From the sequence record PZ445488.1: DNA of 64,000 nucleotides. One strand, written 5' to 3'. The notes beneath the pieces are model-generated. The model worked only from the letters and a program-made list of their open reading frames with translations. It was not told the origin of the DNA and ran no database searches. Within the stretch, counting starts at the first letter, position 1, and each line of letters opens with the position of its first letter. Shown here piece after piece: positions 1 through 64,000 of the stretch. The position numbers and the translations under genes are program-made. The DNA is from a phage.

Positions 1-699
1 AACATAATCAAAATCACGTTCAAACACATGGGCACTTACCATGGTATGAGTATAATCACCAACTTCTACACCGCATTCGTTAGCGATATAATGAAGTAAT
101 TTTCCTTGGAGATAAAAATCCAACTGCATAACAACAGCACAGTTCTGAGAACGCATATGACAGTGGGTATAAAGCTTACCATCACGAATATAATAAGTTA
201 CTGAGTCAGTACATGGATATTCAAGTGTTTCGTCCGAATCAAGCAAAGCCTGATCAGAACTTTCTAGAATTTGGAACACAACTCTTCGAGAGTTAGGTTT
301 TTCTTTAAGTTCTTTTAGAAGAGTTGGTAATTGGGCCGCAATGCGAGGACCATAGAAAGTGTTGAAGTTCGCCGGCAAAACATCTGATTTTGGTTTAGAA
401 ATAAATTTAGCGACATTAGGATATGCCTTAAACGCTTCTTCTGCGTTGGTACCACCAGAAATCATAAACTTCCAGAAGTCTTCGGCATATTCATAAGAGA
501 TGCGGTTAATACGTGGGTCGGTCATTTTGAATGATGATGGAGTGTCAACAACTACTGTCATAGACCCAATTTCATTACAACGTCCAATACGAGAATCAGT
601 TACGAATTCCGGGTTTTCTAAAATTTCACGATTGACTGCTTTAAATGCGGTTTGAAAATCTGCGGCTTTGATATATTTCATTGTGTTATGTTTTCCCAT
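1..699 (-). CDS. 42: dNMP hydroxymethylase-family protein (thymidylate-synthase fold; gp42-like), 3' end beyond window
   Basis: Minus-strand ORF from ATG 697-699 (GAGG about 5 nt upstream) running off the window start, so absent from the ORF track. Translation MGKHNTMKYIKAADF...PCTDSVTYYIRDGKLYTHCHMRSQN...GDYTHTMVSAHVFERDFDYV matches TS/dCMP-hydroxymethylase motifs. Confidence 0.6.
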   Translation of the reverse strand, partial: MGKHNTMKYIKAADFQTAFKAVNREILENPEFVTDSRIGRCNEIGSMTVVVDTPSSFKMTDPRINRISYEYAEDFWKFMISGGTNAEEAFKAYPNVAKFISKPKSDVLPANFNTFYGPRIAAQLPTLLKELKEKPNSRRVVFQILESSDQALLDSDETLEYPCTDSVTYYIRDGKLYTHCHMRSQNCAVVMQLDFYLQGKLLHYIANECGVEVGDYTHTMVSAHVFERDFDYV

Positions 700-741
700 G
701 TTTACCTCAATACAATTTATTATATACTCAATTCATAAAGC

Positions 742-981
742 TTATTTGAATTTCTTGGCAATGTTGATATAACGTAAAGCTTCAGAATCTATACTTCCAA
801 GAACACTATGAAGAAATGCATCAGCGTAGTATTCCAATTGAACAGGTTCTTTAATCACTTTAGCCGCTTTGGTTTCAAACAGGCCCATCAGGGCCTTTTT
901 AAGAATTTGTTCGTTAGTGTTCAGTTTCATAGTCAAAATCTCTTCGTTAAGTTTATAATTAAAACTTTTTCTAGAAATCAT
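742..981 (-). CDS. hypothetical protein (79 aa)
   Basis: ORF track; lies between the gp42-like gene and the U32 gene; no motif recognised; not membrane-like, so not an obvious Imm. Confidence 0.4.
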   Translation of the reverse strand: MISRKSFNYKLNEEILTMKLNTNEQILKKALMGLFETKAAKVIKEPVQLEYYADAFLHSVLGSIDSEALRYINIAKKFK

Positions 982-2138
982 TCCGGGTACCTCAAAGCGT
1001 CATCAGAGCTAGTTATATCAATAATAGATATGGAGTTTTCTGCTAACCCGTTTTTAGATAATTGACGTTTATAATATCTTTCACAATATGTACACGTCGT
1101 CCCGCAGATTTCATTAGCACAATCGAAATCTGGATGTCTGAACCACCTTTTTTCTAAAAAGCCATCTAACAAAGAGGTTTCAATATTTACTGTATGTGAA
1201 AACTCAGTTTCGTTTTCAAGAGTGAAAATAGTCTCTAAAGGCTTCCACAGTTCTAACAAATTACCTTCAAACTTTTCAGAAGCGTATGCTTCAAGAACTT
1301 TCAAAATGTAGTCTGTGCTACCTGTACGTCCTGAAACTTTGAATTGAGTGATACCAATATCATTATAAAGTTTCAAATCTTGAGGACGAACAAAACGAGT
1401 TCTCAGCCAGTTAAATGGGTCTGTATCACGAGCTTTAATACAGTGTTGCATTGGATATCCATTTAAGGATTTAGCATCATCAGCGGTAACATCAGTACTA
1501 TGGAAAATATAGCAAGAGTCACGATAGCTACAATGTGTTGTATACCCTTTACCAGCATTAGAACAGAACTCATTTACAAGAACTTCAAATATTATATTGT
1601 TCTTATTGCAAAACTCTGCTGCACGCTTCAGGAAAGAAACTGAACGGTTCTTATGAATTCCGCAGCAGACCTTTTTGATATTATATTGGTCATGCAAGTA
1701 TTTGATTTGAGTTACAGCATCGACATGTAGAATTGTTGAAACTTCAATCTCAATATCTTTATTGACTTCACGAACAATTTCCATAACAACAGGGTTAGCG
1801 ATAGTAATACGCCATACGCCTATTGACCAAAGATACTGAACATAATCCTGAATAGCTTTCTTCTTCCACTCAACTAGTTCTCTTTTTGAACCAGGATTTA
1901 TCGTGTTGAGTGTATAGTTAAAGCAAATACCTAATTCGTTACAACGTTTAACGTAATCTTCTAACATCTTTTTGTCAACGTCAGGAAGCCTAAAATCAGG
2001 TCTGGCTGCTACAAAAGCCATTTCTCTTGTAGAGCCGTATACTTCGTTTATCAAGCTATTAGGATAAGTTTTATTGAGCTCTACGATTTTATCAAGAAGA
2101 GCTAAATCAAAATTCGTTCCGATTTTAAAAGTATTCAT
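978..2138 (-). CDS. peptidase-U32-family protein (Fe-S, TrhP/RlhA/UbiU-like putative hydroxylase fold)
   Basis: 386 aa; ATG at 2138. Segments ANPVVMEIVREV, IFEVLVNEFCSNAGKGYTTHC and GITQFKVSGRTGS parallel U32 blocks (SDPGLIMLVRE, ELEIFVHGALC.AYSGRC, GVHSLKIEGRTKS); Cys-rich C-terminus CANEICGTTCTYC. Confidence 0.6.
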   Translation of the reverse strand: MNTFKIGTNFDLALLDKIVELNKTYPNSLINEVYGSTREMAFVAARPDFRLPDVDKKMLEDYVKRCNELGICFNYTLNTINPGSKRELVEWKKKAIQDYVQYLWSIGVWRITIANPVVMEIVREVNKDIEIEVSTILHVDAVTQIKYLHDQYNIKKVCCGIHKNRSVSFLKRAAEFCNKNNIIFEVLVNEFCSNAGKGYTTHCSYRDSCYIFHSTDVTADDAKSLNGYPMQHCIKARDTDPFNWLRTRFVRPQDLKLYNDIGITQFKVSGRTGSTDYILKVLEAYASEKFEGNLLELWKPLETIFTLENETEFSHTVNIETSLLDGFLEKRWFRHPDFDCANEICGTTCTYCERYYKRQLSKNGLAENSISIIDITSSDDALRYPE

Positions 2139-2195
2139 TTTTTTTGCATCTCACGTTAATTGATGCGATGGTTTTTGCAGGTCTTACTTAAATTA

Positions 2196-2597
2196 TTATA
2201 GATTAGGTTTATATGATTTAAATGTTTCGAATTCGCCTTTATTCATAAGAGCTTTGAATTCGTCAGGACGCATAGCTTTGTCGTCGATAATCCAATCATA
2301 TACTGGTTTATGTGTTAGCAAATTATGGTACTTCAAGCCAATGTTTGCCAAGTTCTGAATCAGACTTGGGAGAATGTCAATTGCTATACGACCAGGACCT
2401 ACTGACTTCATACCACGAGCCGTGTAAAGCGTTATGGTATGCCCTGCATCATACAGGGCATTAATGGCAGACACCATTTCGACGTCTGGTTTGAAGTTCA
2501 CGTAATCACGATTGTTATTCCATTCCGTGATGCAATCATCGATATCAAAACAAAGATTAAGCATGTTTTCTACATGGTGCATTAGATTCGTTCCCAT
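2196..2597 (-). CDS. HAD-superfamily phosphatase (sugar-phosphate phosphatase candidate)
   Basis: 133 aa; HAD motif I FDIDDCIT and TARG motif; ATG at 2597 or 2582 (ATGA-type overlap with upstream stop). Confidence 0.6.
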   Translation of the reverse strand: MGTNLMHHVENMLNLCFDIDDCITEWNNNRDYVNFKPDVEMVSAINALYDAGHTITLYTARGMKSVGPGRIAIDILPSLIQNLANIGLKYHNLLTHKPVYDWIIDDKAMRPDEFKALMNKGEFETFKSYKPNL

Positions 2598-4270
2598 TGA
2601 TGAGTGATATCGCCACCGATTGGACGATAGGAAACACCAGTTTCTTTATCAGTTAGTACCCATTTACCAGGATTTTTTGTAATCAGAGTAGCCGTTACAG
2701 GTTCTGCTACGTCATAACTAATAGAGCCGTCTTGAAGTACACGGCCCATGTTATGTAATTGCTTAGTCAGAAGTTCCATACCTTTATAATATGCGGCCAC
2801 CGCTTTAAGTGGATTATTCTTGAAATAACCACCTAATGCAATCCAGATAATTGCTACTGCCAAATGATGATACTCATTAAACGAACTCATCTTTCCATAT
2901 TTGTAAACTAATGGATTGATGTTAATAGTCACATTACAAGTTGTTTCATCAATAGTAAACTGACCCCAGGTCGGATTAGCATTGAATTCATCATAACCTG
3001 AAACAGCATAAAGCACTTTAGCTTCATCGTACAATTTTGGCCCGTAAATCTTGGTTTCACCAAAATATCCACGAGGGTCGATAAACTTGACTTCACCATT
3101 ATCAGTAATCATAGTATTACTGAAGTTCGGGTCGCCGTGAATAACAGAGTACTGTCCCTGAGAACGGTTATGATAACGAATAAGATGTTCTAAAGCTTGT
3201 TTCAACATTGGCTTCAGACGTCCAATCTTAGTGTAGTTCACGTGTGTGATTTTACCAAATGAATCAATCAATGGCTGAATGCTTTCACAACGATCAATAA
3301 CTTTCGTATAGAACTCTTTAGTGAAATCACGGCGAACAGTTTCAGGACTTACAAAATAAGTGTCTGTGCTGAATTTCAGTGCATCTAAAATTGCATCAAC
3401 AATTTGTGGACGAGCAAGACTTGATTTGGATTTAATATATTCAAATGCCGGCTTACCTTTAATGCGTTCCATAATAAAGTGGCCGCCAGGATGATAACTT
3501 ACAATCCGTGGAACTGAATCTGATTTAACTTTCTTATACCAATTGACTTCATCTTTTTGAAGTGCAACGCCCTGTTCTGTTAAAGCAATCTTTGTTACCG
3601 TTTCTTCGCCAATTTCAACTGCATTAAAACTACGATTAAGTTCACGAACTTCATGAGCTTTTTCAAGTTTAGGCATATCACCTAAATCAATTAGATTCAT
3701 AAGCTCTGATTTATTGAATGCACTACCGTAAAGGAATTCTACGAAATCACGTCCTTTGCAGTATTCGTGAATTTCCTCATCAGTAGAACCCATGTAGAAT
3801 TCCCAGTCTTTGAACTGATAAATTCCTACAACATTACCACCTGTTGAACCTACGTTAGTGATATTTTCACCATCGAAATTATATCGACATTCATCACCCT
3901 TAACATAGATTGCGTTAACATTCCAAGACCATGAACCAAAGTCAGGAATAATATCACACCAGTTAACAATTACGTTATGGCCATCTAAATCTTTGTATAA
4001 TTTAGCAAGAGCATAAGCAGAACCATACGCTTCATCAACTGTACGAATAGTCACATTGAACCCTTCTTGCTCGCAATAAGCTCGAACAGTTTCAGCAAAT
4101 TTTGAATGAACTACTACAATAATTTCATCTGCGCCAAGGTCAGAATAAATTGTATACAAATTGCTCAGAATAGTGTCTTGTTTATAGTTAACAAGCACCT
4201 TAGGAATATGGTGCGTTATTGGATACAAACGAGTTGCCAGTCCAGCACCAAGAATAACAGCTTTTTTCAT
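2582..4270 (-). CDS. bifunctional sugar-1-phosphate nucleotidyltransferase (N-term, RmlA/LicC/MurU-like) and anomeric sugar kinase (C-term, APH/choline-kinase fold)
   Basis: 562 aa; N-term KAVILGAGLATRLYPIT (GxGTRLxPxT pyrophosphorylase motif); C-term VIHGDPNFSNTMI...FIDPRGYFG (APH-type catalytic loop and DFG-like motif); ATG at 4270 with GAGGA RBS. Confidence 0.7.
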   Translation of the reverse strand: MKKAVILGAGLATRLYPITHHIPKVLVNYKQDTILSNLYTIYSDLGADEIIVVVHSKFAETVRAYCEQEGFNVTIRTVDEAYGSAYALAKLYKDLDGHNVIVNWCDIIPDFGSWSWNVNAIYVKGDECRYNFDGENITNVGSTGGNVVGIYQFKDWEFYMGSTDEEIHEYCKGRDFVEFLYGSAFNKSELMNLIDLGDMPKLEKAHEVRELNRSFNAVEIGEETVTKIALTEQGVALQKDEVNWYKKVKSDSVPRIVSYHPGGHFIMERIKGKPAFEYIKSKSSLARPQIVDAILDALKFSTDTYFVSPETVRRDFTKEFYTKVIDRCESIQPLIDSFGKITHVNYTKIGRLKPMLKQALEHLIRYHNRSQGQYSVIHGDPNFSNTMITDNGEVKFIDPRGYFGETKIYGPKLYDEAKVLYAVSGYDEFNANPTWGQFTIDETTCNVTININPLVYKYGKMSSFNEYHHLAVAIIWIALGGYFKNNPLKAVAAYYKGMELLTKQLHNMGRVLQDGSISYDVAEPVTATLITKNPGKWVLTDKETGVSYRPIGGDITHQWERI

Positions 4271-4311
4271 GTTGTGGTCCTCATTGGTAAGTAGGTGTAT
4301 TGTACACTATT

Positions 4312-4455
4312 CTAGTTAAAGCATTCATACTTTGCTTGTAGTCCAATCATAATCCATCCGATTATAAGAGTCGGAATCATTACTGGAGCCGTTAAGCTCC
4401 AGTAGATAGTCATGACAAGCATCAATAGTAAAAGTCCTATTGTTATTGCTTTCAT
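4312..4455 (-). CDS. small hydrophobic protein (47 aa, 2 predicted TM segments)
   Basis: Hand-translated MKAITIGLLLMLVMTIYWSLTAPVMIPTLIIGWIMIGLQAKYECFN; its ATG overlaps the stop of the SIS gene (ATGA); below the ORF-track size cutoff. Confidence 0.35.
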   Translation of the reverse strand: MKAITIGLLLLMLVMTIYWSLTAPVMIPTLIIGWIMIGLQAKYECFN

Positions 4456-5087
4456 TGTTCGCCTCGTAACATGGCACCTAGTGCACCACCAGGGTGGAAC
4501 TTAAGGAAGTCATTAGAGGTAAATCCGCGTTCAGACGAAAGGTTGATAGCGAACGTATCGATAAGCGCTAACAACAATGTAGTGGACATTGTAGGAGCCA
4601 GAGAATTCTCATCAACCTCTACCGCGATACCGGTACAGAATGTATAATCAAAAAGAGCTTCGTATTCTTGTGGAATGTCCGGGTTACAATGCAACAGAAT
4701 CTGTTTGACATTTGGACGAATCATTTTAAGATGCTTAGCCACGCCTATCATTTCTTCAGTCTTACCAGAACGACTAATATGAATCAACACATCATTAGGC
4801 GCAATGAATCCTGCATCACCGTGAGAATAATGCCCAGTGTTCAAGTACATACTCGGGATACCGAGCGAAGCAAATGTCTCAGAAGCTTTAGTTGCAATAT
4901 TAGCATTCTTACCAACACCTGTAATAATTACTCGGCTTTCATAATTACTAAGTCCAGGGCGTCGAAGAGTTTCTAGAATAGCATTATAACGAGCAGGGTT
5001 TTGACTAATTACTTTGGCCATAGCGGCCAAAGAAGAAGCTTGTTTTATGATTGCGTCAATAGCGATAGTAATAGGAGTAGTTTTCAT
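4452..5087 (-). CDS. SIS-domain sugar-phosphate isomerase, KdsD/GutQ-type (arabinose-5-phosphate isomerase-like), no CBS domains
   Basis: 211 aa; VIITGVGKNANIATKASETFASLGIPS...HISRSGKTEE...LAPTMSTTLLLALIDTF...FHPGGALG aligns block-by-block with the KdsD SIS domain; ATG at 5087. Confidence 0.7.
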   Translation of the reverse strand: MKTTPITIAIDAIIKQASSLAAMAKVISQNPARYNAILETLRRPGLSNYESRVIITGVGKNANIATKASETFASLGIPSMYLNTGHYSHGDAGFIAPNDVLIHISRSGKTEEMIGVAKHLKMIRPNVKQILLHCNPDIPQEYEALFDYTFCTGIAVEVDENSLAPTMSTTLLLALIDTFAINLSSERGFTSNDFLKFHPGGALGAMLRGEQ

Positions 5088-5127
5088 ATTTCTCTCATTT
5101 AATTAGTTTACCGTCCATGACATTATA

Positions 5128-7839
5128 TCAAAAATCGAACATATCGAACAGAGATGCTTTCTTCTCGTAATCGAGTTTCGCTGCTGATGTGAATCCTTCA
5201 AGTGGTTTAATAAATGTCTTCTCAAGGAGAACAGTGTAGTCCATCCAATGAAGTACGTCGTCTTTAATTAAATCTGTGATTTCAGTACCAGAAGGCCATG
5301 CGATACATTTATCACCGAATGGGTTTCCATCACGTAAAGGCAGAACGTATACCTTTTCGCCTTCTACAACTTGTGGAGCATCAATATTACCTTTGATAGC
5401 TCTGTTATATGTCAGAATTCCACGAATATGGAACGGGCATTTAGGACCAGGGAATCCACCAACGTCATATTTAGCAATGTTATTCGCAGAAGATACCGAC
5501 GCGATGCTAATATAATTCAATTGACGGAATTCTTTTTCAAACTCTTTAAAATATTCTTGTAATGATTCTTCACCTTCTTGAAGCATACGACGAATACATT
5601 CTTTAAGAGCTTTCTGTACTGCTTTAGGGGTCGAAGATTTCTGTGTTTCGAGACCCATGATTTTGAGTTTAGGCTCAGCGTATCTGGTTCCTTCCATATC
5701 CCACACGTTTAATGCATAACGTTTCTTACCAGTCCAGAATCCACCAATACCTTTAGAACCGAGTGGAGGACCAGCAATAGCTTCTCGGTCCATGAACATC
5801 AAATGTTGCTTATTATTCATGTATTCACACATTTCACGGAAACCTCTATCAATAGCCGGTTCCATACGTTCACGAGCAAACTTATCTAAGAAGTCTACCC
5901 AATGGTTGGTATCACGGAATTTAGATTCACCAACCTTATCGATAATTTTATCAGCAGATACGTAAATAGAGTCTGTATCACCATAAAGAACGAAAGCTTC
6001 ACCTTCTGTACCACAAACTTCATTCAGATATTCATTAACTTTACGTTCAATCCACTGTAAAGCCATTTGCCCGAATGTTGTGATTGCAGTAGCATTACGC
6101 AAATCATAATAACGGAACCAAACGTTACCAAGTGCACCATAAAGCGAGTTGATGAGCAATTTACGGTTAATTTGTGCAGTCATACCTGCAACTTCAGTAC
6201 GTTGAGCTCTAAACAACATTTCATTAAGAGATTTAGCAGACAACTTTTTAATCTTTTCTTTAATCTCGTCAGTGAAGTCGAAACGATAATCAACATCTAA
6301 TGGTTCGTCAACAGAAAGATTAGGATTATGTAACGCCTCTTTAATTATTTCACCATTACGTTGAGCCGCAAGCATATAACCTTTATGTTCTTTACGTTGA
6401 TTAAAGACCTTAGTGATTTCAGTTGGAACTACACCATCACGGTCTTTATAATACATCATGCCGTTAGGAGAGCAACTGTACACATCTGAAGGACGTTCAG
6501 CGATTGCGTTAATATAATCATGCAATGGAGCTACTTTAAACGTTCCTGCTATTGTTTCTGGGCTAATATTCACTTGGCGAATAATACTTGGATACAGAGA
6601 TGTAAGGTCGAAACTCATTACATATTTGTATCGATTTGGAATAGGTTCCTTAACAAAAGCGCCAGGATAAGGTTGAACCGGGTGAGAACGACCTTGTGGA
6701 ATCACCTTGTTCTGCTCTTTAAGGCTATTAAAAATAATAGCATCCCATGTTTTAATTGGGCTGAACACAGATTGAATCTGTATCTTAGCATAATAACCCA
6801 TGTCCAAACTCAAGTTGATGAACTGGCGCTTAGCATCAATTTGCAATACACGATACACGTCGATAATGTTATAAGAAATATATCGTTGGTGATTGCTTTC
6901 ACGAAGCTTAGAAATAGGGCCGTCATATTTCAGTTTACCGACATTCAATTCAAATTCTGAAATGTAATCCAGAGAATACGACGGTTGGTTTGTGAAAGAG
7001 AATTTTTTGTAAAGGTCAATGTAATCAAGAACAGAAATACCGAACAATGTAATGATTTCACGAGAACCATACATGTTTTCGATAACTTTAACACGAGTTT
7101 TACGATGTGGTGATAAACGTTTCGCAGTAGATTCGCCAAAAATATTCTTGATTCGGTTATACACATATGGAATATCAAATGACTCAACGTTCCATCCGGT
7201 TAAAATGACAGGAGTTTTCTGTTGCCAGAAGTTGAGATATTCCATCAACAATTCTTTTTCGTTATCGAACGGCATATAAATGATTTTATCGATAATTTCG
7301 GATGGAACTTCATCACCACCTTGTTCTTGAAGCTTAGCCGCAATTTCGATAGACCATTCTTCTACATTACCATATGGAGAATTCAAAAGGTCGAATACGT
7401 AGAACCTGTCGTCAATTGAGTCATAATGGGTGATAGCATCAATCGGATGTTTTGCTTGTGACGGCTCAGGGAACCCATCCGGAGATGTTACTTCGATATC
7501 GAAGTTAGCCACACGAATTTTTGTATGGTCGTATTTGATTTCATAGTTATAAGTGTCAGACAAATACGACAATTTGAAATCGTCCATACCTAATGCTTCA
7601 AGACCGATATCTTCCATGCGTTTAATCCATTGGGAGGCATCACGCATATTAGCGAACAACTTACGAGTACACGGCTTACCGTAGATATCGAAATATTTCG
7701 TAGCCTGACTTTCTGGACAATGAGCAAACAATGATGGTTTATATTCTACTTCACGAGTACGTTCACGGCCATTAGAATCGATGTAACGTTCAAAAATTGA
7801 ATCACCAATCTGTTCAACCGTTAAGTAAAATTCTTTCAT
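5128..7839 (-). CDS. 43: DNA polymerase gp43 (family B, with 3'-5' exonuclease)
   Basis: 903 aa; N-terminus MKEFYLTVEQIGDSIFERYIDSNGRE and motifs YGDTDS and KILLNSLYG-like match the T4/RB69 polymerase (RB69 gp43 is 903 aa, from memory); ATG at 7839. Confidence 0.97.
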   Translation of the reverse strand: MKEFYLTVEQIGDSIFERYIDSNGRERTREVEYKPSLFAHCPESQATKYFDIYGKPCTRKLFANMRDASQWIKRMEDIGLEALGMDDFKLSYLSDTYNYEIKYDHTKIRVANFDIEVTSPDGFPEPSQAKHPIDAITHYDSIDDRFYVFDLLNSPYGNVEEWSIEIAAKLQEQGGDEVPSEIIDKIIYMPFDNEKELLMEYLNFWQQKTPVILTGWNVESFDIPYVYNRIKNIFGESTAKRLSPHRKTRVKVIENMYGSREIITLFGISVLDYIDLYKKFSFTNQPSYSLDYISEFELNVGKLKYDGPISKLRESNHQRYISYNIIDVYRVLQIDAKRQFINLSLDMGYYAKIQIQSVFSPIKTWDAIIFNSLKEQNKVIPQGRSHPVQPYPGAFVKEPIPNRYKYVMSFDLTSLYPSIIRQVNISPETIAGTFKVAPLHDYINAIAERPSDVYSCSPNGMMYYKDRDGVVPTEITKVFNQRKEHKGYMLAAQRNGEIIKEALHNPNLSVDEPLDVDYRFDFTDEIKEKIKKLSAKSLNEMLFRAQRTEVAGMTAQINRKLLINSLYGALGNVWFRYYDLRNATAITTFGQMALQWIERKVNEYLNEVCGTEGEAFVLYGDTDSIYVSADKIIDKVGESKFRDTNHWVDFLDKFARERMEPAIDRGFREMCEYMNNKQHLMFMDREAIAGPPLGSKGIGGFWTGKKRYALNVWDMEGTRYAEPKLKIMGLETQKSSTPKAVQKALKECIRRMLQEGEESLQEYFKEFEKEFRQLNYISIASVSSANNIAKYDVGGFPGPKCPFHIRGILTYNRAIKGNIDAPQVVEGEKVYVLPLRDGNPFGDKCIAWPSGTEITDLIKDDVLHWMDYTVLLEKTFIKPLEGFTSAAKLDYEKKASLFDMFDF

Positions 7840-7897
7840 TATTTTTCCTTTAGACGAGTTATTGTCTTTTGTTTGTTGATGAACTTATTATACTCCA

Positions 7898-7917
7898 AAT
7901 GGGACCGAAGTCCCATT
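7898..7917 (-). promoter_or_regulatory. UUCG-tetraloop RNA hairpin (AAUGGGAC-UUCG-GUCCCAUU) between regA and gene 43
   Basis: Perfect 8-bp inverted repeat read on the minus strand, no U-run after it; could be an RNA stability or translational-operator element upstream of 43. Confidence 0.3.
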
Positions 7918-7920
7918 GCT

Positions 7921-8289
7921 TTAATTACCAATTGTATATTTTGCTTTCAAAGTCCAGTCATCTTTCTGTTTAAAAGAGATAACACGGAAGTTATTAGTCA
8001 GGCCAAACAGATCTTCACGAGCAGAGTCTTCAATAACAATCAAGCCCCAGTCTTCAAGCAACTGAGCAATCGAATCACGACGCTGATAGTCTTCACCATC
8101 AATATCAACCTGACGTCCATCCATACGCAACATTTCTTTAAAGTGGACAATATAGTACTTACCTTGCTTTTGGAGGATATGACAAGACTGGTAAAGGACT
8201 TTATCTTTGTTATTAGCGATGCCCATACGGGTTAGAGTCTCTTTGACTTTCAGAAAATCTTCAGGGTTCTTCAATTTAATTTCAATCAT
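7921..8289 (-). CDS. regA: translational repressor RegA
   Basis: MIEIKLKNPEDFLKVKETLTRMGIANNKDKVLYQSCHILQK... matches T4 RegA (122 aa) when started at the internal ATG 8289; the track start at 8298 adds three residues. Confidence 0.9.
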   Translation of the reverse strand: MIEIKLKNPEDFLKVKETLTRMGIANNKDKVLYQSCHILQKQGKYYIVHFKEMLRMDGRQVDIDGEDYQRRDSIAQLLEDWGLIVIEDSAREDLFGLTNNFRVISFKQKDDWTLKAKYTIGN

Positions 8290-8291
8290 TT

Positions 8292-8855
8292 TTACCATTC
8301 CAATGCTAATTTTTTAAATTGTTTTTGTTCTTTTACGTTTTTAGTAACTTCTTTGAGAAATTCATCAGTGACCATGGCCTTCAGTTCTTTAAGGACTATT
8401 GGCAACTTGTTATTTTTTTCAAGGAGCCGCTTATACTCGGTAGCATCATTCATGTTGATTGTGTAATGTTTCATCAACAGTTTGATAACTAGTAACTCTG
8501 AAGTGTCTTCGACTAGTTTAGCCCATTTAGAGAATCGACGACCACGCGGAATTGCCGCCATCATATAGTTGAAGTGCGCTTCATCACTTAATTCAGAACC
8601 GACTAAGTTCATCATGTAAACGGCTGGCATACATTCTGGAAACTGTGATAATGAGTTCTCAACCATAAATTTTGAGTAGTCGACCTGAGCAATTGACATA
8701 GATTTCTTTTCATTAATAGCATTAATGATTTTAAAGAATTCATTCTCAGGTTTTTCTTTAAACATATCAGCACATTTTTGAATCGCATCAGCGTCATTAG
8801 ACTTCCATGCAATTTGGTGCTCGTTAAGCTGGACGTCATCATCGAATAAGTTCAT
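8292..8855 (-). CDS. 62: clamp-loader subunit gp62
   Basis: 187 aa; synteny between 44 and regA; ATG at 8855. Confidence 0.8.
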
Positions 8856-8856
8856 A

Positions 8857-9819
8857 TTATTTCCAAGTCAGTTCGCAGGTCAGTTGAAGAAGCATATACA
8901 TAACATGTAATTCAATATTACATGCTAGTCCATGAAACTTATTATTTTCGCCTGCAATTTCGTAAAGCGAAATAATACTTTTACCGGGTGCAACTTGGTC
9001 ATAACATTCTGAAACTAATTTATCGATGAACCATGAATAATCTGCAGCATATTTTGGAGCTAATGCACGAAGCTGTTTGATATCTTTGTTCTTCATTGCT
9101 TCGATAACATCAGAGACTGTGCCACGGTCATTAGTTACGATAGACAGAATACCTGCATCAAGAACACCTTTAGACGAGTACTGGTCTAATTGGCCAATTG
9201 TGCGACGAAAGTCTGGGAAGTTCTTTTTAACCAGAGCTGCAACAACTTTCATATCAGCGATTTCGATATTTTCGTTCTTACAGATTTCAACCATACGATG
9301 AATCATTTTCTTCATCATCGAGATTTTATCTTCTTCAGTCGGACGACCGAATTCGATAACTCGACAACGACTACGTAATGGTTCAATAATTCCATCAATA
9401 TTGTTAGCAGTGATAATAATAGAGCAGTTACTAGAGAATTCTTCCATAAACGTACGAAGGTGACGTTGTGATTCGGCAAGGCCACTACGGTCAAATTCGT
9501 CAATAACAATAACTTTAGGCTTGCCTTCCATTGAGACTGAACGAGCGAATGCAGTTAACGGACCACGCACAAAATCAATCTTACAATCAGAACCGTTGAC
9601 GAACATCATTTCGGCATTGATATCATTACATAATGCTTTTGCTACGGTTGTTTTACCTGTACCAGGAGAAGGAGAGTGCAAAATAATATGAGGAAGTTTT
9701 CCTTTAGATACTAAAGACTTGAATATTTCATGGTCATACGCAGGCAGAATACATTCGTCAATGGAAGAAGGACGATATTTCTGTTCTAGAATGTGTTCTT
9801 TGGAATTGATAGTAATCAT
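8857..9819 (-). CDS. 44: clamp-loader ATPase gp44 (AAA+)
   Basis: 320 aa; Walker [11 protein letters not shown], Walker [12 protein letters not shown] motif (PLRSRC); ATG at 9819. Confidence 0.92.
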
Positions 9820-9844
9820 GTAATTTTCCTCATTATCATTAAAC

Positions 9845-9862
9845 TGGAGGATTTCTCCTCCA
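9845..9862 (-). promoter_or_regulatory. RNA hairpin UGGAGGA-GAAA-UCCUCCA in the 45-44 intergenic region
   Basis: 7-bp inverted repeat followed on the minus strand by GUUUAAUGAUAAUG; possible attenuator or processing site. Confidence 0.3.
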
Positions 9863-9894
9863 TAATCGTACTACATTAAACGTAAAGCTTTGAC

Positions 9895-10581
9895 TTAGAA
9901 GTCGTGAGTAGAATCGGCTTCCATTGCAATAACATAACTTACTTGAGAGCTTTCAAACTTGGCTGCAACTTTATCACCAGCTCCCCACAACATTACTTTA
10001 TAGTTACCTGGCTGGATTTTCATATTAGCCATGTTGATTACGAAGTTAAAGTTGTTAGAACCATCATAATCGGTAAGAGTCAAAGAATACTTAGGACGAG
10101 TCAAGCCAGAATCTTCAACTTTATTGTAACCATTGATAACAATTTTACCATCTTTATTTGTAATAGCAATTGTATCAATCTGAAGACCACGTGAAACTCG
10201 AAGCAATTGTTGAAGGTCTTCGGCTTTAATTTCAGTAATCACAGAAGCCACTGGGAATTGAATTGGCTTATTAGGAAAAACAATGGTGCTCTTGTCGGCA
10301 GCAGGCCAATAAACTGTGGAACGTGTATCTGCAATTTTAATATTGCCATCAGTGTGCATTGAAATTTCAGCATCATCAGACACTAGACTCAAAATGCTTA
10401 AGAAGCTATTCAAATCATAAAGTGCTACGTCAAAATCAATTTCATCAGAGATATTTGCTTCTGCATAAGTGGTGCCATTAACTGCACGAGTCATAATAAA
10501 TTTACCTTGACTCAGCAGAATACCGGAGTTAATAGAGGCAAAGTTTTTCAGAATAGCGATAGTATCTTTAGACAGTTTCAT
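9895..10581 (-). CDS. 45: sliding clamp gp45
   Basis: MKLSKDTIAILKNFASINSGI... and C-terminal ALEADSTHDF match T4 gp45 (228 aa) from ATG 10581; the track start 10596 is a TTG extension. Confidence 0.92.
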   Translation of the reverse strand: MKLSKDTIAILKNFASINSGILLSQGKFIMTRAVNGTTYAEANISDEIDFDVALYDLNSFLSILSLVSDDAEISMHTDGNIKIADTRSTVYWPAADKSTIVFPNKPIQFPVASVITEIKAEDLQQLLRVSRGLQIDTIAITNKDGKIVINGYNKVEDSGLTRPKYSLTLTDYDGSNNFNFVINMANMKIQPGNYKVMLWGAGDKVAAKFESSQVSYVIAMEADSTHDF

Positions 10582-10623
10582 TTTATTTCCTTTCAAGACA
10601 ATTCAAAGTTTATAACAAATTTA

Positions 10624-11040
10624 TTATGCATCAACCATCTGCTTTTTAATAGCTTCAGGCAGTGATTCAATATATTCTGGAATTTTAGAAGCAACAATTT
10701 CGCCAGCTGCAATTAATTGTTCGTCTGCATCAACACAGTAGAAATCTTCCAGACGCTCAGAACCGTCTTTATCAAGAACGATTTTTCCACCGGCTTCAAT
10801 AGAATCTTTATAGTGCTTACGCATCAGATGAATCCACATATCAGATACATCGTTATCAATAAAACCATAAATCATAAAACGAGTTTCTTGTGGCAAAGAT
10901 TGAAGCTTTTTAGCACTTGCGTCATCACAATGCAGGACCCATGCTTTACGAACACGATTATGGTTATGCGGGTTAGCGTCAGTACGGATAGAAGTAACTT
11001 TCAGATCAGCAGCAGTGAAACCTTTAGCAGTAGTAAACAT
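10624..11040 (-). CDS. rpbA: RNA polymerase-binding protein RpbA-like (by position)
   Basis: 138 aa between 45 and 46 as in T4; assignment by synteny only. Confidence 0.45.
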   Translation of the reverse strand: MFTTAKGFTAADLKVTSIRTDANPHNHNRVRKAWVLHCDDASAKKLQSLPQETRFMIYGFIDNDVSDMWIHLMRKHYKDSIEAGGKIVLDKDGSERLEDFYCVDADEQLIAAGEIVASKIPEYIESLPEAIKKQMVDA

Positions 11041-11052
11041 ATTATTTCTCTC

Positions 11053-11253
11053 TTATTCGTAGAAGTCAGTAACTGTCCATGCGGAATTGCGATTAGACAT
11101 TATTTTATTATACTCATCTTTAAAAGCAGATTTGAGCATTTGTTCAGTAACAATATGTTCTTCACCTGAAAACGTATTGGTCAAAACATATTTTTTAATT
11201 TCAGGGACAACGAGAAGATGTTGTCCGGTTGAATACTCCATGTTGTTCTCCAT
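11053..11253 (-). CDS. hypothetical protein (66 aa; T4 45.2 position)
   Basis: ORF track; ATG at 11253; compact early array. Confidence 0.5.
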   Translation of the reverse strand: MENNMEYSTGQHLLVVPEIKKYVLTNTFSGEEHIVTEQMLKSAFKDEYNKIMSNRNSAWTVTDFYE

Positions 11254-11260
11254 TTAATTT

Positions 11261-11294
11261 GATGTGGTCATTATAACCACATCGTGTTAAAGCG
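11261..11294 (-). promoter_or_regulatory. candidate MotA-dependent middle promoter (MotA-box-like CGCTTTA, 12-bp spacer, TATAAT) with the -10 in the loop of an 8-bp palindrome
   Basis: Minus strand reads aaCGCTTTAacacgatgtggtTATAATgaccacatc; palindrome GATGTGGT/ACCACATC; sits directly upstream of the 11253 start. Confidence 0.4.
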
Positions 11295-11295
11295 T

Positions 11296-12984
11296 TTATG
11301 AAACAGTCATTACCGTAAATCGTCCAACTTTGCTCATCTGAAGATGTTGTCCATAACGTTGAGGGTCATGGTCTCGATGAGAGATAATGAACACATTAGT
11401 ATTTTGTAAACTTCCAAGAATGGTATCTATAGCCTTAACAGCCTCAGAATCGACAGCACCATCAAAAACCTCATCAAGAATCAGAGTGTTGATTTTAACG
11501 CCAGAGACCTTTTCAGCAATATCTCGCCATGTAAACAACAATGCGATATCGATACGTGCCTTTTCACCTTGACTAAATGAAGCATAACTGAACTCTTCAC
11601 GGCCACGTGATTTTATAGATTCATTGAATTCTTCGTCAATAGAAAACACGTAATCAGCTTCCATGATTTTAAGATAGTGGTTAATCTGCTTGTTGAACAG
11701 AGGCACATATTTTTTAATGATAGCACCTTTAATACCAGAATCTTTTAACATATCTGTGATAATACCACGATGGTATTTTTCAAGAACGATATCCGATTTT
11801 GTTTTAATGATTTTATCAAGTTCTTTTTGAAGCAAAGCTATCTCATCGGCGTGGTCGATAAATTCCGCCGAGGCTTGCTCTATTGCAGCTTTAACTTTCT
11901 TAGCTTTATCAATAGTGGCAATCATTGCTTGTTTCTTGGTACGGATATCGGATGCAAGGTCCTGTTTAGTCTTAACATTAGCTCGATATTCGTCCACTAG
12001 GACACTCAGATTATCTCTGTGGCAGGTAAGTTGCTCGAATGAGTGATTACATTCATGAAGCTTATCGGTAATCTTAGAGACAATAGGGTCACCCTGGTGC
12101 AACTGTGATGCGCAAGTAGGACATGTACCGCCATCATGATACATCTTAATAACTTTGTTATATGAGTCAATTTTAGATTTAATCAAGAATGCTTCTTGTC
12201 CGATCTTGTTGAATGCCTCAGTAGGGTCTTCGTCAAGAACGATATTAAGTAGACGCTCGTTAGCTTCTTCAATTTCTGCTTTTAATGAACGAGCTTCTTT
12301 GGCTAGGTCGTCATACATATTCTGTAGACGCGCTACATTATCGCCAGATAATTTCTTTTGACGTTCGATATTCTCGTTATAAATCTTAATTTGTTGGATA
12401 ATACCATCTTTCTTGGCATCGAGAACTTGTCCCTGGGAATTAAGTTCTCGAACTTGAGACTTATTGATTTTATCCATTTCAGCTAGTGTTCCAACTTCTA
12501 ATAAGTCTTCAACAAGCTTTCTGCGAGCAGGGGTGCTAAGAGCCATGAAAGGGGTATACCCTGCCGTCCCAAGCACAACGATCTGTTTAAAAGACGCGTA
12601 TGACATTCTGATGCTACGTTCAAATTCTTCTTGGAAGTCACGACTGCTGGCAGATTCATCAAGACGAACACCGTCAACGGAGATTTCGAAAATATTAGGC
12701 TTTTGGCCTCGTTTAATGAAGTATTTTTTATCATCGAATTCCATCCAAAGCTCAACTAAGAGCTCTTTCTTGTTCGTGCTATTAATGATTTGTCCTTTCT
12801 TAACATCACGAAATGGTTTACCGAAAAGTCCGAAAGTAATGGCTTCTAACATCGTAGATTTACCACCGCCATTTTTACCAGTGATTAATGTCTTTTGGAC
12901 TTTATCTAATTGGATATCAATAGGATTCCCACCTACCGACATGATGTTTTGATAACGAACACGATTTAATTTAAATGATTTCAT
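11296..12984 (-). CDS. 46: recombination endonuclease subunit gp46 (SbcC/Rad50-like ATPase)
   Basis: 562 aa; N-terminal Walker A ITGKNGGGKST, coiled-coil middle with CxxC hook (CPTCAS), C-terminal signature and Walker B; ATG at 12984. Confidence 0.92.
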   Translation of the reverse strand: MKSFKLNRVRYQNIMSVGGNPIDIQLDKVQKTLITGKNGGGKSTMLEAITFGLFGKPFRDVKKGQIINSTNKKELLVELWMEFDDKKYFIKRGQKPNIFEISVDGVRLDESASSRDFQEEFERSIRMSYASFKQIVVLGTAGYTPFMALSTPARRKLVEDLLEVGTLAEMDKINKSQVRELNSQGQVLDAKKDGIIQQIKIYNENIERQKKLSGDNVARLQNMYDDLAKEARSLKAEIEEANERLLNIVLDEDPTEAFNKIGQEAFLIKSKIDSYNKVIKMYHDGGTCPTCASQLHQGDPIVSKITDKLHECNHSFEQLTCHRDNLSVLVDEYRANVKTKQDLASDIRTKKQAMIATIDKAKKVKAAIEQASAEFIDHADEIALLQKELDKIIKTKSDIVLEKYHRGIITDMLKDSGIKGAIIKKYVPLFNKQINHYLKIMEADYVFSIDEEFNESIKSRGREEFSYASFSQGEKARIDIALLFTWRDIAEKVSGVKINTLILDEVFDGAVDSEAVKAIDTILGSLQNTNVFIISHRDHDPQRYGQHLQMSKVGRFTVMTVS

Positions 12985-13220
12985 ATGTATTCTCTTCGAA
13001 TGAAGTCCTCTACATATTTTAACATGTCATCCCTATCAGCAAAATATTCATCTAGTTCTGCATACATAACAACACCTGGGGCGTACTCACAGGTAACATA
13101 CATTGTTCCAAAGAAACGAGGAGTTGATTCCTCGTAATTCTCAGTCCATTCAACTATACCAATATAACCGTCACCAACACTAAATTCATGACGATGGATT
13201 TCATAATCAGTCTTCGTCAT
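12981..13220 (-). CDS. hypothetical protein (T4 46.1 position)
   Basis: ORF track frame; start moved to ATG 13220 (GAGG 9 nt upstream); the track start 13235 is TTG. Confidence 0.45.
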   Translation of the reverse strand: MTKTDYEIHRHEFSVGDGYIGIVEWTENYEESTPRFFGTMYVTCEYAPGVVMYAELDEYFADRDDMLKYVEDFIRREYI

Positions 13221-13464
13221 TATACGCATCCTCAATACACGCTTCAGCCATTTTAAGAATAGAGCCAGGAGTATCGTTGTCCATTATATTAAAGCTAAAT
13301 TCAATAGCCCAGTCGGTACAGACATGAACGGCTTTAACTTCATTGCCTTCAACGCGTAATGGCTCAATCCAATACTTGATAGTGTTCTCGAATCCATCAT
13401 CATCTTTAACGTCTATTTCAACTTCAAGCCCGAGCCCAGCATTGTTAAATTCATCTAAAGTCAT
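13207..13464 (-). CDS. hypothetical acidic protein (85 aa)
   Basis: ORF track; ATG at 13464 overlaps the gp47 stop. Confidence 0.5.
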   Translation of the reverse strand: MTLDEFNNAGLGLEVEIDVKDDDGFENTIKYWIEPLRVEGNEVKAVHVCTDWAIEFSFNIMDNDTPGSILKMAEACIEDAYNDED

Positions 13465-14480
13465 TGTGTTGCCTCAATATAAAGTTCGTTGGAATATTTG
13501 ACCAGCGCTTCTCTGTCTTCGTCTGAGATATCTGGAATCGCGTCAATATATTCTTTAATGATATCTTGAAGTGATTTAATCTCGATTTCCTGGTCGTCAT
13601 CAGATTCAACACTGTTATCAACTTTAGAAACCATACGAAGAGAGTGAACTACTTTTTCAAGTTCAGATTCAAACTTAGTCAACTCTGAATCAATTTCTGA
13701 TACTATAACACGTACGGCTAGATTAGTATAATCAGAATAATTAATTTTGCCTTTAAACGGATAAGTGATTCGTCGATGCCATGTTGTTTCATTAGGAATA
13801 AATTCCATACGTTCAACATCAGTGTCAAATACCCAGAATCCGCGCGGATCGTTCTCATCACCTGCAGTAAGGGTCCATGGTGTCCCAATATATTTGACGT
13901 TAGCAGCTTCAGAGATTGTGTGGAAGTGGCCAGACCAGACTTGTTTATAGGTCTTTAAGAAATCAGGTTCAAGCCCATGAGACTTCATTCCTTTATAGAA
14001 ATAAAAACCGTTCAGTTCCCAGTGACCAACACAATACGCAGCAGAAGAAGTCTTGATGTGCTCTAAGATTTCACCTGTATTTTCTTCACACATCCACGGA
14101 ACGATATCGATCAGACATCCGTCAAAATCTACAGTAGTTGGATGTTCGTAAATAGTAAAGTTTTCAAATTGAGTTAACAATTCAGAAACAGTGTTAGGTG
14201 TTATTGTATTCTTAAACGCCATGTCATGGTTTCCTATCGTGACATGAACGTGAATGCCTGCCTTAGAAATCATATCAACGATTTCACGATTGAATTCCAT
14301 TGTACGATGTGTTATTGCTTTACGGACGTCGAACCAATCACCGTACTGAATCCAAGTTTTAATCCCGTGTTTCTTAGAGTATTCAATTGCTTGACGAATA
14401 CCATCGCGTTGAATATCTTGAACCCATGGGTCGTCTTGTTTGACTCCAATATGGAAGTCGCCTAAGTGCAAAATTTTCAT
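13461..14480 (-). CDS. 47: recombination endonuclease subunit gp47 (SbcD/Mre11-like phosphoesterase)
   Basis: 339 aa; MKILHLGDFHIG and GNHD metallophosphatase motifs; ATG at 14480. Confidence 0.92.
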   Translation of the reverse strand: MKILHLGDFHIGVKQDDPWVQDIQRDGIRQAIEYSKKHGIKTWIQYGDWFDVRKAITHRTMEFNREIVDMISKAGIHVHVTIGNHDMAFKNTITPNTVSELLTQFENFTIYEHPTTVDFDGCLIDIVPWMCEENTGEILEHIKTSSAAYCVGHWELNGFYFYKGMKSHGLEPDFLKTYKQVWSGHFHTISEAANVKYIGTPWTLTAGDENDPRGFWVFDTDVERMEFIPNETTWHRRITYPFKGKINYSDYTNLAVRVIVSEIDSELTKFESELEKVVHSLRMVSKVDNSVESDDDQEIEIKSLQDIIKEYIDAIPDISDEDREALVKYSNELYIEATQ

Positions 14481-14526
14481 ATTATTTCCTCATTAGTTAA
14501 TTCATTCTATCATCCGTTTATAAAGC

Positions 14527-14550
14527 AAAAAAGGAACTCCGAAGAGTTCC
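14527..14550 (-). terminator. rho-independent terminator (GGAACUC-UUCG-GAGUUCC + U6)
   Basis: 7-bp stem, UUCG tetraloop, followed on the minus strand by TTTTTTGC; immediately 3' of the small ORF at 14550..14723. Confidence 0.6.
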
Positions 14551-14723
14551 TATCCACATAGTACACCATACAGAGGCTCATTTGAACTTTTAAATCGAAT
14601 GGGCTTGTATGTAATAGTTCCTTCGGCTTTAGCTTTATCATAAGACTCTTTAAAACGTCTCATTCTTTCTGCTTTGCCTTTACGGATTTTATCGAAATTT
14701 TCAGAAGTCGGGATGTTCGTCAT
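14550..14723 (-). CDS. small basic protein (57 aa)
   Basis: Hand-translated MTNIPTSENFDKIRKGKAERMRRFKESYDKAKAEG...; ATG at 14723; its stop lies within the terminator stem; below the ORF-track cutoff. Confidence 0.35.
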   Translation of the reverse strand: MTNIPTSENFDKIRKGKAERMRRFKESYDKAKAEGTITYKPIRFKSSNEPLYGVLCG

Positions 14724-14762
14724 GCATAATCACCTCTCAGAAAATACCTAAATCGATTTCTC

Positions 14763-14969
14763 TCATCGTTTCCACCATTTCTTAACTTGAAATGAATCAA
14801 CCCACACGAGTTGTTTTGGGTCTGCCTTTACAATAGGCGGACAAATTTCTGTAATAGAACCGTCGTGATATTCCTTTTCAGAAATTTTAACACAAAGAGG
14901 ACCTCCCAATTTAAGGGTGAACCCTGCATTCAGCTTCAGACGTTTAAACTTTGTTTGAACTAGCGCCAT
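14763..14969 (-). CDS. hypothetical protein
   Basis: ORF track frame; ATG 14969 (GAGG 9 nt upstream) preferred over the TTG at 14984. Confidence 0.4.
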   Translation of the reverse strand: MALVQTKFKRLKLNAGFTLKLGGPLCVKISEKEYHDGSITEICPPIVKADPKQLVWVDSFQVKKWWKR

Positions 14970-15267
14970 TAATGATGTCCTCAATAGCCTGACGAGTAGT
15001 AACCCACTGGATTTTAATTAACTTGTCATTATATGGTTGTCGTAGAATATCCCGAGATTTCTTAATAGCATATTCGTAAGCTTCGAAGTTGTTTTGAATT
15101 GCTGCTTCTTGAGCATGAGCATAAAGACGGTTTAGTTCAAAACGATTCTTTTTAAGAATCTTTTCGGATTTTTTACGTGCTTCAGCTTCATTTTTCTTTT
15201 GGATTTCTTGTAGCATTTTAGCTACTGCATCTTCTGCTTCTTTATTTTCAATAATCTCGGTAGTCAT
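14944..15267 (-). CDS. hypothetical protein (107 aa, Lys/Glu-rich coiled coil)
   Basis: ORF track; ATG at 15267. Confidence 0.5.
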   Translation of the reverse strand: MTTEIIENKEAEDAVAKMLQEIQKKNEAEARKKSEKILKKNRFELNRLYAHAQEAAIQNNFEAYEYAIKKSRDILRQPYNDKLIKIQWVTTRQAIEDIINGASSNKV

Positions 15268-15268
15268 A

Positions 15269-15484
15269 TTATCTCATTAAATTAAAATAAAAACGTCCAT
15301 CCTCTTCAATACAGAACTCATACTCAACCGGAGTCCCATTTATCGAAAATGACACGTCATGTGGGTTCAAAGGGTCGATGTCAAAATTAATTTTAAATTC
15401 ACGACCCAACAGTTTTACCAAATAAGGGATTGCTTCGTCAAAAGGTTCTTCTAAGTAGTTAGAGATGTCAATTGTCATCCTCAT
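15269..15484 (-). CDS. hypothetical protein
   Basis: ORF track frame; start placed at ATG 15484 because the longer track ORF would run 95 nt into gene 55. Confidence 0.4.
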
Positions 15485-16025
15485 ATAAAAAATCCAAACT
15501 AGGCGAATCGCTAACAACTTCCTTCTTTTCAGCCCCAGGAGCTTTATAAGCGGATTCTTCATAATGCGTCATTTTATCGTAGATGTCTTGAATAAACGTT
15601 TCATCTACCAACGCTACCATATCATCGTCATGACTGTCGTAGACATTATGAACGAAGTAACTATATTTCTTTGCAACTTCCTTACGTTCTTTTTTGATAC
15701 GTTGGACAAAAGCATTAAAACAAGCTCGAGTTATGTATGCATGTGGGTTATTGTACTTAGTTTCGTCGAAATTATGAAGTCCCTTAATAGAGGCTTCAAT
15801 CCCATCTGCAATCATCTCCTGCTTCCAAGACTGGGTATATCCTGAAAAGTTGAAACGTTTGGACAGGCCTTCGGCAATAAGCATAATTGCTAAACCGATG
15901 GTATCATTCTGACGAATAATTTTGTTTGGGTCTTTATTATTTAAGAGCTCCTTTTTCCACTCGATTATAGCGGCGAGAAGCTCTTTATTATTCACATAGT
16001 TATTTTTAGGTTTTTGTTCAGTCAT
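15468..16025 (-). CDS. 55: late-transcription sigma factor gp55
   Basis: [60 protein letters not shown]... matches T4 gp55 (185 aa) from ATG 16025 with AAGAGG RBS; the track start 16043 is TTG. Confidence 0.9.
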
Positions 16026-16046
16026 AAGTACCTCTTGGCTCAATTC

Positions 16047-16081
16047 ATAGGTCTATTATATCATAATATTTAGAGACCTAT
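16047..16081 (-). promoter_or_regulatory. early promoter with extended -10 (TGATATAAT) in the loop of an 8-bp palindrome (AGACCTAT/ATAGGTCT), upstream of gene 55
   Basis: Minus strand reads GATAGGTCTCTAAATATTATGATATAATAGACCTATG. Confidence 0.45.
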
Positions 16082-16097
16082 CTTAAAGCACGAGATA

Positions 16098-16367
16098 CTA
16101 TCGGAGCAAACAATAAGCCTGAAACACTTTTTCCATTAAACGTTTGAACTCATGTATATCAATATAAAGCTCAGTAAGACCGGCATTATAAAGAAAATCT
16201 AAAAAGTTCTCATGTGTTTCGTTATAGTCGCCTTCATTTAATTGAGATACATGAGTTTCCCAAAAACCAACACCTTTAACGAATGGAAAATACGTGACTT
16301 TCATGTATTCGTCAACATAAAATTCGCCCAGCTTTTCTTCAGTTATACTGATTCGAGTTAATTTCAT
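16098..16367 (-). CDS. hypothetical protein (89 aa)
   Basis: ORF track; ATG at 16367. Confidence 0.5.
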   Translation of the reverse strand: MKLTRISITEEKLGEFYVDEYMKVTYFPFVKGVGFWETHVSQLNEGDYNETHENFLDFLYNAGLTELYIDIHEFKRLMEKVFQAYCLLR

Positions 16368-16591
16368 TCTAGTTCCTTTGCTGCTTCAAGAGCAGCATCA
16401 AGCGAATCAAATTGGTCAACGAAATCAATATTCAACGCATCGTCAACCGTAGCATATAGCCACCATTGTTTAAATTCATATTCTAGAATAAATCCAGGAC
16501 CTTCGATCTGAGGAAGACCTAGACTATTTGTACCAACTTCGTAACCAGCTAGACGCAGATCATTAATCAAAGTTTCTGTTAGTACGCTCAT
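16364..16591 (-). CDS. hypothetical protein (75 aa, acidic)
   Basis: ORF track; ATG at 16591. Confidence 0.5.
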   Translation of the reverse strand: MSVLTETLINDLRLAGYEVGTNSLGLPQIEGPGFILEYEFKQWWLYATVDDALNIDFVDQFDSLDAALEAAKELE

Positions 16592-16920
16592 TTTACCGCC
16601 TTAACAATTTTCAAGTCAGCGAATTTTTTCTTACGTTGATTTTTCATACGACGGATAGTTTTTTCAGAGATTTCATGTTTCTGATAAGCTTTAGATTCAA
16701 CACCAAATGCAGCAACGTCAAATTCAGAAAGAATATATTGTACTAGAATTTCGCGAATAGAATTACGTCCAATTTTCTGGTCGTGTTTTTGCATGATTTC
16801 ATAAAGACGGAATTCCCACGCGTCAAGAACTTGAGGAGTAACAATACCACCTTTTTCTAGAAGACTAACAACTTTATCGAAAGCGAAAGAGTTCACTACG
16901 TTTTTGATTTTAGTAGACAT
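16588..16920 (-). CDS. hypothetical protein (110 aa)
   Basis: Start placed at ATG 16920 (AGAGGA RBS); the upstream ATG 16959 lies inside the promoter -10. Confidence 0.5.
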   Translation of the reverse strand: MSTKIKNVVNSFAFDKVVSLLEKGGIVTPQVLDAWEFRLYEIMQKHDQKIGRNSIREILVQYILSEFDVAAFGVESKAYQKHEISEKTIRRMKNQRKKKFADLKIVKAVK

Positions 16921-16939
16921 ATTATTTTCCTCTGTTATT

Positions 16940-16983
16940 TTATTATCCAACGAGAGCATTATACTCTGCTCTCAAGAGTTTGT
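16940..16983. repeat. 44-bp exact repeat, copy A (identical to 46351..46394)
   Basis: ttattatccaacgagagcattatactctgctctcaagagtttgt occurs identically about 29.4 kb away; contains TATAAT between inverted GAGAGC/GCTCTC. Confidence 0.85.
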
Positions 16984-16986
16984 GCG
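16958..16986 (-). promoter_or_regulatory. promoter-like element (TATAAT -10; degenerate -35 CGCACA) within repeat copy A
   Basis: Same -10 and spacer as the 46369..46397 promoter, but the -35 TTTACA is replaced. Confidence 0.3.
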
Positions 16987-17226
16987 TTATTTCGTGATAA
17001 GATAATGTAAATAGTTTGCTTGACGAACACTGATATCAACACCCATATCAAAGATACCTTTATAGAACGGGTATTTGTTTTCAGTAGAATCTAGACTAAA
17101 AGCCTTTCCGCCACAACTAACGGTAATAGCATCAGTTAAAGTGTCATATGCAAACTTAATAGTTGAGCCGTTCACTACGACTTCAAGACGTTTTTTCGAT
17201 GTAATAATGTCTAATTCTTGTTCCAT
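16987..17226 (-). CDS. hypothetical protein (79 aa)
   Basis: ORF track; ATG at 17226 with GAGGAAAA RBS. Confidence 0.5.
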   Translation of the reverse strand: MEQELDIITSKKRLEVVVNGSTIKFAYDTLTDAITVSCGGKAFSLDSTENKYPFYKGIFDMGVDISVRQANYLHYLITK

Positions 17227-17254
17227 GATATTTTCCTCATTTTAAGACGATAGG

Positions 17255-17284
17255 AAGATAACACTTCTTCCTACCATCGTAAAC
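17255..17284 (-). promoter_or_regulatory. early promoter candidate (GTTTAC, 18 bp, TATCTT) within palindrome TAGGAAGA/TCTTCCTA
   Basis: Minus strand reads GTTTACgatggtaggaagaagtgtTATCTTcctatc. Confidence 0.35.
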
Positions 17285-17286
17285 TA

Positions 17287-17487
17287 TTAACCGAACTTTT
17301 TAGCGCCTTTCCAGCCTTCGTACATAATTGCGCAAGTCAATAGCACAGCATGTTGGCATTCTTTGTATTTGTAAATCCAGAACCAGCGTAAAAAGTCTTC
17401 ATCCTCAACACCGTTGAGTTTCATATTGGCAAAGAATTCGGCACGTTCTTCACGAAGTTGCCATGACACAATATTTTCAGGATTCAT
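17287..17487 (-). CDS. hypothetical protein
   Basis: ORF track frame; ATG 17487 preferred over the GTG at 17499. Confidence 0.4.
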   Translation of the reverse strand: MNPENIVSWQLREERAEFFANMKLNGVEDEDFLRWFWIYKYKECQHAVLLTCAIMYEGWKGAKKFG

Positions 17488-17711
17488 TTTGTGTTCCACG
17501 CCCCATTTTCATCGATGAACTTAATCCAGTCATTTACAGACCATTTAGTTGTATCACCCTTTGGATTAACATTTAAAGTATATAATCCCTGCTTAAAAAG
17601 CATTCGTTTGATATTCATAATTTCCTCAACTGTAACGATAACATTCGTTAGCTTTACGTTTGGCTTCAGTATGAGAAGTATTATAATCATACTCTTCTTT
17701 ACTGTAAACAT
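17484..17711 (-). CDS. hypothetical protein (75 aa)
   Basis: ORF track; ATG at 17711. Confidence 0.45.
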   Translation of the reverse strand: MFTVKKSMIIILLILKPNVKLTNVIVTVEEIMNIKRMLFKQGLYTLNVNPKGDTTKWSVNDWIKFIDENGAWNTK

Positions 17712-17919
17712 CTTTTTTCAACTTACGAACCTCTTTGCGGAGTTGTCGATTCATTTCATTCTTGACTTCAGAATCAACACCTTTCATACGTTTCCATTTA
17801 TCTGAGCGGAAGATGTTTTCAACCATGTCTTTGTGGCTAACACCGTCAGGAGCTTTACGCTTACCAAAATAGTCGTAATCGCGAACTTTCAAATCTTTAC
17901 GACGATATGTTTTACCCAT
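17626..17919 (-). CDS. hypothetical basic protein
   Basis: ORF track frame; ATG 17919 (GAGG 5 nt upstream) preferred over the GTG at 17949. Confidence 0.45.
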   Translation of the reverse strand: MGKTYRRKDLKVRDYDYFGKRKAPDGVSHKDMVENIFRSDKWKRMKGVDSEVKNEMNRQLRKEVRKLKKDVYSKEEYDYNTSHTEAKRKANECYRYS

Positions 17920-17926
17920 AAGTACC

Positions 17927-18175
17927 TCAGAGGTTGATTGATACGACACGTTTGATAAAATTCACTTCACTTACTGAAAGGTCTTTGAGACCGATTGATT
18001 CTAAACGCTGAGTAAGCGTCAACATCGGGATATAATCCCATTGTGTTTTAGTCGTTTGATAAGTACGGACGCCATTAGCAATTTCAACATGTAAATCGGA
18101 AATGGTAATGAATACCAGTCGCTCGTCATTAACTTTAAGGGTTAGAACAACTTTCTTTGAATCTAAACTAATCAT
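17927..18175 (-). CDS. hypothetical protein (82 aa)
   Basis: ORF track. Confidence 0.45.
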   Translation of the reverse strand: MISLDSKKVVLTLKVNDERLVFITISDLHVEIANGVRTYQTTKTQWDYIPMLTLTQRLESIGLKDLSVSEVNFIKRVVSINL

Positions 18176-18354
18176 GGCTTAATTTCCTTCGCAATTGAAC
18201 AGAAGATACCACGGTCACAAAGCATTTCACCAATTTCTGGATATTTGATTGAACGGTACCAAACATCCAGGCTTGAAACTCTGGTTATCTGTACTGCATT
18301 ACCGTTGACAGAATAATACTGGTCAACCTTAATTTCTTTATCTTCAATTGTCAT
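18172..18354 (-). CDS. hypothetical protein (60 aa)
   Basis: ORF track frame; ATG 18354 with AGAGGAAAATAAA RBS. Confidence 0.4.
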   Translation of the reverse strand: MTIEDKEIKVDQYYSVNGNAVQITRVSSLDVWYRSIKYPEIGEMLCDRGIFCSIAKEIKP

Positions 18355-18382
18355 TTTATTTTCCTCTATAGTAGATGGTTTA

Positions 18383-18411
18383 ATCTTAACACATCTATTG
18401 AGGATGTAAAC
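18383..18411 (-). promoter_or_regulatory. early promoter candidate (GTTTAC, 17 bp, TAAGAT)
   Basis: Minus strand reads GTTTACatcctcaatagatgtgtTAAGAT, upstream of the 18354 start. Confidence 0.35.
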
Positions 18412-18503
18412 TGTTTTATGAAAATATTTTTGATTTGAGAGGGGCACAAGGAGATAGTGAAGTGAGGATTCCAATAGATTATATTAGAAATGGGATAAAG
18501 AAG

Positions 18504-18520
18504 ACCAGGCGGCACCTGGT
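18504..18520 (-). terminator. weak terminator-like hairpin (ACCAGG-UGCCG-CCUGGU) followed by a U-rich tract
   Basis: Immediately 3' of the nrdH stop; the U-run is interrupted (CUUCUUUAU). Confidence 0.3.
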
Positions 18521-18843
18521 CAATCTTCTATGATATCAGAGTCGTATCCTAATGAAATCAAGGACTTTTTAAACTCTGCAATATTCTTTTGTTTCTTATC
18601 ATTTAAAAATATGACAGGATAACGAATATTAAGTGAAGTGAATCCTGCACGTTTAGCAAGAGATACGATTAAAGGACGATCATATTCAATCTTACCATTA
18701 TTAGTGAGGACTTTATAAAATGTATAAGGAGCATTGAGCTCCTTTAAAAGTTTTGTAACAGTATAACATCCTGGACAACGACCTACTTCTTCAGGGATGC
18801 CATAAATTTCAATCTTGTTCTTTAAGTTCGAGTTTTGTTCCAC
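18520..18843 (-). CDS. nrdH: glutaredoxin-like protein NrdH
   Basis: CPGCY redox motif and glutaredoxin-like length; start proposed at GTG 18843 with AAGGAA RBS, because the track start would overlap the upstream gene by 160 nt. Confidence 0.55.
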   Translation of the reverse strand: MEQNSNLKNKIEIYGIPEEVGRCPGCYTVTKLLKELNAPYTFYKVLTNNGKIEYDRPLIVSLAKRAGFTSLNIRYPVIFLNDKKQKNIAEFKKSLISLGYDSDIIED

Positions 18844-19126
18844 GAGAAATAATTCCTTGATAAGCCCAATAAGGAGGATTAACAGAATCATCACCAGAGT
18901 TTTCTTCAGGAAAATAAACCTGGATAACAAATCCAGATGCATCAAATGTAAAATAAACTGTAGGCAGTTCACCTAACAATTCGACACGAGCATTAATTTC
19001 TTCGAGATCTCGTTCGCGTTCAGCCCAAAAACTAGGATTTAGATTACATTCGTAAAAATAATAGTCATTACCGAACATATCAAACCCATTCCAACTCTCT
19101 ACCACGTACCGCTCAAAACTAATCAT
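18809..19126 (-). CDS. hypothetical protein (105 aa)
   Basis: ORF track. Confidence 0.5.
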   Translation of the reverse strand: MISFERYVVESWNGFDMFGNDYYFYECNLNPSFWAERERDLEEINARVELLGELPTVYFTFDASGFVIQVYFPEENSGDDSVNPPYWAYQGIISRGTKLELKEQD

Positions 19127-19128
19127 AA

Positions 19129-19344
19129 TTAAGCCTTTTTATCAAGAACAGAATTCAGTCTGTTAGTAATTTTATCCAGACGCTCATTGAACTCATTAGA
19201 AGATAAGCCCTTTTCTGGAGAAATTAAACTAATCACGAAAAATACACCAGTAAAAGGAATAAGAAAAATAGCTCCAACTGCCATAAACAAAAAGAACGTT
19301 ACAGTTGTAAGAAAATCAGCTAAACCTTTACGAAATTTATACAT
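19129..19344 (-). CDS. small membrane protein (71 aa)
   Basis: ORF track; hydrophobic core FFLFMAVGAIFLIPFTGVFFVISLI. Confidence 0.45.
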   Translation of the reverse strand: MYKFRKGLADFLTTVTFFLFMAVGAIFLIPFTGVFFVISLISPEKGLSSNEFNERLDKITNRLNSVLDKKA

Positions 19345-19458
19345 ATTTACCCTTAATTAATTAACCAAGCATTGATAAGCACTAAACCATATTGCGAATA
19401 AAATTCTGGACCAAAATGAAAAATCATATCATTTATAGTATCCATAATGTAATTCAAT

Positions 19459-19929
19459 TTAATCATGTTTCCACACCCCATCGGTATTTGACCAAAGTCG
19501 CTGATTATCTGATCCTCGCCACAGCTTTTTGGTCGGAAGATTTTTCTCATACTTCCCATCAATAATAACATCAACATATTTAAGCATTTCTAGCTGTTTA
19601 ATATCTTCAAACTTATATCCTGTCCACAACCAAATGCTTTTATTGGGATAAAGATTTTTTACTGTTTGAACAATGTAATGAATAACATCTCGGTTATCAG
19701 GATAGAGAGGGTCTCCTCCGGTTATAGTTAATCCTTCTATATAATCATTATTCAAACATTCAATTAATTGTTCTAGTGTTTCACCAGTGAATGGAATACC
19801 ATTTCTAGCGTTCCATGTTGATTTATTATAACACCCTTCGCATTTATGCAAACAACCTGTAACGAAAAGAACGACCCTACAACCAGGGCCATTCACAAAA
19901 TCGCAAGGATAAAATCTATCATAATTCAT
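19459..19929 (-). CDS. nrdG: anaerobic ribonucleotide reductase activating protein NrdG (radical SAM)
   Basis: 156 aa; Cys-rich N-terminus (CDFVNGPGCR, CLHKCEGC); same length as T4 NrdG. Confidence 0.9.
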   Translation of the reverse strand: MNYDRFYPCDFVNGPGCRVVLFVTGCLHKCEGCYNKSTWNARNGIPFTGETLEQLIECLNNDYIEGLTITGGDPLYPDNRDVIHYIVQTVKNLYPNKSIWLWTGYKFEDIKQLEMLKYVDVIIDGKYEKNLPTKKLWRGSDNQRLWSNTDGVWKHD

Positions 19930-21743
19930 TGGTGTTTAACCCTATGCATGATTTCTTTATTTTTACCGAGATTAAATCCGCGTTCGTTCGGATTTCCAAG
20001 ATAACCGCATGTTCTTCTTATGGTGTTCATCTTTTTAGGATCAGTTTCTCCACAAACTGAACAAACAAATCCGTTTTCAGTAGGAGTCATTTCATGGGTA
20101 CTTCCACACGTAAAACATTTATCTACTGGCATATTAACACCAAAATAATCTAAATGTTGTGCAGCATAATCCCACACAGCCTCAAGACCTTTTAGGTTAT
20201 TTTTCATATCAGGAAGTTCAACATAAGAAATGTGACCACCTGTCGCAATGAAATGATATGGCGCTTCACGAGAAATCTTTTCAAACGGAGTAATATTTTC
20301 TTCTACTGAAACATGGAAACTATTAGTGTACCAGCCTTTATCAGTGACATCCTTTACACTTCCATATTTTTCTGTATCAAGTTTACAGAAACGATAACAC
20401 AAGTTTTCAGCAGGAGTAGAATATAAACTAAAAGCAAATCCAGTTCTTTCAGTCCACTGTTTAAGATGAGCATTCATTTTAGTTAAAATTTCTTGTCCAA
20501 TATCACGACCAACAAGAATATTCAATTCATGAATACCAATATATCCTAAAGACACTGAACTTCTACCGTTTTTAAATAACTCAATTATATCATCGTCGGG
20601 TTTAAGACGAACACCAAATGCACCTTCTTGGTAAAGAATAGGAGCAACAGTAGCTTTAACTCCTTTTAAGGAACTAATTCTACACATCAAGGCTTCAAAG
20701 CACAGATCCATTCGTTCATTAAATAACTCAACAAATTTCTGTTCATTGAACTGTGTTCCAATATAAGAATCTAACGCGATGCGAGGAAGATTCAGTGTTA
20801 CAACACCGAGATTATTACGTCCATCAAGAATTTCATTACCAGTCGAATCTTTCCATACACTCAAGAAACTACGGCAGCCCATTGGAGAAACAGGAATAGA
20901 TGAGCCGGTGATAGCTTTATTATTCTTAACAGAAATAATGTCAGGATACATTCTTTTGCTTGCACACTCTAGAGCGAGTTGCTTAATATCATAGTTCGGA
21001 TCGTCTTTATAAAGATTAACACCCTCTTCGACAAACATAACAAGTTTAGGGAAAATAGGAGTTATTCCATCACGACCAAGACCTTTAATCCGATTTTTCA
21101 GAATTGCTTTCTGAATCATTCGTTCGGTCCAATCAGTTCCAGTACCAAATGTAATTGTTACAAAAGGCGTTTGCCCGTTTGAACTAAAAAGAGTATTTAC
21201 CTCATACTCATAAGCTTGAAATGCGTCATATACATCTTTTTCTGTTTTAGATTGAGCATAATTCAGAATGTCTGGTATTTGCCATTTTTCTGCATCTTCA
21301 ACATGTTTAGCGTATGTACGTTTAACATAAGGAGAAAGAACTTTATCGACATTCGCAAATGTAGTTCCGCCGTACTGATGTGAAGCAACTTGTGCAGTAA
21401 TTTGTGCCATAATTGCAGTAGCAACACCAATCGATTTAGGCGTTTCAATTTGAGCATTGCCCAATTTAAATCCGTTCTCAAGCATCCCCTTTAAATCGAC
21501 TAAACAGCAATTGGTAAACGGAAGAGCAGGAGAATAATCAATATCATGCATGTGGATAATTCCACTTTCATGCGCATTCATAATAAAAGACGGGACCATA
21601 TTTTTGGCAATGTGCTTAGACACAATACCAGCCATAAGGTCCCGTTGAGTTGGAAAAACACGAGAATCTTTATTAGCATTCTCGTTCAAAAGATCTTTAT
21701 TAGTTTTATAAATTAATCCTTCAATTTCTTTTTCAATTTTCAT
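19926..21743 (-). CDS. nrdD: anaerobic ribonucleoside-triphosphate reductase NrdD
   Basis: 605 aa; C-terminal Cys cluster (CFTCGSTHE...CSVCG) and glycyl-radical motif RTCGYLG. Confidence 0.95.
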   Translation of the reverse strand: MKIEKEIEGLIYKTNKDLLNENANKDSRVFPTQRDLMAGIVSKHIAKNMVPSFIMNAHESGIIHMHDIDYSPALPFTNCCLVDLKGMLENGFKLGNAQIETPKSIGVATAIMAQITAQVASHQYGGTTFANVDKVLSPYVKRTYAKHVEDAEKWQIPDILNYAQSKTEKDVYDAFQAYEYEVNTLFSSNGQTPFVTITFGTGTDWTERMIQKAILKNRIKGLGRDGITPIFPKLVMFVEEGVNLYKDDPNYDIKQLALECASKRMYPDIISVKNNKAITGSSIPVSPMGCRSFLSVWKDSTGNEILDGRNNLGVVTLNLPRIALDSYIGTQFNEQKFVELFNERMDLCFEALMCRISSLKGVKATVAPILYQEGAFGVRLKPDDDIIELFKNGRSSVSLGYIGIHELNILVGRDIGQEILTKMNAHLKQWTERTGFAFSLYSTPAENLCYRFCKLDTEKYGSVKDVTDKGWYTNSFHVSVEENITPFEKISREAPYHFIATGGHISYVELPDMKNNLKGLEAVWDYAAQHLDYFGVNMPVDKCFTCGSTHEMTPTENGFVCSVCGETDPKKMNTIRRTCGYLGNPNERGFNLGKNKEIMHRVKHQ

Positions 21744-22213
21744 TTTAAACTCTTTCTAAGCTGCTTTTTGAATGAAGCTATTAATTGTGTTTTAGTATCA
21801 GATTCATTATATTCAAATCCTCTTTGAAGCATCTCAGTCATCATTTCCTCTTTACCTAGTCTTGAGAACTCTTTAGTTTTGTCTGGAACAAAATTAGGAT
21901 GGATATTATTATCAGAATAATCTTGTTTCAAATAAGCAAGAAGAGCTTCAAGCCATTCGAGGTAGTCGACATCACGACCTTTAAGACCAGAACGGTTGAA
22001 CTTATGCTTCATTTGGCCTTCTGCTGCGTTGCACAGATTACAGAGTAATCCACGAACTCTACCGGCTTTTGGCCCGTTTAACTCGTGGTCGTGGTCAAGA
22101 TGGTTACCTTGAACATCAGGGTCTAATTCACGGTGGCAAATAGGACACTTACCGTTCTGTGCATCATAAAATTTTTGTTTTTCTTCTTTATATTTTGCGC
22201 CTGATAATAACAT
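21740..22213 (-). CDS. 49: endonuclease VII (Holliday-junction resolvase) gp49
   Basis: 157 aa; zinc and active-site motifs CPICHRELD...HLDHDHELNGPKAGRVRGLLCNLCN; ATG at 22213. Confidence 0.9.
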   Translation of the reverse strand: MLLSGAKYKEEKQKFYDAQNGKCPICHRELDPDVQGNHLDHDHELNGPKAGRVRGLLCNLCNAAEGQMKHKFNRSGLKGRDVDYLEWLEALLAYLKQDYSDNNIHPNFVPDKTKEFSRLGKEEMMTEMLQRGFEYNESDTKTQLIASFKKQLRKSLK

Positions 22214-22218
22214 GATAA

Positions 22219-22250
22219 ACCCTTACCTTAAATAGATAAGGGTATTTATA
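22219..22250 (-). promoter_or_regulatory. gene 49 late promoter (TATAAATA) abutting a hairpin (ACCCUUA...UAAGGGU) that sequesters the gene 49 Shine-Dalgarno
   Basis: Minus strand reads TATAAATAcccttatctatttaaggtaagggtttatcATG; the 3' arm contains AAGGG 5 nt before the AUG. Confidence 0.55.
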
Positions 22251-22252
22251 AT

Positions 22253-22423
22253 TTAGTAAATGTTATAAAAGTTACGATGAGAACGTTTAGCTTTGCGAAG
22301 CTGACGTTTAGTAGGACGAACTGTAAATGGTTGTCCAGAGAAAAAATTCGGATCGGTTTTAATAAGCAAATACCAATCACGCTTGCCATTTTTTAATAAA
22401 CGGTACAATAATTTAACTTGCAT
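22253..22423 (-). CDS. hypothetical basic protein (56 aa)
   Basis: ORF track frame started at ATG 22423; the track start 22450 is TTG. Confidence 0.35.
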   Translation of the reverse strand: MQVKLLYRLLKNGKRDWYLLIKTDPNFFSGQPFTVRPTKRQLRKAKRSHRNFYNIY

Positions 22424-22472
22424 AATAATCTCTTCCCATTTCCATATCAATTAATTCATTTATTGAAGGTTC

Positions 22473-22502
22473 ATCATAACATGGTTCTTCGTCGTTGTAA
22501 AC
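22473..22502 (-). promoter_or_regulatory. early promoter candidate (GTTTAC, 18 bp, TATGAT)
   Basis: Minus strand reads GTTTACaacgacgaagaaccatgtTATGAT, in the 100-bp gap upstream of the 22423 start. Confidence 0.4.
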
Positions 22503-22551
22503 CGTTTCGACGTCTGGCTCGACAGTCTCCCATCGAGCCGAATACCATGGT

Positions 22552-22908
22552 TTAACCCCGGAGTTTATTGAGCTCTTCATAATCAATCCAGGATTCTAGC
22601 CCTGATGGCAGGTCACATTCAATGTTCCACAGAAGCTCTTCAATGGCTTGCAGGCGATTATATTCTTCAACGGTAATGGTAACCATTGGTGCAACCGGTT
22701 CTGCCTTTTTAACCATCATGTCGTTCATCAGGACGTAAAGGTCATCACGAACGACAGTGTCGTTCCAACCCCATGATTTGGCTTCGTAAGCTAATGATGA
22801 AGGGAGCACATTTAAAACTTCAATAATAGTTGGAGCATCAGGACCAAGTTCATTGGCACAAACTTCGTATACATCTTGGAAATCTTTAAGATTTAATGAA
22901 TATGTCAT
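22552..22908 (-). CDS. hypothetical protein (118 aa)
   Basis: ORF track; ATG at 22908. Confidence 0.5.
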   Translation of the reverse strand: MTYSLNLKDFQDVYEVCANELGPDAPTIIEVLNVLPSSLAYEAKSWGWNDTVVRDDLYVLMNDMMVKKAEPVAPMVTITVEEYNRLQAIEELLWNIECDLPSGLESWIDYEELNKLRG

Positions 22909-22926
22909 TTAAAATATTCTCGCAGT

Positions 22927-23223
22927 TTATTGTTCTACCCAGGCACAGGAAACTTCGAAATCAGGACCACCGTATTCCCAGTGATATTCACCAACAGGAA
23001 TCCAGTCACCGTGCTCGTTTTCTTCATAGTCCTCAGCCTCAAGGCCAACGAATCGCCATTGGACACCGATGATTCGATTACCCATTAATATATGAAATTC
23101 ACCCCATGGATTATCGATAGCATATTGGATATCGTTCTTAGCACGAGAACACATTTCTTGATATAACAAAGCTTCTAATTCGCCCTGATCATAAGGGCCC
23201 GGGAAAGTTAAATCAATACTCAT
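22927..23223 (-). CDS. hypothetical protein (98 aa)
   Basis: ORF track. Confidence 0.5.
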   Translation of the reverse strand: MSIDLTFPGPYDQGELEALLYQEMCSRAKNDIQYAIDNPWGEFHILMGNRIIGVQWRFVGLEAEDYEENEHGDWIPVGEYHWEYGGPDFEVSCAWVEQ

Positions 23224-23483
23224 TTAAAATATTCTCGTAGTTGGTCAAATCCACCAATATGACTTCCATCAGGAGCAAATACTTGAGGCATAGTCAATCC
23301 AACTTGTGATTCACGTCCAAGCTTAACCAGAAGCTCAGCAATTTTCTCATCATCAAAAACACCTTTTTCTGGCATAACATTAATGAATTCGAATGGCTGT
23401 TTCTTAACAGTCAGCAATCGTTTCGCATTATCACAATAAATGCATTTATGAATAGTAGAGTCATACCCGTACACTTTAAACAT
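23220..23483 (-). CDS. nrdC: thioredoxin/glutaredoxin NrdC
   Basis: MFKVYGYDSTIHKCIYCDNAKRLL...GGFDQLREYFK matches T4 NrdC (87 aa) from ATG 23483; the track start 23498 adds MKGKI. Confidence 0.85.
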   Translation of the reverse strand: MFKVYGYDSTIHKCIYCDNAKRLLTVKKQPFEFINVMPEKGVFDDEKIAELLVKLGRESQVGLTMPQVFAPDGSHIGGFDQLREYFK

Positions 23484-23889
23484 TATTTTTCCTTTCATCG
23501 ATTAAATATGCAATGCCAAATACAATACATGTAATAAAACCTGTGATACAGATAGAAACCAACAACACTGTACCAAAGAACCAAATCAAGTTATTTTTAG
23601 TAGTTTGTTTGATATCCATCTCACGAATTTCTATAGCTATCGTATCACCTTTATTCAGAAGCGTATAAAACGACGGTGATACACGCCTGTCAAAAACTCG
23701 TCCTTGCTCATCTTTATAGACTGCAATAAATTCTAATTTAGAATATTTTCCTGTAGATTGGCCTGAGATTAATTCCACTACCTCCACAGGAATTACTTTA
23801 GTTTCCATGTAAGTATTCTGACTGTTCCAAATGAATGGAATAATGGCAAAAACTAAAGCTGCGATAAAACAACGAAGGCTATATCTCAT
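23476..23889 (-). CDS. membrane protein (137 aa)
   Basis: ORF track; N- and C-terminal hydrophobic segments. Confidence 0.5.
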   Translation of the reverse strand: MRYSLRCFIAALVFAIIPFIWNSQNTYMETKVIPVEVVELISGQSTGKYSKLEFIAVYKDEQGRVFDRRVSPSFYTLLNKGDTIAIEIREMDIKQTTKNNLIWFFGTVLLVSICITGFITCIVFGIAYLIDERKNNV

Positions 23890-24194
23890 TATAATATTCT
23901 CTCAAATTTGTGGAAGCATTTACGGCATTTCAATTTCAAGTTATCAGTGGTCCAGTTAACCAGTTGGACTTGGATAGTTCCACATTCCGGGCATGGATGT
24001 TTTGCTGCTGATTTGGCAGCATTTTCACGTCGTTCAACCATTTTCATTATTTCGTTCCATGCCGGAGGAACGAACTCTTCTTCACCGTGGATTTTATCTC
24101 GCTGAACAAATTCAATCTTTGAACTATCGTCAATAAACTTAACCAAGCAGTGGTTAGTGTTCATATCAATATCCTCTAAAAGACGTAGTTTCAT
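23889..24194 (-). CDS. zinc-ribbon protein (101 aa)
   Basis: ORF track; CPECG...CRKCF pair near the C-terminus. Confidence 0.5.
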   Translation of the reverse strand: MKLRLLEDIDMNTNHCLVKFIDDSSKIEFVQRDKIHGEEEFVPPAWNEIMKMVERRENAAKSAAKHPCPECGTIQVQLVNWTTDNLKLKCRKCFHKFERIL

Positions 24195-25144
24195 TATAAC
24201 ACCTCAATGGCATTTCGTAAACCATCCGCTTTTGCATTCAGAGCTTTTAATGATTTAGTTTGTTCTGCAATCTGGGCTTCGACTTCTTTCAGACGTGATT
24301 TGAGGTATTCACGTTCTTCGCTCAGGTTATCAACCTTTTCTGCTTTAGGTTCTTTAATAGGCTTAGACTTAAACACATTAGGATTCTTCAGCTTAATTCG
24401 GGTGCGAGAACTATATAACATTGAACCGTTATCTTCGGATTCGTCGAACGTTTCAACAACATCCATAGTCTCTAACAATGTAATAAGTTTATAAGACAAT
24501 GAACGAACGGTTTTGTTATGCTTATTAATTTCTTCAGCTTTCATGGTACCGAGATTACGTGAGTAGTAATAAGGAACCTGGATATCAATTGATAATGATG
24601 CGTTACCATTACCGGTTGGTTTGAATACTGCAGTAACCCAATCTTTAACATGAACTTTATTTGTACGGCCATCACCGCCAGTGAATAATTTACGAGAATG
24701 TTTAAAAAGCATATTCACTTGGTTATTGAATTCACAAGCAAATTTATCAGCAAATTTAGTTTCAGGAATGGTAGATAACCAATCAGCCAAATGAGTCTTT
24801 TTAACATCATTAACAATAGTGAATTCAACCAAATCGGTTTTAGATGTCACAGATTTAATAAAGCTCGGCTTCATAAAGTTTTTAATGTTATCGCGAGCTA
24901 CAGTAGAAGATAATAAACGAGAACGTTTGAACCATTGAAGCAGTGTCCCTAATGAATGAGAATACGCATTCTGAGTATCTTTACAGATATGATTTTCTTG
25001 ACCTGTGTATGTACCAAAATCGCGAAGAATACCACTTACTACATCTCGGTGTGGAACATCAAATCCTAGTGCACCAACAGCGCGCTTGGCATGAACGTTA
25101 GCGATAAGACCGGCAAAGTATTCAATGTAATGTGAACGTGTCAT
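24194..25144 (-). CDS. hypothetical protein (316 aa) with C-terminal coiled coil
   Basis: ORF track; ATG at 25144; first of three similarly sized genes, each preceded by a palindromic promoter. Confidence 0.55.
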   Translation of the reverse strand: MTRSHYIEYFAGLIANVHAKRAVGALGFDVPHRDVVSGILRDFGTYTGQENHICKDTQNAYSHSLGTLLQWFKRSRLLSSTVARDNIKNFMKPSFIKSVTSKTDLVEFTIVNDVKKTHLADWLSTIPETKFADKFACEFNNQVNMLFKHSRKLFTGGDGRTNKVHVKDWVTAVFKPTGNGNASLSIDIQVPYYYSRNLGTMKAEEINKHNKTVRSLSYKLITLLETMDVVETFDESEDNGSMLYSSRTRIKLKNPNVFKSKPIKEPKAEKVDNLSEEREYLKSRLKEVEAQIAEQTKSLKALNAKADGLRNAIEVL

Positions 25145-25173
25145 AATATTTTCCTCTCGTTAAGATAGATTCA

Positions 25174-25202
25174 TTATACTCCAACCATCCTTGGTTGTAA
25201 AC
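25174..25202 (-). promoter_or_regulatory. early promoter (GTTTAC, 17 bp, TATAAT) with palindromic spacer CAACCAAGGATGGTTG
   Basis: Minus strand reads GTTTACaaccaaggatggttggagTATAAT; 26 bp shared with the copy at 26193..26221. Confidence 0.5.
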
Positions 25203-25206
25203 CGTT

Positions 25207-26166
25207 TTATGATTTTAATGCATTCATTGCATTAAAAAGTTTAGAATACTGCAACTGGAGATTCGTTACAACACTTTGAGCATCACGAAGCTTAGCTTGT
25301 GCTTTGTCAAGTTCAACGGACAGTTGGTCCATAGTGGCCTTGATTTGATTGTAATGGTAATCTTCGACCGGAAGAAGGTCATTAGAAACATTTAGTTTTA
25401 CTGCAGACAGTTTGCACACATTTGGCAAACCTTTAAACATTGATTTACCCGAAGTAGAATATGAACCTAGAACTTCAGCATTACCAATTGGGGTTGCAGT
25501 AATTGACGCTTCAAATGTTGCATTTTCCTTTTTAAGATTTTGATAGTATTCAGAGTCTTTGTGCCACCATGGCGCAGGAACCTTTTTACCAATAGATACA
25601 CGAGCCTGGATAGCGATATGGCCCTTATTCTTGATAGGGTCGATAATATTAAGCTCACGAGAATAAATTGCTTTAATCTGGTGGATATTATCACCTAAAA
25701 CTTCCAACGCTTGGTGGAATACACGAGCAACGTTATCATTCTTAGGTTTATACGTAAGAGTGAACTCGTTCTCACTGATAACCATGATTTCCAACTTATC
25801 GTAAGTATATTTCAAATGTTTCATGTTAATTGCTTGAGGACGAATACGAGAAGCAATGGCCATCAGATTGTTAAGGTTATTCCGGAACTGCTTAGCGAAA
25901 TATTGTCCTTCACCGCCAATACAAAAATTACGAAGTTTCTGTTTGGCTAATAAACGGCTGAACTCACCATTTTTAATGAACTCTTTAACGGGCGTGTTAG
26001 TAACACATTCAAATTGAGTAAACATACGAGAAGTAATCCCATAATACGAACAGACTTCCTCAATCTCTTCAGGAGTTTTTACAGGCATACGGATAGGATT
26101 AGGTCCTGGAGTATATGCGTTCGAGGTAAATTCTTTGATAAGTTCTCTACGTGTAATAAAAGCCAT
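25207..26166 (-). CDS. hypothetical protein (319 aa) with C-terminal coiled coil
   Basis: ORF track; ATG at 26166. Confidence 0.55.
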   Translation of the reverse strand: MAFITRRELIKEFTSNAYTPGPNPIRMPVKTPEEIEEVCSYYGITSRMFTQFECVTNTPVKEFIKNGEFSRLLAKQKLRNFCIGGEGQYFAKQFRNNLNNLMAIASRIRPQAINMKHLKYTYDKLEIMVISENEFTLTYKPKNDNVARVFHQALEVLGDNIHQIKAIYSRELNIIDPIKNKGHIAIQARVSIGKKVPAPWWHKDSEYYQNLKKENATFEASITATPIGNAEVLGSYSTSGKSMFKGLPNVCKLSAVKLNVSNDLLPVEDYHYNQIKATMDQLSVELDKAQAKLRDAQSVVTNLQLQYSKLFNAMNALKS

Positions 26167-26192
26167 TTTATATTCCTCATGTTGAAAAATTT

Positions 26193-26221
26193 ATTATACT
26201 CCAACCATCCTTGGTTGTACA
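26193..26221 (-). promoter_or_regulatory. early promoter (TGTACA, 17 bp, TATAAT), paralog of 25174..25202
   Basis: Identical 26-bp core attatactccaaccatccttggttgta. Confidence 0.45.
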
Positions 26222-27217
26222 TCATTCCTTAAGAAGTTTTACTACTTGAATAAGATTAGCTCGTTCTGTTTTATTTTTACCATTTAAGCCTGCTAATCGT
26301 GAGATTTCATCGTCAGTCTGTTGAATAGTTACATTAAGTTCGTTAATCAAAGCTTCAAAGTATTTGATTTGCTCAGCATGTTTTGATTCAAATTTCTGAA
26401 CCGGAATAACGTCTTGGTTCAGTTCATCAATAAGGTCTTTAAGAGCATCTTCTTGGTTGATATCATATTCAACTTCTTTTATTTCTTCAACGAGCTCGTC
26501 TTTATATCTAACGTCTTTTAGTCCTGGAGCTGGTCCTGAAATCTCTTCTTTAAGAGTACAAACATACCCAATACGGTATCCAATGCCGTCTCGCTTGATA
26601 TCAACTTCGTCGATAAATCCACAATGTTTAAGACCAGAGCCGATTATGTCAAAATATCCTTGACGTCGTCCTTCAAACGTTACACGAACTACTAAGACAG
26701 TTTTACCACCAACCTTTTGAAGCTCACATTTATAAAAGTCTGTTGAACCTGAATAACGTGGATGAGTTTTAAAGTTCATCTGACGATCTAGGCCCATTTG
26801 TAAACGTGCTGTTACGGCCATAAAACGTGTTTGGTTCTCGTTAAGATGAGCAACAATCCATTTCAAAGGCATTTTACACTGTTCACGACCGAACAAATCA
26901 GTACGTCCTAGATTACGCAGGATATTGTTAGAGTTAATCATCGACAGAACGTTAAGTTTATTCAGCGCGCTGAAGATTCCATCAGCCATTGATTTTCCAT
27001 AACCTTTACACGCTTTAATAAGTGCTCGCGGCAGATTAGTATAGATTTCAGACGGCATATGAAAATCAAATTTACTAGTCAGTAATTGATGAACTTGGAT
27101 AGCAATTTGCTCATAATTAAGTGCTCTGCGATCGTTATGGTCTTTAAACCACACTTTAATCTGTGAAGCACATAAACCGTTAATTTCATGTTTTACCGCA
27201 TCAGATGTAATACTCAT
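26222..27217 (-). CDS. hypothetical protein (331 aa) with C-terminal coiled coil
   Basis: ORF track; ATG at 27217; preceded at 27253..27276 by a degenerate copy of the CCAAGGA(T/C)GG promoter element with a shortened spacer. Confidence 0.55.
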   Translation of the reverse strand: MSITSDAVKHEINGLCASQIKVWFKDHNDRRALNYEQIAIQVHQLLTSKFDFHMPSEIYTNLPRALIKACKGYGKSMADGIFSALNKLNVLSMINSNNILRNLGRTDLFGREQCKMPLKWIVAHLNENQTRFMAVTARLQMGLDRQMNFKTHPRYSGSTDFYKCELQKVGGKTVLVVRVTFEGRRQGYFDIIGSGLKHCGFIDEVDIKRDGIGYRIGYVCTLKEEISGPAPGLKDVRYKDELVEEIKEVEYDINQEDALKDLIDELNQDVIPVQKFESKHAEQIKYFEALINELNVTIQQTDDEISRLAGLNGKNKTERANLIQVVKLLKE

Positions 27218-27279
27218 AACTATTTCCTCAGATTGAATTGGAACTCAAAACCATTATAACCCGTCCTTGGGTAAAGCGT

Positions 27280-27807
27280 TTATGCGTGAACCGTCTTTAA
27301 ACGTTCTTCAAATTTCCGAAGAGTACTAATACGTTCTGCTTTCTGTTTTGTATAGTTTGCAATACGTTCTGAAGTGAGAGCGTATCGTTCGTTTACTGTT
27401 TCTTTCATGAAGTCAGGGATTTCACGAGAAGCTTTAATTTCATCAAACTTGTCGAGTACTGCCTGGTCTTCAGCGATTAAATTTTCATACATCTCGATAT
27501 CTTTCTTGATAAACTCGATATCTTCCTGAGTTACTTTGGATAAACGAGATGCTTTATCCTTTTTGTACTGCTCGTTAGTTTCACGAGACCAGAATAATGT
27601 ACGTTTTTTGTTAGTGTTTTTGTAGACTTCCACAATTCCAACTGAATCGATGATAACAATCCAATTCCAGCGAGATTTGAAAATCTGACCTCCATCCACG
27701 GTAATCTCGTTACCATAAGCAACGTCATTAAAGAACTTGCTCTGTGCTTCAGATTTAAATTTACCGTCGTTATAATTTACCAGGTTGAAAATATCTTTAG
27801 CGTTCAT
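27280..27807 (-). CDS. hypothetical protein (175 aa)
   Basis: ORF track; ATG at 27807 with GGAGGTAAAAC RBS. Confidence 0.55.
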   Translation of the reverse strand: MNAKDIFNLVNYNDGKFKSEAQSKFFNDVAYGNEITVDGGQIFKSRWNWIVIIDSVGIVEVYKNTNKKRTLFWSRETNEQYKKDKASRLSKVTQEDIEFIKKDIEMYENLIAEDQAVLDKFDEIKASREIPDFMKETVNERYALTSERIANYTKQKAERISTLRKFEERLKTVHA

Positions 27808-27834
27808 GTTTTACCTCCAGTAGTTGATAGGTCT

Positions 27835-27863
27835 ATAATAACATAACCATAGACCTTGTAAAC
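27835..27863 (-). promoter_or_regulatory. early promoter (GTTTAC, 17 bp, TATTAT) inside palindrome AGGTCTAT/ATAGACCT
   Basis: Minus strand reads GTTTACaaggtctatggttatgtTATTATagacctatc. Confidence 0.5.
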
Positions 27864-27865
27864 AA

Positions 27866-28153
27866 CTAAAAGAAACTTTTTTCGGTATTTTTTCCACTGA
27901 ACCAAACAGACTTCGGGATTTTTTGTAATTTTTCAGATTTAAGTTTCTCTTCCTGTTCTTTCTTATATACACTCTTGTCGTACTGGAGCATCTCTATGGC
28001 ATTCTTTTGCAAATGATCTAAGGTAATTAAGGCTTTAGTTTTTCCTTTCAAGGAAGAGTCCTGGCGAACTTCCTCGCTATATTGCATCGTAGAACTAACC
28101 ATACGATGTGCATAGAGTTCGACTGCGGCTTTAATTTTTTGCATAAAATCCAT
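27866..28153 (-). CDS. hypothetical protein (95 aa)
   Basis: ORF track. Confidence 0.45.
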   Translation of the reverse strand: MDFMQKIKAAVELYAHRMVSSTMQYSEEVRQDSSLKGKTKALITLDHLQKNAIEMLQYDKSVYKKEQEEKLKSEKLQKIPKSVWFSGKNTEKSFF

Positions 28154-28290
28154 AACATATCCTCTTTGATTTGTACATCATTATTTTAAATATTTCTATG
28201 CCCTCAGTAGGTTCCTGGTGTCCTTCTTTGAGGTAAGCCATATGATTATTCATCTTTATGGCTTTTGTTACCTCAGGACTTCCTGTAAGC

Positions 28291-29292
28291 TTATTTCAGT
28301 AAAGTTACTTCAGAGATTTCCTCCCAACCATCTTTATCAGTTGAAATAAAATCTGCTACATAAAGAGCCGTACGTAATGATACATTGCGAAGACGAGATA
28401 CGTTAGCCTTCATCCAGGACAATGCTTTGTACGTTTCAGCATCAGTCAAGCCACGTTTCTGCATCATGTCAGTAGATAATATTACATCTTCAACTCGAAC
28501 CATAATCTCTTCATTAGAGTGTACTCCAAGGTCCAAATACACTGAACGAGATACTAAAGCTTGAAGGTGTGGAGCAAGTTTCGAACCGCGTTCTAACTCT
28601 TTATCAATATCAACGTTTGTAATGAAAACGATAGTACCTTCAAACTCAAATTCTTTATCGATACCCTTATCCTCGAGATAAGATGACGCAGTGCTCCAAC
28701 AAACTTTGCGTTTATCTCCGGTATCTAATGCTGCTTTAAGAAGGTTCAGGATGTCCATATCTGAGAATACGTCAACGTCATCGATTAAGAGAACGCTGTC
28801 TTCATCACGGTTGAGCCAAAGTTGTTCGTAAAGGCCAATACCGGAGATTTTACCATTAATGCTTTTGTATTTGATGAAACCATTATCATTAGCATTATTA
28901 AGTGCTTTATCCAGAGAATACGTCTTACCAATACCAGCTGCACCTGAAATAATGAGTGAACGAATTTTGCCATCAATAATGCCATTCGTCATCATGTTCA
29001 TTACTTTAAAGCGTTTGTTGATACGAGTTTTCATATCTTCAGTGCTTTCAACAACTGCAACTGGTGACGTCTCAACTCCTTCCATTACGATGTCTGATTT
29101 GAAGACCCATACTCCACGTTCAGAACCATCAATCATAACGAAAATTTTACCGTCACCTAAGTGGGAACATTCAGGATTAAGCTTTGCCGGGAACCATGTC
29201 TTTGTGGCAACATAAGAACCAGAGATTTCGTTATTACGATAGATACCTTTTTTGATTTGAACGTTGAACATTTTATTCTCCAATTTACTCAT
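28291..29292 (-). CDS. P-loop NTPase (AAA-like ATPase)
   Basis: 333 aa; Walker A GAAGIGKT and Walker B LLIDDVD; ATG at 29292. Confidence 0.6.
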   Translation of the reverse strand: MSKLENKMFNVQIKKGIYRNNEISGSYVATKTWFPAKLNPECSHLGDGKIFVMIDGSERGVWVFKSDIVMEGVETSPVAVVESTEDMKTRINKRFKVMNMMTNGIIDGKIRSLIISGAAGIGKTYSLDKALNNANDNGFIKYKSINGKISGIGLYEQLWLNRDEDSVLLIDDVDVFSDMDILNLLKAALDTGDKRKVCWSTASSYLEDKGIDKEFEFEGTIVFITNVDIDKELERGSKLAPHLQALVSRSVYLDLGVHSNEEIMVRVEDVILSTDMMQKRGLTDAETYKALSWMKANVSRLRNVSLRTALYVADFISTDKDGWEEISEVTLLK

Positions 29293-29309
29293 TTCGTTTC
29301 GATAGGTCT

Positions 29310-29338
29310 ATAGTATCATATCCTAAAAGCATGTACAC
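29310..29338 (-). promoter_or_regulatory. early promoter (GTGTAC, 17 bp, TACTAT) followed by GACCTATC palindrome arm
   Basis: Minus strand reads GTGTACatgcttttaggatatgaTACTATagacctatc. Confidence 0.45.
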
Positions 29339-29367
29339 TACTTTTTAAAAATATTTTAACCCCCTAA

Positions 29368-29385
29368 GGGGACCCGAAGGTCCCC
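29368..29385 (-). terminator. UUCG-tetraloop hairpin GGGGACC-UUCG-GGUCCCC (terminator or stability element)
   Basis: 7-bp GC-rich stem 3' of the 29390..29656 gene; near-identical hairpins at 47276..47291 and 7898..7917. Confidence 0.4.
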
Positions 29386-29389
29386 ACAT

Positions 29390-29656
29390 TTACTTATCAC
29401 ACTTAGCAACATAATTAGGCATATCACAGAATACAGAGCGAGTAACTACTCGTCCCTTTGACCATGCTTCAGTTGCTTGTCCGGCCGTGCTATTAATATA
29501 GCTTGATTTAATGTTCTCAATACCCTGAGAATGTGATGCATTTACCGAACCGTTAGAAGGCGCAGGAGCCGGTGGTAACCAGTCTCCTGCGCCCGTGGTA
29601 GCACCAACAGAGAATGCCATCATTACTGCGAATAAACCAATTACTAATTTTTTCAT
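29390..29656 (-). CDS. small secreted/periplasmic protein (88 aa, signal peptide)
   Basis: MKKLVIGLFAVMMAFSVGATT... signal-peptide-like N-terminus; ATG at 29656; a late promoter motif lies 28 nt upstream. Confidence 0.55.
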   Translation of the reverse strand: MKKLVIGLFAVMMAFSVGATTGAGDWLPPAPAPSNGSVNASHSQGIENIKSSYINSTAGQATEAWSKGRVVTRSVFCDMPNYVAKCDK

Positions 29657-29683
29657 ATTTACCTCAAGTTAATGGTTATTTAT

Positions 29684-30673
29684 CTATTTATAGTAAGAAT
29701 TATGATTTTCGAGATAGACTTGCTCAAGGAAATCATCCCAGAAACTCATATCTACTTTTTGTTGCATACCATTCTTGGCAGCTTGTTCTGACGCATGTTC
29801 AACTTGGTCAACGATATCTTCTAGGAATTCTTGTACAGTTTTAAACGTATGTTTACCAAGCTTAACATCGAGAATAAATGGAGCATCTTGAAGTGGGTAA
29901 ACCAGGTCGCCGGTTTTGTAAATTTCCAATAATTGAAGTCCACCACGACATGCATGACTCAATGCTTTCCAGTCAATACCTTCGTTAGCTTCTGCCTTAC
30001 GAGCACGTTCACCATAGTTCTCTTCCAGTTTAACCAGGATGGCATTGAACTCTTTATTGGTTAACGTGTCTTGGAATTTACGGTCTAACAGATTATAGAA
30101 TGTTTGCTTACCTGTTTTCTCGTTTTCGGTTTCAACCCACGAAGCAAATTCACCTACAGGCAGAACATTCTTCATATGTGATAAACGAATTACTGCACCA
30201 TTATCAAAGTATTGTCCCCATTCATTAGAACGTTTAAGGGCTTGACGAAGAACAGCCAGTCGAGAACCCTTGACACCGTATTTAGAAGCTTGCTTACGGA
30301 CATACCCTAAATAAGATTTCATGTTAGTGGTATAGAAACGAGACCTGTTATCTTGAATATACTTCCATACATCAGGCAAATCAGATTTAACTACTAGACT
30401 TGGTGGAGTGTGAAGCATATCTAATGCGACGGTTTCACCATCCGCAGCTAGTTTAAAGAAATATTTGAGACTATACAACTCATGGTCTACGTCGTCTTTT
30501 GTGTTCTTAGAAGATGTGTTATTCGTGTTCTTGCTCATGTGTTCTTTAACGTTACCGGTCAAGATATCACGAGCATGAGGGACATAAATTTCTTTAAAAT
30601 CGACGTCAGATTCAGGAGTAGACGTTCCATAAAGGTGGCTACCAAAGTAGCTTTTCATAATTGTTTTCATCAT
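29684..30673 (-). CDS. predicted nucleotidyltransferase (Pol-beta superfamily GS...DxD motif)
   Basis: 329 aa; N-terminal YFGSHLYGTSTPESDVDF fits the minimal nucleotidyltransferase signature. Confidence 0.5.
   Translation of the reverse strand: MMKTIMKSYFGSHLYGTSTPESDVDFKEIYVPHARDILTGNVKEHMSKNTNNTSSKNTKDDVDHELYSLKYFFKLAADGETVALDMLHTPPSLVVKSDLPDVWKYIQDNRSRFYTTNMKSYLGYVRKQASKYGVKGSRLAVLRQALKRSNEWGQYFDNGAVIRLSHMKNVLPVGEFASWVETENEKTGKQTFYNLLDRKFQDTLTNKEFNAILVKLEENYGERARKAEANEGIDWKALSHACRGGLQLLEIYKTGDLVYPLQDAPFILDVKLGKHTFKTVQEFLEDIVDQVEHASEQAAKNGMQQKVDMSFWDDFLEQVYLENHNSYYK
29685..29692 (-). promoter_or_regulatory. late promoter motif TATAAATA (minus strand)
   Basis: Exact T4 late-promoter octamer 28 nt upstream of the 29656 ATG, overlapping the end of the upstream gene. 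Confidence 0.45.
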
Positions 30674-31143
30674 TTAGCCTTATATTCAAGAGTAGGACAG
30701 ACTTTTTCTTTACGAGCTTTAAGGTATTCACCTATTAATGATTTCTTACGTTCAATAGGCTCAAGTCCATTTTTAATTCGTTCTTGGTTTTGCGCAATGA
30801 GCTCAATTTCTTTATAATATTTTCTGTCGTTATATTTGTCTAACAACCAAGACGGACCAATTACCAACCCGGTAGCAATAAAAGCCATGACTGCTACAAT
30901 TAAAATGCCTACACCAATTGAGGCTGGAACTAATGTCCATAGACTGCTAAAAACAAAGAATTTAGTTAAAATTTCCTGGCCAATGATTGTGACTGCTGCT
31001 AAAATCGCAAATCCAATAATTGAAACAGCCAATACCGGGATTAACGTTTTCCAAAAATAAGCACATAATGTTTTCGGACGATTCCACGTACTATTGAACG
31101 CGGCATAAATTTTAAAGTGCCAAGAGTTTTCATTGATAATCAT
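30670..31143 (-). CDS. integral membrane protein (157 aa)
   Basis: ORF track; several hydrophobic segments. Confidence 0.5.
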   Translation of the reverse strand: MIINENSWHFKIYAAFNSTWNRPKTLCAYFWKTLIPVLAVSIIGFAILAAVTIIGQEILTKFFVFSSLWTLVPASIGVGILIVAVMAFIATGLVIGPSWLLDKYNDRKYYKEIELIAQNQERIKNGLEPIERKKSLIGEYLKARKEKVCPTLEYKAK

Positions 31144-31152
31144 AATAATTCC

Positions 31153-31683
31153 TTATTTCAAAGTCGGGATAATAGAATCGAGATAAGCTTTAAGAGCAAC
31201 TGCTTCATCTTTGTCTAATGTAACGATATGTTGACGAAGGTCATCAATTTGGCGAATAACTACGACATCACCGTCTTCATAAGAAGGATTAACGCCTAGG
31301 ACCGTTGTATAGTCAGGGCGGTCCTGATTTGTAATAAAAGCATTACGGCATTTAGCCCATTGAAGTTTGGCTTTTTTGACTGTTTCAGATTCCATGAATT
31401 CTTTCACCTTAGTGACAAATGTTTTCCAATTATTAATAGAAAAACATTTGTCTTCAGTTTCGATATTAACCCCACTATAAAGTCCGTGATAAAAACGAAC
31501 TTGAAGGTCTTCATCAATGTTAATTACAGATGCATGGCCGGGTGGATTGAGTTTCAAAATCTTGTCCAGTTCCATAGGAAGAATAGTAACAGCATCATCT
31601 TCTTGTGTCAGAACGTAAGCATAACCACGTTTTTCGATACATAAATCACCAAACAACTCGGTTGTTTCAATTACAATTTTCAT
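31153..31683 (-). CDS. hypothetical protein
   Basis: ORF track frame from ATG 31683 (MKIVIETT...); the track start 31695 is TTG. Confidence 0.55.
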   Translation of the reverse strand: MKIVIETTELFGDLCIEKRGYAYVLTQEDDAVTILPMELDKILKLNPPGHASVINIDEDLQVRFYHGLYSGVNIETEDKCFSINNWKTFVTKVKEFMESETVKKAKLQWAKCRNAFITNQDRPDYTTVLGVNPSYEDGDVVVIRQIDDLRQHIVTLDKDEAVALKAYLDSIIPTLK

Positions 31684-31684
31684 A

Positions 31685-31864
31685 TTATTCACCAATTAAA
31701 GTTTCAACAAAATTCACCAAAGCATTCTGGCACGCATCAACCTGATTTTCATAAAAGTCTCCGTTATCATTTACCGCGTGATAAGCTACATCATTCAAAT
31801 CTGAATCGGCTTCACGTAGGTCACGGATAAGGCCCATCAATTTATTAGCTTGTTCACGGGTCAT
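31685..31864 (-). CDS. small protein (59 aa), paralog of the 32243..32422 product
   Basis: Hand-translated MTREQANKLMGLIRDLREADSDLNDVAYHAV...; shares its N-terminal pattern with MTRKEKISKLMFLIEEYANS...; below the ORF-track cutoff. Confidence 0.4.
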   Translation of the reverse strand: MTREQANKLMGLIRDLREADSDLNDVAYHAVNDNGDFYENQVDACQNALVNFVETLIGE

Positions 31865-31999
31865 TTTACCATACTCGTTTCAATAAGATTCACTATGCCG
31901 TTTACCATGTTATAAGTAAACATCGGATAATTGTATTGTACTACAACATAAGCGATAAGCAAAAGTTTCATTTTGTTCTCCGTTCATTTTGGTAGGACT

Positions 32000-32029
32000 A
32001 CTATAACATAATCCTACCAAGATGTAAAC
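32000..32029 (-). promoter_or_regulatory. early promoter (GTTTAC, 18 bp, TATAGT) inside palindrome GGTAGGA/TCCTACC
   Basis: Minus strand reads GTTTACatcttggtaggattatgtTATAGTagtcctacc. Confidence 0.45.
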
Positions 32030-32235
32030 TACCGATTGTGTTTTAAATGTTGATAAAGTTCTTCAACTTGTTTTGGGTCCAAAACAATTAGATCATTTTC
32101 TTGACGAAGATAAATCCATCCCTTATCCCCAGGGCCATTTTTACAAAACATCACCACCATATCATCATCTTCAGCGCTTTCAGGTAAAAGTTCAAGTACA
32201 CCGTCTTCAGATTTTCCAGTATAATCGTAAAGCAT
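32029..32235 (-). CDS. hypothetical acidic protein (68 aa)
   Basis: ORF track frame started at ATG 32235 (GAGGA 6 nt upstream). Confidence 0.45.
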   Translation of the reverse strand: MLYDYTGKSEDGVLELLPESAEDDDMVVMFCKNGPGDKGWIYLRQENDLIVLDPKQVEELYQHLKHNR

Positions 32236-32242
32236 AATGTCC

Positions 32243-32422
32243 TCACATAATCTCGTTAACATACATTTGCAATTCGGTGTGGGCGTCGGCCATCTTTTTC
32301 ATAGCTCTGTTAATGTCGATGTCTCCATCTTCGCAACCATGAGCATTTTCCCAATCGGATACAGAATTAGCATACTCTTCAATCAAAAACATCAACTTAG
32401 AAATCTTTTCTTTACGTGTCAT
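32243..32422 (-). CDS. small protein (59 aa)
   Basis: ORF track frame started at ATG 32422 (AGAGGAGAA RBS); the track start lies inside the promoter element. Confidence 0.45.
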   Translation of the reverse strand: MTRKEKISKLMFLIEEYANSVSDWENAHGCEDGDIDINRAMKKMADAHTELQMYVNEIM

Positions 32423-32449
32423 AACGTTCTCCTCTAGTAAGTAAGGACT

Positions 32450-32478
32450 ACTATAACACAACCTGAGGAGAAGTAAAC
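32450..32478 (-). promoter_or_regulatory. early promoter (GTTTAC, 17 bp, TATAGT)
   Basis: Minus strand reads GTTTACttctcctcaggttgtgtTATAGTagtcc. Confidence 0.45.
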
Positions 32479-32489
32479 TGATAGATGCC

Positions 32490-32516
32490 AAAAAGCCCCA
32501 ACCATAAGGAAGGGGC
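32490..32516 (-). terminator. rho-independent terminator (GCCCC-UUCCUUAUGGUU-GGGGC + U5)
   Basis: 3' of rI; its stem is nearly identical to the terminator at 47968..47995. Confidence 0.6.
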
Positions 32517-32523
32517 TAGTAAA

Positions 32524-32826
32524 TTAGATAGATGTAGGCTCTAATTTTATTTTCATGAACTCAGCAAATTGTCTGGCAGTTTTTATGCCTTGTTCATGAC
32601 ATTCAAATGCATCATCACAGGGGCTATTTTTGTAATGCTTTGCCATATACTTATAGAATTTTTCAGAATTCTCGACATTTTGAATTTCAAACAAAGTATA
32701 TACGTTTTTAATCCCTGATTCCATAAAGTTATCAAAATATGGGTCAATATGTGCAGTACCAACGATAGGAGTTGTTGCTGCAAAAAACCCCAGCATCGCT
32801 ATGACAGCTATCGCTCTTAAGGCCAT
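32524..32826 (-). CDS. rI: lysis-inhibition regulator RI (antiholin)
   Basis: MALRAIAVIAMLGFFAATTP...DPYFDNFMESGIKNVYTLFE resembles T4 RI (signal-anchor plus periplasmic domain); lies next to tk as in T4. Confidence 0.85.
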   Translation of the reverse strand: MALRAIAVIAMLGFFAATTPIVGTAHIDPYFDNFMESGIKNVYTLFEIQNVENSEKFYKYMAKHYKNSPCDDAFECHEQGIKTARQFAEFMKIKLEPTSI

Positions 32827-32838
32827 ATAGGCCTCCTG

Positions 32839-33051
32839 TTAATTTTGGCCAGTATTTATTTTTCGCCTTTGGACGGCCTTAACATCTGCGAGGTATTTTT
32901 CCAGCTTGCGCTTGCGTGTATAATCAGCTTTAGAACCGGTTTGACGGATATCCTCGTTTAAATGAGAAATAGAATGTCCTAATTCTCTTCGGATTTCGTC
33001 CAATTGGGTTACAGTAAGATTACGAAGTTGTCTTTCGTTTAATTGCTGCAT
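32839..33051 (-). CDS. hypothetical protein (70 aa)
   Basis: ORF track; ATG 33051 with AAGAGG RBS. Confidence 0.5.
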
Positions 33052-33075
33052 ATATACCTCTTGGTTAGATATTAG

Positions 33076-33083
33076 TATTTATA
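33076..33083 (-). promoter_or_regulatory. late promoter motif TATAAATA (minus strand)
   Basis: Exact octamer 25 nt upstream of the 33051 ATG, overlapping the tk stop. Confidence 0.4.
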
Positions 33084-33660
33084 ACAACCCTGTCAAATCA
33101 TTCCAATGCTTCCGGCATAATGACACGTATCTATCGGTATCACCAATTTCAATTTGACTGCCATCTGTAATTGGAAGTCCGTCTTCCGTGACTCTAGCTA
33201 CCATTGTGGCCTTTTTACCGCAATGACAGACACCTTTAAGTTCAACAAGCTTATCGGCAATAGCCATTAATGCTTGAGAACCTTCAAATAGATTACCTTT
33301 AAAATCTGTTCGTAGTCCATATGCCATTACTGGCACATTGTATACGTCAACAATACGACTAAGTTGATACACCTTTTCAGTAGTTAAGAACTGAGCTTCG
33401 TCAACAAATACACAGTGAATATCCTTTTGTGCTGCAGCCCATTTATAGAATTCAAAGATATCCATGTCTTTTGTAATTATATTGGCATCCTGACGAATAC
33501 CAATACGAGAGACTATTTCACCTTTTGAATCACGAGTATCAATAGCCGGTTTAAGAACTAATACACCCATGCCACGTTCTTTATAGTTATGTGCGGCAGT
33601 AAGTAATGAAGCAGACTTACCAGCGTTCATAGCGGCATAGGTAAAAATTAAACTAGCCAT
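33079..33660 (-). CDS. tk: thymidine kinase
   Basis: 193 aa; P-loop AAMNAGKS and zinc-ribbon cysteines (CHCGKKA...CRKHW). Confidence 0.93.
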   Translation of the reverse strand: MASLIFTYAAMNAGKSASLLTAAHNYKERGMGVLVLKPAIDTRDSKGEIVSRIGIRQDANIITKDMDIFEFYKWAAAQKDIHCVFVDEAQFLTTEKVYQLSRIVDVYNVPVMAYGLRTDFKGNLFEGSQALMAIADKLVELKGVCHCGKKATMVARVTEDGLPITDGSQIEIGDTDRYVSLCRKHWNDLTGLL

Positions 33661-33850
33661 AAGAGTCCTTAGTTAAATTTTCTAAATATGTTTCTAAATC
33701 ATTTTCAGCTTTATTGATAGATTTTACTAATTCGTAATATGTTTCGGCATCTCCATATTCAGAAGATATTTCAAAAGACAAATCCTTTTCTAAACTAATA
33801 ATTTCACCAACTAAAAATAATATTTCGTTCTTTTGTTCGCGAGTAATCAT
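33653..33850 (-). CDS. small acidic protein (65 aa)
   Basis: ORF track; paralog-like to the adjacent 63-aa ORF. Confidence 0.45.
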   Translation of the reverse strand: MITREQKNEILFLVGEIISLEKDLSFEISSEYGDAETYYELVKSINKAENDLETYLENLTKDSYG

Positions 33851-34038
33851 AAGGAATTTATATAATTAATAAGTTCTTGTTCTTTATTATCGAATTCTTT
33901 AGAAAGTTCTTCGTACTCGTTTTCACTAAAAGGACCGCATTCATTACAAACTTTTTCCAATTCACTATTTTTATCCATAACTTCGTGGATAAGAGAAAAG
34001 AGTTTGTCTTTTTGTTCTTTACTTAAACTCATAACCAT
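33847..34038 (-). CDS. small acidic protein (63 aa)
   Basis: ORF track. Confidence 0.45.
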   Translation of the reverse strand: MVMSLSKEQKDKLFSLIHEVMDKNSELEKVCNECGPFSENEYEELSKEFDNKEQELINYINSL

Positions 34039-34256
34039 GTCACCTTTAAGCAGTATTCTTCTACATGCTGTTTACGACCTTTCTTATCAATAAAGGTATA
34101 TTCAACGAATGTTCCGATGTAGTCTTTATCTACATCATGTGGACTATTAATTGGACATTTGGTACGACAAATGCGTTCCCATTGACGAATAATTACTGCC
34201 TTATTCTTTGGGTCATATGGATGCGGATAATGTATATTCATAATAATGGTTCCCAA
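34029..34256 (-). CDS. hypothetical protein (75 aa)
   Basis: ORF track. Confidence 0.45.
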   Translation of the reverse strand: MGTIIMNIHYPHPYDPKNKAVIIRQWERICRTKCPINSPHDVDKDYIGTFVEYTFIDKKGRKQHVEEYCLKVTWL

Positions 34257-34705
34257 TCAACAATCACAATTTCTAGTTTAGTGGAATACGTATCTAAAAT
34301 CTCTTCGATGACATCCCAGTTTCCACCACCTATACCTGCACCAATTCTTGGCATATAAATTACAGGCTTTGCTATCTTATTCTTTCCGAATTTATTTAAT
34401 TCTATTATACAATTCATTAAAGCAGAGTACTCAAAATTAGGTCCCGGCTCAAACTGCGTATAAAGATTAAAGCAATAAGCTTTATGGGTCTTGAAATATT
34501 TTTCATAAACCGAATAGGAACCGAGTTTAGTCTCATCGCCGAATTCGGTTTGGAGCTTATCGGCTTCTAAAATCTTTGGAAAGGCCTTCGCTAATTGCCC
34601 GGCTACTCCTGCGCCCATTGTATGGAAACAGTTACAACCATGAGCAACATTTTTACCTTCAGAAAACAGGGCGACAATATCGCCCTTGATATAGTTTTTA
34701 ATCAC
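34238..34705 (-). CDS. macro-domain protein (ADP-ribose binding / hydrolase family)
   Basis: 155 aa; VAHGCNCFHTMGAGVAGQLAKAFP and GAGIGGG blocks typical of macro domains; the start is GTG per the ORF track. Confidence 0.6.
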   Translation of the reverse strand: MIKNYIKGDIVALFSEGKNVAHGCNCFHTMGAGVAGQLAKAFPKILEADKLQTEFGDETKLGSYSVYEKYFKTHKAYCFNLYTQFEPGPNFEYSALMNCIIELNKFGKNKIAKPVIYMPRIGAGIGGGNWDVIEEILDTYSTKLEIVIVDWEPLL

Positions 34706-35045
34706 TTGCTACAAGTCCTCTAGTATAAGAGTCAACTAGACGGTCCACCATAGAATTGCATGCTGCCTTATCTTTAGGTTCCGCCACCGAGCATTCTAAT
34801 ATTTGCCATTTTTTATAGTATCTTTTAATTAAGGTAGATGCCTTGAACCTACTAGACGCCCCATCTTTTTCTCCGTCTTTATACGCATATAACAATTTTT
34901 GTGAAAAATCTACTTTACACTCTTGACTTTTACCACAATAATCAGACGCCGTTCTGTTTGTATACTCCGTTACATCAGTATATGTAGTATTAGCAAGAGC
35001 GTTAAATGAAACCAAGCTAACTATTAAAGCCAACATTTTGGTCAT
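34698..35045 (-). CDS. secreted/periplasmic protein (115 aa, signal peptide)
   Basis: MTKMLALIVSLVSFNALA signal-peptide-like N-terminus. Confidence 0.5.
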   Translation of the reverse strand: MTKMLALIVSLVSFNALANTTYTDVTEYTNRTASDYCGKSQECKVDFSQKLLYAYKDGEKDGASSRFKASTLIKRYYKKWQILECSVAEPKDKAACNSMVDRLVDSYTRGLVASD

Positions 35046-35584
35046 TCTTTTATTTCCAGTAGTTTATTTGATTTAAGGTAATTAGCCTTTTCTAGGACTT
35101 CAGAAGCATATTTACTTCCAGCACTTGTCTTCCATCCCGCATTATATGAGGATATAGCTTTTCTTATATCCCCGTTATGTATATTTAACCAATAAGAAAA
35201 TTCGATATAAGCCCATCTTGCTGAATTAGACCGCTTAGATAGCATTTTCTTAATTTGGGCATCAGTCATATTATAACCAAGCTGGTTAATTCTTGCCCTC
35301 ATTGTTGGTAGATAGTTTTGGAACATTCCATACGCATGGTGACCTTTCTTATCTTTAAGATTAATACCTGCGGATGATTCTTGCCATAGTATTGCGGCCA
35401 TTATGTATCCAAGTCCTTTCTTATGCATATTTTCATGCGTTTTAAATTTTCCGTCCTTAGAAAACTGTTCCCCAAACTGATAAGCATAATTCAAGTTATC
35501 GAGTTGGACATTACTAAAAGTATGCTCGGAGCTATGTGCTGATAACGAAAGAGCAAATAGACCAGCGAGTAGTGCTTTTCTCAT
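35042..35584 (-). CDS. periplasmic lytic transglycosylase (SLT domain)
   Basis: Signal peptide MRKALLAGLFALSLSA; SLT motifs AAILWQESSAG, AYGMFQ and YNAG. Confidence 0.65.
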   Translation of the reverse strand: MRKALLAGLFALSLSAHSSEHTFSNVQLDNLNYAYQFGEQFSKDGKFKTHENMHKKGLGYIMAAILWQESSAGINLKDKKGHHAYGMFQNYLPTMRARINQLGYNMTDAQIKKMLSKRSNSARWAYIEFSYWLNIHNGDIRKAISSYNAGWKTSAGSKYASEVLEKANYLKSNKLLEIKE

Positions 35585-35592
35585 GTTTACCT

Positions 35593-36051
35593 CTAGATTT
35601 TAATCACTGCTTTAGAAGCTTTTCCTGGTAGTCGTTTACTGTTAATAATAGCCATTCTGCATTGAAGAGTCTTCATTTTGAATGCTGGATTTTCGCGACA
35701 GACTGTAAGTCCTAACCAAAGATTTCCATCAGTTATTTCTAAACGGCCTGGGCGATATTCGACACCTTCGACAAAATCTTCATCAACATCTGGACGTGCC
35801 GGCATTGATAAAAATTCTGCAACTTCTTTAACATGATTTTTTACTTTATGAAATAATTCAAAAACGTAATTCTCATCTATTTCTCTCTGGATGGCACGAT
35901 CTAAGAGATGTTGAGAATACTTGATATGAAAGCCTGGTAGTCCAAGAGACTTTGCAGCATCTTTTATACCGGCATTTATTTTGCGGAACTCCGTTTCAAA
36001 GATTCGACGGAGTTTATTACGGCGGATAAAAACTTCCGAATTGATAGACAT
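35593..36051 (-). CDS. regB: site-specific endoribonuclease RegB
   Basis: MSINSEVFIRRNKLRRIFETEFRKIN...YSQHLLDRAIQREIDENYVFELFHK... matches T4 RegB (about 153 aa); ATG at 36051. Confidence 0.85.
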   Translation of the reverse strand: MSINSEVFIRRNKLRRIFETEFRKINAGIKDAAKSLGLPGFHIKYSQHLLDRAIQREIDENYVFELFHKVKNHVKEVAEFLSMPARPDVDEDFVEGVEYRPGRLEITDGNLWLGLTVCRENPAFKMKTLQCRMAIINSKRLPGKASKAVIKI

Positions 36052-36079
36052 TTTGATTTCTCCTCTAGTTGACAGGTCT

Positions 36080-36108
36080 ATAGTAACACAACTAGAGGAG
36101 AAGTAAAC
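36080..36108 (-). promoter_or_regulatory. early promoter (GTTTAC, 17 bp, TACTAT) with the -10 in the loop of a 10-bp palindrome (CCTCTAGTTG/CAACTAGAGG) that also contains the regB RBS
   Basis: Minus strand reads GTTTACttctcctctagttgtgtTACTATagacctgtcaactagaggagaaatcaaaATG. Confidence 0.5.
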
Positions 36109-36112
36109 TACT

Positions 36113-36328
36113 TTATTGATAAAACGGAGTTAAAGCCCAAGATTCTTTAGATACCATATCGGTGAAATGTCTCATCTCTTCGATTTGGCGACGACGCTGG
36201 TCAGCATAATCTTCTTCACCTTCTTCCTTACAATCTTCAAGGTCTTCTTCAAGATACTTTAAGTATTCACTACAAATTTTGTTGACCTTTTCTTGAAAGT
36301 CCAATAACCCAGTAATAGTAGAAGCCAT
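36113..36328 (-). CDS. hypothetical acidic protein (71 aa)
   Basis: ORF track. Confidence 0.45.
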   Translation of the reverse strand: MASTITGLLDFQEKVNKICSEYLKYLEEDLEDCKEEGEEDYADQRRRQIEEMRHFTDMVSKESWALTPFYQ

Positions 36329-36594
36329 TAGTATTTTTCCTCAGGTCGAAATACTGCACGACACGCCCACATGCTGGCTTCTTTTAGATGTTGCTTAGCA
36401 TACTTAAGAGCCTGTACTGCATCCATATCTTCTTTGGTTTGTTGCTCTGTTTCATTTTCTTTCAAGATATAGGCTTCTTCAATCAGAGCATCAAACAACA
36501 ATCCAAGACGGACTTCTGCATCTTTAATAGCGTTCACTTTACCGATTTTATCATCGGTATGCGGCTTGTAGCCTTTGATGTCTTCAATCGACAT
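36328..36594 (-). CDS. hypothetical protein (88 aa)
   Basis: ORF track frame started at ATG 36594 (GAGGA 9 nt upstream) to resolve the overlap with the 36584..36808 ORF. Confidence 0.45.
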   Translation of the reverse strand: MSIEDIKGYKPHTDDKIGKVNAIKDAEVRLGLLFDALIEEAYILKENETEQQTKEDMDAVQALKYAKQHLKEASMWACRAVFRPEEKY

Positions 36595-36808
36595 AAGGAA
36601 TTTCCTCATCGGTGGCAAGGTCATATTCGACCAATTGGATAGGCTCATTAATACCATATCCACGTACAATGATATCAGTTGTCGGATAGTTTCCAGTAAT
36701 ATCACCCATTCTAAATGCTTCAGTGAATGATTGCTCGCCAGAGCAACTAAACCAGGCGGCAAAACATTTTAAAACATCTTCAGACCCTTCTATAATCAAT
36801 TTAGCCAT
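36584..36808 (-). CDS. hypothetical protein (74 aa)
   Basis: ORF track; start abuts the GrcA-like stop. Confidence 0.45.
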   Translation of the reverse strand: MAKLIIEGSEDVLKCFAAWFSCSGEQSFTEAFRMGDITGNYPTTDIIVRGYGINEPIQLVEYDLATDEEIPYVD

Positions 36809-37170
36809 TATAGGCTCTCAGTAAAGGTACGAGCGATAACGTCGCGCTGCTGTTCCGGAGTCAGAGAGTTAAAGCGAACTGCATAACCGGATACACGGAT
36901 GGTCAGCTGAGGATATTTTTCCGGATGCTTAACTGCATCTTCCAGAGTTTCGCGACGCAGAACGTTAACGTTCAGGTGTTGACCACCTTCAATTTTAACT
37001 TTAGGTTGATGTTCAATTTCAATTTCACGGGCATTCAAACCGTAGAAAATTTCCGGGTCTACAATAGCGTCTTCTTTAAAAGTCTTAGAGACAATAATCC
37101 GGGCTTGAGTACCGTCTTCAAAATAAATAGTGCCTTTGTGTGTGCCTTCAAGAATTTGATATGCTTTCAT
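36808..37170 (-). CDS. grcA: autonomous glycyl-radical cofactor (GrcA/YfiD-like; T4 Y06I-type)
   Basis: 120 aa; glycyl-radical motif RVSGYAVRF; the C-terminal about 60 aa ([59 protein letters not shown]) match E. coli GrcA as I remember it. Confidence 0.85.
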
Positions 37171-37176
37171 ATAACC

Positions 37177-37485
37177 TCAATTAGAAAATAAATTTATCCA
37201 AGTTTTTTCTTTAATCAAAAATGGGTCAGAATTAAACGCCATTAAACTTTGAGTGATTAATCCCTTAAACGGCCCATCAATAAATTCCATTTTGAAATGC
37301 GGAATACTAGTCATCAACCGTGCATTAGGAGCAGTACAAAGAACCTGCTGCCCTGCGAACGGACCTTTAGTCAAACGATATCGTTTAGGTTTAAAATGGT
37401 AAATCTCGTAATTTTCTACAAGAGCCCTTTTATTGCATACTGGGCTGTTATAACAATACTCAAAAACTTCAATAGTGGTCATCAT
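37177..37485 (-). CDS. hypothetical Cys-rich protein
   Basis: ORF track frame; start moved to ATG 37485 to remove the overlap with the upstream gene. Confidence 0.4.
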   Translation of the reverse strand: MMTTIEVFEYCYNSPVCNKRALVENYEIYHFKPKRYRLTKGPFAGQQVLCTAPNARLMTSIPHFKMEFIDGPFKGLITQSLMAFNSDPFLIKEKTWINLFSN

Positions 37486-38021
37486 TGCATTCCAATCACA
37501 AAAAATTGAGGACGAGCAATACCGCCGATGCAATATTTGCTTTTGCAACAGTGTTGGACTGTTTTAATATGGACATTGTAAATCTTATCCATATCAGGAG
37601 CTTTAATAGGCTCGTCAATTATGTACAGAATACGAGAAAGCGTTAATCCACGGAATTTAGAACCTTCATTGCCAATAAAACTACGGACAGAATCAGTAAA
37701 TAAACGGAATCGAATATCATCGCTAGAATAACGAGAAAATTCTTTTTTAATGTTGCCAGCAGAAATTTTAGCATAGGCTGAAGTATTAGAAAGAACAATA
37801 ACTGTTCCACCGTCATACAGCCAATTAACAGCAAAATTAGTTACTGCAGTCGATTTACCTGATTGTCGGCCGCCGTCTAAACGAAGTGTACAGTACTGCT
37901 TGAGTACGTCTTCAAACGGTGGGATATAACCGTTCTTACAAATTTCTTCTACTCTAGCATCAGAATGGTGTGTAAAAGCATTCATCAGGGATAGATAAGG
38001 TCCAGTTAAAAATGTTCTCAT
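37482..38021 (-). CDS. P-loop-containing protein (179 aa)
   Basis: ORF track; Walker-A-like GGRQSGKST. Confidence 0.5.
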   Translation of the reverse strand: MRTFLTGPYLSLMNAFTHHSDARVEEICKNGYIPPFEDVLKQYCTLRLDGGRQSGKSTAVTNFAVNWLYDGGTVIVLSNTSAYAKISAGNIKKEFSRYSSDDIRFRLFTDSVRSFIGNEGSKFRGLTLSRILYIIDEPIKAPDMDKIYNVHIKTVQHCCKSKYCIGGIARPQFFVIGMQ

Positions 38022-38193
38022 TTAGTTTCTCTTAAGGTTGGGGCCATTCCGTGGCACATGTTAGGTCCTTCGACTCGCTATGTAAACCCATTACCGCATT
38101 GCGCTCGACCTTATTACAGGTTGGAAAAGGTACATCACTTAGAGGACTCGACGTTCATAAGGAGAGGTTGCGTTTCCCTTTATTAGACAAGAA

Positions 38194-38523
38194 TTATACT
38201 CTAGGCTTTTGAGCTTGTTTGGTATTGGATTCCCATGCGGCTTTGGTAATTTTGTTAGCGGCATAGCCAAAGGCATTAGATAGAACACCTTTAGAGTTGA
38301 ATACATCCAATCCAATAAGTACACCTGCTGTGTTAAATTTAGGAGCAAAGTATGCATTAGTTTTAGAAAGAGCTTTTTTCAATTCAGGGTCTTGAACCAA
38401 GCCATCAAAAACGCCTTTACTATTTACTTTATATGTTACTTTGGGATTTTTACCTTCTTCGATAGCAGCTTTCTGTTCAGCAGATAATGTAACTTCAGTG
38501 ATAAATTCTTGATACATTTTCAT
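38194..38523 (-). CDS. internal-protein-like capsid-targeted protein (ipII/ipIII class)
   Basis: N-terminus MKMYQEFITE matches the T4 internal-protein capsid-targeting leader MKTYQEFIAE; adjacent to denV as in T4. Confidence 0.55.
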   Translation of the reverse strand: MKMYQEFITEVTLSAEQKAAIEEGKNPKVTYKVNSKGVFDGLVQDPELKKALSKTNAYFAPKFNTAGVLIGLDVFNSKGVLSNAFGYAANKITKAAWESNTKQAQKPRV

Positions 38524-38529
38524 TTTTCC

Positions 38530-38943
38530 TTAGTAAATTGATTTACCATAGTATTTGTACCAAGTCAGTCGTTGAGCAATTTTTTCATCTAAGCGTGCTT
38601 GACTTATCGCAATGGACGCTTCGGAAGGGACATAATTATTACGAAATTCGGCAGGGATGTCGGAAATATCCTGGACTGTCGTGTCCTTGATTTTGAAACC
38701 ACGTTTCAAGCATTCAGCGATTAGCTCGATTTGTCGTAAACGTAAAAATTCAAGTTTGTCGTAAAAGAATGTTACGTGACCTGTGCCTAAGATAAATGTT
38801 GGAGAGATTTTAAAATCCTTTACACGTTTACCGTTTTGAACATGTTTACGGACTGCACCAAATACGCGTGGTAATTCACGATACTCAGCCATAAGATGTT
38901 GGTCGGTCAGTTCAGAAACAAGTGTTAAATTGATACGGGTCAT
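38530..38943 (-). CDS. denV: endonuclease V (pyrimidine-dimer DNA glycosylase) DenV
   Basis: [35 protein letters not shown]... matches T4 DenV (138 aa) from ATG 38943; the track start 38955 is TTG. Confidence 0.9.
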
Positions 38944-38970
38944 AATTTCCTCCAAGTAGTTGATGAATGT

Positions 38971-39000
38971 ATAGTATCAAAGTCCTTGGAGGAAGTAAAC
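38971..39000 (-). promoter_or_regulatory. early promoter (GTTTAC, 18 bp, TACTAT) inside palindrome CCTCCAAG/CTTGGAGG that contains the denV RBS
   Basis: Minus strand reads GTTTACttcctccaaggactttgaTACTATacattcatcaactacttggaggaaattATG. Confidence 0.5.
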
Positions 39001-39001
39001 A

Positions 39002-39283
39002 CTATTTTTCTGAAGCGCCTGAAATATATTTTTCAAGACGTTGTTTCATTAACGAGCCGTTCTTAGCGATTTCTTCCGGTTTATCGCACATACGCAACAG
39101 TGCTTCAAGCTTAGCGATATCGCTGGTACGTTCAAATTTGCGAGTATCTATCTTACTGGCAAGTTCAGAAATACGTGCTAATAGACTTTCGGCTTCAACC
39201 AAAGCTGCACCTAGCTTAGTTGCAAATGTGTCAGTAGCTTCGTTAAGAATAGATTCTGATAAAAATTCACTATATGTTTTCAT
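39002..39283 (-). CDS. internal-protein-like capsid-targeted protein
   Basis: From ATG 39283: [20 protein letters not shown]...; the ATG overlaps the lysozyme stop (ATGA). Confidence 0.55.
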
Positions 39284-39768
39284 ATATACGCTTTCCAAGT
39301 TCCTGTTTTAAATGTTGAGATTACGCGTTTCGCGCGATTAGGTGTCTGACGATACCATTTAGATTGGGCTAGATTTACTGCCGCTTCATCCCAACGTTTC
39401 TGTTGAAGCATACGAAGAGAATTAGTAAAACCAGCAACGCCTGCTACACCCATTTGGAAGACCATATTGACCAATGCACATCGACGAACTGCATCTAAAG
39501 AATCATATACCGGTTTAAGTTTAGCATTACCCAAGATTCCGCGAACGGCTTTATCGACGTCTTCATTAAATAGCTTTTCAGCCTCATCAAGGGTAATTGT
39601 ACCGTTGCATTTACGACCGATCATTCTGTCAAGTTCAGCTTTAGCTACGGCTAAAGACGGGTTCTTTGTTACTAAATGGCCTATGCCAATCGTCCAAAAG
39701 CCTTCAGTGTCTTTGTATAAAGTCAGTCTAAGACCTTCGTCATTACGAAGCATTTCAAATATATTCAT
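39280..39768 (-). CDS. e: lysozyme (endolysin) gene e
   Basis: 162 aa; [32 protein letters not shown]... is about 80 percent identical to T4 lysozyme by eye; ATG at 39768. Confidence 0.95.
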
Positions 39769-39770
39769 AA

Positions 39771-39794
39771 TACCTCCTACGTTTATAGGAGGTA
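39771..39794 (-). promoter_or_regulatory. RBS-sequestering hairpin upstream of lysozyme e (UACCUCCUA-UAAACG-UAGGAGGUA)
   Basis: 9-bp perfect inverted repeat; the 3' arm on the mRNA contains AGGAGG 5 nt before the AUG; classic T4 gene e architecture. Confidence 0.55.
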
Positions 39795-39802
39795 TTTATT
39801 AC

Positions 39803-40261
39803 TTATAGGAGGGTAGTGAGCACCTTATATAATGATTTGCCCATCACATATTCCCATTGAGAAGGTTTAATTAAAGCGAATGCATCAAATTCAGGAATCT
39901 GTCGTCCGTCTGGGAATGTATGATAGGAATTACAAACACTGTTTCTGAATTGCTCGTGCTCTACAGGGATGGTATATAGGAACAGATGAATATTCTTATT
40001 GTCTGAGTAATGATGTTCACCTAGGTCTTTCAGGAAGGCAGGGTCATATTGTGTAAACCCAGTTTCTTCTTCGCATTCACGAATAGCGGCTTCAATAGGA
40101 GATTCGCCAGGTTCGACACGGCCTTTAGGAATATCCCAGCGATGAGCTAATGCACCTTTAGGACGAGAACCAGTTACACGCCCCATGAATAATTCTTTAT
40201 CTTCGGTAAGGAAAATAATACCGGCTGATAGCTCTTTCACTTTATTTTTCTTACTCATCAT
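39803..40261 (-). CDS. nudE: Nudix hydrolase NudE
   Basis: 152 aa; Nudix box GRVEPGESPIEAAIRECEEETG. Confidence 0.85.
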   Translation of the reverse strand: MMSKKNKVKELSAGIIFLTEDKELFMGRVTGSRPKGALAHRWDIPKGRVEPGESPIEAAIRECEEETGFTQYDPAFLKDLGEHHYSDNKNIHLFLYTIPVEHEQFRNSVCNSYHTFPDGRQIPEFDAFALIKPSQWEYVMGKSLYKVLTTLL

Positions 40262-40502
40262 CTCGGTCCCATGATTTGGCCATTAATTCGGACATAAATT
40301 CTTCAATGCGCGTTTCTTTAGATGGACTTTCACTATTAGAGACCACAAGTTTGTAATCTGCAATAGGACAGAACATATCAAGGTCCGTATTAAGGTCGTC
40401 TTTGATTTTTTCTTCTGACACATCTTTATCGTATGTGTACAGATAACTATCACATGATTCTGATTTAATGTAAATTGCTATACTCATCTCAAATTCCTGC
40501 AT
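40251..40502 (-). CDS. hypothetical acidic protein (83 aa)
   Basis: ORF track. Confidence 0.45.
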   Translation of the reverse strand: MQEFEMSIAIYIKSESCDSYLYTYDKDVSEEKIKDDLNTDLDMFCPIADYKLVVSNSESPSKETRIEEFMSELMAKSWDRDDE

Positions 40503-40975
40503 TCGGTAATAAAACGTTCAACTTCATTATTCTTGGCTTTTATCTTGTCTTTATGTTCTTGTAAACCACTTTTAATAAGATTAATAATGATGGCGGCGGT
40601 ACCGCCGCCAATGATGCCACCAACAACACTTACGATACTAGATGCTAATAAGATAGCAATAATATCAACAAAACCGAAAGAACTCACCTTAGTACTGAAA
40701 AACCATACCGACGGTACAAATATAATCCATCCTGTTATCCATTGGCACTTATTGAAAAACTTTTCAAGCTCAGCTTGAGTTGTTCGTATTACTTCATCGA
40801 TAGGTTGATATCCATTAATGTATCTGTTCACGATAATACCTGCTGGCTGGTCGATTTTAAATTCTTGGCAAATACGTTTCACTAAGTAGGATGGACATCC
40901 TGTCCAATCCACTGAATAGTACGAAATACCTTCGTTGCCATCGTCTATATTAGACCAATATGTTTTGTTAATCAT
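40484..40975 (-). CDS. membrane protein (163 aa)
   Basis: ORF track; two C-terminal hydrophobic segments. Confidence 0.5.
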   Translation of the reverse strand: MINKTYWSNIDDGNEGISYYSVDWTGCPSYLVKRICQEFKIDQPAGIIVNRYINGYQPIDEVIRTTQAELEKFFNKCQWITGWIIFVPSVWFFSTKVSSFGFVDIIAILLASSIVSVVGGIIGGGTAAIIINLIKSGLQEHKDKIKAKNNEVERFITECRNLR

Positions 40976-41661
40976 TACCAGCCTTCCATAGGGAATTCCA
41001 GATAAACTTGAGCATTGACACGAATTTCATTGGTAATCTTTTTAACTCGGTCTGTATTACGAGATACACGTCCGAACCAACGCCATCCGTTACTAGTTGC
41101 ACGAGAACCAGTGTGCCATGTTTGCCAATCAAACTGAAGAAGAGTACGATCTGGAGCTTCCCATTTCTCTAGTTCGCCTTTTTCGATTTTTTCGAGGACT
41201 TCTTTGTGCCACTGGCGATAGATAAGTTCGCCATCAGGAATCTGACTGAACTCTGCAGTTCCTGTTGCAAAATGAGTAGGACACACATCAGCGTTAACAA
41301 GACCAAGAATATGTTCAGACAAATAGCGAGGATTGTCATAGTCAGGTTGTCCTGCAGTAATAAAATGTTGACCAACCGGAATATCCGGGCGTGGTACGTC
41401 ATCATGGTGATAACCAGGAATAGCAGGATACCAACCAGGCATCAGCATATGGACTCGTGAATCAAATACTACATCTGAGTCTTTCCAATCGTCAGGGAGA
41501 TTTTGGATAAAGCTACGAGTAATTGGACCGCCGTTATCAAAAGCAAAATTCAAATCGCAATTAAAGAACATAGGCTCGTTTTTAATCTGGTCATTTTTAA
41601 TCGCATGAGCAAAACCACCTACTGCACGAGCTTGACTATTAAACACTTTAGAACTATTCAT
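40975..41661 (-). CDS. hypothetical protein (228 aa), His-rich motifs
   Basis: ORF track; function not assigned. Confidence 0.55.
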   Translation of the reverse strand: MNSSKVFNSQARAVGGFAHAIKNDQIKNEPMFFNCDLNFAFDNGGPITRSFIQNLPDDWKDSDVVFDSRVHMLMPGWYPAIPGYHHDDVPRPDIPVGQHFITAGQPDYDNPRYLSEHILGLVNADVCPTHFATGTAEFSQIPDGELIYRQWHKEVLEKIEKGELEKWEAPDRTLLQFDWQTWHTGSRATSNGWRWFGRVSRNTDRVKKITNEIRVNAQVYLEFPMEGW

Positions 41662-41662
41662 A

Positions 41663-41968
41663 TTATTTTCCTCGACATTCTTTAATGAAATTTTCTAGAT
41701 TGGTAGATTCAATAGCTTTTTTACGAGCTTCTGCGTGTTCTTCTTCAGACAATTTACATTTATAATTGACCCAGACGTTATGGTCGAAACTAGTCGTGGC
41801 ATATAATAACAATGCTCCAACGAATAGCAAAAACGGCGATAAGAATACAAAACCAGGAACACCATCCATACTGTAAGCCTTTTGTAATACTGCAACAGAA
41901 AGAGCTGCGTAAAAAAGTGATACAAATATTGTTAAAAGACCAATTCGGTTGGTTTCGCCTAATTTCAT
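41663..41968 (-). CDS. membrane protein (101 aa)
   Basis: ORF track; ATG at 41968 with GAGGAGAA RBS. Confidence 0.5.
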   Translation of the reverse strand: MKLGETNRIGLLTIFVSLFYAALSVAVLQKAYSMDGVPGFVFLSPFLLFVGALLLYATTSFDHNVWVNYKCKLSEEEHAEARKKAIESTNLENFIKECRGK

Positions 41969-41997
41969 AATATTCTCCTCATGTTTTAATAGGACTA

Positions 41998-42026
41998 CTA
42001 TAACATAGTCCTATCAGTTTGTACAC
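41998..42026 (-). promoter_or_regulatory. early promoter (GTGTAC, 17 bp, TTATAG) within palindrome ATAGGACTA/TAGTCCTAT
   Basis: Minus strand reads GTGTACaaactgataggactatgTTATAGtagtcctat. Confidence 0.45.
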
Positions 42027-42227
42027 TTATTTTGACATTTCTTCGATGTCACGACGATACCCATCACGAACTTCACGAAGAGCTTCAAGGCCACACATAG
42101 GCTCGATACCAGTAATGTGAACTTGATTAATCTGATACTCTACATCTTCTAACTGAGCGAAAACATAACGACGTTCTGCTGCACAACCAGGTTTAGCTTT
42201 ACCGAAACGTTTATTCAAAGTAGTCAT
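42027..42227 (-). CDS. hypothetical protein (66 aa)
   Basis: ORF track frame from ATG 42227 (GGAG RBS). Confidence 0.45.
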   Translation of the reverse strand: MTTLNKRFGKAKPGCAAERRYVFAQLEDVEYQINQVHITGIEPMCGLEALREVRDGYRRDIEEMSK

Positions 42228-42265
42228 TTTTATATCTCCATTCACTCATTTGTTTTGATAGGTCT

Positions 42266-42295
42266 ATAGTATCAACAACTACAGACCTTGTAAAC
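42266..42295 (-). promoter_or_regulatory. early promoter (GTTTAC, 18 bp, TACTAT) + GACCTATC arm
   Basis: Minus strand reads GTTTACaaggtctgtagttgttgaTACTATagacctatc. Confidence 0.5.
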
Positions 42296-42307
42296 TGTTT
42301 TGTGAAA

Positions 42308-43264
42308 TTATTTGAAAGGTTTTACCATATGAAAGTTTTGTTTGAAACGCTTGACGTAATCGTCGTGTCCTAAGCTTTGGTACATACTTACTACTTTGCT
42401 ATAATTTTCCCAAGCGAACTCACGGAACCATCCTGATGTGATTGATGTACAGACCTTTTCAAGGGCCATCATAAAACTATCACGTGGATGGATTTCAAAG
42501 TTATTAGGAATCTGAGAACGTTCTAACGCTAGTACACATGATTCTTCGTATACGCCGGCCAATTTGACCATTTCTGGTAATGATTCGAACTTCTCGCGTG
42601 AGGTCATGACTTCAGAACCATCTTTCATATAAAATGTATACGCTGGACGGTCTGTTAGTGCAATGGCTTCATGAATAGTATCATGGTCATATGTATAGAT
42701 GTCATCTTTAAAGAACGCACTTTTAGAAGTGTCAAGAACTGGGTGAGCATAATTCAAGGTTTCTTTCTGGCGTTTCAGCATAATTTCAGTAAGTTCATCG
42801 TTCAGTGTAACACCTTTACCACGAAGATACTGAATATGGTTCATAGTCTTTAAAAAGAATGGATTATTTTTCTTGAAACGATGAGACATCTTAATTGCAA
42901 GACATATCTCAGGAGTTGCCCAGTAAAACCCGTTCAAACGGTCTTTAGTCAAATTTTTCTTGGCGTATTTTAAAAGGTCATAAGAAGACGTGAAATCTTC
43001 AGGAGTGAGTTCACCGACTAGTTCGCGAACGTTAGTGATAGCCGGAACGATGTATGCTTCAAAATGAGTTTCGCGTCCATTATGGAAGCATTTGAAAACT
43101 TGGACATCAGGGTTATCTTGGTGAACATATACACCCATCATTTGATTTTTGAATGCATTCCAAGAACCTTGGTCCGCAATAAAGTCCCAATCACTATTTT
43201 TAATAGCGCTAGAATCAATAAGACCGTGATAGTGAAGTGCACGAGAACCAATAACTAACATCAT
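42308..43264 (-). CDS. hypothetical protein (318 aa)
   Basis: ORF track; weak nucleotidyltransferase-like GS...DWD pattern, not called. Confidence 0.55.
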   Translation of the reverse strand: MMLVIGSRALHYHGLIDSSAIKNSDWDFIADQGSWNAFKNQMMGVYVHQDNPDVQVFKCFHNGRETHFEAYIVPAITNVRELVGELTPEDFTSSYDLLKYAKKNLTKDRLNGFYWATPEICLAIKMSHRFKKNNPFFLKTMNHIQYLRGKGVTLNDELTEIMLKRQKETLNYAHPVLDTSKSAFFKDDIYTYDHDTIHEAIALTDRPAYTFYMKDGSEVMTSREKFESLPEMVKLAGVYEESCVLALERSQIPNNFEIHPRDSFMMALEKVCTSITSGWFREFAWENYSKVVSMYQSLGHDDYVKRFKQNFHMVKPFK

Positions 43265-43292
43265 AATATTTTCCTCGGATTAATTCATTAAC

Positions 43293-43532
43293 TTAAATTT
43301 CGCGACATGCGATATTATATTCATCCCAGAGGTCGTCATGTGAAGCCTCTACCAATGGAACGATTGTGCCGTTTATGTCTTCATTATAAGGGCAAATTGT
43401 ACAGTGCGCATCTTCGAATCGGATGTCTTTGTGTTCAGATTTTTTATAACGCATATCGAATATCTTTGCAAACTTTTCACGAGTAATAGTTTTAGCAACT
43501 ACTTCGGTTCCGATACTTTCGTAATAAATCAT
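43293..43532 (-). CDS. hypothetical Cys-containing protein
   Basis: ORF track frame from ATG 43532 (GGAG 7 nt upstream); an in-frame ATG at 43544 lacks an RBS. Confidence 0.45.
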   Translation of the reverse strand: MIYYESIGTEVVAKTITREKFAKIFDMRYKKSEHKDIRFEDAHCTICPYNEDINGTIVPLVEASHDDLWDEYNIACREI

Positions 43533-43561
43533 TGTGGACTCCATTTGTTTTGATAGGACTA

Positions 43562-43590
43562 CTATAACATAGCCCTATCTTGTTGTAAAC
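43562..43590 (-). promoter_or_regulatory. early promoter (GTTTAC, 17 bp, TTATAG) within GATAGG-CTA palindrome
   Basis: Minus strand reads GTTTACaacaagatagggctatgTTATAGtagtcctatc. Confidence 0.45.
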
Positions 43591-43594
43591 TGTT

Positions 43595-43792
43595 TTAGCA
43601 AGAATAACTAGATGATACCCAGCCTTGAACAGTGATACTATTGTGGGATAATGAGATCGCGTCCTGGAGATTCAGACCTGCGTTATCTTCAATCCACAAT
43701 GTAACTTCTTCACGCTCTTCGGTTGCAATCTGGAACAGGTTTTCCAGGGCAGCTACTGCCGTACGTACAGCACAATCTAATTCACGAGACAT
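43595..43792 (-). CDS. small protein, member of a tandem paralog family (C-terminus WVSSSYSC)
   Basis: ORF track; shares its C-terminal motif with the next two ORFs. Confidence 0.4.
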   Translation of the reverse strand: MSRELDCAVRTAVAALENLFQIATEEREEVTLWIEDNAGLNLQDAISLSHNSITVQGWVSSSYSC

Positions 43793-43801
43793 ATGATTTC
43801 C

Positions 43802-44074
43802 TTAACAAGTGTGAGAAGATGCAACCCAACCACCATCTTCAAGGCTCAGGTTGTAGTCGTATTGGTAAACGTCAGCCCATTCAGCCTGGCCGTTTTTTGT
43901 ACAACGTTCAAGATCGGCTTTAAGATGTCCGGGTGAATGATAGGTTCCACCCATGCCATAAGCTGGATACAAGTTGAATGTTGTGTTTTGTTTATCAGCA
44001 ATTTCTTTGGCAGCCTCAATAGCTGCATAGATTTTTGCTACAGCTTCAGCCAGTTCGGTTTGTTCTTTAGACAT
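43802..44074 (-). CDS. small protein, tandem paralog (C-terminus WVASSHTC)
   Basis: ORF track. Confidence 0.45.
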   Translation of the reverse strand: MSKEQTELAEAVAKIYAAIEAAKEIADKQNTTFNLYPAYGMGGTYHSPGHLKADLERCTKNGQAEWADVYQYDYNLSLEDGGWVASSHTC

Positions 44075-44083
44075 AATGATTCC

Positions 44084-44389
44084 TTAGCACAACGCAGAAG
44101 ACGAAACCCAAGCACCTTCAGTAATAACGTATCCATTACCTTCACGCTTAACATCGCCGCCATTATTTTCAATTTCATCTTTCATCCACTGGGATACGAT
44201 TTCACCCTTAGGATAATAAGTACGACCGCTACCATAATCACCTACAGAAAATGATACGGCATATTGGTCTGCGATCTTTGTTGCTTCTTCTTCGATACGT
44301 TCAGCTTGATTCAGAAGTTTATAAATTGCATCTGAAGCGGATTTGGCATCATTAAACTCTGGTACTTTAATTTCAATAATCTTACTCAT
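44084..44389 (-). CDS. small protein, tandem paralog (C-terminus WVSSSALC)
   Basis: ORF track. Confidence 0.45.
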   Translation of the reverse strand: MSKIIEIKVPEFNDAKSASDAIYKLLNQAERIEEEATKIADQYAVSFSVGDYGSGRTYYPKGEIVSQWMKDEIENNGGDVKREGNGYVITEGAWVSSSALC

Positions 44390-44745
44390 TTTCTACATTC
44401 CTTAATAAAGTTTTCGATTGTTTCATTTTCACGTCTAGCTAGGAGTTCATTATAACTAATCATTTGAGAAGCGTAAACCTTTTTATTTTTCTTGTTGTGG
44501 TTTATAAAATCGTAGTAAAAATAGACTACAGTAAAAAATGATGCGATGGATGCAAAGGCTTGGGTATACCGTAAGTCCTGCCATTGGTCTGTGAATCCAC
44601 CAGTGTTCCCTATAAATCCTAACACAACGCCGTCAATAAGAAATCCAACTAATCCAAAGGCAAATCCCATGCCAATACTCATAATAAAAATTAGAATGTT
44701 CTCACCAAGAGAAGGCCATACGGTTAAGAGTTGAGGCTTTTGCAT
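44386..44745 (-). CDS. membrane protein (119 aa)
   Basis: ORF track; hydrophobic core. Confidence 0.45.
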   Translation of the reverse strand: MQKPQLLTVWPSLGENILIFIMSIGMGFAFGLVGFLIDGVVLGFIGNTGGFTDQWQDLRYTQAFASIASFFTVVYFYYDFINHNKKNKKVYASQMISYNELLARRENETIENFIKECRK

Positions 44746-45149
44746 CTTATTTCCTTAACGAATTCCATAGCTTCTTCATATTCATACTTTTTAACAGCTT
44801 CATCATACTGAGCTTGGGCTTTTGCGCACTGAACTTTCCATTCTCTTAATCGGGCTCTGTGATGACGTCCTTGGTACCAATATCCCATCCAGTTAATAGG
44901 CATTAATAAAAACGGTACAATAAGTGGTGCGACGAACATTAATGAAAATGCTGCATCGGACGATATAACTTCACTAGAATCTAAAACGGCTCCTATAATC
45001 ATAAAGATTAAAAATGCTAAAGCTAAAATAGGGCCAAATAGTACTTCATTTGGGATTAATTTACGCTTGTATTCATACGCCCAGGGCTTACTTGGCATGT
45101 ACAGGGTTGGCTTTGACATATTCTCTACATTCCATAATAAATTGCTCAA
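44724..45149 (-). CDS. membrane protein (start uncertain)
   Basis: ORF track; overlaps the upstream ORF, so an internal Met (about 45098-45119) is likely the true start. Confidence 0.45.
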   Translation of the reverse strand: MSNLLWNVENMSKPTLYMPSKPWAYEYKRKLIPNEVLFGPILALAFLIFMIIGAVLDSSEVISSDAAFSLMFVAPLIVPFLLMPINWMGYWYQGRHHRARLREWKVQCAKAQAQYDEAVKKYEYEEAMEFVKEIRCKSLNS

Positions 45150-45705
45150 GGATTAAATTGTTAGTGAAATTAGGACTAACAACCATAGTTTCATAAAGCG
45201 CATCAATAGAACTTAAAGCATCAACTCTTTTAAGCAAAGGCTTGCCTTCATACATAGTTTCAGAATCGACGATTAACGTAAAGTAGTATTTTTTATTATC
45301 GACTAGAACTTCTGTATCGATATAAAACATATTAGACCTCAGAAGCTTATCTCTAAAACCATAATAATCTTCAGAGCGTTCGCTGATATATTCCCATTCA
45401 GTGTTTAAACAACAAACAGACCACGTAGGAGCAACGAAATCAGTGAATCTAATATCATGGTCTGCAACTAGTTTAGCAATAGCTCCGATATCATTAATCA
45501 TGATACCTGGGGCTAATAAAGATTTTCGGTTATTTGCATATTCAGTTGTCTCATAAGAAGACGACCAGTACCATTTACGTCCAGTTGCAACATATCGTAA
45601 TGAATCAACTAAAGACGTAGGTGGATTTACCTTATTTCGGAACTCTTCGAACATTGAGTCAATATCATTATTTTGGTTTCGCATGTTAACTCCTTTATTA
45701 TCCAA
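45088..45705 (-). CDS. hypothetical protein (205 aa)
   Basis: ORF track. Confidence 0.5.
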   Translation of the reverse strand: MDNKGVNMRNQNNDIDSMFEEFRNKVNPPTSLVDSLRYVATGRKWYWSSSYETTEYANNRKSLLAPGIMINDIGAIAKLVADHDIRFTDFVAPTWSVCCLNTEWEYISERSEDYYGFRDKLLRSNMFYIDTEVLVDNKKYYFTLIVDSETMYEGKPLLKRVDALSSIDALYETMVVSPNFTNNLILEQFIMECREYVKANPVHAK

Positions 45706-45733
45706 AAGGAGGACCGGAGTCCTCCGTATTATT

Positions 45734-46327
45734 TTATTTCAAAGAGTTAATATATTCTTGTACATCAGCAGAAGTGGTTTCGACACCGGTTGGAGTGCCA
45801 TTGAACGTTTCAACACGAGTCAGAGTGTCTTCGATATCAACCTTGGTCAGTGCAGCGATTTCAATTACATCATCAGCCGTAGAGATACCAAGGGCATTAG
45901 CTGCTCGAGTTTCACGAATGTATTCGAGTTTGATTGCCAGGTTCTGACGAGCATCGTCAAGTTCAACCACCTTACGAGCAATTTCAATTCGCATAGCGGC
46001 ATACCCGTCAGCTTTTGTATTAAGTTGTTCGGCAGTTCGACGATACAGAAGACCAAGCTTAGCATGCATAGTAACATCTTGTCCTTCAGCCAGGAGCTTA
46101 CGAATTTCACGTTCCTTAGAAGCGGCTTGCTTGTTCTTTTCATTAACAAGTTCGCGAATACGTTTTTCTTCGTTAATAGATTTAACAGAAGCCGTTTTTA
46201 GTTCTTTGATTTGGGTAATCAACTTATCTGCAGCTGCGTTATACTGTTCTTCGACAGTCAGATTTTTAGCCATAACAGTACCCAGTTTAGTGCGGATGAA
46301 TTCAACAAGTTTCTTCAGTGTGTTCAT
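45734..46327 (-). CDS. coiled-coil protein (PspA/IM30-like pattern, tentative)
   Basis: ORF track frame from ATG 46327 (AAAGG RBS); largely heptad-like, Ala/Lys/Glu-rich. Confidence 0.5.
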
Positions 46328-46350
46328 ATTATTACCTTTCAATTGGTGGT

Positions 46351-46394
46351 TTATTATCCAACGAGAGCATTATACTCTGCTCTCAAGAGTTTGT
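46351..46394. repeat. 44-bp exact repeat, copy B (identical to 16940..16983)
   Basis: See copy A. Confidence 0.85.
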
Positions 46395-46397
46395 AAA
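46369..46397 (-). promoter_or_regulatory. early promoter (TTTACA, 17 bp, TATAAT) with the -10 between inverted GAGAGC/GCTCTC
   Basis: Minus strand reads TTTACAaactcttgagagcagagTATAATgctctcgttgg. Confidence 0.5.
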
Positions 46398-46625
46398 TTA
46401 TTTTTTAATCAAATTAACATAAAACTTGGCGTCTTCCGGGTGCATTCCTTCGCAGTATTCTTCAACCATGAACTTCTTAACAGCTTCATAAGGACCACTC
46501 AGATTAAGCTCAGTTGTCCAGAACTTGGAATCTTGTACTGAATCGATACGAACTTCAGGGTGACGGTTGCGAATAACTTCTTCTGTGTATTCATAATCAA
46601 CGACATCAATACTAACTTTAGCCAT
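46398..46625 (-). CDS. hypothetical protein (75 aa)
   Basis: ORF track; ATG 46625 with AGAGGAGAAAC RBS. Confidence 0.45.
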   Translation of the reverse strand: MAKVSIDVVDYEYTEEVIRNRHPEVRIDSVQDSKFWTTELNLSGPYEAVKKFMVEEYCEGMHPEDAKFYVNLIKK

Positions 46626-46654
46626 TTTGTTTCTCCTCTTGATTTGATAGGTCT

Positions 46655-46683
46655 ATAGTAACACCGTCCATGGTGTTTGTACA
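46655..46683 (-). promoter_or_regulatory. early promoter (TGTACA, 17 bp, TACTAT) + GACCTATC arm
   Basis: Minus strand reads TGTACAaacaccatggacggtgtTACTATagacctatc. Confidence 0.45.
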
Positions 46684-47187
46684 TCATTTATTTTTAATTT
46701 TGCAAATTTTTCCAGCTTCGATACATGCAGCATAGATGATGCTCTGGGCAATTTTATTGCTAGTAGACCTTGCAATCACACTAAGAACAATTTCTTTTTC
46801 TTCACCACCACAACCCCAGGACCTTTGCTCATGAGTACCTTTAACTACGGCTGAAACTTCAACAGAACGTCCGCCATCAGAAGTTTTAACATCTACAACC
46901 CAATCGCCATCTTTCTCTTCAACCTGTGGTTTATCCCAAGAAATACTAATATATGATTCACTGTCAATAGAAGTCGCCGGGTTTTTCTTTACTGTAAGGC
47001 CTTCACTTTCCAGCCATTCAATAGTATTTGCGCATAAATCAGAAGAACACCTCATCGGAAACCGGCAAGATTTTTCACCTTTAGCTGCAGTGTTATACAT
47101 CTTTTCTAAAATACGCTTTTGCACGTTTTTAAAAATAGTTTCAGCAGATTCTTCAGATTTTTTATTCAGTTCAGTGTAAAGACTCAT
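46684..47187 (-). CDS. hypothetical protein (167 aa)
   Basis: ORF track frame from ATG 47187 (AGAGGAAAAT RBS); the track start 47376 would read through the promoter and terminator. Confidence 0.5.
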   Translation of the reverse strand: MSLYTELNKKSEESAETIFKNVQKRILEKMYNTAAKGEKSCRFPMRCSSDLCANTIEWLESEGLTVKKNPATSIDSESYISISWDKPQVEEKDGDWVVDVKTSDGGRSVEVSAVVKGTHEQRSWGCGGEEKEIVLSVIARSTSNKIAQSIIYAACIEAGKICKIKNK

Positions 47188-47215
47188 AATATTTTCCTCT
47201 GTGGTTGATAAATCT

Positions 47216-47244
47216 ATAGTATCACATCTAGGGAAGAAGTAAAC
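47216..47244 (-). promoter_or_regulatory. early promoter (GTTTAC, 17 bp, TACTAT)
   Basis: Minus strand reads GTTTACttcttccctagatgtgaTACTATagatttatc. Confidence 0.5.
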
Positions 47245-47275
47245 AACTTTTTCAGTAAGTTGTAGACCCCCTAAT

Positions 47276-47291
47276 GGGGACCGAAGTCCCC
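47276..47291 (-). terminator. UUCG-tetraloop hairpin GGGGAC-UUCG-GUCCCC (terminator or stability element)
   Basis: 3' of the 47297..47923 gene; paralogous to the hairpin at 29368..29385. Confidence 0.4.
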
Positions 47292-47296
47292 ATTCT

Positions 47297-47923
47297 TTAC
47301 TTACGAGTTTTTGCATACTGAGCAGCGTCAGCAGCCAAACGACCTGCTTGTCGAAGTTTTTCTTTAATCTCATCATGAAGTGGTTGAGTATACTTCAAAC
47401 CTTCGATAGTCAAATAAAGACGATAAAGGTCTGGGGTATCAAGGTTGTTGATATGTTGGCCATTACGAAGACTATTGAATTCACGAACGAGTGAAGATGT
47501 ATCAGATTCAATATCACGAACAAGCGAAGATAGTTGTTTATATTTTTTTTCCAGGCTAGAAGTATCAAACTTAAGAGCAGGAGCTTTAGGAGTTGCTTTT
47601 ACTTCCGGCTTAGGCTCAGGTTTTGCTACTGCTTTAGGGGTCGCAGGTTTAGGAGTGGTAGGAGCAGGTTTTACTTTAGGCGAACCAGATTTAGCAGAAA
47701 CACCACCACTAACAATATCTTTGAATGCTTTAGAAGCTCTGTAATATTCTTTTTGGCTGGAAGTGTCGATACCGTACATGGCTTGAACGTTTTTGAAAAA
47801 CTCTGTACTAGTTTTTGTACCAGAAATAGCATCGTAAGCAGCTTGCCATTTCTCTTTTGTCATACGTACACCGGCTTCGGTGATTACTTCCGTTTCGGCT
47901 AAAAATTCATTAAAAGTATACAT
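47297..47923 (-). CDS. internal-protein-like capsid-targeted protein (Lys/Pro/Ala-rich)
   Basis: 208 aa; N-terminus MYTFNEFLAE resembles the T4 internal-protein leader; a late promoter lies 36 nt upstream. Confidence 0.55.
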   Translation of the reverse strand: MYTFNEFLAETEVITEAGVRMTKEKWQAAYDAISGTKTSTEFFKNVQAMYGIDTSSQKEYYRASKAFKDIVSGGVSAKSGSPKVKPAPTTPKPATPKAVAKPEPKPEVKATPKAPALKFDTSSLEKKYKQLSSLVRDIESDTSSLVREFNSLRNGQHINNLDTPDLYRLYLTIEGLKYTQPLHDEIKEKLRQAGRLAADAAQYAKTRK

Positions 47924-47958
47924 TGATGGTCCTTAGAAAGTAGGTTTATTGTTTACTA

Positions 47959-47966
47959 TATTTATA
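47959..47966 (-). promoter_or_regulatory. late promoter motif TATAAATA (minus strand)
   Basis: Exact octamer directly after the terminator and 36 nt upstream of the 47923 ATG. Confidence 0.45.
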
Positions 47967-47967
47967 C

Positions 47968-47995
47968 AAAAAAGCCCCAACCTTTCGGAAGGGGC
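47968..47995 (-). terminator. rho-independent terminator (GCCCC-UUCCGAAAGGUU-GGGGC + U7)
   Basis: GC stem followed on the minus strand by TTTTTTTG; closes the tRNA / small-RNA region. Confidence 0.6.
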
Positions 47996-48038
47996 TATAT
48001 ACCTTGTCGGGGTTTCCACCTACTAGGTAAGTGTTTGT

Positions 48039-48130
48039 ACGAAACGCCGGGATTCGAACCCGGTTATTAAGCAGTTGACGCTACTCAATATTTTTAAAAG
48101 GCCATATCTCTACCATATCCGAACGTCCCG
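48039..48130 (-). ncRNA. tRNA-like element (canonical T-arm and acceptor-like ends; cloverleaf not resolved)
   Basis: Minus strand has CCGGG-TTCGAAT-CCCGG followed by CGTTTCG, which can pair with an upstream CGGGACG, but no consistent D or anticodon arm could be folded by eye. Confidence 0.3.
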
Positions 48131-48298
48131 TCAAAAACGCTACTCGGCTTACGGCAAAGATATTTCCTCGAATCGATAATTCTGTGCGCCGTTTCTGCTG
48201 TGATGTAAGGGGATATTAACGAATCATAAAGATTTATTAAGACCAGTCCTTACTCAGGGAACATCAGTCCGACGACTTGCCGGTAGCGACCCGGCTTC

Positions 48299-48643
48299 TT
48301 ATTTTGGCATATCATCAATTTGCTCTCGACGCCGATGCCATAGATTAATCGCTTCATAAACACATTCAGCATTTGGTATATGGCGACAATAGTATAGTGA
48401 TTCGCGTTTCTGGAACCGATGTTGCAATGGGATTTCGTTTAAAAGGTCTTTACGGTCAAAGTATTCAAAACTAGTTAACCCGGAACGGTTTTTAAGAAAC
48501 TTCCAATGGCCAAATTCATTTTGGAAATAAACGTAATCAGCGTGTTGATATAATGAATTAATCAACCGGTCGGAAATAACTGTATCCTGTTCGTTAAAAT
48601 AAAACGTTAAATCATGAACTACCAGATAAATATTACCTTTCAT
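48299..48643 (-). CDS. hypothetical protein (114 aa)
   Basis: ORF track frame from ATG 48643 (GAGGAAAAT RBS); the track start overlaps tRNA-Arg. Confidence 0.45.
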   Translation of the reverse strand: MKGNIYLVVHDLTFYFNEQDTVISDRLINSLYQHADYVYFQNEFGHWKFLKNRSGLTSFEYFDRKDLLNEIPLQHRFQKRESLYYCRHIPNAECVYEAINLWHRRREQIDDMPK

Positions 48644-48661
48644 ATTTTCCTCACTTGAAGT

Positions 48662-48738
<77 letters not shown>

Positions 48739-48741
48739 AAT

Positions 48742-48816
48742 TGGTGACCCTGGCTGGTTTCGATCCAGCTACCTATCAGTTATGAGCTGACAGCTCTCCC
48801 ATTGAGCTACAGGGCC
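48742..48816 (-). tRNA. tRNA with anticodon CAU (Met, or Ile after lysidine modification)
   Basis: Hand-folded: acceptor GGCCCTG/CAGGGTC, D-arm GCTC-AATGGGA-GAGC, anticodon loop CTCATAA, T-arm GCTGG-ATCGAAA-CCAGC, encoded CCA; 3 nt from tRNA-Arg. Confidence 0.75.
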
Positions 48817-48895
48817 TTAATAACTTTCTATTATGAAAGGCACTTTAGAGCACCTTTGGTAATAGAGGGTATGAATTAATAATAACACATAATTC

Positions 48896-49411
48896 TTAAA
48901 GCAAATCAATCATTTTAACAGTTGGCAAAACAATTTCTTCTTCAATATAAGCAAATTCGACACGTTCAACTACACGCAAGAAATCGTAATCATAGTATTC
49001 AGAAGCATAGCCAAGAATATCAATAAGTCCTTGAGATATCTCATCGCCTTTCACAAAGAACAGGTCGAATACGCGGGCTTCGTCTTCTTCAGATTTATCA
49101 CCAAGGTCTACTTCGATGCCAAAGACCTTTTTAATAAATTCCGGTTGGAGTTGGTCTGAGAACAGTCCTTCAACCAGATATTCGTAGATAATAAGCGAGC
49201 AACGACCGAATGGTGTATTACCGCAATAACGTTCGGCTTTGGTGCTAGAATGACGGCTCTTAAATTTCTTCAAGAGATATTTAAACTGTTGGAGCTCATG
49301 CTCTTCCACTTCAAACAATGTTTTGGTTTTATAGTTGTCACCATCACTTTCATAGGTAGTGACATCAATTACGTAGCCCTTAGGAATTGTACTGCCTAAT
49401 CGAATATTCAT
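48896..49411 (-). CDS. hypothetical protein (171 aa)
   Basis: ORF track. Confidence 0.5.
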   Translation of the reverse strand: MNIRLGSTIPKGYVIDVTTYESDGDNYKTKTLFEVEEHELQQFKYLLKKFKSRHSSTKAERYCGNTPFGRCSLIIYEYLVEGLFSDQLQPEFIKKVFGIEVDLGDKSEEDEARVFDLFFVKGDEISQGLIDILGYASEYYDYDFLRVVERVEFAYIEEEIVLPTVKMIDLL

Positions 49412-49415
49412 TTAA

Positions 49416-49706
49416 TCACCGTACCATATTAATGTAATTATATTCAATGCAACGTAATTTCAAAGGATTCTTGAAAATATCATATTCAAGAGGGCCTTTT
49501 TCTGTTTCAATAAAGAAATCAAAGTTAACTGTGTTAAATTTATCATCTTCACAGAGTAATTTAACCTGTGAAGACGAACGGTCAATGTAAACCTTTTCAA
49601 CTTCAAAATATGTTAAAATGCCATAATCATCGACTAGTGCTTTAGCTGCACGTTGATCGCTTTCGTATCCATTCTCGACAGATTTTACTTTAGCATAAAG
49701 AATCAT
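49416..49706 (-). CDS. hypothetical protein (96 aa)
   Basis: ORF track. Confidence 0.45.
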   Translation of the reverse strand: MILYAKVKSVENGYESDQRAAKALVDDYGILTYFEVEKVYIDRSSSQVKLLCEDDKFNTVNFDFFIETEKGPLEYDIFKNPLKLRCIEYNYINMVR

Positions 49707-50083
49707 GAGTGTTCCACCACTTCAAAGGTATGAGCATCAACAATATGATACCAGTCAAAATTTTCTTCTGCGTTTTTATAAATTTCGCGAAGAGCTTCAA
49801 CAGTTTTTCCTGTAGCAACAAGGTCGTCAATACCACCAAGAGGATAACAGTCATAACCAGCAAACAGAAGGAAATTAATAGTTTCTGTAGGTTCTGGATG
49901 CAAAACACCATTATCATCTACCACTTCAAAGAAAGTGTAAGAAGGAGTACAAGTTTTAATCCAGGCCCATGCTTGAGCTGCTGAATCAAACGGATTACGG
50001 AATAAACGACAATCCGGGTCTTTAGAAGGATTTGCTTCAAAATCCGCATATATGTGATATTTCATTTTACTCACCTTTTGCAA
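49703..50083 (-). CDS. hypothetical protein (126 aa)
   Basis: ORF track. Confidence 0.5.
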   Translation of the reverse strand: MQKVSKMKYHIYADFEANPSKDPDCRLFRNPFDSAAQAWAWIKTCTPSYTFFEVVDDNGVLHPEPTETINFLLFAGYDCYPLGGIDDLVATGKTVEALREIYKNAEENFDWYHIVDAHTFEVVEHS

Positions 50084-50273
50084 TTTTATCCATAACGATA
50101 GCGATTAAGCCGATTAGAAATGCTACTACCAATGAGATAGAGTTTTCAGTTGTTGTCAGTAGTCCACAAATGAATCCTACAAACATCGAAAAACTAAAAG
50201 CCATTGAAGCAATTACTACAGCAACATTACGAATCAGTTCAGCGCGTTTCATTTTATTTCTCCATTTACTCAT
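50067..50273 (-). CDS. small membrane protein (68 aa)
   Basis: ORF track; two hydrophobic segments; ATG 50273 with GGAG RBS. Confidence 0.45.
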   Translation of the reverse strand: MSKWRNKMKRAELIRNVAVVIASMAFSFSMFVGFICGLLTTTENSISLVVAFLIGLIAIVMDKIAKGE

Positions 50274-50289
50274 TTGATTTGATAGGACT

Positions 50290-50316
50290 ACTATAACATA
50301 GTCCTATCATGTAAAC
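50290..50316 (-). promoter_or_regulatory. promoter-like element (GTTTAC, short 14-15-bp spacer, TATAGT) in palindrome GATAGGACTA/TAGTCCTATC
   Basis: Same element family as 50618..50647, but the spacer is about 3 bp shorter; probably weak or inactive. Confidence 0.3.
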
Positions 50317-50318
50317 TA

Positions 50319-50582
50319 TTAAATACCAGCTTCGCGTTTAACATAATCGACGTAAGCTTGGATAGCTTTCTTGCTGGTAATTTTTACCTGGCCTCGTCCG
50401 TTGCCTTCTTTAGAGTTTTTCTTAACAACTACATTACCATCTTTAACACCCCATACATGGACATAAGTACCGATGTTTCGGTCGTAGAACATTGCATGGT
50501 CGTTGTTGTAAGAGAATGATTCGTAGTTCTCTGACAGAGTAGAAGATTGAGATTCAGCGATAAATTCTTTATAGGTTTTCAT
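50319..50582 (-). CDS. internal-protein-like capsid-targeted protein (ipI class by position)
   Basis: 87 aa; N-terminus MKTYKEFIAE is a near-exact match to the T4 internal-protein leader; next to 57B as T4 ipI is. Confidence 0.55.
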   Translation of the reverse strand: MKTYKEFIAESQSSTLSENYESFSYNNDHAMFYDRNIGTYVHVWGVKDGNVVVKKNSKEGNGRGQVKITSKKAIQAYVDYVKREAGI

Positions 50583-50617
50583 TTGTTTTTCCGTTTGGTT
50601 GTTGATTTGATAGGACT

Positions 50618-50647
50618 ACTATAACATAGTCCTATCAGCATGTAAAC
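50618..50647 (-). promoter_or_regulatory. early promoter (GTTTAC, 18 bp, TATAGT) in palindrome GATAGGACTA/TAGTCCTATC
   Basis: Minus strand reads GTTTACatgctgataggactatgtTATAGTagtcctatc. Confidence 0.45.
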
Positions 50648-50650
50648 TAC

Positions 50651-50938
50651 TTACAGAAGAGTTTTTGCAATAATTTTAAGCTGAGCTACAGAAATATGCT
50701 TAGCTTTAAACAGTGCGGTCTCTTCGGCCGGAGAGATAACAACAGTAGCGCCATCTTTCTTAGCAGACCATCCGTCCCCTAAGTAAACAGTACCTTTTAC
50801 TTCTTCACCATCAACCAGACTAATCATCGGTTTACCCTCACGTCCTTTATTTGCTTTAATAACTTCGGAAGTAAGGGTTGCTTCGGTCAGAGTAGAAACG
50901 TTAGCAACAGGTGATATAAATTCTTTATAGGTTTTCAT
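50651..50938 (-). CDS. internal-protein-like capsid-targeted protein (second tandem copy)
   Basis: 95 aa; N-terminus MKTYKEFISP. Confidence 0.55.
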   Translation of the reverse strand: MKTYKEFISPVANVSTLTEATLTSEVIKANKGREGKPMISLVDGEEVKGTVYLGDGWSAKKDGATVVISPAEETALFKAKHISVAQLKIIAKTLL

Positions 50939-50972
50939 TTTATTTCCTTGAGGTTGTTTATTTGATAGGATG

Positions 50973-51002
50973 ATAGTATCACACCATCATCCTTATGTAA
51001 AC
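50973..51002 (-). promoter_or_regulatory. early promoter (GTTTAC, 18 bp, TACTAT) in palindrome AGGATGAT/ATCATCCT
   Basis: Minus strand reads GTTTACataaggatgatggtgtgaTACTATcatcctatc. Confidence 0.5.
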
Positions 51003-51015
51003 TGTTTTGTGAAAA

Positions 51016-51701
<686 letters not shown>

Positions 51702-51705
51702 TTTA

Positions 51706-52440
51706 TTACCTTAAGATTGTTTCAATTTTAGAATAAAGCTCTTCTAAAGAGCCGTCGTTTGTAATAACTAAATCGCCTTCTTCAATAGGCAACCCAGCTT
51801 CTGTAATATGTTTATCGGTGGATTCCGTACCAGAGCGAACCACATGAATAACTGTAGCACCCATCGCTCTAGCGGTTTCCATTTCATGGACTTGGCGTGT
51901 ATCGGTTACAACATAGTAATCGAAATCACTTCCAATATAATCCATATAATTTAATGCAAAAAGTTTAACCCAATACATACGGTCAAATAAATTAACGACA
52001 ACATCCGTACCGAGGGCTTGCATAAGACGGCGGATTGACCATGTGTCGTTGATATTATTTATAGCTTCACGCAGGGCTTCATATGGTTTAATATCTAGAT
52101 ATGAATATCCACCTTCTAACGATGATAATACTTTAACATTATTAATTGGTAAATATTGACTTTGTAAATAAATTAGCGCTTCTTCCAATAATTCAATAAC
52201 ATCCAACTTATTGAGATTTAATGGTGTTTCACGGTCATATCCAACACCTTCAAAGTATTCGTATTTCAACTCGGTGAATACGTTGGGGTTTTCAGCATGT
52301 TTACGCTCCCAGGCTATTGCTAGAGCGTCTTTAATTGGATATGCCAATTGGTATTTTACGGATTTAAAGTTTGAATTGATGTAATCAGCAGTAGTGTCTT
52401 TACCACTACGTTTGATGCCACTTAAAAAGATTAGCTCCAT
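51706..52440 (-). CDS. 1: deoxynucleoside monophosphate kinase gp1
   Basis: 244 aa; P-loop GIKRSGKDT; synteny 57A-1-3-2-4. Confidence 0.85.
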   Translation of the reverse strand: MELIFLSGIKRSGKDTTADYINSNFKSVKYQLAYPIKDALAIAWERKHAENPNVFTELKYEYFEGVGYDRETPLNLNKLDVIELLEEALIYLQSQYLPINNVKVLSSLEGGYSYLDIKPYEALREAINNINDTWSIRRLMQALGTDVVVNLFDRMYWVKLFALNYMDYIGSDFDYYVVTDTRQVHEMETARAMGATVIHVVRSGTESTDKHITEAGLPIEEGDLVITNDGSLEELYSKIETILR

Positions 52441-52493
52441 AGGTTTTCCTCATATAATTTATGAATGATTATAACATACAGAGCTAGAAGCGA

Positions 52494-53084
52494 TTAACGC
52501 AAAGAAGGGTGTCTAGAAATGGATTTAGATTCGACCGCTTGACGTGGTTGTTGAGATACAATGACTTCGCCGTCTTTTTCTATCGTCATATACGCGAAGT
52601 GAATAGTTGCTACGCACGTAACGGCAGGGTCAGAATCTTCAGTGTAACTAAATTCAATTTCGCTCAGATCGGAAATCCATGGTTTATAGAAATTCGCAGT
52701 CAAAACTACTTCGGTCTTATTGTTGTTTAAAATGTGCAAAGTAACAAACTCAGGACCATCGGCATGTGCCGTATTATGTCCGGTTATATAGTTATTAGTG
52801 CTGAGCATCCATTTATACATGTTCATCCAGGACGTCATGTCTTCATCAACTATAAATCGTACAATAAAAGGGTCATATTCAAATGTAGTGCCTGCACGCA
52901 TTGCACGCCCTAGCCCCATTGTGCCTGTCACAGTTTCAACAACAGGAATTCTCACACCTGGCAGTGGAGCCGTTTGGGCATTGAGCACAAAACCTGAAGT
53001 TCGTGTACTATCCGGGATATCCACAACAAAGTTTGTTATATTTGTTTGGTTAAAAATCTGTCTCGCTGGACGAGTCATAAGCAC
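52494..53084 (-). CDS. 3: tail completion / sheath stabiliser gp3-like (by synteny)
   Basis: ORF track; position between genes 1 and 2. Confidence 0.5.
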   Translation of the reverse strand: MLMTRPARQIFNQTNITNFVVDIPDSTRTSGFVLNAQTAPLPGVRIPVVETVTGTMGLGRAMRAGTTFEYDPFIVRFIVDEDMTSWMNMYKWMLSTNNYITGHNTAHADGPEFVTLHILNNNKTEVVLTANFYKPWISDLSEIEFSYTEDSDPAVTCVATIHFAYMTIEKDGEVIVSQQPRQAVESKSISRHPSLR

Positions 53085-53180
53085 CTCAAAAACGCTTTAA
53101 TAAAAATGCAGTATAATGGTTTTAGGTCTCTTCCATTAATCCGGTTCAACAGAATATCAGAAGAACGGAAGAGAATAGAA

Positions 53181-54002
53181 TTAAGATTTCCAAACAGTAT
53201 TCGCAGAGAAACGTTTTCCTTTTGACATAAACTGCTGAGTAGGTAACATGATTATGTTAGCCCAGTCTTTAGGAGCGATTTCTGTTATTGTTCCTCTAAT
53301 GTGGCCTGGCAGGTATGCTTTAATCATTTTGTCAGCACCTTGAAATCCTTTCACCTTGCTCCAGTCTATCTTCAACTTTGTGTTATTAGTAATAGTAGTT
53401 GTGCTAGCATATTGCTTCAGCAATTCTTCAAGAAACTGTTGTCGTGCTTTAGGTGGGATATAGTGCAAGTTTAACCCATACATCAAATTATGTTTACCTA
53501 ATCCTAAATAAATAATCAAAGGATATCTGTCCCAATACGGCAGAGTATCTTTATGTTTAGCATCATACACGTAAGTATAAATTTTGCCTGGCGTAGGCTT
53601 GACTACTTTATGACCTTTTACACTTTTCTTAATTGTTTCAACAAACCACTTAGATGATTTGTTGTTTACTGCTGCGCCTTCATTTCTAATCTTTTCTCGT
53701 ATTGAACTGCGAAACGAGTTTATCATCAGAAGTTGACGTTCTTGCTTATTAAGTTTATTTTTAGGTTTAGATTCAAGCGTTTCAATTTTCTGTGCAGTCT
53801 TAATAGATGATGCATATCTAGACATTGCAGATGTAAACGACGAGTATTTTATTCCTTTTGATTCTGCAAATGCTTTTGCAGTGATTCCTTTCTCTTTAGC
53901 TTTCTTGTATTCTAATCCTATCTCAATCCATTTTCTTTCATTCATAGACTGAGCAATCTTAGGGGCTTGTACGCCTTCAGATATAATTTGGAATATGCTC
54001 AT
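53181..54002 (-). CDS. 2: DNA end-protector protein gp2
   Basis: 273 aa; length and position match T4 gp2. Confidence 0.7.
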
Positions 54003-54004
54003 AA

Positions 54005-54454
54005 TTACCCCTTGTATCCGAGTTTCCTAAGTCCGTCTTCGGTTAGAACTCGAAATTTTATATTTCTCTTTTCAGCAACAGCTGAAGCAGCTTTCCATTT
54101 GTCACAGTTCACAGACCAGGTGTATATTTCATTCATATAACGTTTCTTTGCTGCGGTAGTAAGATTTGCAGGCTTAATAGGTGGTTGAGTTTCTTTCTTT
54201 GGTTTTATTTCTACAAAGAACTCTTGACCTGATGCATCTTTCATCCATATATCCATAAAGTATCGACGTTTTTTACCTTCTGCGTTACAGAAATATGGAA
54301 TTACTGCCGTTTCGCTGCCCCATGCAATAATTTCTGGATTTTTATCTAACCATTCGAAAAAGAATTTTTCCCAGTTTGAACGGTACGTTATTTTGGTATG
54401 GTCTCCACGGTATTTTTTTAAATTTTTTGGGACCCATTTACCAGAGTAGGCCAT
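54005..54454 (-). CDS. 4: head completion protein gp4
   Basis: 149 aa; ATG at 54454; divergent late promoters lie just upstream. Confidence 0.75.
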
Positions 54455-54465
54455 GTTGTCCTCCT

Positions 54466-54473
54466 TATAAATA
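54466..54473 (+). promoter_or_regulatory. late promoter motif TATAAATA (plus strand) for gene 53
   Basis: Exact octamer about 43 nt upstream of the gene 53 start. Confidence 0.55.
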
Positions 54474-54480
54474 GTATTAT

Positions 54481-54488
54481 TATTTATA
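54481..54488 (-). promoter_or_regulatory. late promoter motif TATAAATA (minus strand) for genes 4-2-3
   Basis: Exact octamer 27 nt upstream of the gp4 ATG; divergent from the gene 53 promoter. Confidence 0.5.
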
Positions 54489-54515
54489 CCAATTTAATAT
54501 TGGAAGGAGACTATT

Positions 54516-55091
54516 TTGTTATTTACATTCTTCGACCCAATAGGATATAGTGCTAAAACAGTTGATAAGAATGCACCTACTATTCCTATGACAGACATAT
54601 TTCGTAACTATAAAGAGTACTTTAAACGTGTTGCTGCCAATTATAGATTACGTTCTTATTACATTAAAGGCTCTCCACGTCCTGAAGAACTAGCAAACAT
54701 AATTTATGGCAACCCTCAATTATACTGGGTCCTTTTGATGTGTAATGATAACTATGATCCGTATTATGGTTGGATTACATCTCAGGAAGCAGCGTATCAA
54801 GCGTCTATTCAGAAATATGCAAATGCTGGTGGAGACCAAATTCTTTACCATATTAACGAGAACCGTGAGAAATTTTACAATTTAGTTTCATATCCAGACG
54901 AGCCTTTAGTGTGGTATGATAAAGGTGATGAAGCTCGTAAGTATCCGCAATATAAAGGACCTTTAGCTGCAGTAGATACTTATGAAGCGGCAATATTAGA
55001 TAATGAAAAACTTCGTAAAATAAAAATTGTTGCAAAAGAAGATATAAACTCGTTTATTACTGATTTGATTCGTGAGATGGAGATTGCATAA
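54516..55091 (+). CDS. 53: baseplate wedge protein gp53
   Basis: MLFTFFDPIGYSAKTVDKNAPTIPMTDIFRNYKEYFKR... matches T4 gp53; TTG start with GGAGA RBS. Confidence 0.85.
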   Translation: MLFTFFDPIGYSAKTVDKNAPTIPMTDIFRNYKEYFKRVAANYRLRSYYIKGSPRPEELANIIYGNPQLYWVLLMCNDNYDPYYGWITSQEAAYQASIQKYANAGGDQILYHINENREKFYNLVSYPDEPLVWYDKGDEARKYPQYKGPLAAVDTYEAAILDNEKLRKIKIVAKEDINSFITDLIREMEIA

Positions 55092-56827
55092 TGGAAATGA
55101 TTAGCAGTAGCCTTAATTGGTTCGTGGGTGTTGTTGAGGACAGAATGGACCCATTAAAACAAGGGCGAGTTCGAGTTCGAGTCGTTGGTCTTCATCCAGC
55201 ACAGAGAGCACAAGGTGATGTACAAGGTATTCCTACAGAAAAACTTCCGTGGATGACTGTTATTCAACCTATTACGTCTGCATCAATTTCAGGTATTGGT
55301 GGTTCTGTTACAGGTCCTGTTGAAGGAACTCGAGTATATGGTCATTTCTTAGACAAATGGAAAACAAACGGGATTGTACTTGGTACATACGGCGGAATCG
55401 TACGTGAAAAGCCTAATAGACTTGAAGGTTTTTCAGACCCGACTGGCCAATATCCGCGACGTTTAGGTAATGATACGAACGTATTAAACCAAGGTGGTGA
55501 AGCTGGTTATTATTCAAACTCTAACGTAATTCAAGATAACAACTTGGATTATGGTATAAACCCAGATGATACAGATTTAGCAAATATTCCAGAAGATGAT
55601 GACCCTAATTTTACAATAACAGAAATGTTACGTCGTGACGAAGGACTTCGTGATAAAGTGTATTGGGACCATCTAGGGTATCCTACAGTAGGTATTGGAC
55701 ACCTTATCGTAATGGAAAAGACCCGAGATATGTCTCGAATTAATAAATTGTTATCTGATCAAGTAGGGCGTGAAGTAACAGGAAATCCCGGGACTATTAC
55801 ATTAGAAGAAGCAACAGCGTTATTTGAGAAAGACCTTGCTAAGATGCAGAAAGATATTCGTTCTAATTCTAAAGTAGGTCCTGTTTATGCCAAAATGAAT
55901 AGGTCTCGCCAAATGGCATTAGAAAACATGTGCTTCCAAATGGGTGTTGGCGGTGTAGCAAAATTCAATACTATGCTTAAAGCAATGGCCGCAGGCGATT
56001 GGAAAACTGCATACAAATCTGGGCGTGATTCGTTATGGTTCCAACAGACTAAAGGACGTGCTTCACGCGTAACAACAATTATTTTAACTGGTAACATGGA
56101 ATCATACGGTGTTCCTGTTAAAACACCACCTTCGCCTGGTGTTGGTGCCGATTTAGTTACTAGAAATACAGATCCAGAAGATCCGGCTAGTCCTCCTGTT
56201 CCATTAGATTCACGTATCCTTTTTAAAGAACCGGAATCAAGTTATCGTGGTGAATACCCGTATGTTCATGCTATGGAAACAGAAAGCGGACATATCCAAG
56301 AGTTTGACGACACTCCAGGTAATGAACGTTATCGCTTAGTTCATCCAACAGGGTCATATGAGGAAGTTTCTCCATCCGGTCGTCGTACTCGTAAAACTGT
56401 AGAAGACCTTTTTGACATCACTAATGGCGATGGGAACTTCTTGATTTCTGGTGATAAACTTGTTAACGTTGGTGCTAATGAAATATATTATAACATGGCA
56501 GACCGCCTCCATCAAATAGATGGCAGCGACACAATCTTTATTCGTGGTAACCAAACTAAAACTGTTGAAGGCGATGGAACTCTTTACGTTAAGGGCAATA
56601 TCAAAATAGTTGTTGACGGAAATGCAGATATTCTTGTTAAAGGTGATGCTAAAACTCAGGTTGAAGGGAATCATGATTACACCGTCAACGGAAACGTTAA
56701 ATGGACTGTTAATGGTAATGTTGATATGACTGTTGCCGGGAATTGGGCAGAAACAATGTCTACAATGAGCTCAGTAGCTTCAGGACAATACACAATTGAT
56801 GGTAGCCGTGTGGATGTCGGGTTATAA
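55091..56827 (+). CDS. 5: baseplate hub + tail lysozyme gp5
   Basis: 578 aa; internal lysozyme domain (DEGLRDKVYWDHLGYPTVGIGHL, like gene e); C-terminal beta-helix VxGxxxxx-type repeats. Confidence 0.95.
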   Translation: MEMISSSLNWFVGVVEDRMDPLKQGRVRVRVVGLHPAQRAQGDVQGIPTEKLPWMTVIQPITSASISGIGGSVTGPVEGTRVYGHFLDKWKTNGIVLGTYGGIVREKPNRLEGFSDPTGQYPRRLGNDTNVLNQGGEAGYYSNSNVIQDNNLDYGINPDDTDLANIPEDDDPNFTITEMLRRDEGLRDKVYWDHLGYPTVGIGHLIVMEKTRDMSRINKLLSDQVGREVTGNPGTITLEEATALFEKDLAKMQKDIRSNSKVGPVYAKMNRSRQMALENMCFQMGVGGVAKFNTMLKAMAAGDWKTAYKSGRDSLWFQQTKGRASRVTTIILTGNMESYGVPVKTPPSPGVGADLVTRNTDPEDPASPPVPLDSRILFKEPESSYRGEYPYVHAMETESGHIQEFDDTPGNERYRLVHPTGSYEEVSPSGRRTRKTVEDLFDITNGDGNFLISGDKLVNVGANEIYYNMADRLHQIDGSDTIFIRGNQTKTVEGDGTLYVKGNIKIVVDGNADILVKGDAKTQVEGNHDYTVNGNVKWTVNGNVDMTVAGNWAETMSTMSSVASGQYTIDGSRVDVGL

Positions 56828-56830
56828 ATA
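56823..56830 (+). promoter_or_regulatory. late promoter motif TATAAATA (plus strand)
   Basis: Exact octamer overlapping the gp5 stop, 16 nt upstream of the 56846 ATG. Confidence 0.5.
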
Positions 56831-56845
56831 ATTCAGAGGTAAATT

Positions 56846-57307
56846 ATGAAGAAATCCAAAACCATACAATTCCGTTACATTTATAAATCAACAGTAACCA
56901 ACCCAAAGGGGTTGGTTCGAATATATATAGGAAAGCATGAATCCAGATATTTTAATCTAGAGGATGATAATTACGTAGGAAGCGGGGATTATATACAAAA
57001 GATTAAAAACAAACCAGGCTATGCTATAGATTTCGAAATTATCGAATTCGTTTCAACACTCGATGTTTTAAATGAAAGAGAAAAATTTTGGATATCTGAA
57101 TATAGAAAAACAGGCCAGTGTGTTAATATAAAAGACGGTGGAGATGGATTTTCTTCAAACGATTTAAAACGAATGTGGTCTAATCCTGAGTATCGAGAAA
57201 CTCAACTTAAAGCTTTGGCAAAAGGAAAATCTACAAAAGAATTTTCAGAAAAATTTCAAAAATTAATAAACTTAGATGTTCGGAATCTGAATATCGAAAG
57301 AAAATGA
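56846..57307 (+). CDS. GIY-YIG homing-endonuclease-like protein (seg family), catalytic N-terminal part
   Basis: GIY-YIG signature YIYKST...VRIYIGK; first copy of a WSNPEYRE-type DNA-binding repeat; ends in an ATGA overlap with the next ORF. Confidence 0.6.
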   Translation: MKKSKTIQFRYIYKSTVTNPKGLVRIYIGKHESRYFNLEDDNYVGSGDYIQKIKNKPGYAIDFEIIEFVSTLDVLNEREKFWISEYRKTGQCVNIKDGGDGFSSNDLKRMWSNPEYRETQLKALAKGKSTKEFSEKFQKLINLDVRNLNIERK

Positions 57308-57708
57308 GTAATGCGATGAAAACTGCTTTTGAAAATGATCCCACATTAAAAATTCGTATTTCTAATACTGTCAAATCTTTATGGAAATCCGATGAATATA
57401 GAAACAAATTAATTAATCATCCAGGAAAAATAGAAGGAACGAAAAAATCCTGGAATAATCCTTTAATAAGAAAATCAAGATTAGATACTAGAAATAAAAA
57501 ACTAAGATCAGTTGAACCTTGGATTAGTATTGAAAAAGTCAAAAAACTTTGGGAGGATTTGGGAAAACCTCATCCGCAGAAATATAAATGGTTTAGAGAA
57601 AAAGCAATTGAACATAATCTACCGGATGTAAGTTATAACGCAATTTTAAAAGCATTGAAAAAATGTGATTATAAATTTACACCATTGGAGAATTCAATAA
57701 TTGGCTAA
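57304..57708 (+). CDS. seg-family endonuclease C-terminal DNA-binding part (separate ORF or frameshifted remainder)
   Basis: Repeats WKSDEYRNK and WNNPLIRKS continue the motif of the preceding ORF; its frame is open about 26 codons upstream of the ATG. Confidence 0.5.
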   Translation: MSNAMKTAFENDPTLKIRISNTVKSLWKSDEYRNKLINHPGKIEGTKKSWNNPLIRKSRLDTRNKKLRSVEPWISIEKVKKLWEDLGKPHPQKYKWFREKAIEHNLPDVSYNAILKALKKCDYKFTPLENSIIG

Positions 57709-58216
57709 TATACTTCCTTTAAATACCGACTTAGGAGAAGACATGGAAGGGGCGTCTATTGACGTCCTTTTTACTCCACAGTTAGAAACAACCGAAACTT
57801 TAGTGTCAATAAATATAACAGATTATGAACCGACACAAGGCATTACGGTGGACGGTAATCGTTTATATGGAACATATGAAAGTGTGTTTAGCTTTTCTTC
57901 TGATGCATTGAAATACCGATTAAATGATGATTTTGAAACCGCATCTTCATGGGATGATTTACCAAAAGATGAGTCAACACAGTTATATTTGTGGAGAGCT
58001 CCTCAGAATCTTCGTAAAGTGTTTAGTTATACGGTTGAAATGATTTATAACCACCAAGAAGAAAGTTCATCAGGCGGTTCTAGAAGTGACTCTGGTACAG
58101 AACCTCCACCGGCTCCAGTACAAAAAACTCTTACTAAGGTTTATACAAAAACTATAGTAGGAAATTGGAGCAAATGGGCTCATCAATTACGAAACTATGT
58201 TTATGTGAGGCCGTGA
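57701..58216 (+). CDS. hypothetical late protein (gp5.1 position)
   Basis: ORF track; between the seg-like ORFs and PAAR gp5.4. Confidence 0.5.
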
Positions 58217-58218
58217 AA

Positions 58219-58512
58219 ATGTCTGGTTTAAGTTACGACAAGTGCGTTACAACAGGTCATGAAGCATGGCCTCCTACTGTAATAAATGCTTCCCAATCTA
58301 AAGTGTTCACCGGCGGTATTCCTGTTCTTGTGGCAGGAGACCAAATAACACCTCATACAGAAATTAAAAAACCATACGAGACTCATGGAGGTGTTACTGA
58401 ACCTCGTACATCTAAAGTATACATCACCGGTAAAAAGGCCGTTCAAATGGCTGATCCAATTTCATGCGGTGATACTGTTTCTCAGGCCTCGTCAAAAGTC
58501 TTTATAAAATAG
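58219..58512 (+). CDS. 5.4: PAAR-repeat spike-tip protein gp5.4
   Basis: From ATG 58219: [14 protein letters not shown]...; 97 aa as in T4 gp5.4; the track start 58165 is TTG. Confidence 0.8.
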
Positions 58513-58520
58513 GAATTAAA

Positions 58521-60491
58521 ATGGCAAACACTCCTGTAAATTATCAATTAGCCAGAACAGCGAATGCTATTCCCGAGATTTTTATCGGTGGTACATTTGC
58601 CGAAATCAAACAAAACATTATCGAATGGCTCAATGGGCAGAATGAATTTCTTGATTATGATTTTGAAGGTTCACGCTTAAATGTATTGTGCGACCTTTTA
58701 GCATATAATACTCTTTATATCCAACAGTTCAGTAATAGTGCAGTGTATGAAAGTTTTATGCGTACTGCAAACTTGCGTAGTTCTGTTGTACAAGCGGCTC
58801 AAGATAACGGATATCTGCCTTCATCTAAATCAGCAGCACAAACAGAAATTATGCTCACATGTACGGATGCATTAAATAGAAACTATATCACTATTCCACG
58901 TGGTACTCGTTTCCTGGCGTATGCTAAAGGTACTTCTGTAAATCCATATAACTTTGTTTCCACCGAAGACGTCATTGTAGTTAAAGACAAAAATAATCAA
59001 TATTTCCCACGTCTTAGGTTAGCTCAGGGACGTATTGTTCGCACTGAATTAACATTTGATAAATTAAAACCTATCATTATTCGTGATAAGAACATTGACC
59101 GTAATTTGGTTAAATTGTATGTTGACGGAGCAGAATGGATTAACTGGACTCGCAAATCGATGGTTCATGCTGGTTCTACTTCAACCATTTATTATATGCG
59201 AGAAACTGTTGACGGGAACACTGAATTTTATTTTGGTGAAGGTGAAATCTCTATTAACACATCAGAAGGTGCTTTAACATCCAACTACATTGGTGGCCTT
59301 AAACCTGTCCAGGGTTCTAAAATCGTAATTGAATATATTTCTACTAATGGTGCTGAAGCAAATGGTGCAGTAGGATTCTCTTATGCTGATACATTAGCTA
59401 ATATCACAGTTATTGGAATTAATGAAAACCCAAGTAATAACCCTGACTTCGTTGGTGCGGATGGTGGTGGCGACCCTGAAGATATTGAACGTATCCGTGA
59501 ATTAGGTACAATTAAACGTGAAACTCAACAACGATGTGTGACTGCAACCGATTACGACACATTCGTCTCTGAACGATTTGGTTCTATTATTCAAGCGGTT
59601 CAGACATTTACGGATTCATCTAAGCCTGGGTACGCATTTATTGCTGCTAAACCTAAGTCTGGGTTATATTTGACTTCCGTCCAACGAGACGATATTAAAA
59701 ATTATCTTAATGAGTATAACTTAGGGACGATAACTCCTGTTGTTATTTCTCCTGATTATTTGTTTATTAAAATGAATATTCGCGTTACGTATGCATTGAA
59801 CAAATTACAAGAATCTGAACAATGGTTAGAAGGCCAAATTATTAATAAAATCGACCGGTATTATATTGAAGACGTGGAAATTTTTAACTCGTCATTCGCA
59901 AAATCTAAAATGCTAACATATGTCGATGACGCAGATATTTCTATCATTGGTTCGTCTGCGACTATTCAAATGGTTCGCGAGGTACAGAACTTCTACAAAA
60001 CACCTGAAATAGGTATTAAATACAATAACCAGATTAAAGATAGAACATTAGAATCTAACGTGTTTTCATTTGATAGTTTACGCGTTGACCCTGAAACAGA
60101 AGCTACTATTAAATACGACGTTCGCATTGTAGGTTCAGATAGAAATGACCGTGGCATTGGACAAGTTATCATTGGTCCGTTTGCAGATGGCGACGTTATA
60201 GAAAACGCTTATATTCAACCATATACTGGTGACGATTTTAATAAACTTCATGTTACGGACGGAAGAAACAAATATTACTCTATAGGTGAAGTAAATTATC
60301 CGGCTGATTCAATTTATTGGAATATAGCTAAAATTGATTTAACTTCTGATAGGTTTGAAGTTCAAACTATTGAACTCTATTCAGACCCAGCTGATGATGT
60401 TATCTTTACTAAAGACGGGTCATTAATTGTATTTGAAAATGACTTACGTCCACAATATTTAACCATAGATTTGGAGCCTATTTCACAATGA
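58521..60491 (+). CDS. 6: baseplate wedge protein gp6
   Basis: 656 aa; size and position match T4 gp6. Confidence 0.9.
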   Translation: MANTPVNYQLARTANAIPEIFIGGTFAEIKQNIIEWLNGQNEFLDYDFEGSRLNVLCDLLAYNTLYIQQFSNSAVYESFMRTANLRSSVVQAAQDNGYLPSSKSAAQTEIMLTCTDALNRNYITIPRGTRFLAYAKGTSVNPYNFVSTEDVIVVKDKNNQYFPRLRLAQGRIVRTELTFDKLKPIIIRDKNIDRNLVKLYVDGAEWINWTRKSMVHAGSTSTIYYMRETVDGNTEFYFGEGEISINTSEGALTSNYIGGLKPVQGSKIVIEYISTNGAEANGAVGFSYADTLANITVIGINENPSNNPDFVGADGGGDPEDIERIRELGTIKRETQQRCVTATDYDTFVSERFGSIIQAVQTFTDSSKPGYAFIAAKPKSGLYLTSVQRDDIKNYLNEYNLGTITPVVISPDYLFIKMNIRVTYALNKLQESEQWLEGQIINKIDRYYIEDVEIFNSSFAKSKMLTYVDDADISIIGSSATIQMVREVQNFYKTPEIGIKYNNQIKDRTLESNVFSFDSLRVDPETEATIKYDVRIVGSDRNDRGIGQVIIGPFADGDVIENAYIQPYTGDDFNKLHVTDGRNKYYSIGEVNYPADSIYWNIAKIDLTSDRFEVQTIELYSDPADDVIFTKDGSLIVFENDLRPQYLTIDLEPISQ

Positions 60492-63400
60492 CAGTAAAAG
60501 CGCCAGCAGTCACGAGTCTCAGATTATCTAAATTGTCCGCAAACCAAGTTCAAATTCGCTGGGATGAGGTTGGCGCTAATTTCTACTATTTTGTGGAAAT
60601 AGCTGAGACCAAAACAGCTAACGGGGAAGTAATTCCACGTAATAGCTATAGATGGACTAATTTAGGATATACCGCTGATAACAATTTCTTTGAGTCTGGT
60701 TTAAATTCATTAACAACATATATGATGCGTGTGGCTACAGCAGCGGAGGGATTTGAGCAGTCTGATTGGAGATATACCGAAGAGTTTGAAACATTTGAAA
60801 TAAACGCTTATACATTCCAACATATGATTGAAATGCAATTAGCTAATGAGTTTATTTCTGAAAAATTTACAAAAAATAATACAAACTACGTTGATTTTAA
60901 TAATGACACGATCATGGCAGCACTGATGAGCGAGTCGTTCCAATTTAGTCCTGCATACACCGATGTGTCATCGATTAGAAATTTTATAATTGGCGAAAAT
61001 CAGTATCATGAAATCCAGGGGCATATCCAAGATGTATGTAAAGATATAAATCGAGTATATCTAATGGAATCTGAAGGAATTCTTTACCTTTTTGAAAGAT
61101 TCCAACCTATTGTAAAAGTGTCTAATGATAAAGGCCAAACATGGAAAGCGGTTAAATTGCTTAATGACCGTGTAGGATATCCACTTTCACGAACTGTATA
61201 TTACCAATCAGAATATACGACGTATTTGCTCGGCTATGATAAGATTTTTTACGGGCGTAAATCATCCGATATTCGTTGGTCTGCTGATGATGTTCGTTTC
61301 AGTTCACAAGATGTAACATTTGCTAAAATCGGGGATCGATTAAATTTAGGTTTTGATGTAGAGATTTTCGGTACATACGCGTCATTACCAGGAAACGTAT
61401 CACGTATTGCAGAAGCTATTACTTGTAATGATGACTATGTTTATATTGCGGCCAGAGATAAAGTTCGCTTCGTTAAAACCAGTAACGCTCCTATTGATTC
61501 AGATCCATTATCTCCGACCTATTCCGAACGGTTGTTTGAACCTGAGACGTTTACAATAACAGGCAACCCTAAAGCAGTTTGTTATAAAATGGATTCTGTT
61601 GGTGGAAGAATATTCGCTCTTATTATTGGTGAAGTCGAAAACGTTAATGACGACCCAAGAACAAAGCCTATTTTAGATTCCGTTGATAAAGGTGTATACG
61701 TTTTAGACCATGACGCTGGAACATTTAAAAGGATATTTGGTAATACCGAAGAAGAACGCCGTCGTATAGAACCGGCTTTCACCAATATGTCTACTGACGG
61801 TGTTGAGCTTTATATCTCTTCTAGTAATTTTAAATTTTTGGAATCTGATATTGTTGACGACCCAGAAACGCAATCTAAGTATGGACTTTTAGGAGCAGTT
61901 AAGTACGAATATCCTAGAGAATGGCTCGCAGATAAACATTACCATATGATGATTTTCGCATCAAACGAAGAAAGTAATTGGGAAACTTTTTCACCAACTC
62001 CTATGCAGTATTATGCAGAACCTTTCTTTAGTTATTCTAGAAAATCAGGCACACGTTCTTGGATTAATAACTCTGATAGAGCGGTAGTGATTTATTCTGA
62101 TTTGCTTTACACAAAGGTAGTGGAAAGCCACCCTAGCACTTCACCTGATCGTAAAGTTCATGAATACTGGAATGATGGCGATTGTAAGATTGTTATGCCG
62201 AATATAGAATTCACTGGATTTAAAAAATACGCATCTGGTATGTTGTTTTATAAATCATCAGGTGAAATAATTTCATATTACGATTTTAGTTATCGTGTTA
62301 GAGATAACGTTTCTATAATTTGGAAGCCCACTAATGTATTTTTGACCTCCTCATTACAAAACCAAGAAAAAGAAACTTCTTGGGTTCCTGTTGAAGAGAC
62401 AGGTCTAGCTGACCCGGATTTACGCCCATTACTCACTACAATGATGCCAGAGTCTTATCTGTTGGATAATACAAACTTTGAAGCATTTTGTGAAGCGTAT
62501 ATTCAATATCTTTCTGATGGATACGGGACTCATTATAATAACTTATTGAATTTGATTAAAAATAAATACCCACGAGAAGAACACGCATGGGAATATCTTT
62601 GGTCCGAAATTTATAAACGGAACATTTATTTGAATGCTGAGAAACGTGATTTAGTTTCTAGGTTCTTTGAGTCCAGAAGTTATGATTTTTATTCTACTAA
62701 AGGAACTGAAGCGTCGTATAAGTTTTTGTTTAAAGTTCTTTATAACGAAGACGTTGAAGTGGAAATTGAGTCATCTGCTGGAACAGAGTACGATATCATA
62801 ATTCAATCTGATTCTATAAGTGAAGATTTGGTTGGACAAACTATATACACCGCTACAGGTAGATGTAATGTTACATATTTAGAAAGAAGCTATTCTAAAG
62901 GTAAATTACAATGGACTGTGACTATTCATAACCTTTTAGGTAGGCTTTTAGTCGGTCAAGAAGTAAAAGCCGAAAGACTAGCAGATTTTGAAGGTGAAAT
63001 AGTTCGCGGTATTAAAGGTAAAGAACTTGCCCAAAACACTATCGATTATTTTAATCGTGGTAGAGCTTATTACGTCATGAAAATAAAGTCAAATCTTCCG
63101 TCCTCTCGTTGGAAATCTGACGTACTACGTTTTGTACATCCGGTAGGATTTGGATTTATTGCAATAACCTTATTAACAATGTTTATTAATACAGGATTAA
63201 CGCTTAAACATGTTGAAACTATTATTAATAAATATAAAAATTATAAGTGGGATTCCGGACTGCCTACGGAATATGCAGACCGCGTCGCTCGTTTAGACCC
63301 TCAAGGTAATGTAGAATTCAATCCTGTTACAGGTGAAGTAATTTATGATGCTGGGCCTTATGCCGGTATCGAATACCCTTTACCTGCAAATTATAACGAA

Positions 63401-63586
63401 GAAAATGATAACTCTATTTTCCAAGGACAATTACCGTCCGAACGACGCAAGCCAATGAGCCCATTATTTGACGCATCAGGTACAACGTTCTCTAGATTTA
63501 GAGAGCTTGTTAATGAAAGATTGTTAGATAACGTGGGAAATCCTAGAGACCCGATTAATCCACCACAGGTTAAATTAGATGAATGA
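60488..63586 (+). CDS. 7: baseplate wedge protein gp7
   Basis: 1032 aa, identical in length to T4 gp7; synteny. Confidence 0.9.
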   Translation: MTVKAPAVTSLRLSKLSANQVQIRWDEVGANFYYFVEIAETKTANGEVIPRNSYRWTNLGYTADNNFFESGLNSLTTYMMRVATAAEGFEQSDWRYTEEFETFEINAYTFQHMIEMQLANEFISEKFTKNNTNYVDFNNDTIMAALMSESFQFSPAYTDVSSIRNFIIGENQYHEIQGHIQDVCKDINRVYLMESEGILYLFERFQPIVKVSNDKGQTWKAVKLLNDRVGYPLSRTVYYQSEYTTYLLGYDKIFYGRKSSDIRWSADDVRFSSQDVTFAKIGDRLNLGFDVEIFGTYASLPGNVSRIAEAITCNDDYVYIAARDKVRFVKTSNAPIDSDPLSPTYSERLFEPETFTITGNPKAVCYKMDSVGGRIFALIIGEVENVNDDPRTKPILDSVDKGVYVLDHDAGTFKRIFGNTEEERRRIEPAFTNMSTDGVELYISSSNFKFLESDIVDDPETQSKYGLLGAVKYEYPREWLADKHYHMMIFASNEESNWETFSPTPMQYYAEPFFSYSRKSGTRSWINNSDRAVVIYSDLLYTKVVESHPSTSPDRKVHEYWNDGDCKIVMPNIEFTGFKKYASGMLFYKSSGEIISYYDFSYRVRDNVSIIWKPTNVFLTSSLQNQEKETSWVPVEETGLADPDLRPLLTTMMPESYLLDNTNFEAFCEAYIQYLSDGYGTHYNNLLNLIKNKYPREEHAWEYLWSEIYKRNIYLNAEKRDLVSRFFESRSYDFYSTKGTEASYKFLFKVLYNEDVEVEIESSAGTEYDIIIQSDSISEDLVGQTIYTATGRCNVTYLERSYSKGKLQWTVTIHNLLGRLLVGQEVKAERLADFEGEIVRGIKGKELAQNTIDYFNRGRAYYVMKIKSNLPSSRWKSDVLRFVHPVGFGFIAITLLTMFINTGLTLKHVETIINKYKNYKWDSGLPTEYADRVARLDPQGNVEFNPVTGEVIYDAGPYAGIEYPLPANYNEENDNSIFQGQLPSERRKPMSPLFDASGTTFSRFRELVNERLLDNVGNPRDPINPPQVKLDE

Positions 63587-64000
63587 TTCAAGTGTTGTCT
63601 ATCGTTCGATAGTTACTTCAAAATTTAGAACTGAAAAAATGTTGAATTTCTACAATTCAATAGGTGATGGTGATAATAAAAACACCATCTTTATAACGTT
63701 TGGTCGGTCTGAACCATGGGCTGCTAATGAAAATGAGGTGGGCTTCGCCCCGCCGTATCCAACAGACTCGGTTTTAGGCGTAACAGATATGTGGACTAAC
63801 ATGATGGGTTTAGTTAAAGTTATCCCATCTATGTTAGACTCGGTTATTCCTAGACGTGACTGGGGAGATATTCGTTATCCAGACCCTTATACATTCAAAA
63901 TAAATGATATAGTCGTATGTAATACAGCCCCTTATAATGCTACTGAAGTCGGTGCCGGGTGGTTAGTATATCGTTGCGTAGATGTTCCTGATGTTGGGAT
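63579..64000 (+). CDS. 8: baseplate wedge protein gp8 (5' part; continues beyond window)
   Basis: ATG at 63579 overlaps the gp7 stop (ATGAATGA); MNDSSVVYRSIVTSKFRTEKMLNFYNSIGDGDNK...; not in the ORF track because it has no stop in the window. Confidence 0.85.
   Translation, partial: MNDSSVVYRSIVTSKFRTEKMLNFYNSIGDGDNKNTIFITFGRSEPWAANENEVGFAPPYPTDSVLGVTDMWTNMMGLVKVIPSMLDSVIPRRDWGDIRYPDPYTFKINDIVVCNTAPYNATEVGAGWLVYRCVDVPDVG

Follow-up and report, generated by a model that had tools for sequence, protein, structure and literature searches.

UUCG hairpins between genes of an RB69-like phage as probable leaky terminators and guards of RNA 3′ ends

A short hairpin with a UUCG loop recurs within a 64,000-nucleotide stretch of phage DNA (PZ445488.1; the whole stretch is called the window here), and one copy stands between regA and gene 43. 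What are these hairpins for: do they end transcripts, protect them, bind a regulatory protein, or mark places at which the DNA recombines? The window comes from an RB69-like phage and is 99.9–100% identical to Escherichia phage CEV1. The hairpins are intercistronic C(UUCG)G stem-loops of the T4 type, a class already known since Tuerk et al. 1988, and we think it probable that they act as leaky terminators and as barriers guarding RNA 3′ ends.

Census of UUCG hairpins in the window

All four UUCG hairpins listed in an earlier note on this DNA are present when the minus strand is read, which is the direction of the genes at all four sites; the range given there for site 3 took in only the core of the stem. 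That list of UUCG-type hairpins was incomplete, as a fifth hairpin, of the UNCG type, had been overlooked.

7898–7917, minus strand: site 1, hairpin AAUGGGAC-UUCG-GUCCCAUU, then AUUUGG
14532–14551, minus strand: site 4, hairpin AGGAACUC-UUCG-GAGUUCCU (z-score −4.2)
29368–29385, minus strand: site 2, hairpin GGGGACC-UUCG-GGUCCCC, 4 nt past the stop codon of an 88-aa ORF
45708–45725, minus strand: fifth hairpin, GGAGGAC-UCCG-GUCCUCC, then UUUU (z-score −3.1)
47273–47294, minus strand: site 3, hairpin AAUGGGGAC-UUCG-GUCCCCAUU, 2 nt past the stop codon of a 208-aa ORF

Each of the four UUCG copies has the features of the C(UUCG)G class, namely a UUCG loop, a C-G closing pair and a Watson-Crick stem of 7–9 bp. 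With a stem length of 6 bp or more as the threshold, a count of strong C(UUCG)G hairpins on both strands of the 64 kb gave 4, against 0.12 expected; none of 300 dinucleotide-preserving shuffles contained more than one. The copies, described earlier as near-identical, thus do recur and are non-random, but the stem of site 1 reads UGGGAC and not GGGGAC. Sites 1, 2 and 3 are similar across about 40 nt, beyond the stem alone. Strand matters as well: the window contains 27 CTTCGG hexamers, 18 on the plus strand and 9 on the minus strand, and 4 of the 9 minus-strand occurrences form hairpins, all in the sense orientation, while the 18 plus-strand ones yield none. At every site a stop codon lies 0–4 nt before the first base of the hairpin. 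All four were recovered in predicted minimum-free-energy structures, and the isolated hairpins have predicted energies of −11 to −14 kcal/mol.

This pattern is that of the C(UUCG)G hairpins of T4 mRNAs (Tuerk et al. 1988; PMC8948821, PMC7165471, PMC4371310). In the available passages of that literature, T4 intergenic regions are rich in CUUCGG hairpins (PMC8948821, citing Tuerk 1988); the hairpins are on the sense strand and mostly intergenic, as in the window (PMC7165471), and UUCG is frequent in T4 intergenic stem-loops such as terminators (PMC1702504). Loop, closing pair, sense and intergenic placement, and phage group are all shared, and against the accessible descriptions we see no essential difference, the stems having diverged through compensatory changes.

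Two copies with U-tracts

Which of these hairpins could end transcription on their own? With the intrinsic terminators of E. coli and its phages the copies share a GC-rich hairpin 3′ of a gene, but the full U-tract is present only at site 4 (U6) and at the UCCG copy (U4), both called on the minus strand by a terminator scan. At site 4 the tract reads UUUUUUG, and the whole element (14525..14551, minus strand) overlaps the stop codon of an a-gt.2-like ORF, upstream of gene 47. The same sequence occurs in RB69, and the annotation of PhAPEC2 lists it as an ARNold terminator; in some other phages the region upstream of gene 47 has different hairpin-plus-U-run terminators. The UCCG element (45702..45725, minus strand) is identical in RB69 and PhAPEC2, and it too is an annotated ARNold terminator in the latter. 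Site 4 is thus a predicted canonical intrinsic terminator, its earlier description as a terminator being borne out by the U6 tract and the PhAPEC2 annotation, and the UCCG copy is likewise a predicted canonical terminator.

At sites 1–3, by contrast with this class, the defining U-tract is missing. The hairpins run into AUUUGG (site 1), UUAGGGGG (site 2) and AUUAGGGGG (site 3), with U at only 2–3 of the first 8 positions past the GC stem at each, and the scan returned antisense calls only at these sites, with none on the sense strand. The earlier note was right that the copies mostly go without a U-run, but it counted two such copies where there are three.

Sites 2 and 3 and the elements behind them

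What follows the hairpin at sites 2 and 3 places them in a familiar architecture.

29360–29367, minus strand: tail UUAGGGGG, directly 3′ of the site 2 hairpin
29310..29358, minus strand: downstream of site 2, AT-rich stretch and putative early promoter GTGTAC-N17-TACTAT, which would drive the nrdC.10-like gene
47216–47244, minus strand: putative early promoter GTTTAC-N17-TACTAT, downstream of site 3 (repeat family D4)
47185–47199, minus strand: Shine-Dalgarno GAGG and ATG of the next gene, past the site 3 promoter

Both sites have the layout of a PeSL cassette: stop codon, stem-loop, A/T-rich run, early promoter, Shine-Dalgarno and ATG. As far as the available parts of the two PeSL/PmSL papers go (Arbiol et al. 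2010, PMC2839356; Comeau et al. 2014, PMC4122927), the order of elements, the location in variable regions and the turnover of ORFs are all shared. The two promoters match the early consensus TTTACW-N17-TAYWAT given in the accessible text of PMC4122927. Promoters are also repeated, in families D1–D5 and D10; that of site 2 belongs to the multi-copy early-promoter family D5 and is orthologous in RB69 and PhAPEC2. On these sequence features we assign sites 2 and 3 as predicted stem-loop halves of published PeSL cassettes, lying in variable regions. RB69 goes unmentioned in the available text of PMC2839356 and PMC4122927, and a GGGRC stem with a CUUCGG loop and a UUAGGGGG tail falls outside the PeSL consensus forms in the passages at hand.

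The surroundings of site 2 are shuffled relative to RB69 and PhAPEC2, the junction with RB69 falling within the repeated promoter, and in a close relative (L084) the 88-aa ORF and the hairpin are both missing; the site is a clear case of gene shuffling via cassettes. At site 3 the hairpin and its tail, of the form (A)UUAGGGGG, together span 47267..47294 (minus strand). The site is identical in p000v and PECP20, and its orthologues have GGAGAC-UUCG/UUUG-GUCUCC followed by UUUUAGGGGG; in the stretches of RB69 and PhAPEC2 syntenic to site 3, no UUCG hairpin was found. Stems differ among the orthologues of both sites, and several orthologues have complete U4–U6 tracts. One metagenomic phage carries the same 27-mer at sites 2 and 3 (L083, L104).

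Site 1 and the gene 43 leader

Could the copy upstream of gene 43 be a translational operator of that gene, as had been suggested? Between it and the start codon lie three further elements.

7886..7896, minus strand: GGAGUAUAAUA, adjoining site 1, with TATAAT (7887–7892) and a RegB-like GGAG
7852–7867, minus strand: gp43 translational operator hairpin AGAC-AAUAACUC-GUCU (16 bases), 13–28 nt upstream of the AUG
7844–7850, minus strand: Shine-Dalgarno AAGGAAA of gene 43, 3′ of the operator hairpin

The stop codon of regA (7921–7923) precedes site 1 by 3 nt, and the hairpin occupies the positions 59–78 nt ahead of the AUG of gene 43 (7839). An identical copy is found in RB69 and PhAPEC2, and in T4 its positional orthologue is the regA–gene 43 hairpin AAGGGGC-UUCG-GCCCCUU. 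A covariance comparison across T4-like relatives, proposed in the earlier note, found the hairpin kept, with compensatory changes in the stem: among 16 distinct orthologues, 7 of the 8 stem pairs have changes on both sides, 95% of cells are paired, and the covariation score of 0.655 compares with 0.19 for shuffles and with no more than 0.24 for slid controls. These orthologues were picked by the presence of a hairpin, a selection bias that we deem small because nearly every locus covering the gene 43 upstream region has one. The loop changes as well, being UUCG, UACG, UCCG, GAAA, UUAC or CGUG. Compensatory stem changes and loop swaps together argue for selection on structure and stability and not on a sequence read by a protein, and they make site 1 a clear natural case of a short hairpin evolving by compensatory change. 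The module precedes gene 43 irrespective of its upstream neighbour, be it regA or an inserted ORF.

TATAAT is retained 5–9 nt past the hairpin in most orthologues, and more distant relatives have TGCTAT-N11–12-TATAAT or TAAAAT, which is the layout of a MotA box. We infer that TATAAT is the −10 box of a predicted gene 43 promoter, in which case mRNAs starting there would lack the UUCG hairpin. With this TATAAT, and the MotA-box-like element of its relatives, site 1 resembles the PmSL variant of the cassettes.

It is extremely improbable that site 1, or the copies at large, are operators through which gp43 or RegA controls translation. Site 1 does lie within the gene 43 leader of read-through transcripts, and gp43 is an autogenous translational repressor (PMC3014915), but the operator documented for RB69 is a 16-base hairpin with UAAC within its loop, the top 10 bases of which are the same as in T4 (PMC3014915). 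These features sit at 7852–7867, which is the true gp43 operator; the assignment of that role to the UUCG hairpin is therefore rejected, and the operator is now placed correctly in the window. The T4 counterpart at this position is GAGCC-UAAUAACU-CGGGCU, and the operator loop is conserved, as AAUAACUC or AAUCACUC, among the phages compared. Although site 1 occupies the same intergenic region as the gp43 operator of T4 and RB69 (Tuerk & Gold 1990; Petrov & Karam 2002; PMC3014915), it is a separate upstream element. As a candidate operator it has a 4-nt loop where the operator has an 8-nt loop with UAAC, and it lies away from the Shine-Dalgarno and the ribosome-binding site, at the distance from the AUG given above; as a candidate recognition sequence for gp43 it varies in both stem and loop. 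Covarying stems and loops that become GAAA, UACG, UCCG and others leave no conserved sequence for a protein to recognise. Moreover, the conserved TATAAT of the inferred promoter sits between the UUCG hairpin and the operator, similar hairpins are also found 3′ of unrelated genes, and the available text of PMC4371310 describes the CUUCGG tetraloop as unbound by any protein.

Proposed function

We propose that the upstream message ends with a hairpin just past its stop codon that would fold very stably, provided that the ribosome has been released, as a ribosome still halted at the stop codon, 0–4 nt ahead of the hairpin, would open the 5′ arm. At the copies with a U-tract (site 4 and the UCCG copy), this should lead to ordinary factor-independent termination. 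The U-poor copies at sites 1–3 would be leaky terminators at most and chiefly barriers: RNA polymerase would read through, and after a cut downstream 3′→5′ exonucleases would be halted at the hairpin, leaving the upstream message with a stable 3′ end and apart from the next transcription unit. Stem-loops at the 3′ end, terminator and REP hairpins for example, shield bacterial mRNAs from PNPase and RNase II, and by analogy the U-poor copies may work in the same way. Each of these is in addition the first half of a larger, composite module, made up at sites 2 and 3 of the hairpin, the AT-rich stretch and a repeated early promoter, a PeSL cassette at which recombination may also shuffle genes. 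The module of site 1 comprises the hairpin, the TATAAT of the putative gene 43 promoter, the actual operator hairpin of gp43 and then the ribosome-binding site. The earlier preference for a role in RNA stability or processing over simple termination is plausible and agrees with the T4 literature, whereas its protein-operator alternative does not hold. Importance beyond annotation is small: this RB69-group phage retains the classic T4 layout, with tetraloop-capped messages and terminator–promoter cassettes in variable regions.

Might every copy instead be an efficient intrinsic terminator and nothing else? GC-rich hairpins immediately 3′ of genes, the U-runs of the two predicted terminators and the U4–U6 tracts in several orthologues of sites 1–3 all point that way, and the accessible part of PMC2839356 calls PeSL stem-loops effective terminators, one of them checked by lacZ fusion, with promoter and terminator activity measured there for RB49 and phi1 cassettes only. 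We nevertheless consider this unlikely, given the few U residues after the GC stem at sites 1–3 and the lack of a sense-strand call there. In T4, besides, downstream genes depend for their expression on transcription that extends from early promoters further upstream, and the 3′ ends that have been mapped are viewed as the ends of stable RNAs (PMC6024815). It is also rather unlikely that selection acts mainly on the DNA, with short repeats serving as recombination points, as the PeSL hypothesis has it in the available passages of PMC2839356 and PMC4122927, and with the RNA hairpin secondary. The shuffled cassette at site 2, the joint absence of ORF and hairpin in the close relative, the alignment among sites 1–3 and the doubled 27-mer would all suit such a history. 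Compensatory stem changes, however, together with tetraloops that are exclusively of the extra-stable kind and on the sense strand, argue for selection on RNA structure, and sites 1 and 4 are in conserved core regions where gene order is stable.

The G-rich tail

Reading the copies as leaky terminators and 3′-end barriers leaves the conserved G-rich tail (UUAGGGGG) of the U-poor copies unaccounted for. Hairpin and tail (GGAG/GGGGG) could together be a processing signal, RegB or another endonuclease cutting the tail and the hairpin capping the resulting 3′ end; at site 1 such a cut would release the gene 43 message, and the barrier function would be supplemented rather than replaced. The RegB/S1 consensus is GGAGRAYARAA (PMC1702504, PMC3014915), and the site 1 tail GGAGUAUAAUA fits it at positions 6, 7, 8, 9 and 11 (A at 6, 8 and 11; U at 7). 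RegB processing stimulates gp43 synthesis in T4 (PMC3014915), relatives of the window encode regB, and the tail is kept although the stem changes. Yet some site 1 orthologues have GUAG, AGAG, GGGG or UGGG in place of GGAG while retaining TATAAT, and GGGGG, in the tails of sites 2 and 3, is no described RegB site, so that we regard a processing signal as improbable.

Because the tail persists despite stem change, sites 1–3 align beyond their stems and the 27-mer occurs twice in one phage, a U-poor hairpin with a UU(A/U)GGRGG tail might even be a distinct unit, a thought that we hold to be quite doubtful: either a U-tract-independent signal for pausing, termination or processing, or the core of a cassette that copies itself by gene conversion. 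Were the tail functional, it would bear on how RNA 3′ ends are set independently of U-tracts in T4-like phages, a point left open by the T4 literature. As a gene-conversion core, the unit could bring with it stop codons in two frames, a structure that caps the 3′ end of the message before it, and a promoter from which the following gene is transcribed.

UUCG hairpins recur at gene ends on the minus strand

Scanning both strands for TTCG loops on stems of at least 5 bp recovered four strong hairpins, every one of them on the minus strand and located where the earlier note had placed it. The genes surrounding every site are encoded on the minus strand, so a CGAA loop in the plus strand becomes UUCG in the transcript. 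A fifth UNCG hairpin, which that note had overlooked, carries a UCCG loop.

UNCG hairpins in the window
7898–7917, minus strand: site 1, between regA and gene 43, AAUGGGAC-UUCG-GUCCCAUU
29368–29385, minus strand: site 2, variable region, GGGGACC-UUCG-GGUCCCC
47273–47294, minus strand: site 3, variable region, AAUGGGGAC-UUCG-GUCCCCAUU
14532–14551, minus strand: site 4, upstream of gene 47, AGGAACUC-UUCG-GAGUUCCU, then U6
45702–45725 with tail (stem-loop 45708–45725), minus strand: UCCG copy, GGAGGAC-UCCG-GUCCUCC, then U4

The hairpin proposed at site 1 is present, but its stem reads UGGGAC, not GGGGAC, and three copies (sites 1–3) rather than two lack a real U-run. A chance origin was ruled out by 300 dinucleotide-preserving shuffles, in which hairpins closed by a C-G pair on a stem of 6 bp or longer occurred 0.12 times on average and at most once, against four in the window; none of the 18 CTTCGG hexamers on the plus strand forms such a hairpin. 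At all four sites a minus-strand gene (regA, an 88-aa ORF, a 208-aa ORF and an a-gt.2-like ORF) ends just ahead of the hairpin, which starts 0–4 nt past that gene's stop codon. The surrounding DNA matches Escherichia phage CEV1 at ~100% (99.9–100%), and the same four stretches are 95–98% identical to about 150 other Mosigvirus (RB69-group) genomes. At Rfam gathering thresholds only two tRNA genes are found in the window (48665-48738 and 48745-48816, minus strand), and no curated family covers the UUCG hairpins.

A covarying hairpin opens a conserved module before gene 43

We compared site 1 across 80 loci encoding RegA relatives, plus T4. Where RegA is ~60–99% identical (fetched loci L002–L043 and L067), every locus except L042 carries the same module directly before gene 43. 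In order, the module runs from a stop codon into a stable tetraloop hairpin and a few U, usually followed by (GGAG)TATAAT, and then on to a second hairpin whose loop is AAUAACUC or AAUCACUC, a Shine-Dalgarno sequence and the AUG. It is kept both behind regA and behind an extra ORF inserted there. Orthologous stems include GGGAC/GUCCC, GGGGC/GCCCC (T4), GGAGCC/GGCUCC, GGGAG/CUCCC, AAGGCC/GGCCUU, GGGCC/GGCCC and GCGGG/CCCGC, their differences being compensatory; the loops are mostly UUCG, with UACG, UCCG, GAAA, UUAC and CGUG also found. Among 16 distinct sequences, 95.3% of cells are paired and 7 of 8 pairs have changed on both sides, with a covariation score of 0.655 compared with 0.19 for column shuffles (0 of 500 reached the observed value) and at most 0.24 when partners were slid by 1–3 columns. 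These compensatory changes and this covariation indicate that selection at site 1 acts on a stable hairpin, not on a particular sequence.

The hairpin's position upstream of gene 43 had suggested a translational operator. It is located 59–78 nt before the AUG, and its stem and loop both vary among relatives. The second hairpin of the module, AGAC-AAUAACUC-GUCU at 7852–7867, matches the published RB69 gp43 operator, which has 16 bases, a UAAC-containing loop and top ten bases identical to those of T4 (PMC3014915). Since this operator is separate, a conserved TATAAT sits between the two hairpins, and no proteins bind the CUUCGG tetraloop (PMC4371310), an operator role for the UUCG hairpin is ruled out for practical purposes.

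The intervening TATAAT has no σ70 −35 box, the closest-matching hexamer 17–18 nt away agreeing at 2 of 6 positions, and is more likely a candidate middle-type promoter. More distant T4-like relatives (L012-L014, L037-L041) have TGCTAT-N11–12-TATAAT or TAAAAT after the hairpin that precedes gene 43, arranged as in a putative MotA-dependent middle promoter; in the window the hairpin loop region GACTTCG takes the MotA-box position, 13 nt from TATAAT. From the TATAAT between the hairpins and the MotA-type layout in relatives, we infer that gene 43 may have its own promoter here, whose transcripts would lack the UUCG hairpin. A literature search turned up no passage to confirm that a proximal promoter of gene 43 has been mapped.

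Probable roles in termination and 3′-end protection

CUUCGG hairpins have been known since 1988 and are treated in the literature as known elements. Two papers describe their discovery in T4 mRNA and note that the spaces between T4 genes are particularly rich in them (PMC4371310; PMC8948821, which cites Tuerk et al. 1988). In T4 they form only on the sense strand (PMC7165471), and UUCG is frequent in stem-loops between T4 genes, terminators among them (PMC1702504). The 3′ ends that have been mapped in T4 are taken to be stable-RNA ends, not termination sites (PMC6024815); no Term-seq study of T4 emerged from our literature search.

Site 4 and the UCCG copy have proper U-tracts, receive sense-strand terminator calls in our scan and a terminator annotation in PhAPEC2, and recur unchanged in RB69, which bears out the earlier reading of site 4, with its U6, as a terminator. 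Upstream of gene 47, 4 of 15 loci examined from other phages carry different hairpins followed by U-runs. The copies with U-tracts would terminate transcription, and the U-poor copies at sites 1–3 would act as leaky attenuators and, chiefly, as barriers, shielding the 3′ end of the upstream message and insulating that message from the following promoter. A stability or processing role for the U-poor copies is a reasonable reading, with the balance between attenuation and protection being one that we infer. Plus-strand terminator calls at sites 1–3 would instead make them antisense terminators; these calls are due solely to an A-rich sense sequence upstream, and with the UUCG loop on the minus strand only, they carry little weight. 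Our scan also flagged an alternative hairpin at site 2, GGUCCCC-UUA-GGGGGUU, on which we do not build because the predicted MFE structure retains the UUCG hairpin.

Sites 2 and 3 share the layout of PeSL cassettes

Downstream of sites 2 and 3 lie (A)UUAGGGGG, an A/T-rich run, an early promoter (GTGTAC or GTTTAC, N17, TACTAT), a Shine-Dalgarno sequence and the next ATG; both promoters are members of a repeat family present in 10 or more copies in the window. This layout and promoter consensus match those of the promoter-early stem-loop (PeSL) cassettes of T4-like phages. The stem-loops of those cassettes are reported to be effective terminators, a lacZ fusion having served to test one of them, and a role in gene shuffling is proposed for the cassettes (PMC2839356, PMC4122927).

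The cassette upstream of nrdC.10 orthologues has other stems (AAAAGGCC, AGGAACC, AAGGGCC, AACCUCC), nearly always a CUUCGG loop and often a full U6 tract, and in some close relatives neither the small ORF nor the hairpin is present at this position. We compared window positions 29280-29700 (minus strand) with the RB69 and PhAPEC2 loci (L242 27925-28345 and L001 23960-24380). At site 2 the tail (the G-rich stretch directly 3′ of the hairpin) and promoter are orthologous and the stem is different; an unrelated 88-aa ORF (29390..29656) with a signal-peptide-like N-terminus is inserted before the stem-loop, and RB69ORF102c is lost at a junction that falls within TATAGACCTATC, a sequence of the repeated promoter. 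p000v and PECP20 carry site 3 unchanged; JS98-like relatives have GGAGAC-UUCG/UUUG-GUCUCC, then UUUUAGGGGG, and the syntenic RB69 and PhAPEC2 stretches scanned have no UUCG hairpin at this position. Relative to window 46620-46700, p000v (L243 120-400) has an extra 55-aa ORF flanked by early-promoter repeat copies, by its sequence another promoter-bounded insertion or deletion near site 3.

A G-rich tail and possible exchange between copies

The octamer TTAGGGGG occurs only twice in the window, directly after the site 2 and 3 hairpins (29360-29367 and 47267-47274, minus strand), and this G-rich tail is kept while stems change in orthologues (RB69, PhAPEC2, L102, L103). The tail aligns with the GGAG after site 1, which some orthologues lack; there, GGAGUAUAAUA is similar to the RegB/S1 consensus, and a stimulating effect of RegB on gp43 synthesis is reported (PMC3014915, PMC1702504). 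Scanning IMG/VR for CTTCGG-N4–9-TTAGGGGG gave, among the matches listed, mostly chance hits in unrelated contigs and only a few informative T4-like cassettes; in at least five contigs among the matches listed, GGGGG forms an outer stem with a CCCCC that precedes it, a pairing absent from the window.

Sites 1–3 are alike over ~40 nt, including GTAAkTAAAk upstream. An identical 27-mer, GGGGACCTTCGGGTCCCTTTAGGGGGT, occupies both the site 2 and site 3 positions in two loci of IMG/VR metagenome 3300030021 (L083, L104), which probably come from one phage; this suggests that cassettes separated by about 18 kb have undergone gene conversion. Together, the shared 27-mer and the likeness of sites 1–3 hint at copy-to-copy exchange among cassettes.

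Other repeats and promoters

Inverted repeats of 11–13 bp overlie the −10 box of a repeated early promoter starting GTTTACA, and look like a PeSL variant in which the stem-loop overlaps the −10 box.

Inverted repeats in the window
31989-32020, 41987-42016, 43552-43579, 50280-50309 and 50608-50637, minus strand: 11–13 bp inverted repeats, e.g. TGATAGGACTAT-GUUAUA-GTAGTCCTATCA
27829-27856, 42260-42288 and 17246-17278: related inverted repeats

Terminator-like hairpins of repeat family D17 (32485-32518 and 47964-47997, minus strand) read AGCCCC-UUCC-(GAAA or UUAU)-GGUU-GGGGCU, with an internal loop, then U5–6. A 78-nt repeat with 82% identity (16926-17003 and 46337-46414, minus strand) holds a TTTACA-N17-TATAAT promoter whose −10 box lies in the loop of the hairpin TGAGAGCA-GAGUAUAA-UGCUCUCG.

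Follow-up and report, generated by a model that had tools for sequence, protein, structure and literature searches.

The Mosigvirus studied here very probably carries no alpha-glucosyltransferase gene (a-gt) since its DNA is decorated with arabinose on 5-hydroxycytosine, not with glucose on 5-hydroxymethylcytosine (hmC). The DNA analyzed, hereafter the window, is a 64-kb piece of the genome of this RB69-like T-even relative, as identified by sequence identity and synteny. Gene content, synteny, identity and diagnostic residues were observed in the window, and the enzyme activities and DNA chemistry are taken from the literature; for this particular phage, we infer the arabinosyl-5-hydroxycytosine chemistry from these two sources together. 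In the proposed mechanism, a flavin-dependent thymidylate synthase (TS) homologue would convert dCMP to 5-hydroxy-dCMP, and an arabinose-5-phosphate (A5P) isomerase, a kinase/uridylyltransferase and a phosphatase may lead from ribulose-5-phosphate to UDP-arabinofuranose. GT-B arabinosyltransferases, represented in relatives by gp46:47 and gp3, could then modify 5-hydroxycytosine in the DNA. An alpha-glucosyltransferase would not be needed because the phage would not make its acceptor, 5-hydroxymethylcytosine. That RB69-like phages have no a-gt, b-gt or ba-gt, and that a cytosine hypermodification with arabinose accounts for this, is already known from work published in 2018, and the revision of the base to 5-hydroxycytosine dates from 2025-2026.

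Gene content between genes 47 and 55

The lower bound of the interval is gene 47 (13461..14480, minus strand), a 339-aa ORF for an SbcD-like recombination nuclease subunit whose product shares 75.8% identity with T4 gp47 over its full length. The upper bound is gene 55 (15468..16025, minus strand), the late sigma factor gene, whose product shares 90.7% identity with T4 gp55 and for which the mechanical ORF starts from a TTG at 16043. Positions 14481-15467 are exactly the interval between the two genes, and its length of 987 nt is too short for a 400-aa gene because such a gene requires 1203 nt. The sequence-only reading had described this interval as holding four small ORFs and a terminator, with no alpha-glucosyltransferase and no gene of glycosyltransferase size, and each of these statements was borne out by the searches reported below.

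The space is filled by four minus-strand ORFs, which match T4 a-gt.2 to a-gt.5 with E values of 1e-14 to 2.5e-32 in tblastn searches. The a-gt.2 counterpart (14550..14723, minus strand, 57 aa, phrog_2140) is 76% identical to the T4 protein and 95% identical to that of RB69, and the a-gt.3 counterpart (14763..14969, minus strand, phrog_1648), with 68 aa from an ATG or 73 aa from an upstream TTG, shows 71% and 100% identity, respectively. They are followed by the a-gt.4 counterpart (14944..15267, minus strand, 107 aa), with 58% identity to T4 and 100% to RB69, and by the a-gt.5 counterpart (15269..15478, minus strand), with 47% identity to T4 and 100% to RB69. The last of these shares nucleotides with the 3' end of gene 55; it is given as 69 aa, with an alternative start at 15484, and as 97 aa by the mechanical list of ORFs. 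Three of the four match Pfam families, namely DUF5486 (a-gt.2, E 4.5e-28), DUF2654 (a-gt.4, E 1e-27) and DUF5491 (a-gt.5, E 5e-13), and the a-gt.3 product matched no family in the Pfam search. The genes a-gt.2 to a-gt.5 lie downstream of gene 55 in identical order in T4, RB69, Mineola, VR7 and WG01, and the block in the window is thus assigned by similarity and conserved order as orthologous to the T4 genes. The sequence-only reading did not recognize the small ORFs as a-gt.2 to a-gt.5, nor the map as the published RB69 map. In the literature on the roles of a-gt.2 to a-gt.5, a single comparative paper of 2006 names a-gt.4 and assigns no function; any of the four small ORFs, or the U32-like protein described below, may have a part in DNA modification.

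An intrinsic terminator (14522..14551, minus strand) with an 8-bp stem, a UUCG tetraloop and a U-tract is located between a-gt.2 and gene 47. On the minus strand, its hairpin at 14551-14532 reads AGGAACUC-UUCG-GAGUUCCU, followed by UUUUUUGCUUU, and the fold has a dG of -13.9 kcal/mol and a z of -3.3. The element is kept across five genera with covarying stems and carries a terminator annotation in NBG1, and it is predicted to close the transcription unit of gene 55 and a-gt.5 to a-gt.2. Immediately following the terminator, and 24 nt ahead of the gene 47 start, is a MotA-box site (14504..14527, minus strand; TGCTTTA, N11, TAGAAT), for which the consensus match suggests a middle-promoter role. 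Matches to a looser MotA-promoter pattern are more frequent in the window than in shuffled sequences, with eight on the minus strand against 0.9 +/- 1.0, and the 11-mer TTGCTTTATAA is not enriched there (6 matches against 3.9 expected). T4, SG1, Mineola, VR7 and WG01 also have the combined hairpin and MotA-box unit in this position. The conserved block in Tevenvirinae would accordingly run from gene 55 through a-gt.5, a-gt.4, a-gt.3 and a-gt.2 to the terminator and putative middle promoter and then to gene 47, and a-gt would be an optional cassette, carried between a-gt.2 and gene 47 in Tequatrovirus and Jiaodavirus and not present here.

The modified base and the arabinose genes

The sole TS-like gene in the window lies at its left edge (1..699, minus strand), where the last five codons are lost. 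Its product matches Pfam Thymidylat_synt and shares 98.7% identity with RB69 gp48 over 233 of 238 residues, against 24.8% identity with T4 gp42. The diagnostic residues are E143, the catalytic C146, N169 and D177, numbered on an E. coli ThyA sequence; position 169 is Asn in the window protein and Asp in T4 gp42 and E. coli ThyA. The signature described for 5-hydroxy-dCMP synthases comprises the TS fold, the catalytic Cys, L143E, N177D and a predictive D169N, and expression of RB69 gp48 gave 5-hydroxy-dCMP, not 5-hydroxymethyl-dCMP (PMC13326640). Flavin-dependent hydroxylation of dCMP with O2 has been reported for both RB69 gp48 and the HY126 enzyme (PMC13326640). On its residues and identity, the window gene is assigned as a predicted 5-hydroxy-dCMP synthase of the RB69 gp48 / DLP3 gp80 type. 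Because the TS homologue is nearly identical to gp48 and has E143, D177 and N169, the base of the window phage is expected to be arabinosylated 5-hydroxycytosine and not hmC.

It is very unlikely that the base is arabinosyl-hydroxymethylcytosine (ara-hmC), as first proposed for RB69. This name was used by Thomas et al. (2018, PMC6024577) and repeated in a comparative paper of 2021 (PMC8056088), and the TS homologue does retain, as T4 gp42 does, the catalytic Cys and Asp177, the residue that selects dCMP. However, the 2018 study identified the sugar and not the linkage to the base (PMC6024577), and later NMR/MS and 18O2 labelling demonstrated an ether linkage between the sugar and 5-hydroxycytosine (PMC13326640). 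Against ara-hmC there also stand the activity of gp48, the near-identity of the window protein to gp48 with D169N as against 25% identity to T4 gp42, and the gene content of the relatives: no gp42 orthologue was found in the window or in complete RB69 and mar005p1, where the 25%-identical TS homologue was the sole match and no other gp42-like gene is present. The sequence-only reading had taken the sugar genes near gene 43 to indicate a non-glucose hmC modification; its non-glucose part agrees with arabinose genes 95-100% identical to those of RB69, whereas its hmC part does not hold, given a gp48-type TS homologue with N169 and no gp42.

Arabinosylation of the expected base is in turn indicated by a group of minus-strand genes adjoining gene 43, the DNA polymerase gene (5128..7839, minus strand; 61% identity to T4 gp43 over 901 aa), which serves as a landmark. 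The first is a predicted arabinose-5-P isomerase (4452..5087), with a Pfam SIS match at E 1.7e-10 and 99% identity to RB69 gp55, whose counterparts in relatives are annotated as KpsF or A5P isomerase. A 562-aa ORF (2582..4270) corresponds to the bifunctional arabinose-phosphate kinase / UDP-arabinose pyrophosphorylase of the RB69 gp52:53 and HY126 AfhE type; it has an N-terminal Pfam NTP_transferase match, weak C-terminal APH/kinase matches and 95-100% identity to RB69 gp53 and gp52. The product of 2196..2597, a HAD-like phosphatase of the RB69 gp51 / HY126 AfhF type with 99.2% identity to gp51, had no Pfam match, and its function is assigned from PMC13326640. A Peptidase-U32-like protein (978..2138; Pfam Peptidase_U32, E 7e-11) is 99% identical to RB69 gp50. 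RB69 gp55, gp52:53, gp51 and gp50 have been assigned to UDP-arabinofuranose synthesis (PMC13326640; PMC6024577), and by similarity to them the putative isomerase, kinase/uridylyltransferase and HAD phosphatase genes of an RB69-type pathway are present in the window.

Queries with the RB69 arabinosyltransferases gp46:47 and gp3 gave best E values of 0.067 and 0.67 in the window, which is noise. Both GT-B enzymes are encoded in RB69 and in mar005p1, with gp46:47 directly downstream of the gene that the left edge of the window cuts and RB69 gp3 adjoining rIIA, and both genes of the window phage presumably lie outside the window. Arabinosylated 5-hydroxycytosine has been found in the virion DNA of RB69, and arabinosylated 5-hydroxy-dC in the DNA of the E. 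coli phages HY126, Bas46 and Bas47 (PMC13326640); HY126 is 96.9% identical to positions 1-5200 of the window.

The appropriate label for the window phage would thus be an arabinosyl-5-hydroxycytosine Mosigvirus and not an hmC phage, and the names dCMP hydroxymethylase and thymidylate synthase, used in many database records for the TS-like gene at the left edge, would be wrong. How sensitive the phage is predicted to be to type IV restriction, to Brig1-type glycosylases and to CRISPR depends on this annotation, and with it the host range expected in phage therapy.

Searches for glucosyltransferases

In tblastn searches of the window with E up to 10, T4 a-gt, 47.1 and mobB gave best E values of 0.29-0.55, which is noise; the best match of a-gt had an E of 0.55 over 16 aa. 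The longest non-coding gap in the interval between genes 47 and 55 is just 69 nt, and there is therefore no a-gt pseudogene remnant between the two genes. A b-gt or ba-gt homologue would be expected near gene 42 / uvsX; the position adjoining gene 43 is taken by the arabinose module and holds neither. The ORFs of glycosyltransferase size in the window are nrdC.3,.5,.6,.10 and.11, ORF132c/134c-type proteins, gp2 and gp1, and the ten largest unassigned ORFs of this size matched no glycosyltransferase family in Pfam or PHROGs.

It is extremely unlikely that a glucosyltransferase has moved elsewhere in the genome, beyond the 64-kb window, and that the DNA is glucosylated after all. In favour of such a move, the absence has been established directly only within the window, mosaic genomes are a feature of T4-like phages, and local differences set the window apart from both complete relatives used for comparison. 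However, a search of the whole genome, which the sequence-only reading had suggested together with a comparison of the RB69 and T4 maps, could be performed by proxy on complete RB69 and complete mar005p1, which are 95-97% identical to the window over its length. T4 a-gt was not found in either genome by tblastn, and T4 b-gt and the T2/T6-type ba-gt (with RB27 ba-gt as the query) gave no match with E below 1 in the window, RB69 or mar005p1. HMM searches had likewise detected no a-gt, b-gt or ba-gt homologue in RB69, which has arabinose and not glucose in its DNA (Thomas et al. 2018, PMC6024577). In the phage collection, tblastn matches to T4 a-gt were confined to a Tequatrovirus-like group (at least 90% identity) and a Klebsiella-phage group (about 66%). 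Furthermore, T4 a-gt requires 5-hydroxymethylcytosine, and the lineage has no gp42 to supply this acceptor. The suggested map comparison gave the same result, in that the RB69 arrangement is identical to that of the window and T4 carries 47.1, a-gt and mobB in the slot.

The absence of a-gt is no assembly artefact, and a recent deletion or artefact in one isolate is scarcely credible: two similar hairpin and MotA-box units flank a-gt in T4 and could mediate a deletion, but the uninterrupted arrangement is found as a single piece with at least 98.7% identity in all 40 listed of 147 phage records (those with one place covering at least 80% of the query) and in RB69, sequenced independently in 2003, the slot is empty in Gaprivervirus VR7 and holds 47.1 alone in Dhakavirus WG01, and a complete alternative pathway of modification goes with this arrangement.

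Borders of a-gt and comparison with known systems

Hairpin and promoter units are repeated on both sides of a-gt. The unit of about 45 nt combines a UUCG hairpin with a TTTTGCTTTAT MotA box and, as the -10 element, TAnAAT, and has the core sequence GCTTTATA; one copy is present in the window, and two copies flank a-gt in T4, SG1 and Mineola. In its left half, the window unit is similar to the T4 unit that follows a-gt.2, with TTGCTTTATAAA identical in the two, and in its right half it is similar to the T4 unit that follows a-gt (CGGA..TGATA.AATGA). A tentative and rather doubtful reading is that a-gt forms a self-contained cassette bounded by a unit on both sides, that the window represents the single-copy "empty site", and that a-gt may be gained or lost by recombination between units. 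If so, recombination between terminator/middle-promoter units could switch the type of DNA modification, in the manner of PeSL but with a middle promoter and at a site between core genes. In the published PeSL cassettes of T4-type phages, which are found in hyperplastic regions, a stem-loop is paired with an early promoter (Arbiol 2010, PMC2839356; Comeau 2014, PMC4122927). As in PeSL, a short motif of terminator hairpin and promoter recurs on either side of a variable gene, which is a-gt in this case; in contrast, the promoter element here matches the MotA-dependent middle consensus and the site lies between core genes. The duplicated units around a-gt are thus a modest lead on the swapping of modification genes among T-even phages.

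In T4, the flanking genes and the four a-gt.N genes are orthologous to those of the window (47-91% amino acid identity), and the UUCG hairpin and TGCTTTA unit follow a-gt.2 in both. In contrast to the window, T4 has about 2.2 kb of extra DNA with the mobB homing endonuclease gene, a-gt and 47.1, and a second hairpin/promoter unit after a-gt; its a-gt product, absent from the window phage, is a GT-B alpha-glucosyltransferase with 5-hydroxymethylcytosine DNA as the acceptor.

Collinearity of the window with RB69 extends over positions 25515-89299 of that genome at ~96% identity, and the interval between genes 47 and 55 shares 100% identity with a CEV1 fragment and about 99% with many genomes of Mosigvirus. 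RB69 has the identical map of 47, a-gt.2 to a-gt.5 and 55 (RB69p066-p071), with the same spacing and terminator sequence, and its arabinosylation cluster is likewise flanked by gene 43 and the TS homologue. Unlike RB69, from which it diverges by about 4% in nucleotides, the window phage has an intact kinase/uridylyltransferase, which is split into gp52 and gp53 in the RB69 record, and, between genes 5 and 5.1, an additional seg-like insertion (56846-57708). The two ORFs of this insertion had no Pfam match, nor had two ORFs at 46684-47923. Compared with the two complete relatives, the window phage is a mosaic, with positions 57710-64000, for example, being 85% identical to mar005p1 and 98% identical to RB69.

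The closest known modification system is the arabinosyl-5-hydroxycytosine system of RB69, HY126, Bas46/47 and DLP3 (Thomas 2018; Lee 2026, PMC13326640; and Mahler 2025, as far as it is cited in PMC13216743). The arabinosyltransferase and thymidylate-kinase-like genes of the system would lie beyond the window, in which a phage dNMP kinase is encoded at 51706-52440. Within the window, five nearly identical genes are shared with this system, namely those for the predicted 5-hydroxy-dCMP synthase, A5P isomerase, kinase/uridylyltransferase, HAD phosphatase and U32-like protein.

Content of the interval between genes 47 and 55

Every gene in window 1-54000 is carried on the minus strand, and the interval 14481-15467 is the exact space from the start codon of gene 47 (13461-14480, a 339-aa ORF with 76% identity to T4 gp47) to the stop codon of gene 55 (15468-16025, 91% identity to T4 gp55). 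Its 987 nt are nearly filled by four small minus-strand ORFs, which were identified by tblastn with T4 proteins (E range 1e-14 to 2.5e-32) as the orthologues of a-gt.5 (15269-15478, 69 aa, 47% identity, Pfam DUF5491), a-gt.4 (14944-15267, 107 aa, 58% identity, DUF2654), a-gt.3 (14763-14969, 68 aa, 71% identity), and a-gt.2 (14550-14723, 57 aa, 76% identity, DUF5486). Three of the four thus have Pfam families, all four fall into PHROG families of unknown function, and no assigned function for a-gt.2-a-gt.5 was found in a literature search. A 400-aa gene is too long for 987 nt, and therefore the absence of the T4 alpha-glucosyltransferase gene a-gt is physically certain for this interval. The sequence-only reading of four ORFs (57-107 aa), a terminator, and no glycosyltransferase-sized gene is borne out by the ORFs, by the hairpin at the gene 47 junction, and by the 987-nt length.

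The absence also held in a genome-wide check, for which complete RB69 and the complete Mosigvirus mar005p1 served as proxy for the whole genome. With T4 a-gt, the beta-glucosyltransferase gene b-gt of T4, and the T2/T6-type beta-alpha-glucosyltransferase gene ba-gt from RB27 as queries, the best E value in these two genomes was 0.04, in short noisy segments. None of the window's ORFs of glycosyltransferase size (nrdC.3, nrdC.5, nrdC.6, nrdC.10, nrdC.11, and the RB69 ORF134c homologue) matched a glycosyltransferase family, and no glycosyltransferase of any kind was found within the 64-kb window. These results agree with the report that RB69 has no a-gt, b-gt, or ba-gt homologue and that its DNA carries arabinose, not glucose (Thomas et al. 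2018, PMC6024577).

Sugar module and modified base

A sugar module directly adjoins gene 43 in the window. It comprises a SIS-domain arabinose-5-phosphate isomerase (4452-5087, counterpart of RB69 gp55), a 562-aa nucleotidyltransferase and kinase fusion (2582-4270, gp53+52), a small phosphatase homologue (2196-2597, gp51), a peptidase-U32-like protein (978-2138, gp50), a 79-aa ORF (742-981, gp49), and a thymidylate-synthase homologue cut by the window edge (1-699, gp48), with 91-100% identity to the RB69 proteins. In RB69, UDP-arabinofuranose synthesis is attributed to gp55, gp52:53, and gp51, whose HY126 equivalents have been biochemically characterised (Lee et al. 2026, PMC13326640). The predicted DNA arabinosyltransferases, RB69 gp46:47 and gp3, are located in both complete relatives just past the window's left edge and beside rIIA, respectively.

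The kinase/uridylyltransferase is one intact ORF in the window and is split into gp52 and gp53 in the RB69 reference record; the intact ORF supports the published reading of that split as a sequencing error (PMC13326640). The U32-like protein, which is embedded in the modification cluster and is the least understood of its conserved members, is listed as a "sugar or heterocycle reductase" (Table 1, PMC13326640).

RB69 DNA contains mono- and poly-arabinosylated 5-hydroxycytosine, in which the sugar is ether-linked to C5, and therefore the RB69 base is not hydroxymethylcytosine; gp48 converts dCMP to 5-hydroxy-dCMP with O2 and flavin, and hydroxylases of this kind are predicted from the signature D169N (E. 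coli ThyA numbering) (Lee et al. 2026, PMC13326640). In the alignment, the window homologue possesses E143, C146, N169, and D177, and the T4 dCMP hydroxymethylase gp42 possesses D169. By its N169 signature and 98.7% identity to RB69 gp48, the 1-699 gene should be a 5-hydroxy-dCMP synthase. Many GenBank/RefSeq records of close relatives label this gene "thymidylate synthase", "thyA", or "deoxycytidylate 5-hydroxymethyltransferase". No further gp42-like sequence was found in complete RB69 or mar005p1. Hydroxymethylcytosine (hmC) as the base is not supported, given N169 in the sole thymidylate-synthase homologue, its only 25% identity to gp42, and the published RB69 base. Of the "non-glucose hmC" system proposed earlier, the non-glucose part stands, given the arabinose module and the lack of a glucosyltransferase in the window and in the two complete relatives; the hmC part lacks support, as the enzyme is of the gp48 type and no gp42 orthologue was found in these sequences. 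By analogy with RB69, arabinosyl-5-hydroxycytosine is the modification expected for this phage.

Hairpin and promoter-like unit beside gene 47

A 69-nt spacer separates a-gt.2 from gene 47 and may be described as a putative compact regulatory unit. A hairpin after the small ORFs (14551-14532, AGGAACUC-UUCG-GAGUUCCU, -13.9 kcal/mol, z = -3.3) is followed by a U-tract and then directly by TTTTTGCTTTA, 11 nt, and TAGAAT. The MotA-dependent middle-promoter consensus is established for T4 transcription, and TTTTTGCTTTA N11 TAGAAT fits it as a pattern match. Such matches are enriched on the window's coding strand (8 observed versus 0.9 +/- 1.0 in shuffles), and one of the eight sits before the 562-aa sugar-nucleotide gene. 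This site (4299-4323, minus strand, TGCTTTA N12 TACAAT, ~30 nt upstream) matches the consensus, which suggests that the arabinose pathway could be transcribed in the middle mode.

The unit also occurs at the a-gt.2/47 boundary in other genera. The slot between these genes is empty in Gaprivervirus VR7, is occupied by 47.1 alone in Dhakavirus WG01, and holds a-gt in Tequatrovirus SG1 and T4 and in Jiaodavirus Mineola. The hairpin stems covary across genera (GGAACTC/GAGTTCC, GGAGC/GCTCC, GGAAGC/GCTTCC, and GGGC/GCCC). In all a-gt carriers examined the unit occurs twice, with a-gt flanked by a copy to its left and another to its right. The window has a single copy, whose 5' half is similar to the left copy of T4 and whose 3' half is similar to the right one. 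This arrangement suggests that a-gt may have been gained or lost via recombination between the units, the sole element of this analysis for which no counterpart was found in the cited literature.

Phage identity and comparison with RB69 and T4

Collinearity with RB69 25515-89299 (~96% identity) extends over the whole window. The interval matches a CEV1 (Escherichia phage) fragment at 100% identity and many complete Mosigvirus-classified genomes at ~99%; its uninterrupted arrangement recurs in all 40 matches listed, of 147 records in which one place covers at least 80% of the query. Over window 57710-64000 (genes 5.1, 6, and 7), identity is 98% with RB69 and only 85% with mar005p1, whereas the 47-55 interval shares ~99% identity with mar005p1-type phages. 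The genome is accordingly mosaic, with segments from different Mosigvirus lineages.

An insertion of ~920 nt between genes 5 and 5.1 (56790-57710) lacks a counterpart in RB69. Its consecutive plus-strand ORFs (56846-57307 and 57304-57708, 153 and 134 aa) have no Pfam match; the N-terminus of the first is GIY-YIG-like, and in tblastn T4 SegA matches both of them weakly (E 1e-4 and 6e-3, respectively). A homing endonuclease of the seg type, split into two ORFs, is the probable identity of this insertion. Most of window 46663-47960 finds no blastn counterpart in RB69. It holds two overlapping minus-strand ORFs (46684-47376, 230 aa, and 47297-47923, 208 aa), neither of which hits a Pfam family; the first matches only PHROG families of unknown function. 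In mar005p1 (OZ035759), a mobB-like HNH homing-endonuclease ORF (27189-27994, plus strand, 44% identity to the T4 MobB N-terminus) lies between 45.2 and gene 46, whereas it is absent from the window (11239-11307) and from RB69.

The T4 order is 55, a-gt.5, a-gt.4, a-gt.3, a-gt.2, mobB, a-gt, 47.1, and 47. Compared with T4, the interval lacks exactly three genes, mobB, a-gt, and 47.1 (~2.2 kb), none of which has a detectable match across the whole window. In the RB69 record the annotated order is 47, a-gt.2, a-gt.3, a-gt.4, a-gt.5, and 55, and the encoded proteins share 95-100% identity with their window counterparts; the observation therefore corresponds to the published RB69 gene map. The empty a-gt slot is a trait already known for the lineage of RB69-like phages, and the mechanism published for it is well supported.

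Follow-up and report, generated by a model that had tools for sequence, protein, structure and literature searches.

Early promoter cassettes of a Mosigvirus phage carry spacer-encoded dyads that probably act on read-through RNA

Does the recurrent association of early promoters with inverted repeats in this phage DNA reflect a selected function, and at which level would it act? The window, i.e., the whole stretch of 64,000 nucleotides analyzed here (PZ445488.1), is the early region of a Mosigvirus (RB69-like, T4-type) phage. The earlier note had claimed at least 20 early promoters in intergenic gaps of its minus strand. In the whole window, the pattern GTTTAC-N16-19-TANNNT matched 21 times as compared to 4.09 ± 2.09 times in shuffled sequences, and none of the 100 shuffles reached 21. 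Nineteen of the 21 matches were located on the minus strand, between 17.2 and 51.0 kb. Variants of the -35 hexamer were found as well, namely GTGTAC (at 42026 and 29338), ATTTAC (at 46398) and TGTACA (at 46683 and 26221). Including these and a copy with a short spacer at 50316, about 20 sites fill minus-strand intergenic gaps of 58–80 nt, with a Shine-Dalgarno sequence (SD) and ATG directly downstream, and the claim was confirmed by motif enrichment, strand bias and gap position. For RB69, 57 early promoters that are C-rich at -3 to -1 have been predicted (PMC1524935). In T4, regB and denV are preceded by the same cassettes as here, and from homology to the T4 early promoters we infer that the cassettes are promoters.

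The cassettes share a fixed order. The stop codon of the upstream gene abuts or overlaps the -35 GTTTAC, which is followed by a spacer of 17–18 bp, a TGn-extended -10, a conserved CCTATCAA start region, an unstructured leader of 21–22 nt, a GGAG-type SD and ATG. In about 60% of the cassettes, the spacer and the sequence downstream of it are complementary, while about 40% have no dyad; among the approximately 20 intergenic sites, 13–14 reached a spacer-to-downstream dyad score of at least 7. Two classes were distinguished. In class A, the -10 is located in the loop of a hairpin of 8–16 bp, the 3' arm of which extends to about the start site (-3 to +8 relative to the predicted +1). In class B, the spacer encodes an anti-SD complementary to the SD of the gene, with loops of 15–30 nt. 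The stems in the window are AT-rich. Both classes are present in T4 itself, and the same gene alternates between them in different lineages. All four inverted repeats quoted in the earlier note were recovered: GATAGGACTA/TAGTCCTATC at 50647, 50316 and 42026, AGGTCTAT/ATAGACCT at 27863, CCTCTAGTTG/CAACTAGAGG at 36108 and CCTCCAAG/CTTGGAGG at 39000. Its observation that the downstream arm holds the SD at several sites was reproduced at 39000, 36108, 32478 and 18411.

All cassettes described in the following lie on the minus strand. Upstream of an internal-protein-like gene with an MKTYKEFI leader, the class A cassette at 50936..51002 combines -35 GTTTAC (50997-51002) and -10 TACTAT (50973-50978) with the arms AGGATGATGGT (50983-50993) and ACTATCATCCT (50967-50977). 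A second gene of this type is preceded by class A cassette 50580..50647 (arms TGATAGGACTA, 50627-50637, and TAGTCCTATCA, 50608-50618), whose -10 TATAGT (50618-50623) lies in the loop and at the stem edge. The cassette copy at 50250..50316 has only 15 nt between -35 GTTTAC (50311-50316) and TATAGT and has kept a perfect 11-bp hairpin (50299-50309/50280-50290). At 46325..46398, where the -35 is ATTTAC, the class A arms GAGAGCA (46378-46384) and TGCTCTC (46363-46369) surround TATAAT. Further class A arms are GATAGGGCTA (43570-43579) and TAGTCCTATC (43552-43561), with one G.U pair, in cassette 43530..43590; AGGTCTGTAGT (42278-42288) and ACTATAGACCT (42260-42270) in 42225..42295; and ATAGGACTA (42006-42014) and TAGTCCTAT (41989-41997) in 41966..42026, with -35 GTGTAC. 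In cassette 31969..32029, the stop codon TAG overlaps the -35, and the class A arms TTGGTAGGATTA and TAGTCCTACCAA lie within 32009-32024 and 31985-32000, with one U.G pair. Class A arms were also found at 27805..27863 (AGGTCTAT, 27849-27856; ATAGACCT, 27829-27836) and, around -10 TATCTT, at 17224..17284 (TAGGAAGA, 17266-17273; TCTTCCTA, 17251-17258).

Class B comprises the denV (endonuclease V) cassette at 38941..39000, where the anti-SD in the spacer, TTCCTCCAAG (38985-38994), is complementary to CTTGGAGGAA (38947-38956), which contains the SD, and the regB cassette at 36049..36108, where TTCTCCTCTAGTTG (36089-36102) and CAACTAGAGGAGAA (36058-36071) form 14 bp including the SD. In cassette 32420..32478, TTCTCCTC (32465-32472) pairs with GAGGAGAA (32427-32434), and an intrinsic terminator, AGCCCC...GGGGCTTTTT, precedes it in the 32479-32523 gap. 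A weaker class B pairing, TCCTCAATAG (18395-18404) with CTATAGAGGA (18362-18371), was found at 18352..18411.

The spacer-to-downstream dyad was sought and not found at the intragenic promoter-like sites 24222, 22502 and 19853, nor at the early promoter-like site 44478 (44387..44478) or at 47244, 29338 and 25202. The early promoter cassette at 47185..47244 has a GC-rich terminator-type hairpin ahead of it (47273-47294), and the hybrid cassette at 29269..29338 (-35 GTGTAC) has an upstream terminator at 29358-29385. Two paralogous cassettes within 25142..26222 (-35 at 26217-26222 and 25197-25202) precede paralogous genes of about 320 aa; each has a short spacer-internal hairpin instead (CAACCA/TGGTTG). 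The TGTACA-type cassette 46623..46684 (-10 TACTAT, 46655-46660) likewise has a short spacer-internal hairpin (ACACC, 46672-46676; GGTGT, 46661-46665). The gap upstream of gene 55 (16026..16097), where the range given in the earlier note began, contains TATAAT flanked by an inverted repeat, ATAGGTCT/AGACCTAT, and, in place of GTTTAC, a MotA-box-like TGCTTTA.

Several comparisons revealed that the pairing is selected. The longest complements of the spacers with their own downstream sequences summed to 145, as compared to 107.5 ± 5.6 for permuted partners (0 of 20,000 permutations; p < 5e-5); thus, the dyads exceed chance or a shared consensus. For 126 non-redundant cassettes from six lineages, folding energy was -12.5 kcal/mol with the own spacer and -8.35 kcal/mol with chimeric spacers (p = 1.3e-9). 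In 102 unselected cassettes, the fixed-axis helix showed a covariation score of 0.278 versus 0.180 ± 0.012 in shuffles; none of 500 shuffles reached 0.278, and covariation was higher than in every slid register. Orthologues of regB, denV and the gene at 32029 have maintained pairing with different arm sequences, and this holds across lineages sharing 57–77% RegB identity. The stem mismatches were G.T in 20 cases, A.C in four and others in two. This excess of G.T over A.C favours selection at the level of the sense strand (RNA), with a ratio of only 11:4 once the conserved TGn and -10 positions were set aside. The promoter/stem-loop cassettes are thus a real, selected feature; elements of this kind are known from other T4-type phages, namely PeSL (promoter-early stem-loop) cassettes and those of the internal-protein locus. 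Within the promoter, only the spacer and the discriminator/leader would be free to vary, and in about 60% of the cassettes complementarity has been selected there.

The dyads were also related to terminators. A dyad was present in three of 26 cassettes with an upstream intrinsic terminator and in 63 of 105 without (p = 6.5e-6). Collapsing to lineage × gene clusters, which lessens but does not abolish the non-independence of cassettes from related phages, yielded 2 of 18 versus 38 of 64 (p = 3.4e-4). At the most distant regB locus (L018), a terminator is present and SD pairing is absent. This almost mutual exclusion of dyads and upstream terminators suggests that the hairpins act on read-through transcripts.

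RNA from polymerases arriving from upstream would contain both arms and fold; RNA begun at the cassette's own promoter would start at or after the 3' arm and remain open. Since the promoter lies where it does relative to the arms, the earlier statement that local transcripts lack the upstream arm follows from geometry. Upon folding, the class B SD was unpaired with a probability of 0.14 in read-through RNA versus 0.73 in locally started RNA (n = 14), the local leaders folding at about -1 to -2 kcal/mol. Class A hairpins left the SD untouched (0.56 versus 0.67); in cassette 27805..27863, outer pairing cut SD accessibility in read-through RNA (0.23 versus 0.58). Folding thus supports the proposed masking of the ribosome-binding site in read-through RNA for class B, where the 3' arm is the SD. 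Cleavage by RegB requires single-stranded GGAG followed by an A-rich tail, and secondary structure inhibits it (PMC1702504). In read-through mRNA, the class B anti-SD would mask the ribosome-binding site, which would also be a RegB cleavage site, and the gene would be translated mainly from its own early promoter. Alternatively, translation would take place only when the stem is opened by a ribosome terminating 7–10 nt upstream. The upstream stop codon lies at median distances of 7–13 nt from the 5' arm; if the stems are opened by terminating ribosomes, as may be the case, masking could amount to coupling and not to silencing. All of these RNA-level functions are predictions from sequence.

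Dyads without a function of their own could arise when cassettes are duplicated and when quasi-palindromes are repaired by template switching, given that the cassettes are recombining repeats and that T4 is a classical system for quasi-palindrome mutation. However, orthologous cassettes still pair through different sequences, dyads are depleted exactly at terminator-bearing cassettes, and wobble pairs are tolerated while A.C mismatches are not, which makes a neutral origin very improbable. It is also hard to believe that the palindromes act in DNA, either as operators for a dimeric phage protein shutting off early promoters or as cruciforms modulating promoter melting or attracting recombination nucleases. 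The dyads do overlap the -10, the mechanism of T4 early-promoter shut-off is reported as not understood, and a stem-loop-binding recombination protein has been speculated on (Arbiol 2010, PMC2839356). Yet complementarity is kept while arm sequences differ entirely between cassettes and lineages, as expected for a structure rather than a sequence-specific site, and the mismatch ratio (20:4, or 11:4 outside promoter positions) favours one strand. Moreover, class B arms, which end in the SD, are 15–30 nt apart, there is no rationale at the DNA level for the exclusion with RNA terminators, and stem pairing of the T at -7 of the -10 would oppose sigma-70 binding.

The earlier suggestion that read-through transcripts might terminate corresponds to the function proposed for PeSL, i.e., terminators or attenuators against polymerase from upstream. 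One RB49/phi1 PeSL stem-loop lowered lacZ expression like a strong terminator (Arbiol 2010, PMC2839356), and the exclusion of dyads and terminators fits two alternative means of halting read-through. However, at least five T within the 9 nt that follow the stem were present in only one of 33 class A hairpins and in none of 14 class B hairpins, the tails being A/C-rich, and a terminator scan picked up none of the cassette hairpins. Since U-tracts are missing, the hairpins are not canonical terminators; the AT-rich stems, as opposed to G4/C4 stems in RB49, and the long class B loops also speak against termination, which we consider unlikely, while a role on read-through transcripts persists. It is a little easier to imagine, if still doubtful, that 3' exonucleases are stopped by class A hairpins, which would stabilize the upstream cistron once RegB or RNase E cuts the next leader, a job done elsewhere by terminator hairpins. 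The hairpins lie 4–24 nt past the upstream stop codon, leaders with RegB-type GGAG(A-rich) sites follow directly 3', and, as terminator hairpins protect 3' ends too, terminator exclusion would be expected just as well. A barrier function leaves unexplained both class B, in which pairing involves the SD itself, and the switching of the same gene between classes across lineages. We consider it reasonably probable that these are early cassettes with selected spacer dyads that act on read-through RNA and serve as recombination sites as well. A class A hairpin would then replace an intergenic terminator-type hairpin, and may attenuate transcription or shield the 3' end of the upstream message.

Comparison with relatives supported the notion that cassettes mediate gene shuffling. 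Two single-gene indels relative to close relatives (junctions 42295/42026 and 29338) showed crossover within cassette sequence. A one-gene indel relative to phi25-307 has cassette 42225..42295 as its upstream and cassette 41966..42026 as its downstream boundary. In the 29338 hybrid, the 5' half resembles one phi25-307 cassette and the 3' half another, with the crossover in shared TATAGACCTATC. A 250-bp indel relative to another locus (L004) has its boundary at the early promoter-like site 44387..44478. Synteny breakpoints fell inside cassettes in 5 of 32 cases versus 1.5 expected (p = 0.015), and 25 of the 32 were more than 30 nt from any cassette. Near-identical cassettes flanking single small genes would serve as sites of homologous recombination, by which genes would be inserted, deleted or swapped.

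The cassettes resemble PeSL (PMC2839356; Comeau et al. 2014, PMC4122927) as dispersed intergenic repeats with an AT-rich upstream region, early promoter, stem-loop, SD and ATG, clustered among small accessory genes and located where close relatives differ by an indel or a replacement. In RB49/phi1, the most common position of the stem-loop is the interval from -35 to -10 or across the -10 (Arbiol et al. 2010, PMC2839356), and T-even phages have analogous elements with T4 early promoters and weaker AT-rich stems (Repoila et al. 1994, as relayed in PMC2839356); the cassettes here fit this description, which supports the analogy drawn to PeSL. RB49 PeSLs differ by a near-consensus TTGACA and G4/C4 stems, here replaced by a GTTTAC -35 and AT-rich stems. 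In the T4/PST PeSLs (PMC4122927), the stem-loop lies just upstream of the promoter, whereas here, as in T4, the dyad of many cassettes spans the -10 or extends to the SD. The description of PeSL does not include SD masking (the word "translation" is absent from the 2010 text, PMC2839356), and that text does not mention RB69-type phages. As far as relayed there, the T-even elements flank polymorphic internal-protein (IP) genes, as the cassettes at 51002, 50647 and 50316 precede or flank MKTYKEFI-leader genes; here, however, cassettes are spread over the whole 17–51 kb early region, including regB and denV. T4 ipII and ipIII have the same hairpins as the cassettes here.

Long transcripts of T4 e, soc, 49 and I-TevI fold a helix over the SD/AUG (Uzan and Miller 2010, PMC3014915), and, as here, a promoter in or after the 5' arm gives a translated transcript without that arm. 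The window itself holds such SD-sequestering examples at e (39769-39802) and gene 49 (22214-22252). There, late promoters (TATAAATA) delay expression of late-acting proteins, whereas in class B the promoters are early ones of the sigma-70 type, and the spacer between -35 and -10 encodes the anti-SD. The cassettes would be the standard early-gene expression units of T-even phages, compressed to 58–80 nt, and, if the class B logic is true, early expression would be restricted or coupled, not delayed.

The window shares 95–97% identity with the genomes of Mosigvirus, a group of RB69-like T4-type phages, e.g., with that of Shigella phage phi25-307. Its early and accessory gene region occupies 16–53 kb on the minus strand, in the order gene 55, nrdH/G/D, gene 49, nrdC, tk, vs, regB, denV, internal-protein genes, e, tRNAs and gene 57/1 (gene names taken from the T4 map). 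The motif GTTTAC-N16-19-TANNNT was matched 21 times in the window as compared to 4.09 ± 2.09 times in dinucleotide shuffles, i.e., it was enriched five-fold, and 19 of these 21 matches were minus-strand sites at 17.2–51.0 kb. When one mismatch in the −35 hexamer was allowed, GTGTAC (42026, 29338) and ATTTAC (46398) were added, and inspection of every minus-strand intergenic gap yielded three more, of which two have TGTACA (46683, 26221) and one is a copy whose spacer is shortened (50316). About 20 sites in total occupy gaps of 58–80 nt. Thus, the claim of the earlier note that at least 20 early-promoter sites lie upstream of minus-strand genes was borne out, and the objection that the motif might do no better than background failed against the shuffles.

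These compact intergenic promoters, here called cassettes and named by the coordinate of their −35 hexamer, share a common layout. The upstream stop codon adjoins or overlaps the −35 (e.g., TAGTTTAC, TAATTTAC), the −40s region is A-rich, TG precedes the −10 and CCTATCAA follows it, and in most cassettes the leader from the predicted +1 to the ATG measures 21–22 nt. With their −35, −10 and A/T-rich upstream region, the cassettes fit early sigma-70-type promoters, whose activity is predicted from sequence. A literature search for T4-type transcription start or 3'-end maps returned none that was usable. The genes downstream mostly encode hypothetical proteins. Three of them, at 24194–27217 (minus strand), are tandem paralogues of 316–331 aa; two have related cassettes upstream with ACAACCAAGGATGGTTGGAGTATAAT common to both, and a degenerate copy, with 12 nt as its spacer, occupies the third gap (27218–27279, minus strand). 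Rfam reported only two tRNAs at gathering score and no family overlapping the cassettes. A 375-nt non-coding gap adjoining tRNA-Arg and tRNA-Met (47924–48298, minus strand), which matched neither ARAGORN nor Rfam models, has a tRNA-like T-arm (GGGTTCGAATCCCGG) as well as a terminator at its end, and possibly corresponds to the stable RNAs C/D of T4.

A dyad, i.e., a spacer complementary to sequence downstream of it, was present in 13–14 of the approximately 20 intergenic cassettes of the window, with stems of 8–16 bp in minimum-free-energy folds; the four inverted repeats previously quoted were all found in place. Two classes were distinguished. In class A, the 5' arm lies within the spacer, the loop, usually of 8 nt, contains most of the −10, and the 3' arm extends over the last part of the −10 and over the discriminator, stopping at −3 to +8 of the predicted start (TGATAGGACTA/TAGTCCTATCA, AGGTCTAT/ATAGACCT, TAGGAAGA/TCTTCCTA, GAGAGCA/TGCTCTC). 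In class B, a 5' arm complementary to the Shine–Dalgarno sequence (SD) follows directly behind the −35, the 3' arm is the SD of the gene itself, and the loops span 15–30 nt. Inclusion of the SD in the downstream arm, as noticed earlier for several sites, was seen at denV (39000; TTCCTCCAAG/CTTGGAGGAA), regB (36108; 14 bp), 32478 and 18411. Cassettes 25202, 26221 and 46683 have a short hairpin within the spacer only, and no hairpin was found at the intragenic promoter-like sites 24222, 22502 and 19853.

Several variants were observed besides these. The copy at 50250–50316 (minus strand) has only 15 nt from GTTTAC to TATAGT, and its promoter spacing is probably broken; since its 11-bp hairpin is nevertheless perfect, the stem has been kept even where the promoter looks impaired. 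At 16960–16986 (minus strand), a truncated remnant, AAACTCTTGAGAGCAGAGTATAATG, has the same sequence as cassette 46398 over the spacer and −10; it is without a −35, the ATG of the gene overlaps TATAAT, and it resembles the 'half PeSL' (PeSL, promoter-early stem-loop) of Comeau 2014. In the gap upstream of gene 55 (16026–16097, minus strand), an 8-bp inverted repeat, ATAGGTCT/AGACCTAT, surrounds TATAAT. As a MotA-box-like TGCTTTA is found there in place of GTTTAC, this element may be a middle-promoter counterpart (PmSL-like).

The palindrome exceeds what chance or the shared promoter consensus provides, and several controls agree on this. For 21 sites, the longest perfect match of each spacer to the complement of the 70 nt that follow it was determined; these lengths summed to 145, while permuting the downstream partners among the promoters gave 107.5 ± 5.6, with none of 20,000 permutations reaching 145. 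The comparison was extended to regB loci from 16 viral contigs, with RegB identities from 97% down to 40%, which together with phi25-307 and T4 gave 133 distinct cassettes. For 126 non-redundant cassettes, folding from the −35 to the ATG yielded −12.5 kcal/mol with the own spacer as compared to −8.35 kcal/mol with the spacer of another cassette (Wilcoxon p = 1.3e-9). Because the arms slide between lineages, the columns of a MAFFT alignment of the regB cassettes were out of register and not usable for pair counting; arms were therefore detected in each sequence, and an ungapped fixed-axis alignment was used. It comprised 102 cassettes with an 18-nt spacer, without selection for a hairpin. The fixed helix pairing columns 11–20 with 31–40 had a covariation score of 0.278 versus 0.180 ± 0.012 (0 of 500 shuffles), exceeded all registers slid by ±1–3, and varied on both sides in 10 of 10 pairs.

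The regB gene illustrates how the pairing is maintained. Pairing between spacer and SD was kept in five lineages, while the part of the arm outside the SD differed: CTAGTTG/CAACTAG in Mosigvirus; CTTGACTG/CAGTTAAG, with one G.U pair, in Tequatrovirus including T4; CTTTATG/CATAAAG and TGTAAG/CTTACA in a third and a fourth lineage, respectively; and, in a fifth, GGGCCAT/ATGGCCC as the inner and TCCTT/AAGGA as the outer pairing. Pairing was absent only at the most distant locus, where an intrinsic terminator lies directly upstream. The denV gene and the gene of cassette 32029 behaved in the same manner. The same gene can also change class from lineage to lineage. In T4 proper, the regB and denV cassettes are class B, and those of ipII and ipIII are class A. 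Since T4 has both classes, embedded stems are general to T-even phages and not particular to the window.

The geometry of promoter and arms implies that a local RNA, started at the cassette's own promoter, is without the 5' arm, as had been supposed. The computed consequences differ between the classes. In class B (n = 14), the SD was unpaired at 0.14 in read-through RNA started upstream of the cassette versus 0.73 in local RNA, whereas the values for class A were 0.56 and 0.67; the local leaders were essentially unstructured. The suggestion that read-through transcripts fold so as to mask the ribosome-binding site thus stood for class B, but not for class A, where indirect masking was rejected on these accessibilities. 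The leaders are similar to GGAGAAUAAAA, the target of RegB, and RegB needs single-stranded RNA (PMC1702504), so that masked read-through RNA is predicted to resist RegB. The median distance from the stop codon to the 5' arm was 9.5 nt in class B and 13 nt in class A. At such proximity, the stems could be opened by terminating ribosomes, so that class B may represent translational coupling rather than an absolute block.

Termination, the other fate proposed for read-through transcripts, was rejected in its canonical form, i.e., a GC-rich stem followed by a U-tract. U-tracts (five or more T among the 9 nt behind the stem) followed only 1 of 33 class A and 0 of 14 class B hairpins, and terminator scans flagged none of the cassette hairpins. 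Termination independent of a U-tract could conceivably arise if the hairpin acted together with a sigma-dependent pause at the −10, but this is pure speculation. The most informative new result is the complementary distribution of dyads and terminators. When an intrinsic terminator was present within 120 nt upstream, 3 of 26 cassettes had a dyad, as compared to 63 of 105 without one (p = 6.5e-6); when each combination of lineage and orthologous gene was counted once, the numbers were 2/18 and 38/64 (p = 3.4e-4). Dyads and terminators thus seem to be two ways of solving one problem, which must then concern RNA coming from upstream. This exclusion of RNA terminators also speaks against an operator or cruciform acting at the DNA level, which was rejected: the arms vary while pairing is kept, their diversity rules out a sequence-specific DNA-binding site, and wobble pairs are favoured. 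The mismatches in 47 distinct stems were 20 G.T, 4 A.C and 2 A.A, although G.T:A.C was only 11:4 once the conserved TGn/−10 positions were excluded. As neutral transitions would yield G.T and A.C equally, the G.T excess points to the sense strand, but, given the lower ratio outside those positions, it is suggestive and not decisive.

PeSLs were defined in RB49 and phi1, with the stem-loop mostly between −35 and −10 or over the −10; a terminator or attenuator role was proposed, and recombination between PeSLs was shown (Arbiol 2010, PMC2839356), which agrees with the earlier note's mention of gene shuffling by similar cassettes in RB49-type phages. Analogous elements at the IP loci of T-even phages, with T4 early promoters and AT-rich stems, are credited there to Repoila 1994. 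Comeau 2014 (PMC4122927) extended PeSLs to T4/PST and KVP40/nt-1, while Nolan 2006 (PMC1524935) predicted 57 early promoters in RB69 and did not mention stems. The window cassettes share the promoter, the stem-loop in or near it, the intergenic place, the SD and ATG at the 3' end and, modestly, the association with indel or replacement junctions. As to the proposed role, their hairpins are without a U-tract, yet are mutually exclusive with intrinsic terminators. The element is a Mosigvirus instance of the known PeSL or T-even promoter-stem-loop kind; the initial observation was confirmed and its first interpretation supported.

At T4 e, soc, 49 and I-TevI, SD sequestration is relieved by an internal promoter that is always late (PMC3014915). 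An SD paired in upstream RNA and free in local RNA was likewise computed for class B only, but those genes have a late promoter (TATAAATA) and delayed expression, whereas the cassettes are of the early GTTTAC/TAnnnT type. The class B mechanism is therefore analogous, but the cassettes are not members of that group. The window itself has SD-sequestering hairpins upstream of gene e (39769–39802, minus strand; ATACCTCCTA...TAGGAGGTAT) and gene 49 (22214–22252, minus strand; ACCCTTA...TAAGGGT), with late-promoter-like TATAAATA/ATAAATA motifs. No description of an early-promoter version was found in the papers compared, among them Arbiol 2010, Comeau 2014, Nolan 2006 and PMC3014915, although older papers may already mention the pairing at regB or denV. 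The contribution of this analysis is fourfold: quantitative support for selected pairing, a division into two classes in which SD masking is conserved at regB and denV, hairpins that lack U-tracts, and the mutual exclusion of embedded hairpin and upstream terminator. Since the basic element has been described since 1994, as related in PMC2839356, and 2010, the advance is incremental.

Modular shuffling was assessed by synteny between the window and four close relatives, with 32 internal breakpoints in the early region. Five of the 32 fell inside cassettes versus 1.5 expected (p = 0.015) and 7 within 30 nt; the enrichment is modest, and most breakpoints lie away from cassettes. Shuffling at cassettes was upheld at two clear junctions with the crossover in a cassette. 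At 42295/42026, a 72-aa ORF (42027–42245) and one cassette are missing from phi25-307 and the related locus L004, the join being at two −35 hexamers. Cassette 29338 combines parts of two cassettes between which phi25-307 has an additional small gene; the crossover is within the TATAGACCTATC that they share. Three minus-strand ORFs (50651–50938, 50319–50582, 39002–39283) carry an internal-protein capsid-targeting leader (MKTYKEFI or MKTYSEFL); the first two are flanked by near-identical cassettes, and phi25-307 has different sequence at that place. The ipII/ipIII region contains a hypervariable junction (38493–38538), with extra sequence of 1.7 kb in phi25-307 and 0.9 kb in the related locus L003, which does not coincide with an early-promoter cassette.

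It is possible, and proposed here only tentatively, that the SD-complementary spacer is a conserved T-even 'transcript-origin gate' at regB, denV and other genes, and that hairpins and terminators are interchangeable insulators. A gated gene would be translatable, and its mRNA cleavable by RegB, only on mRNA from its own promoter or through coupling to a ribosome that terminates immediately upstream. Insulation by promoter-embedded hairpins and intrinsic terminators would make the output of each early gene independent of upstream transcription, so that single genes could be shuffled as autonomous modules. The case illustrates a dense overlay of signals, with predicted promoter, leader, ribosome-binding site, conditional RNA structure and recombination site in one 60-nt gap. 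For annotation, an early promoter without an upstream terminator is likely to have an embedded dyad, and this rule could help to predict early genes expressed only from their own promoter. If true, insulation would account both for the spacers of regB and denV staying complementary to their own SD across lineages and for small accessory genes staying autonomous, swappable units in T-even phages.
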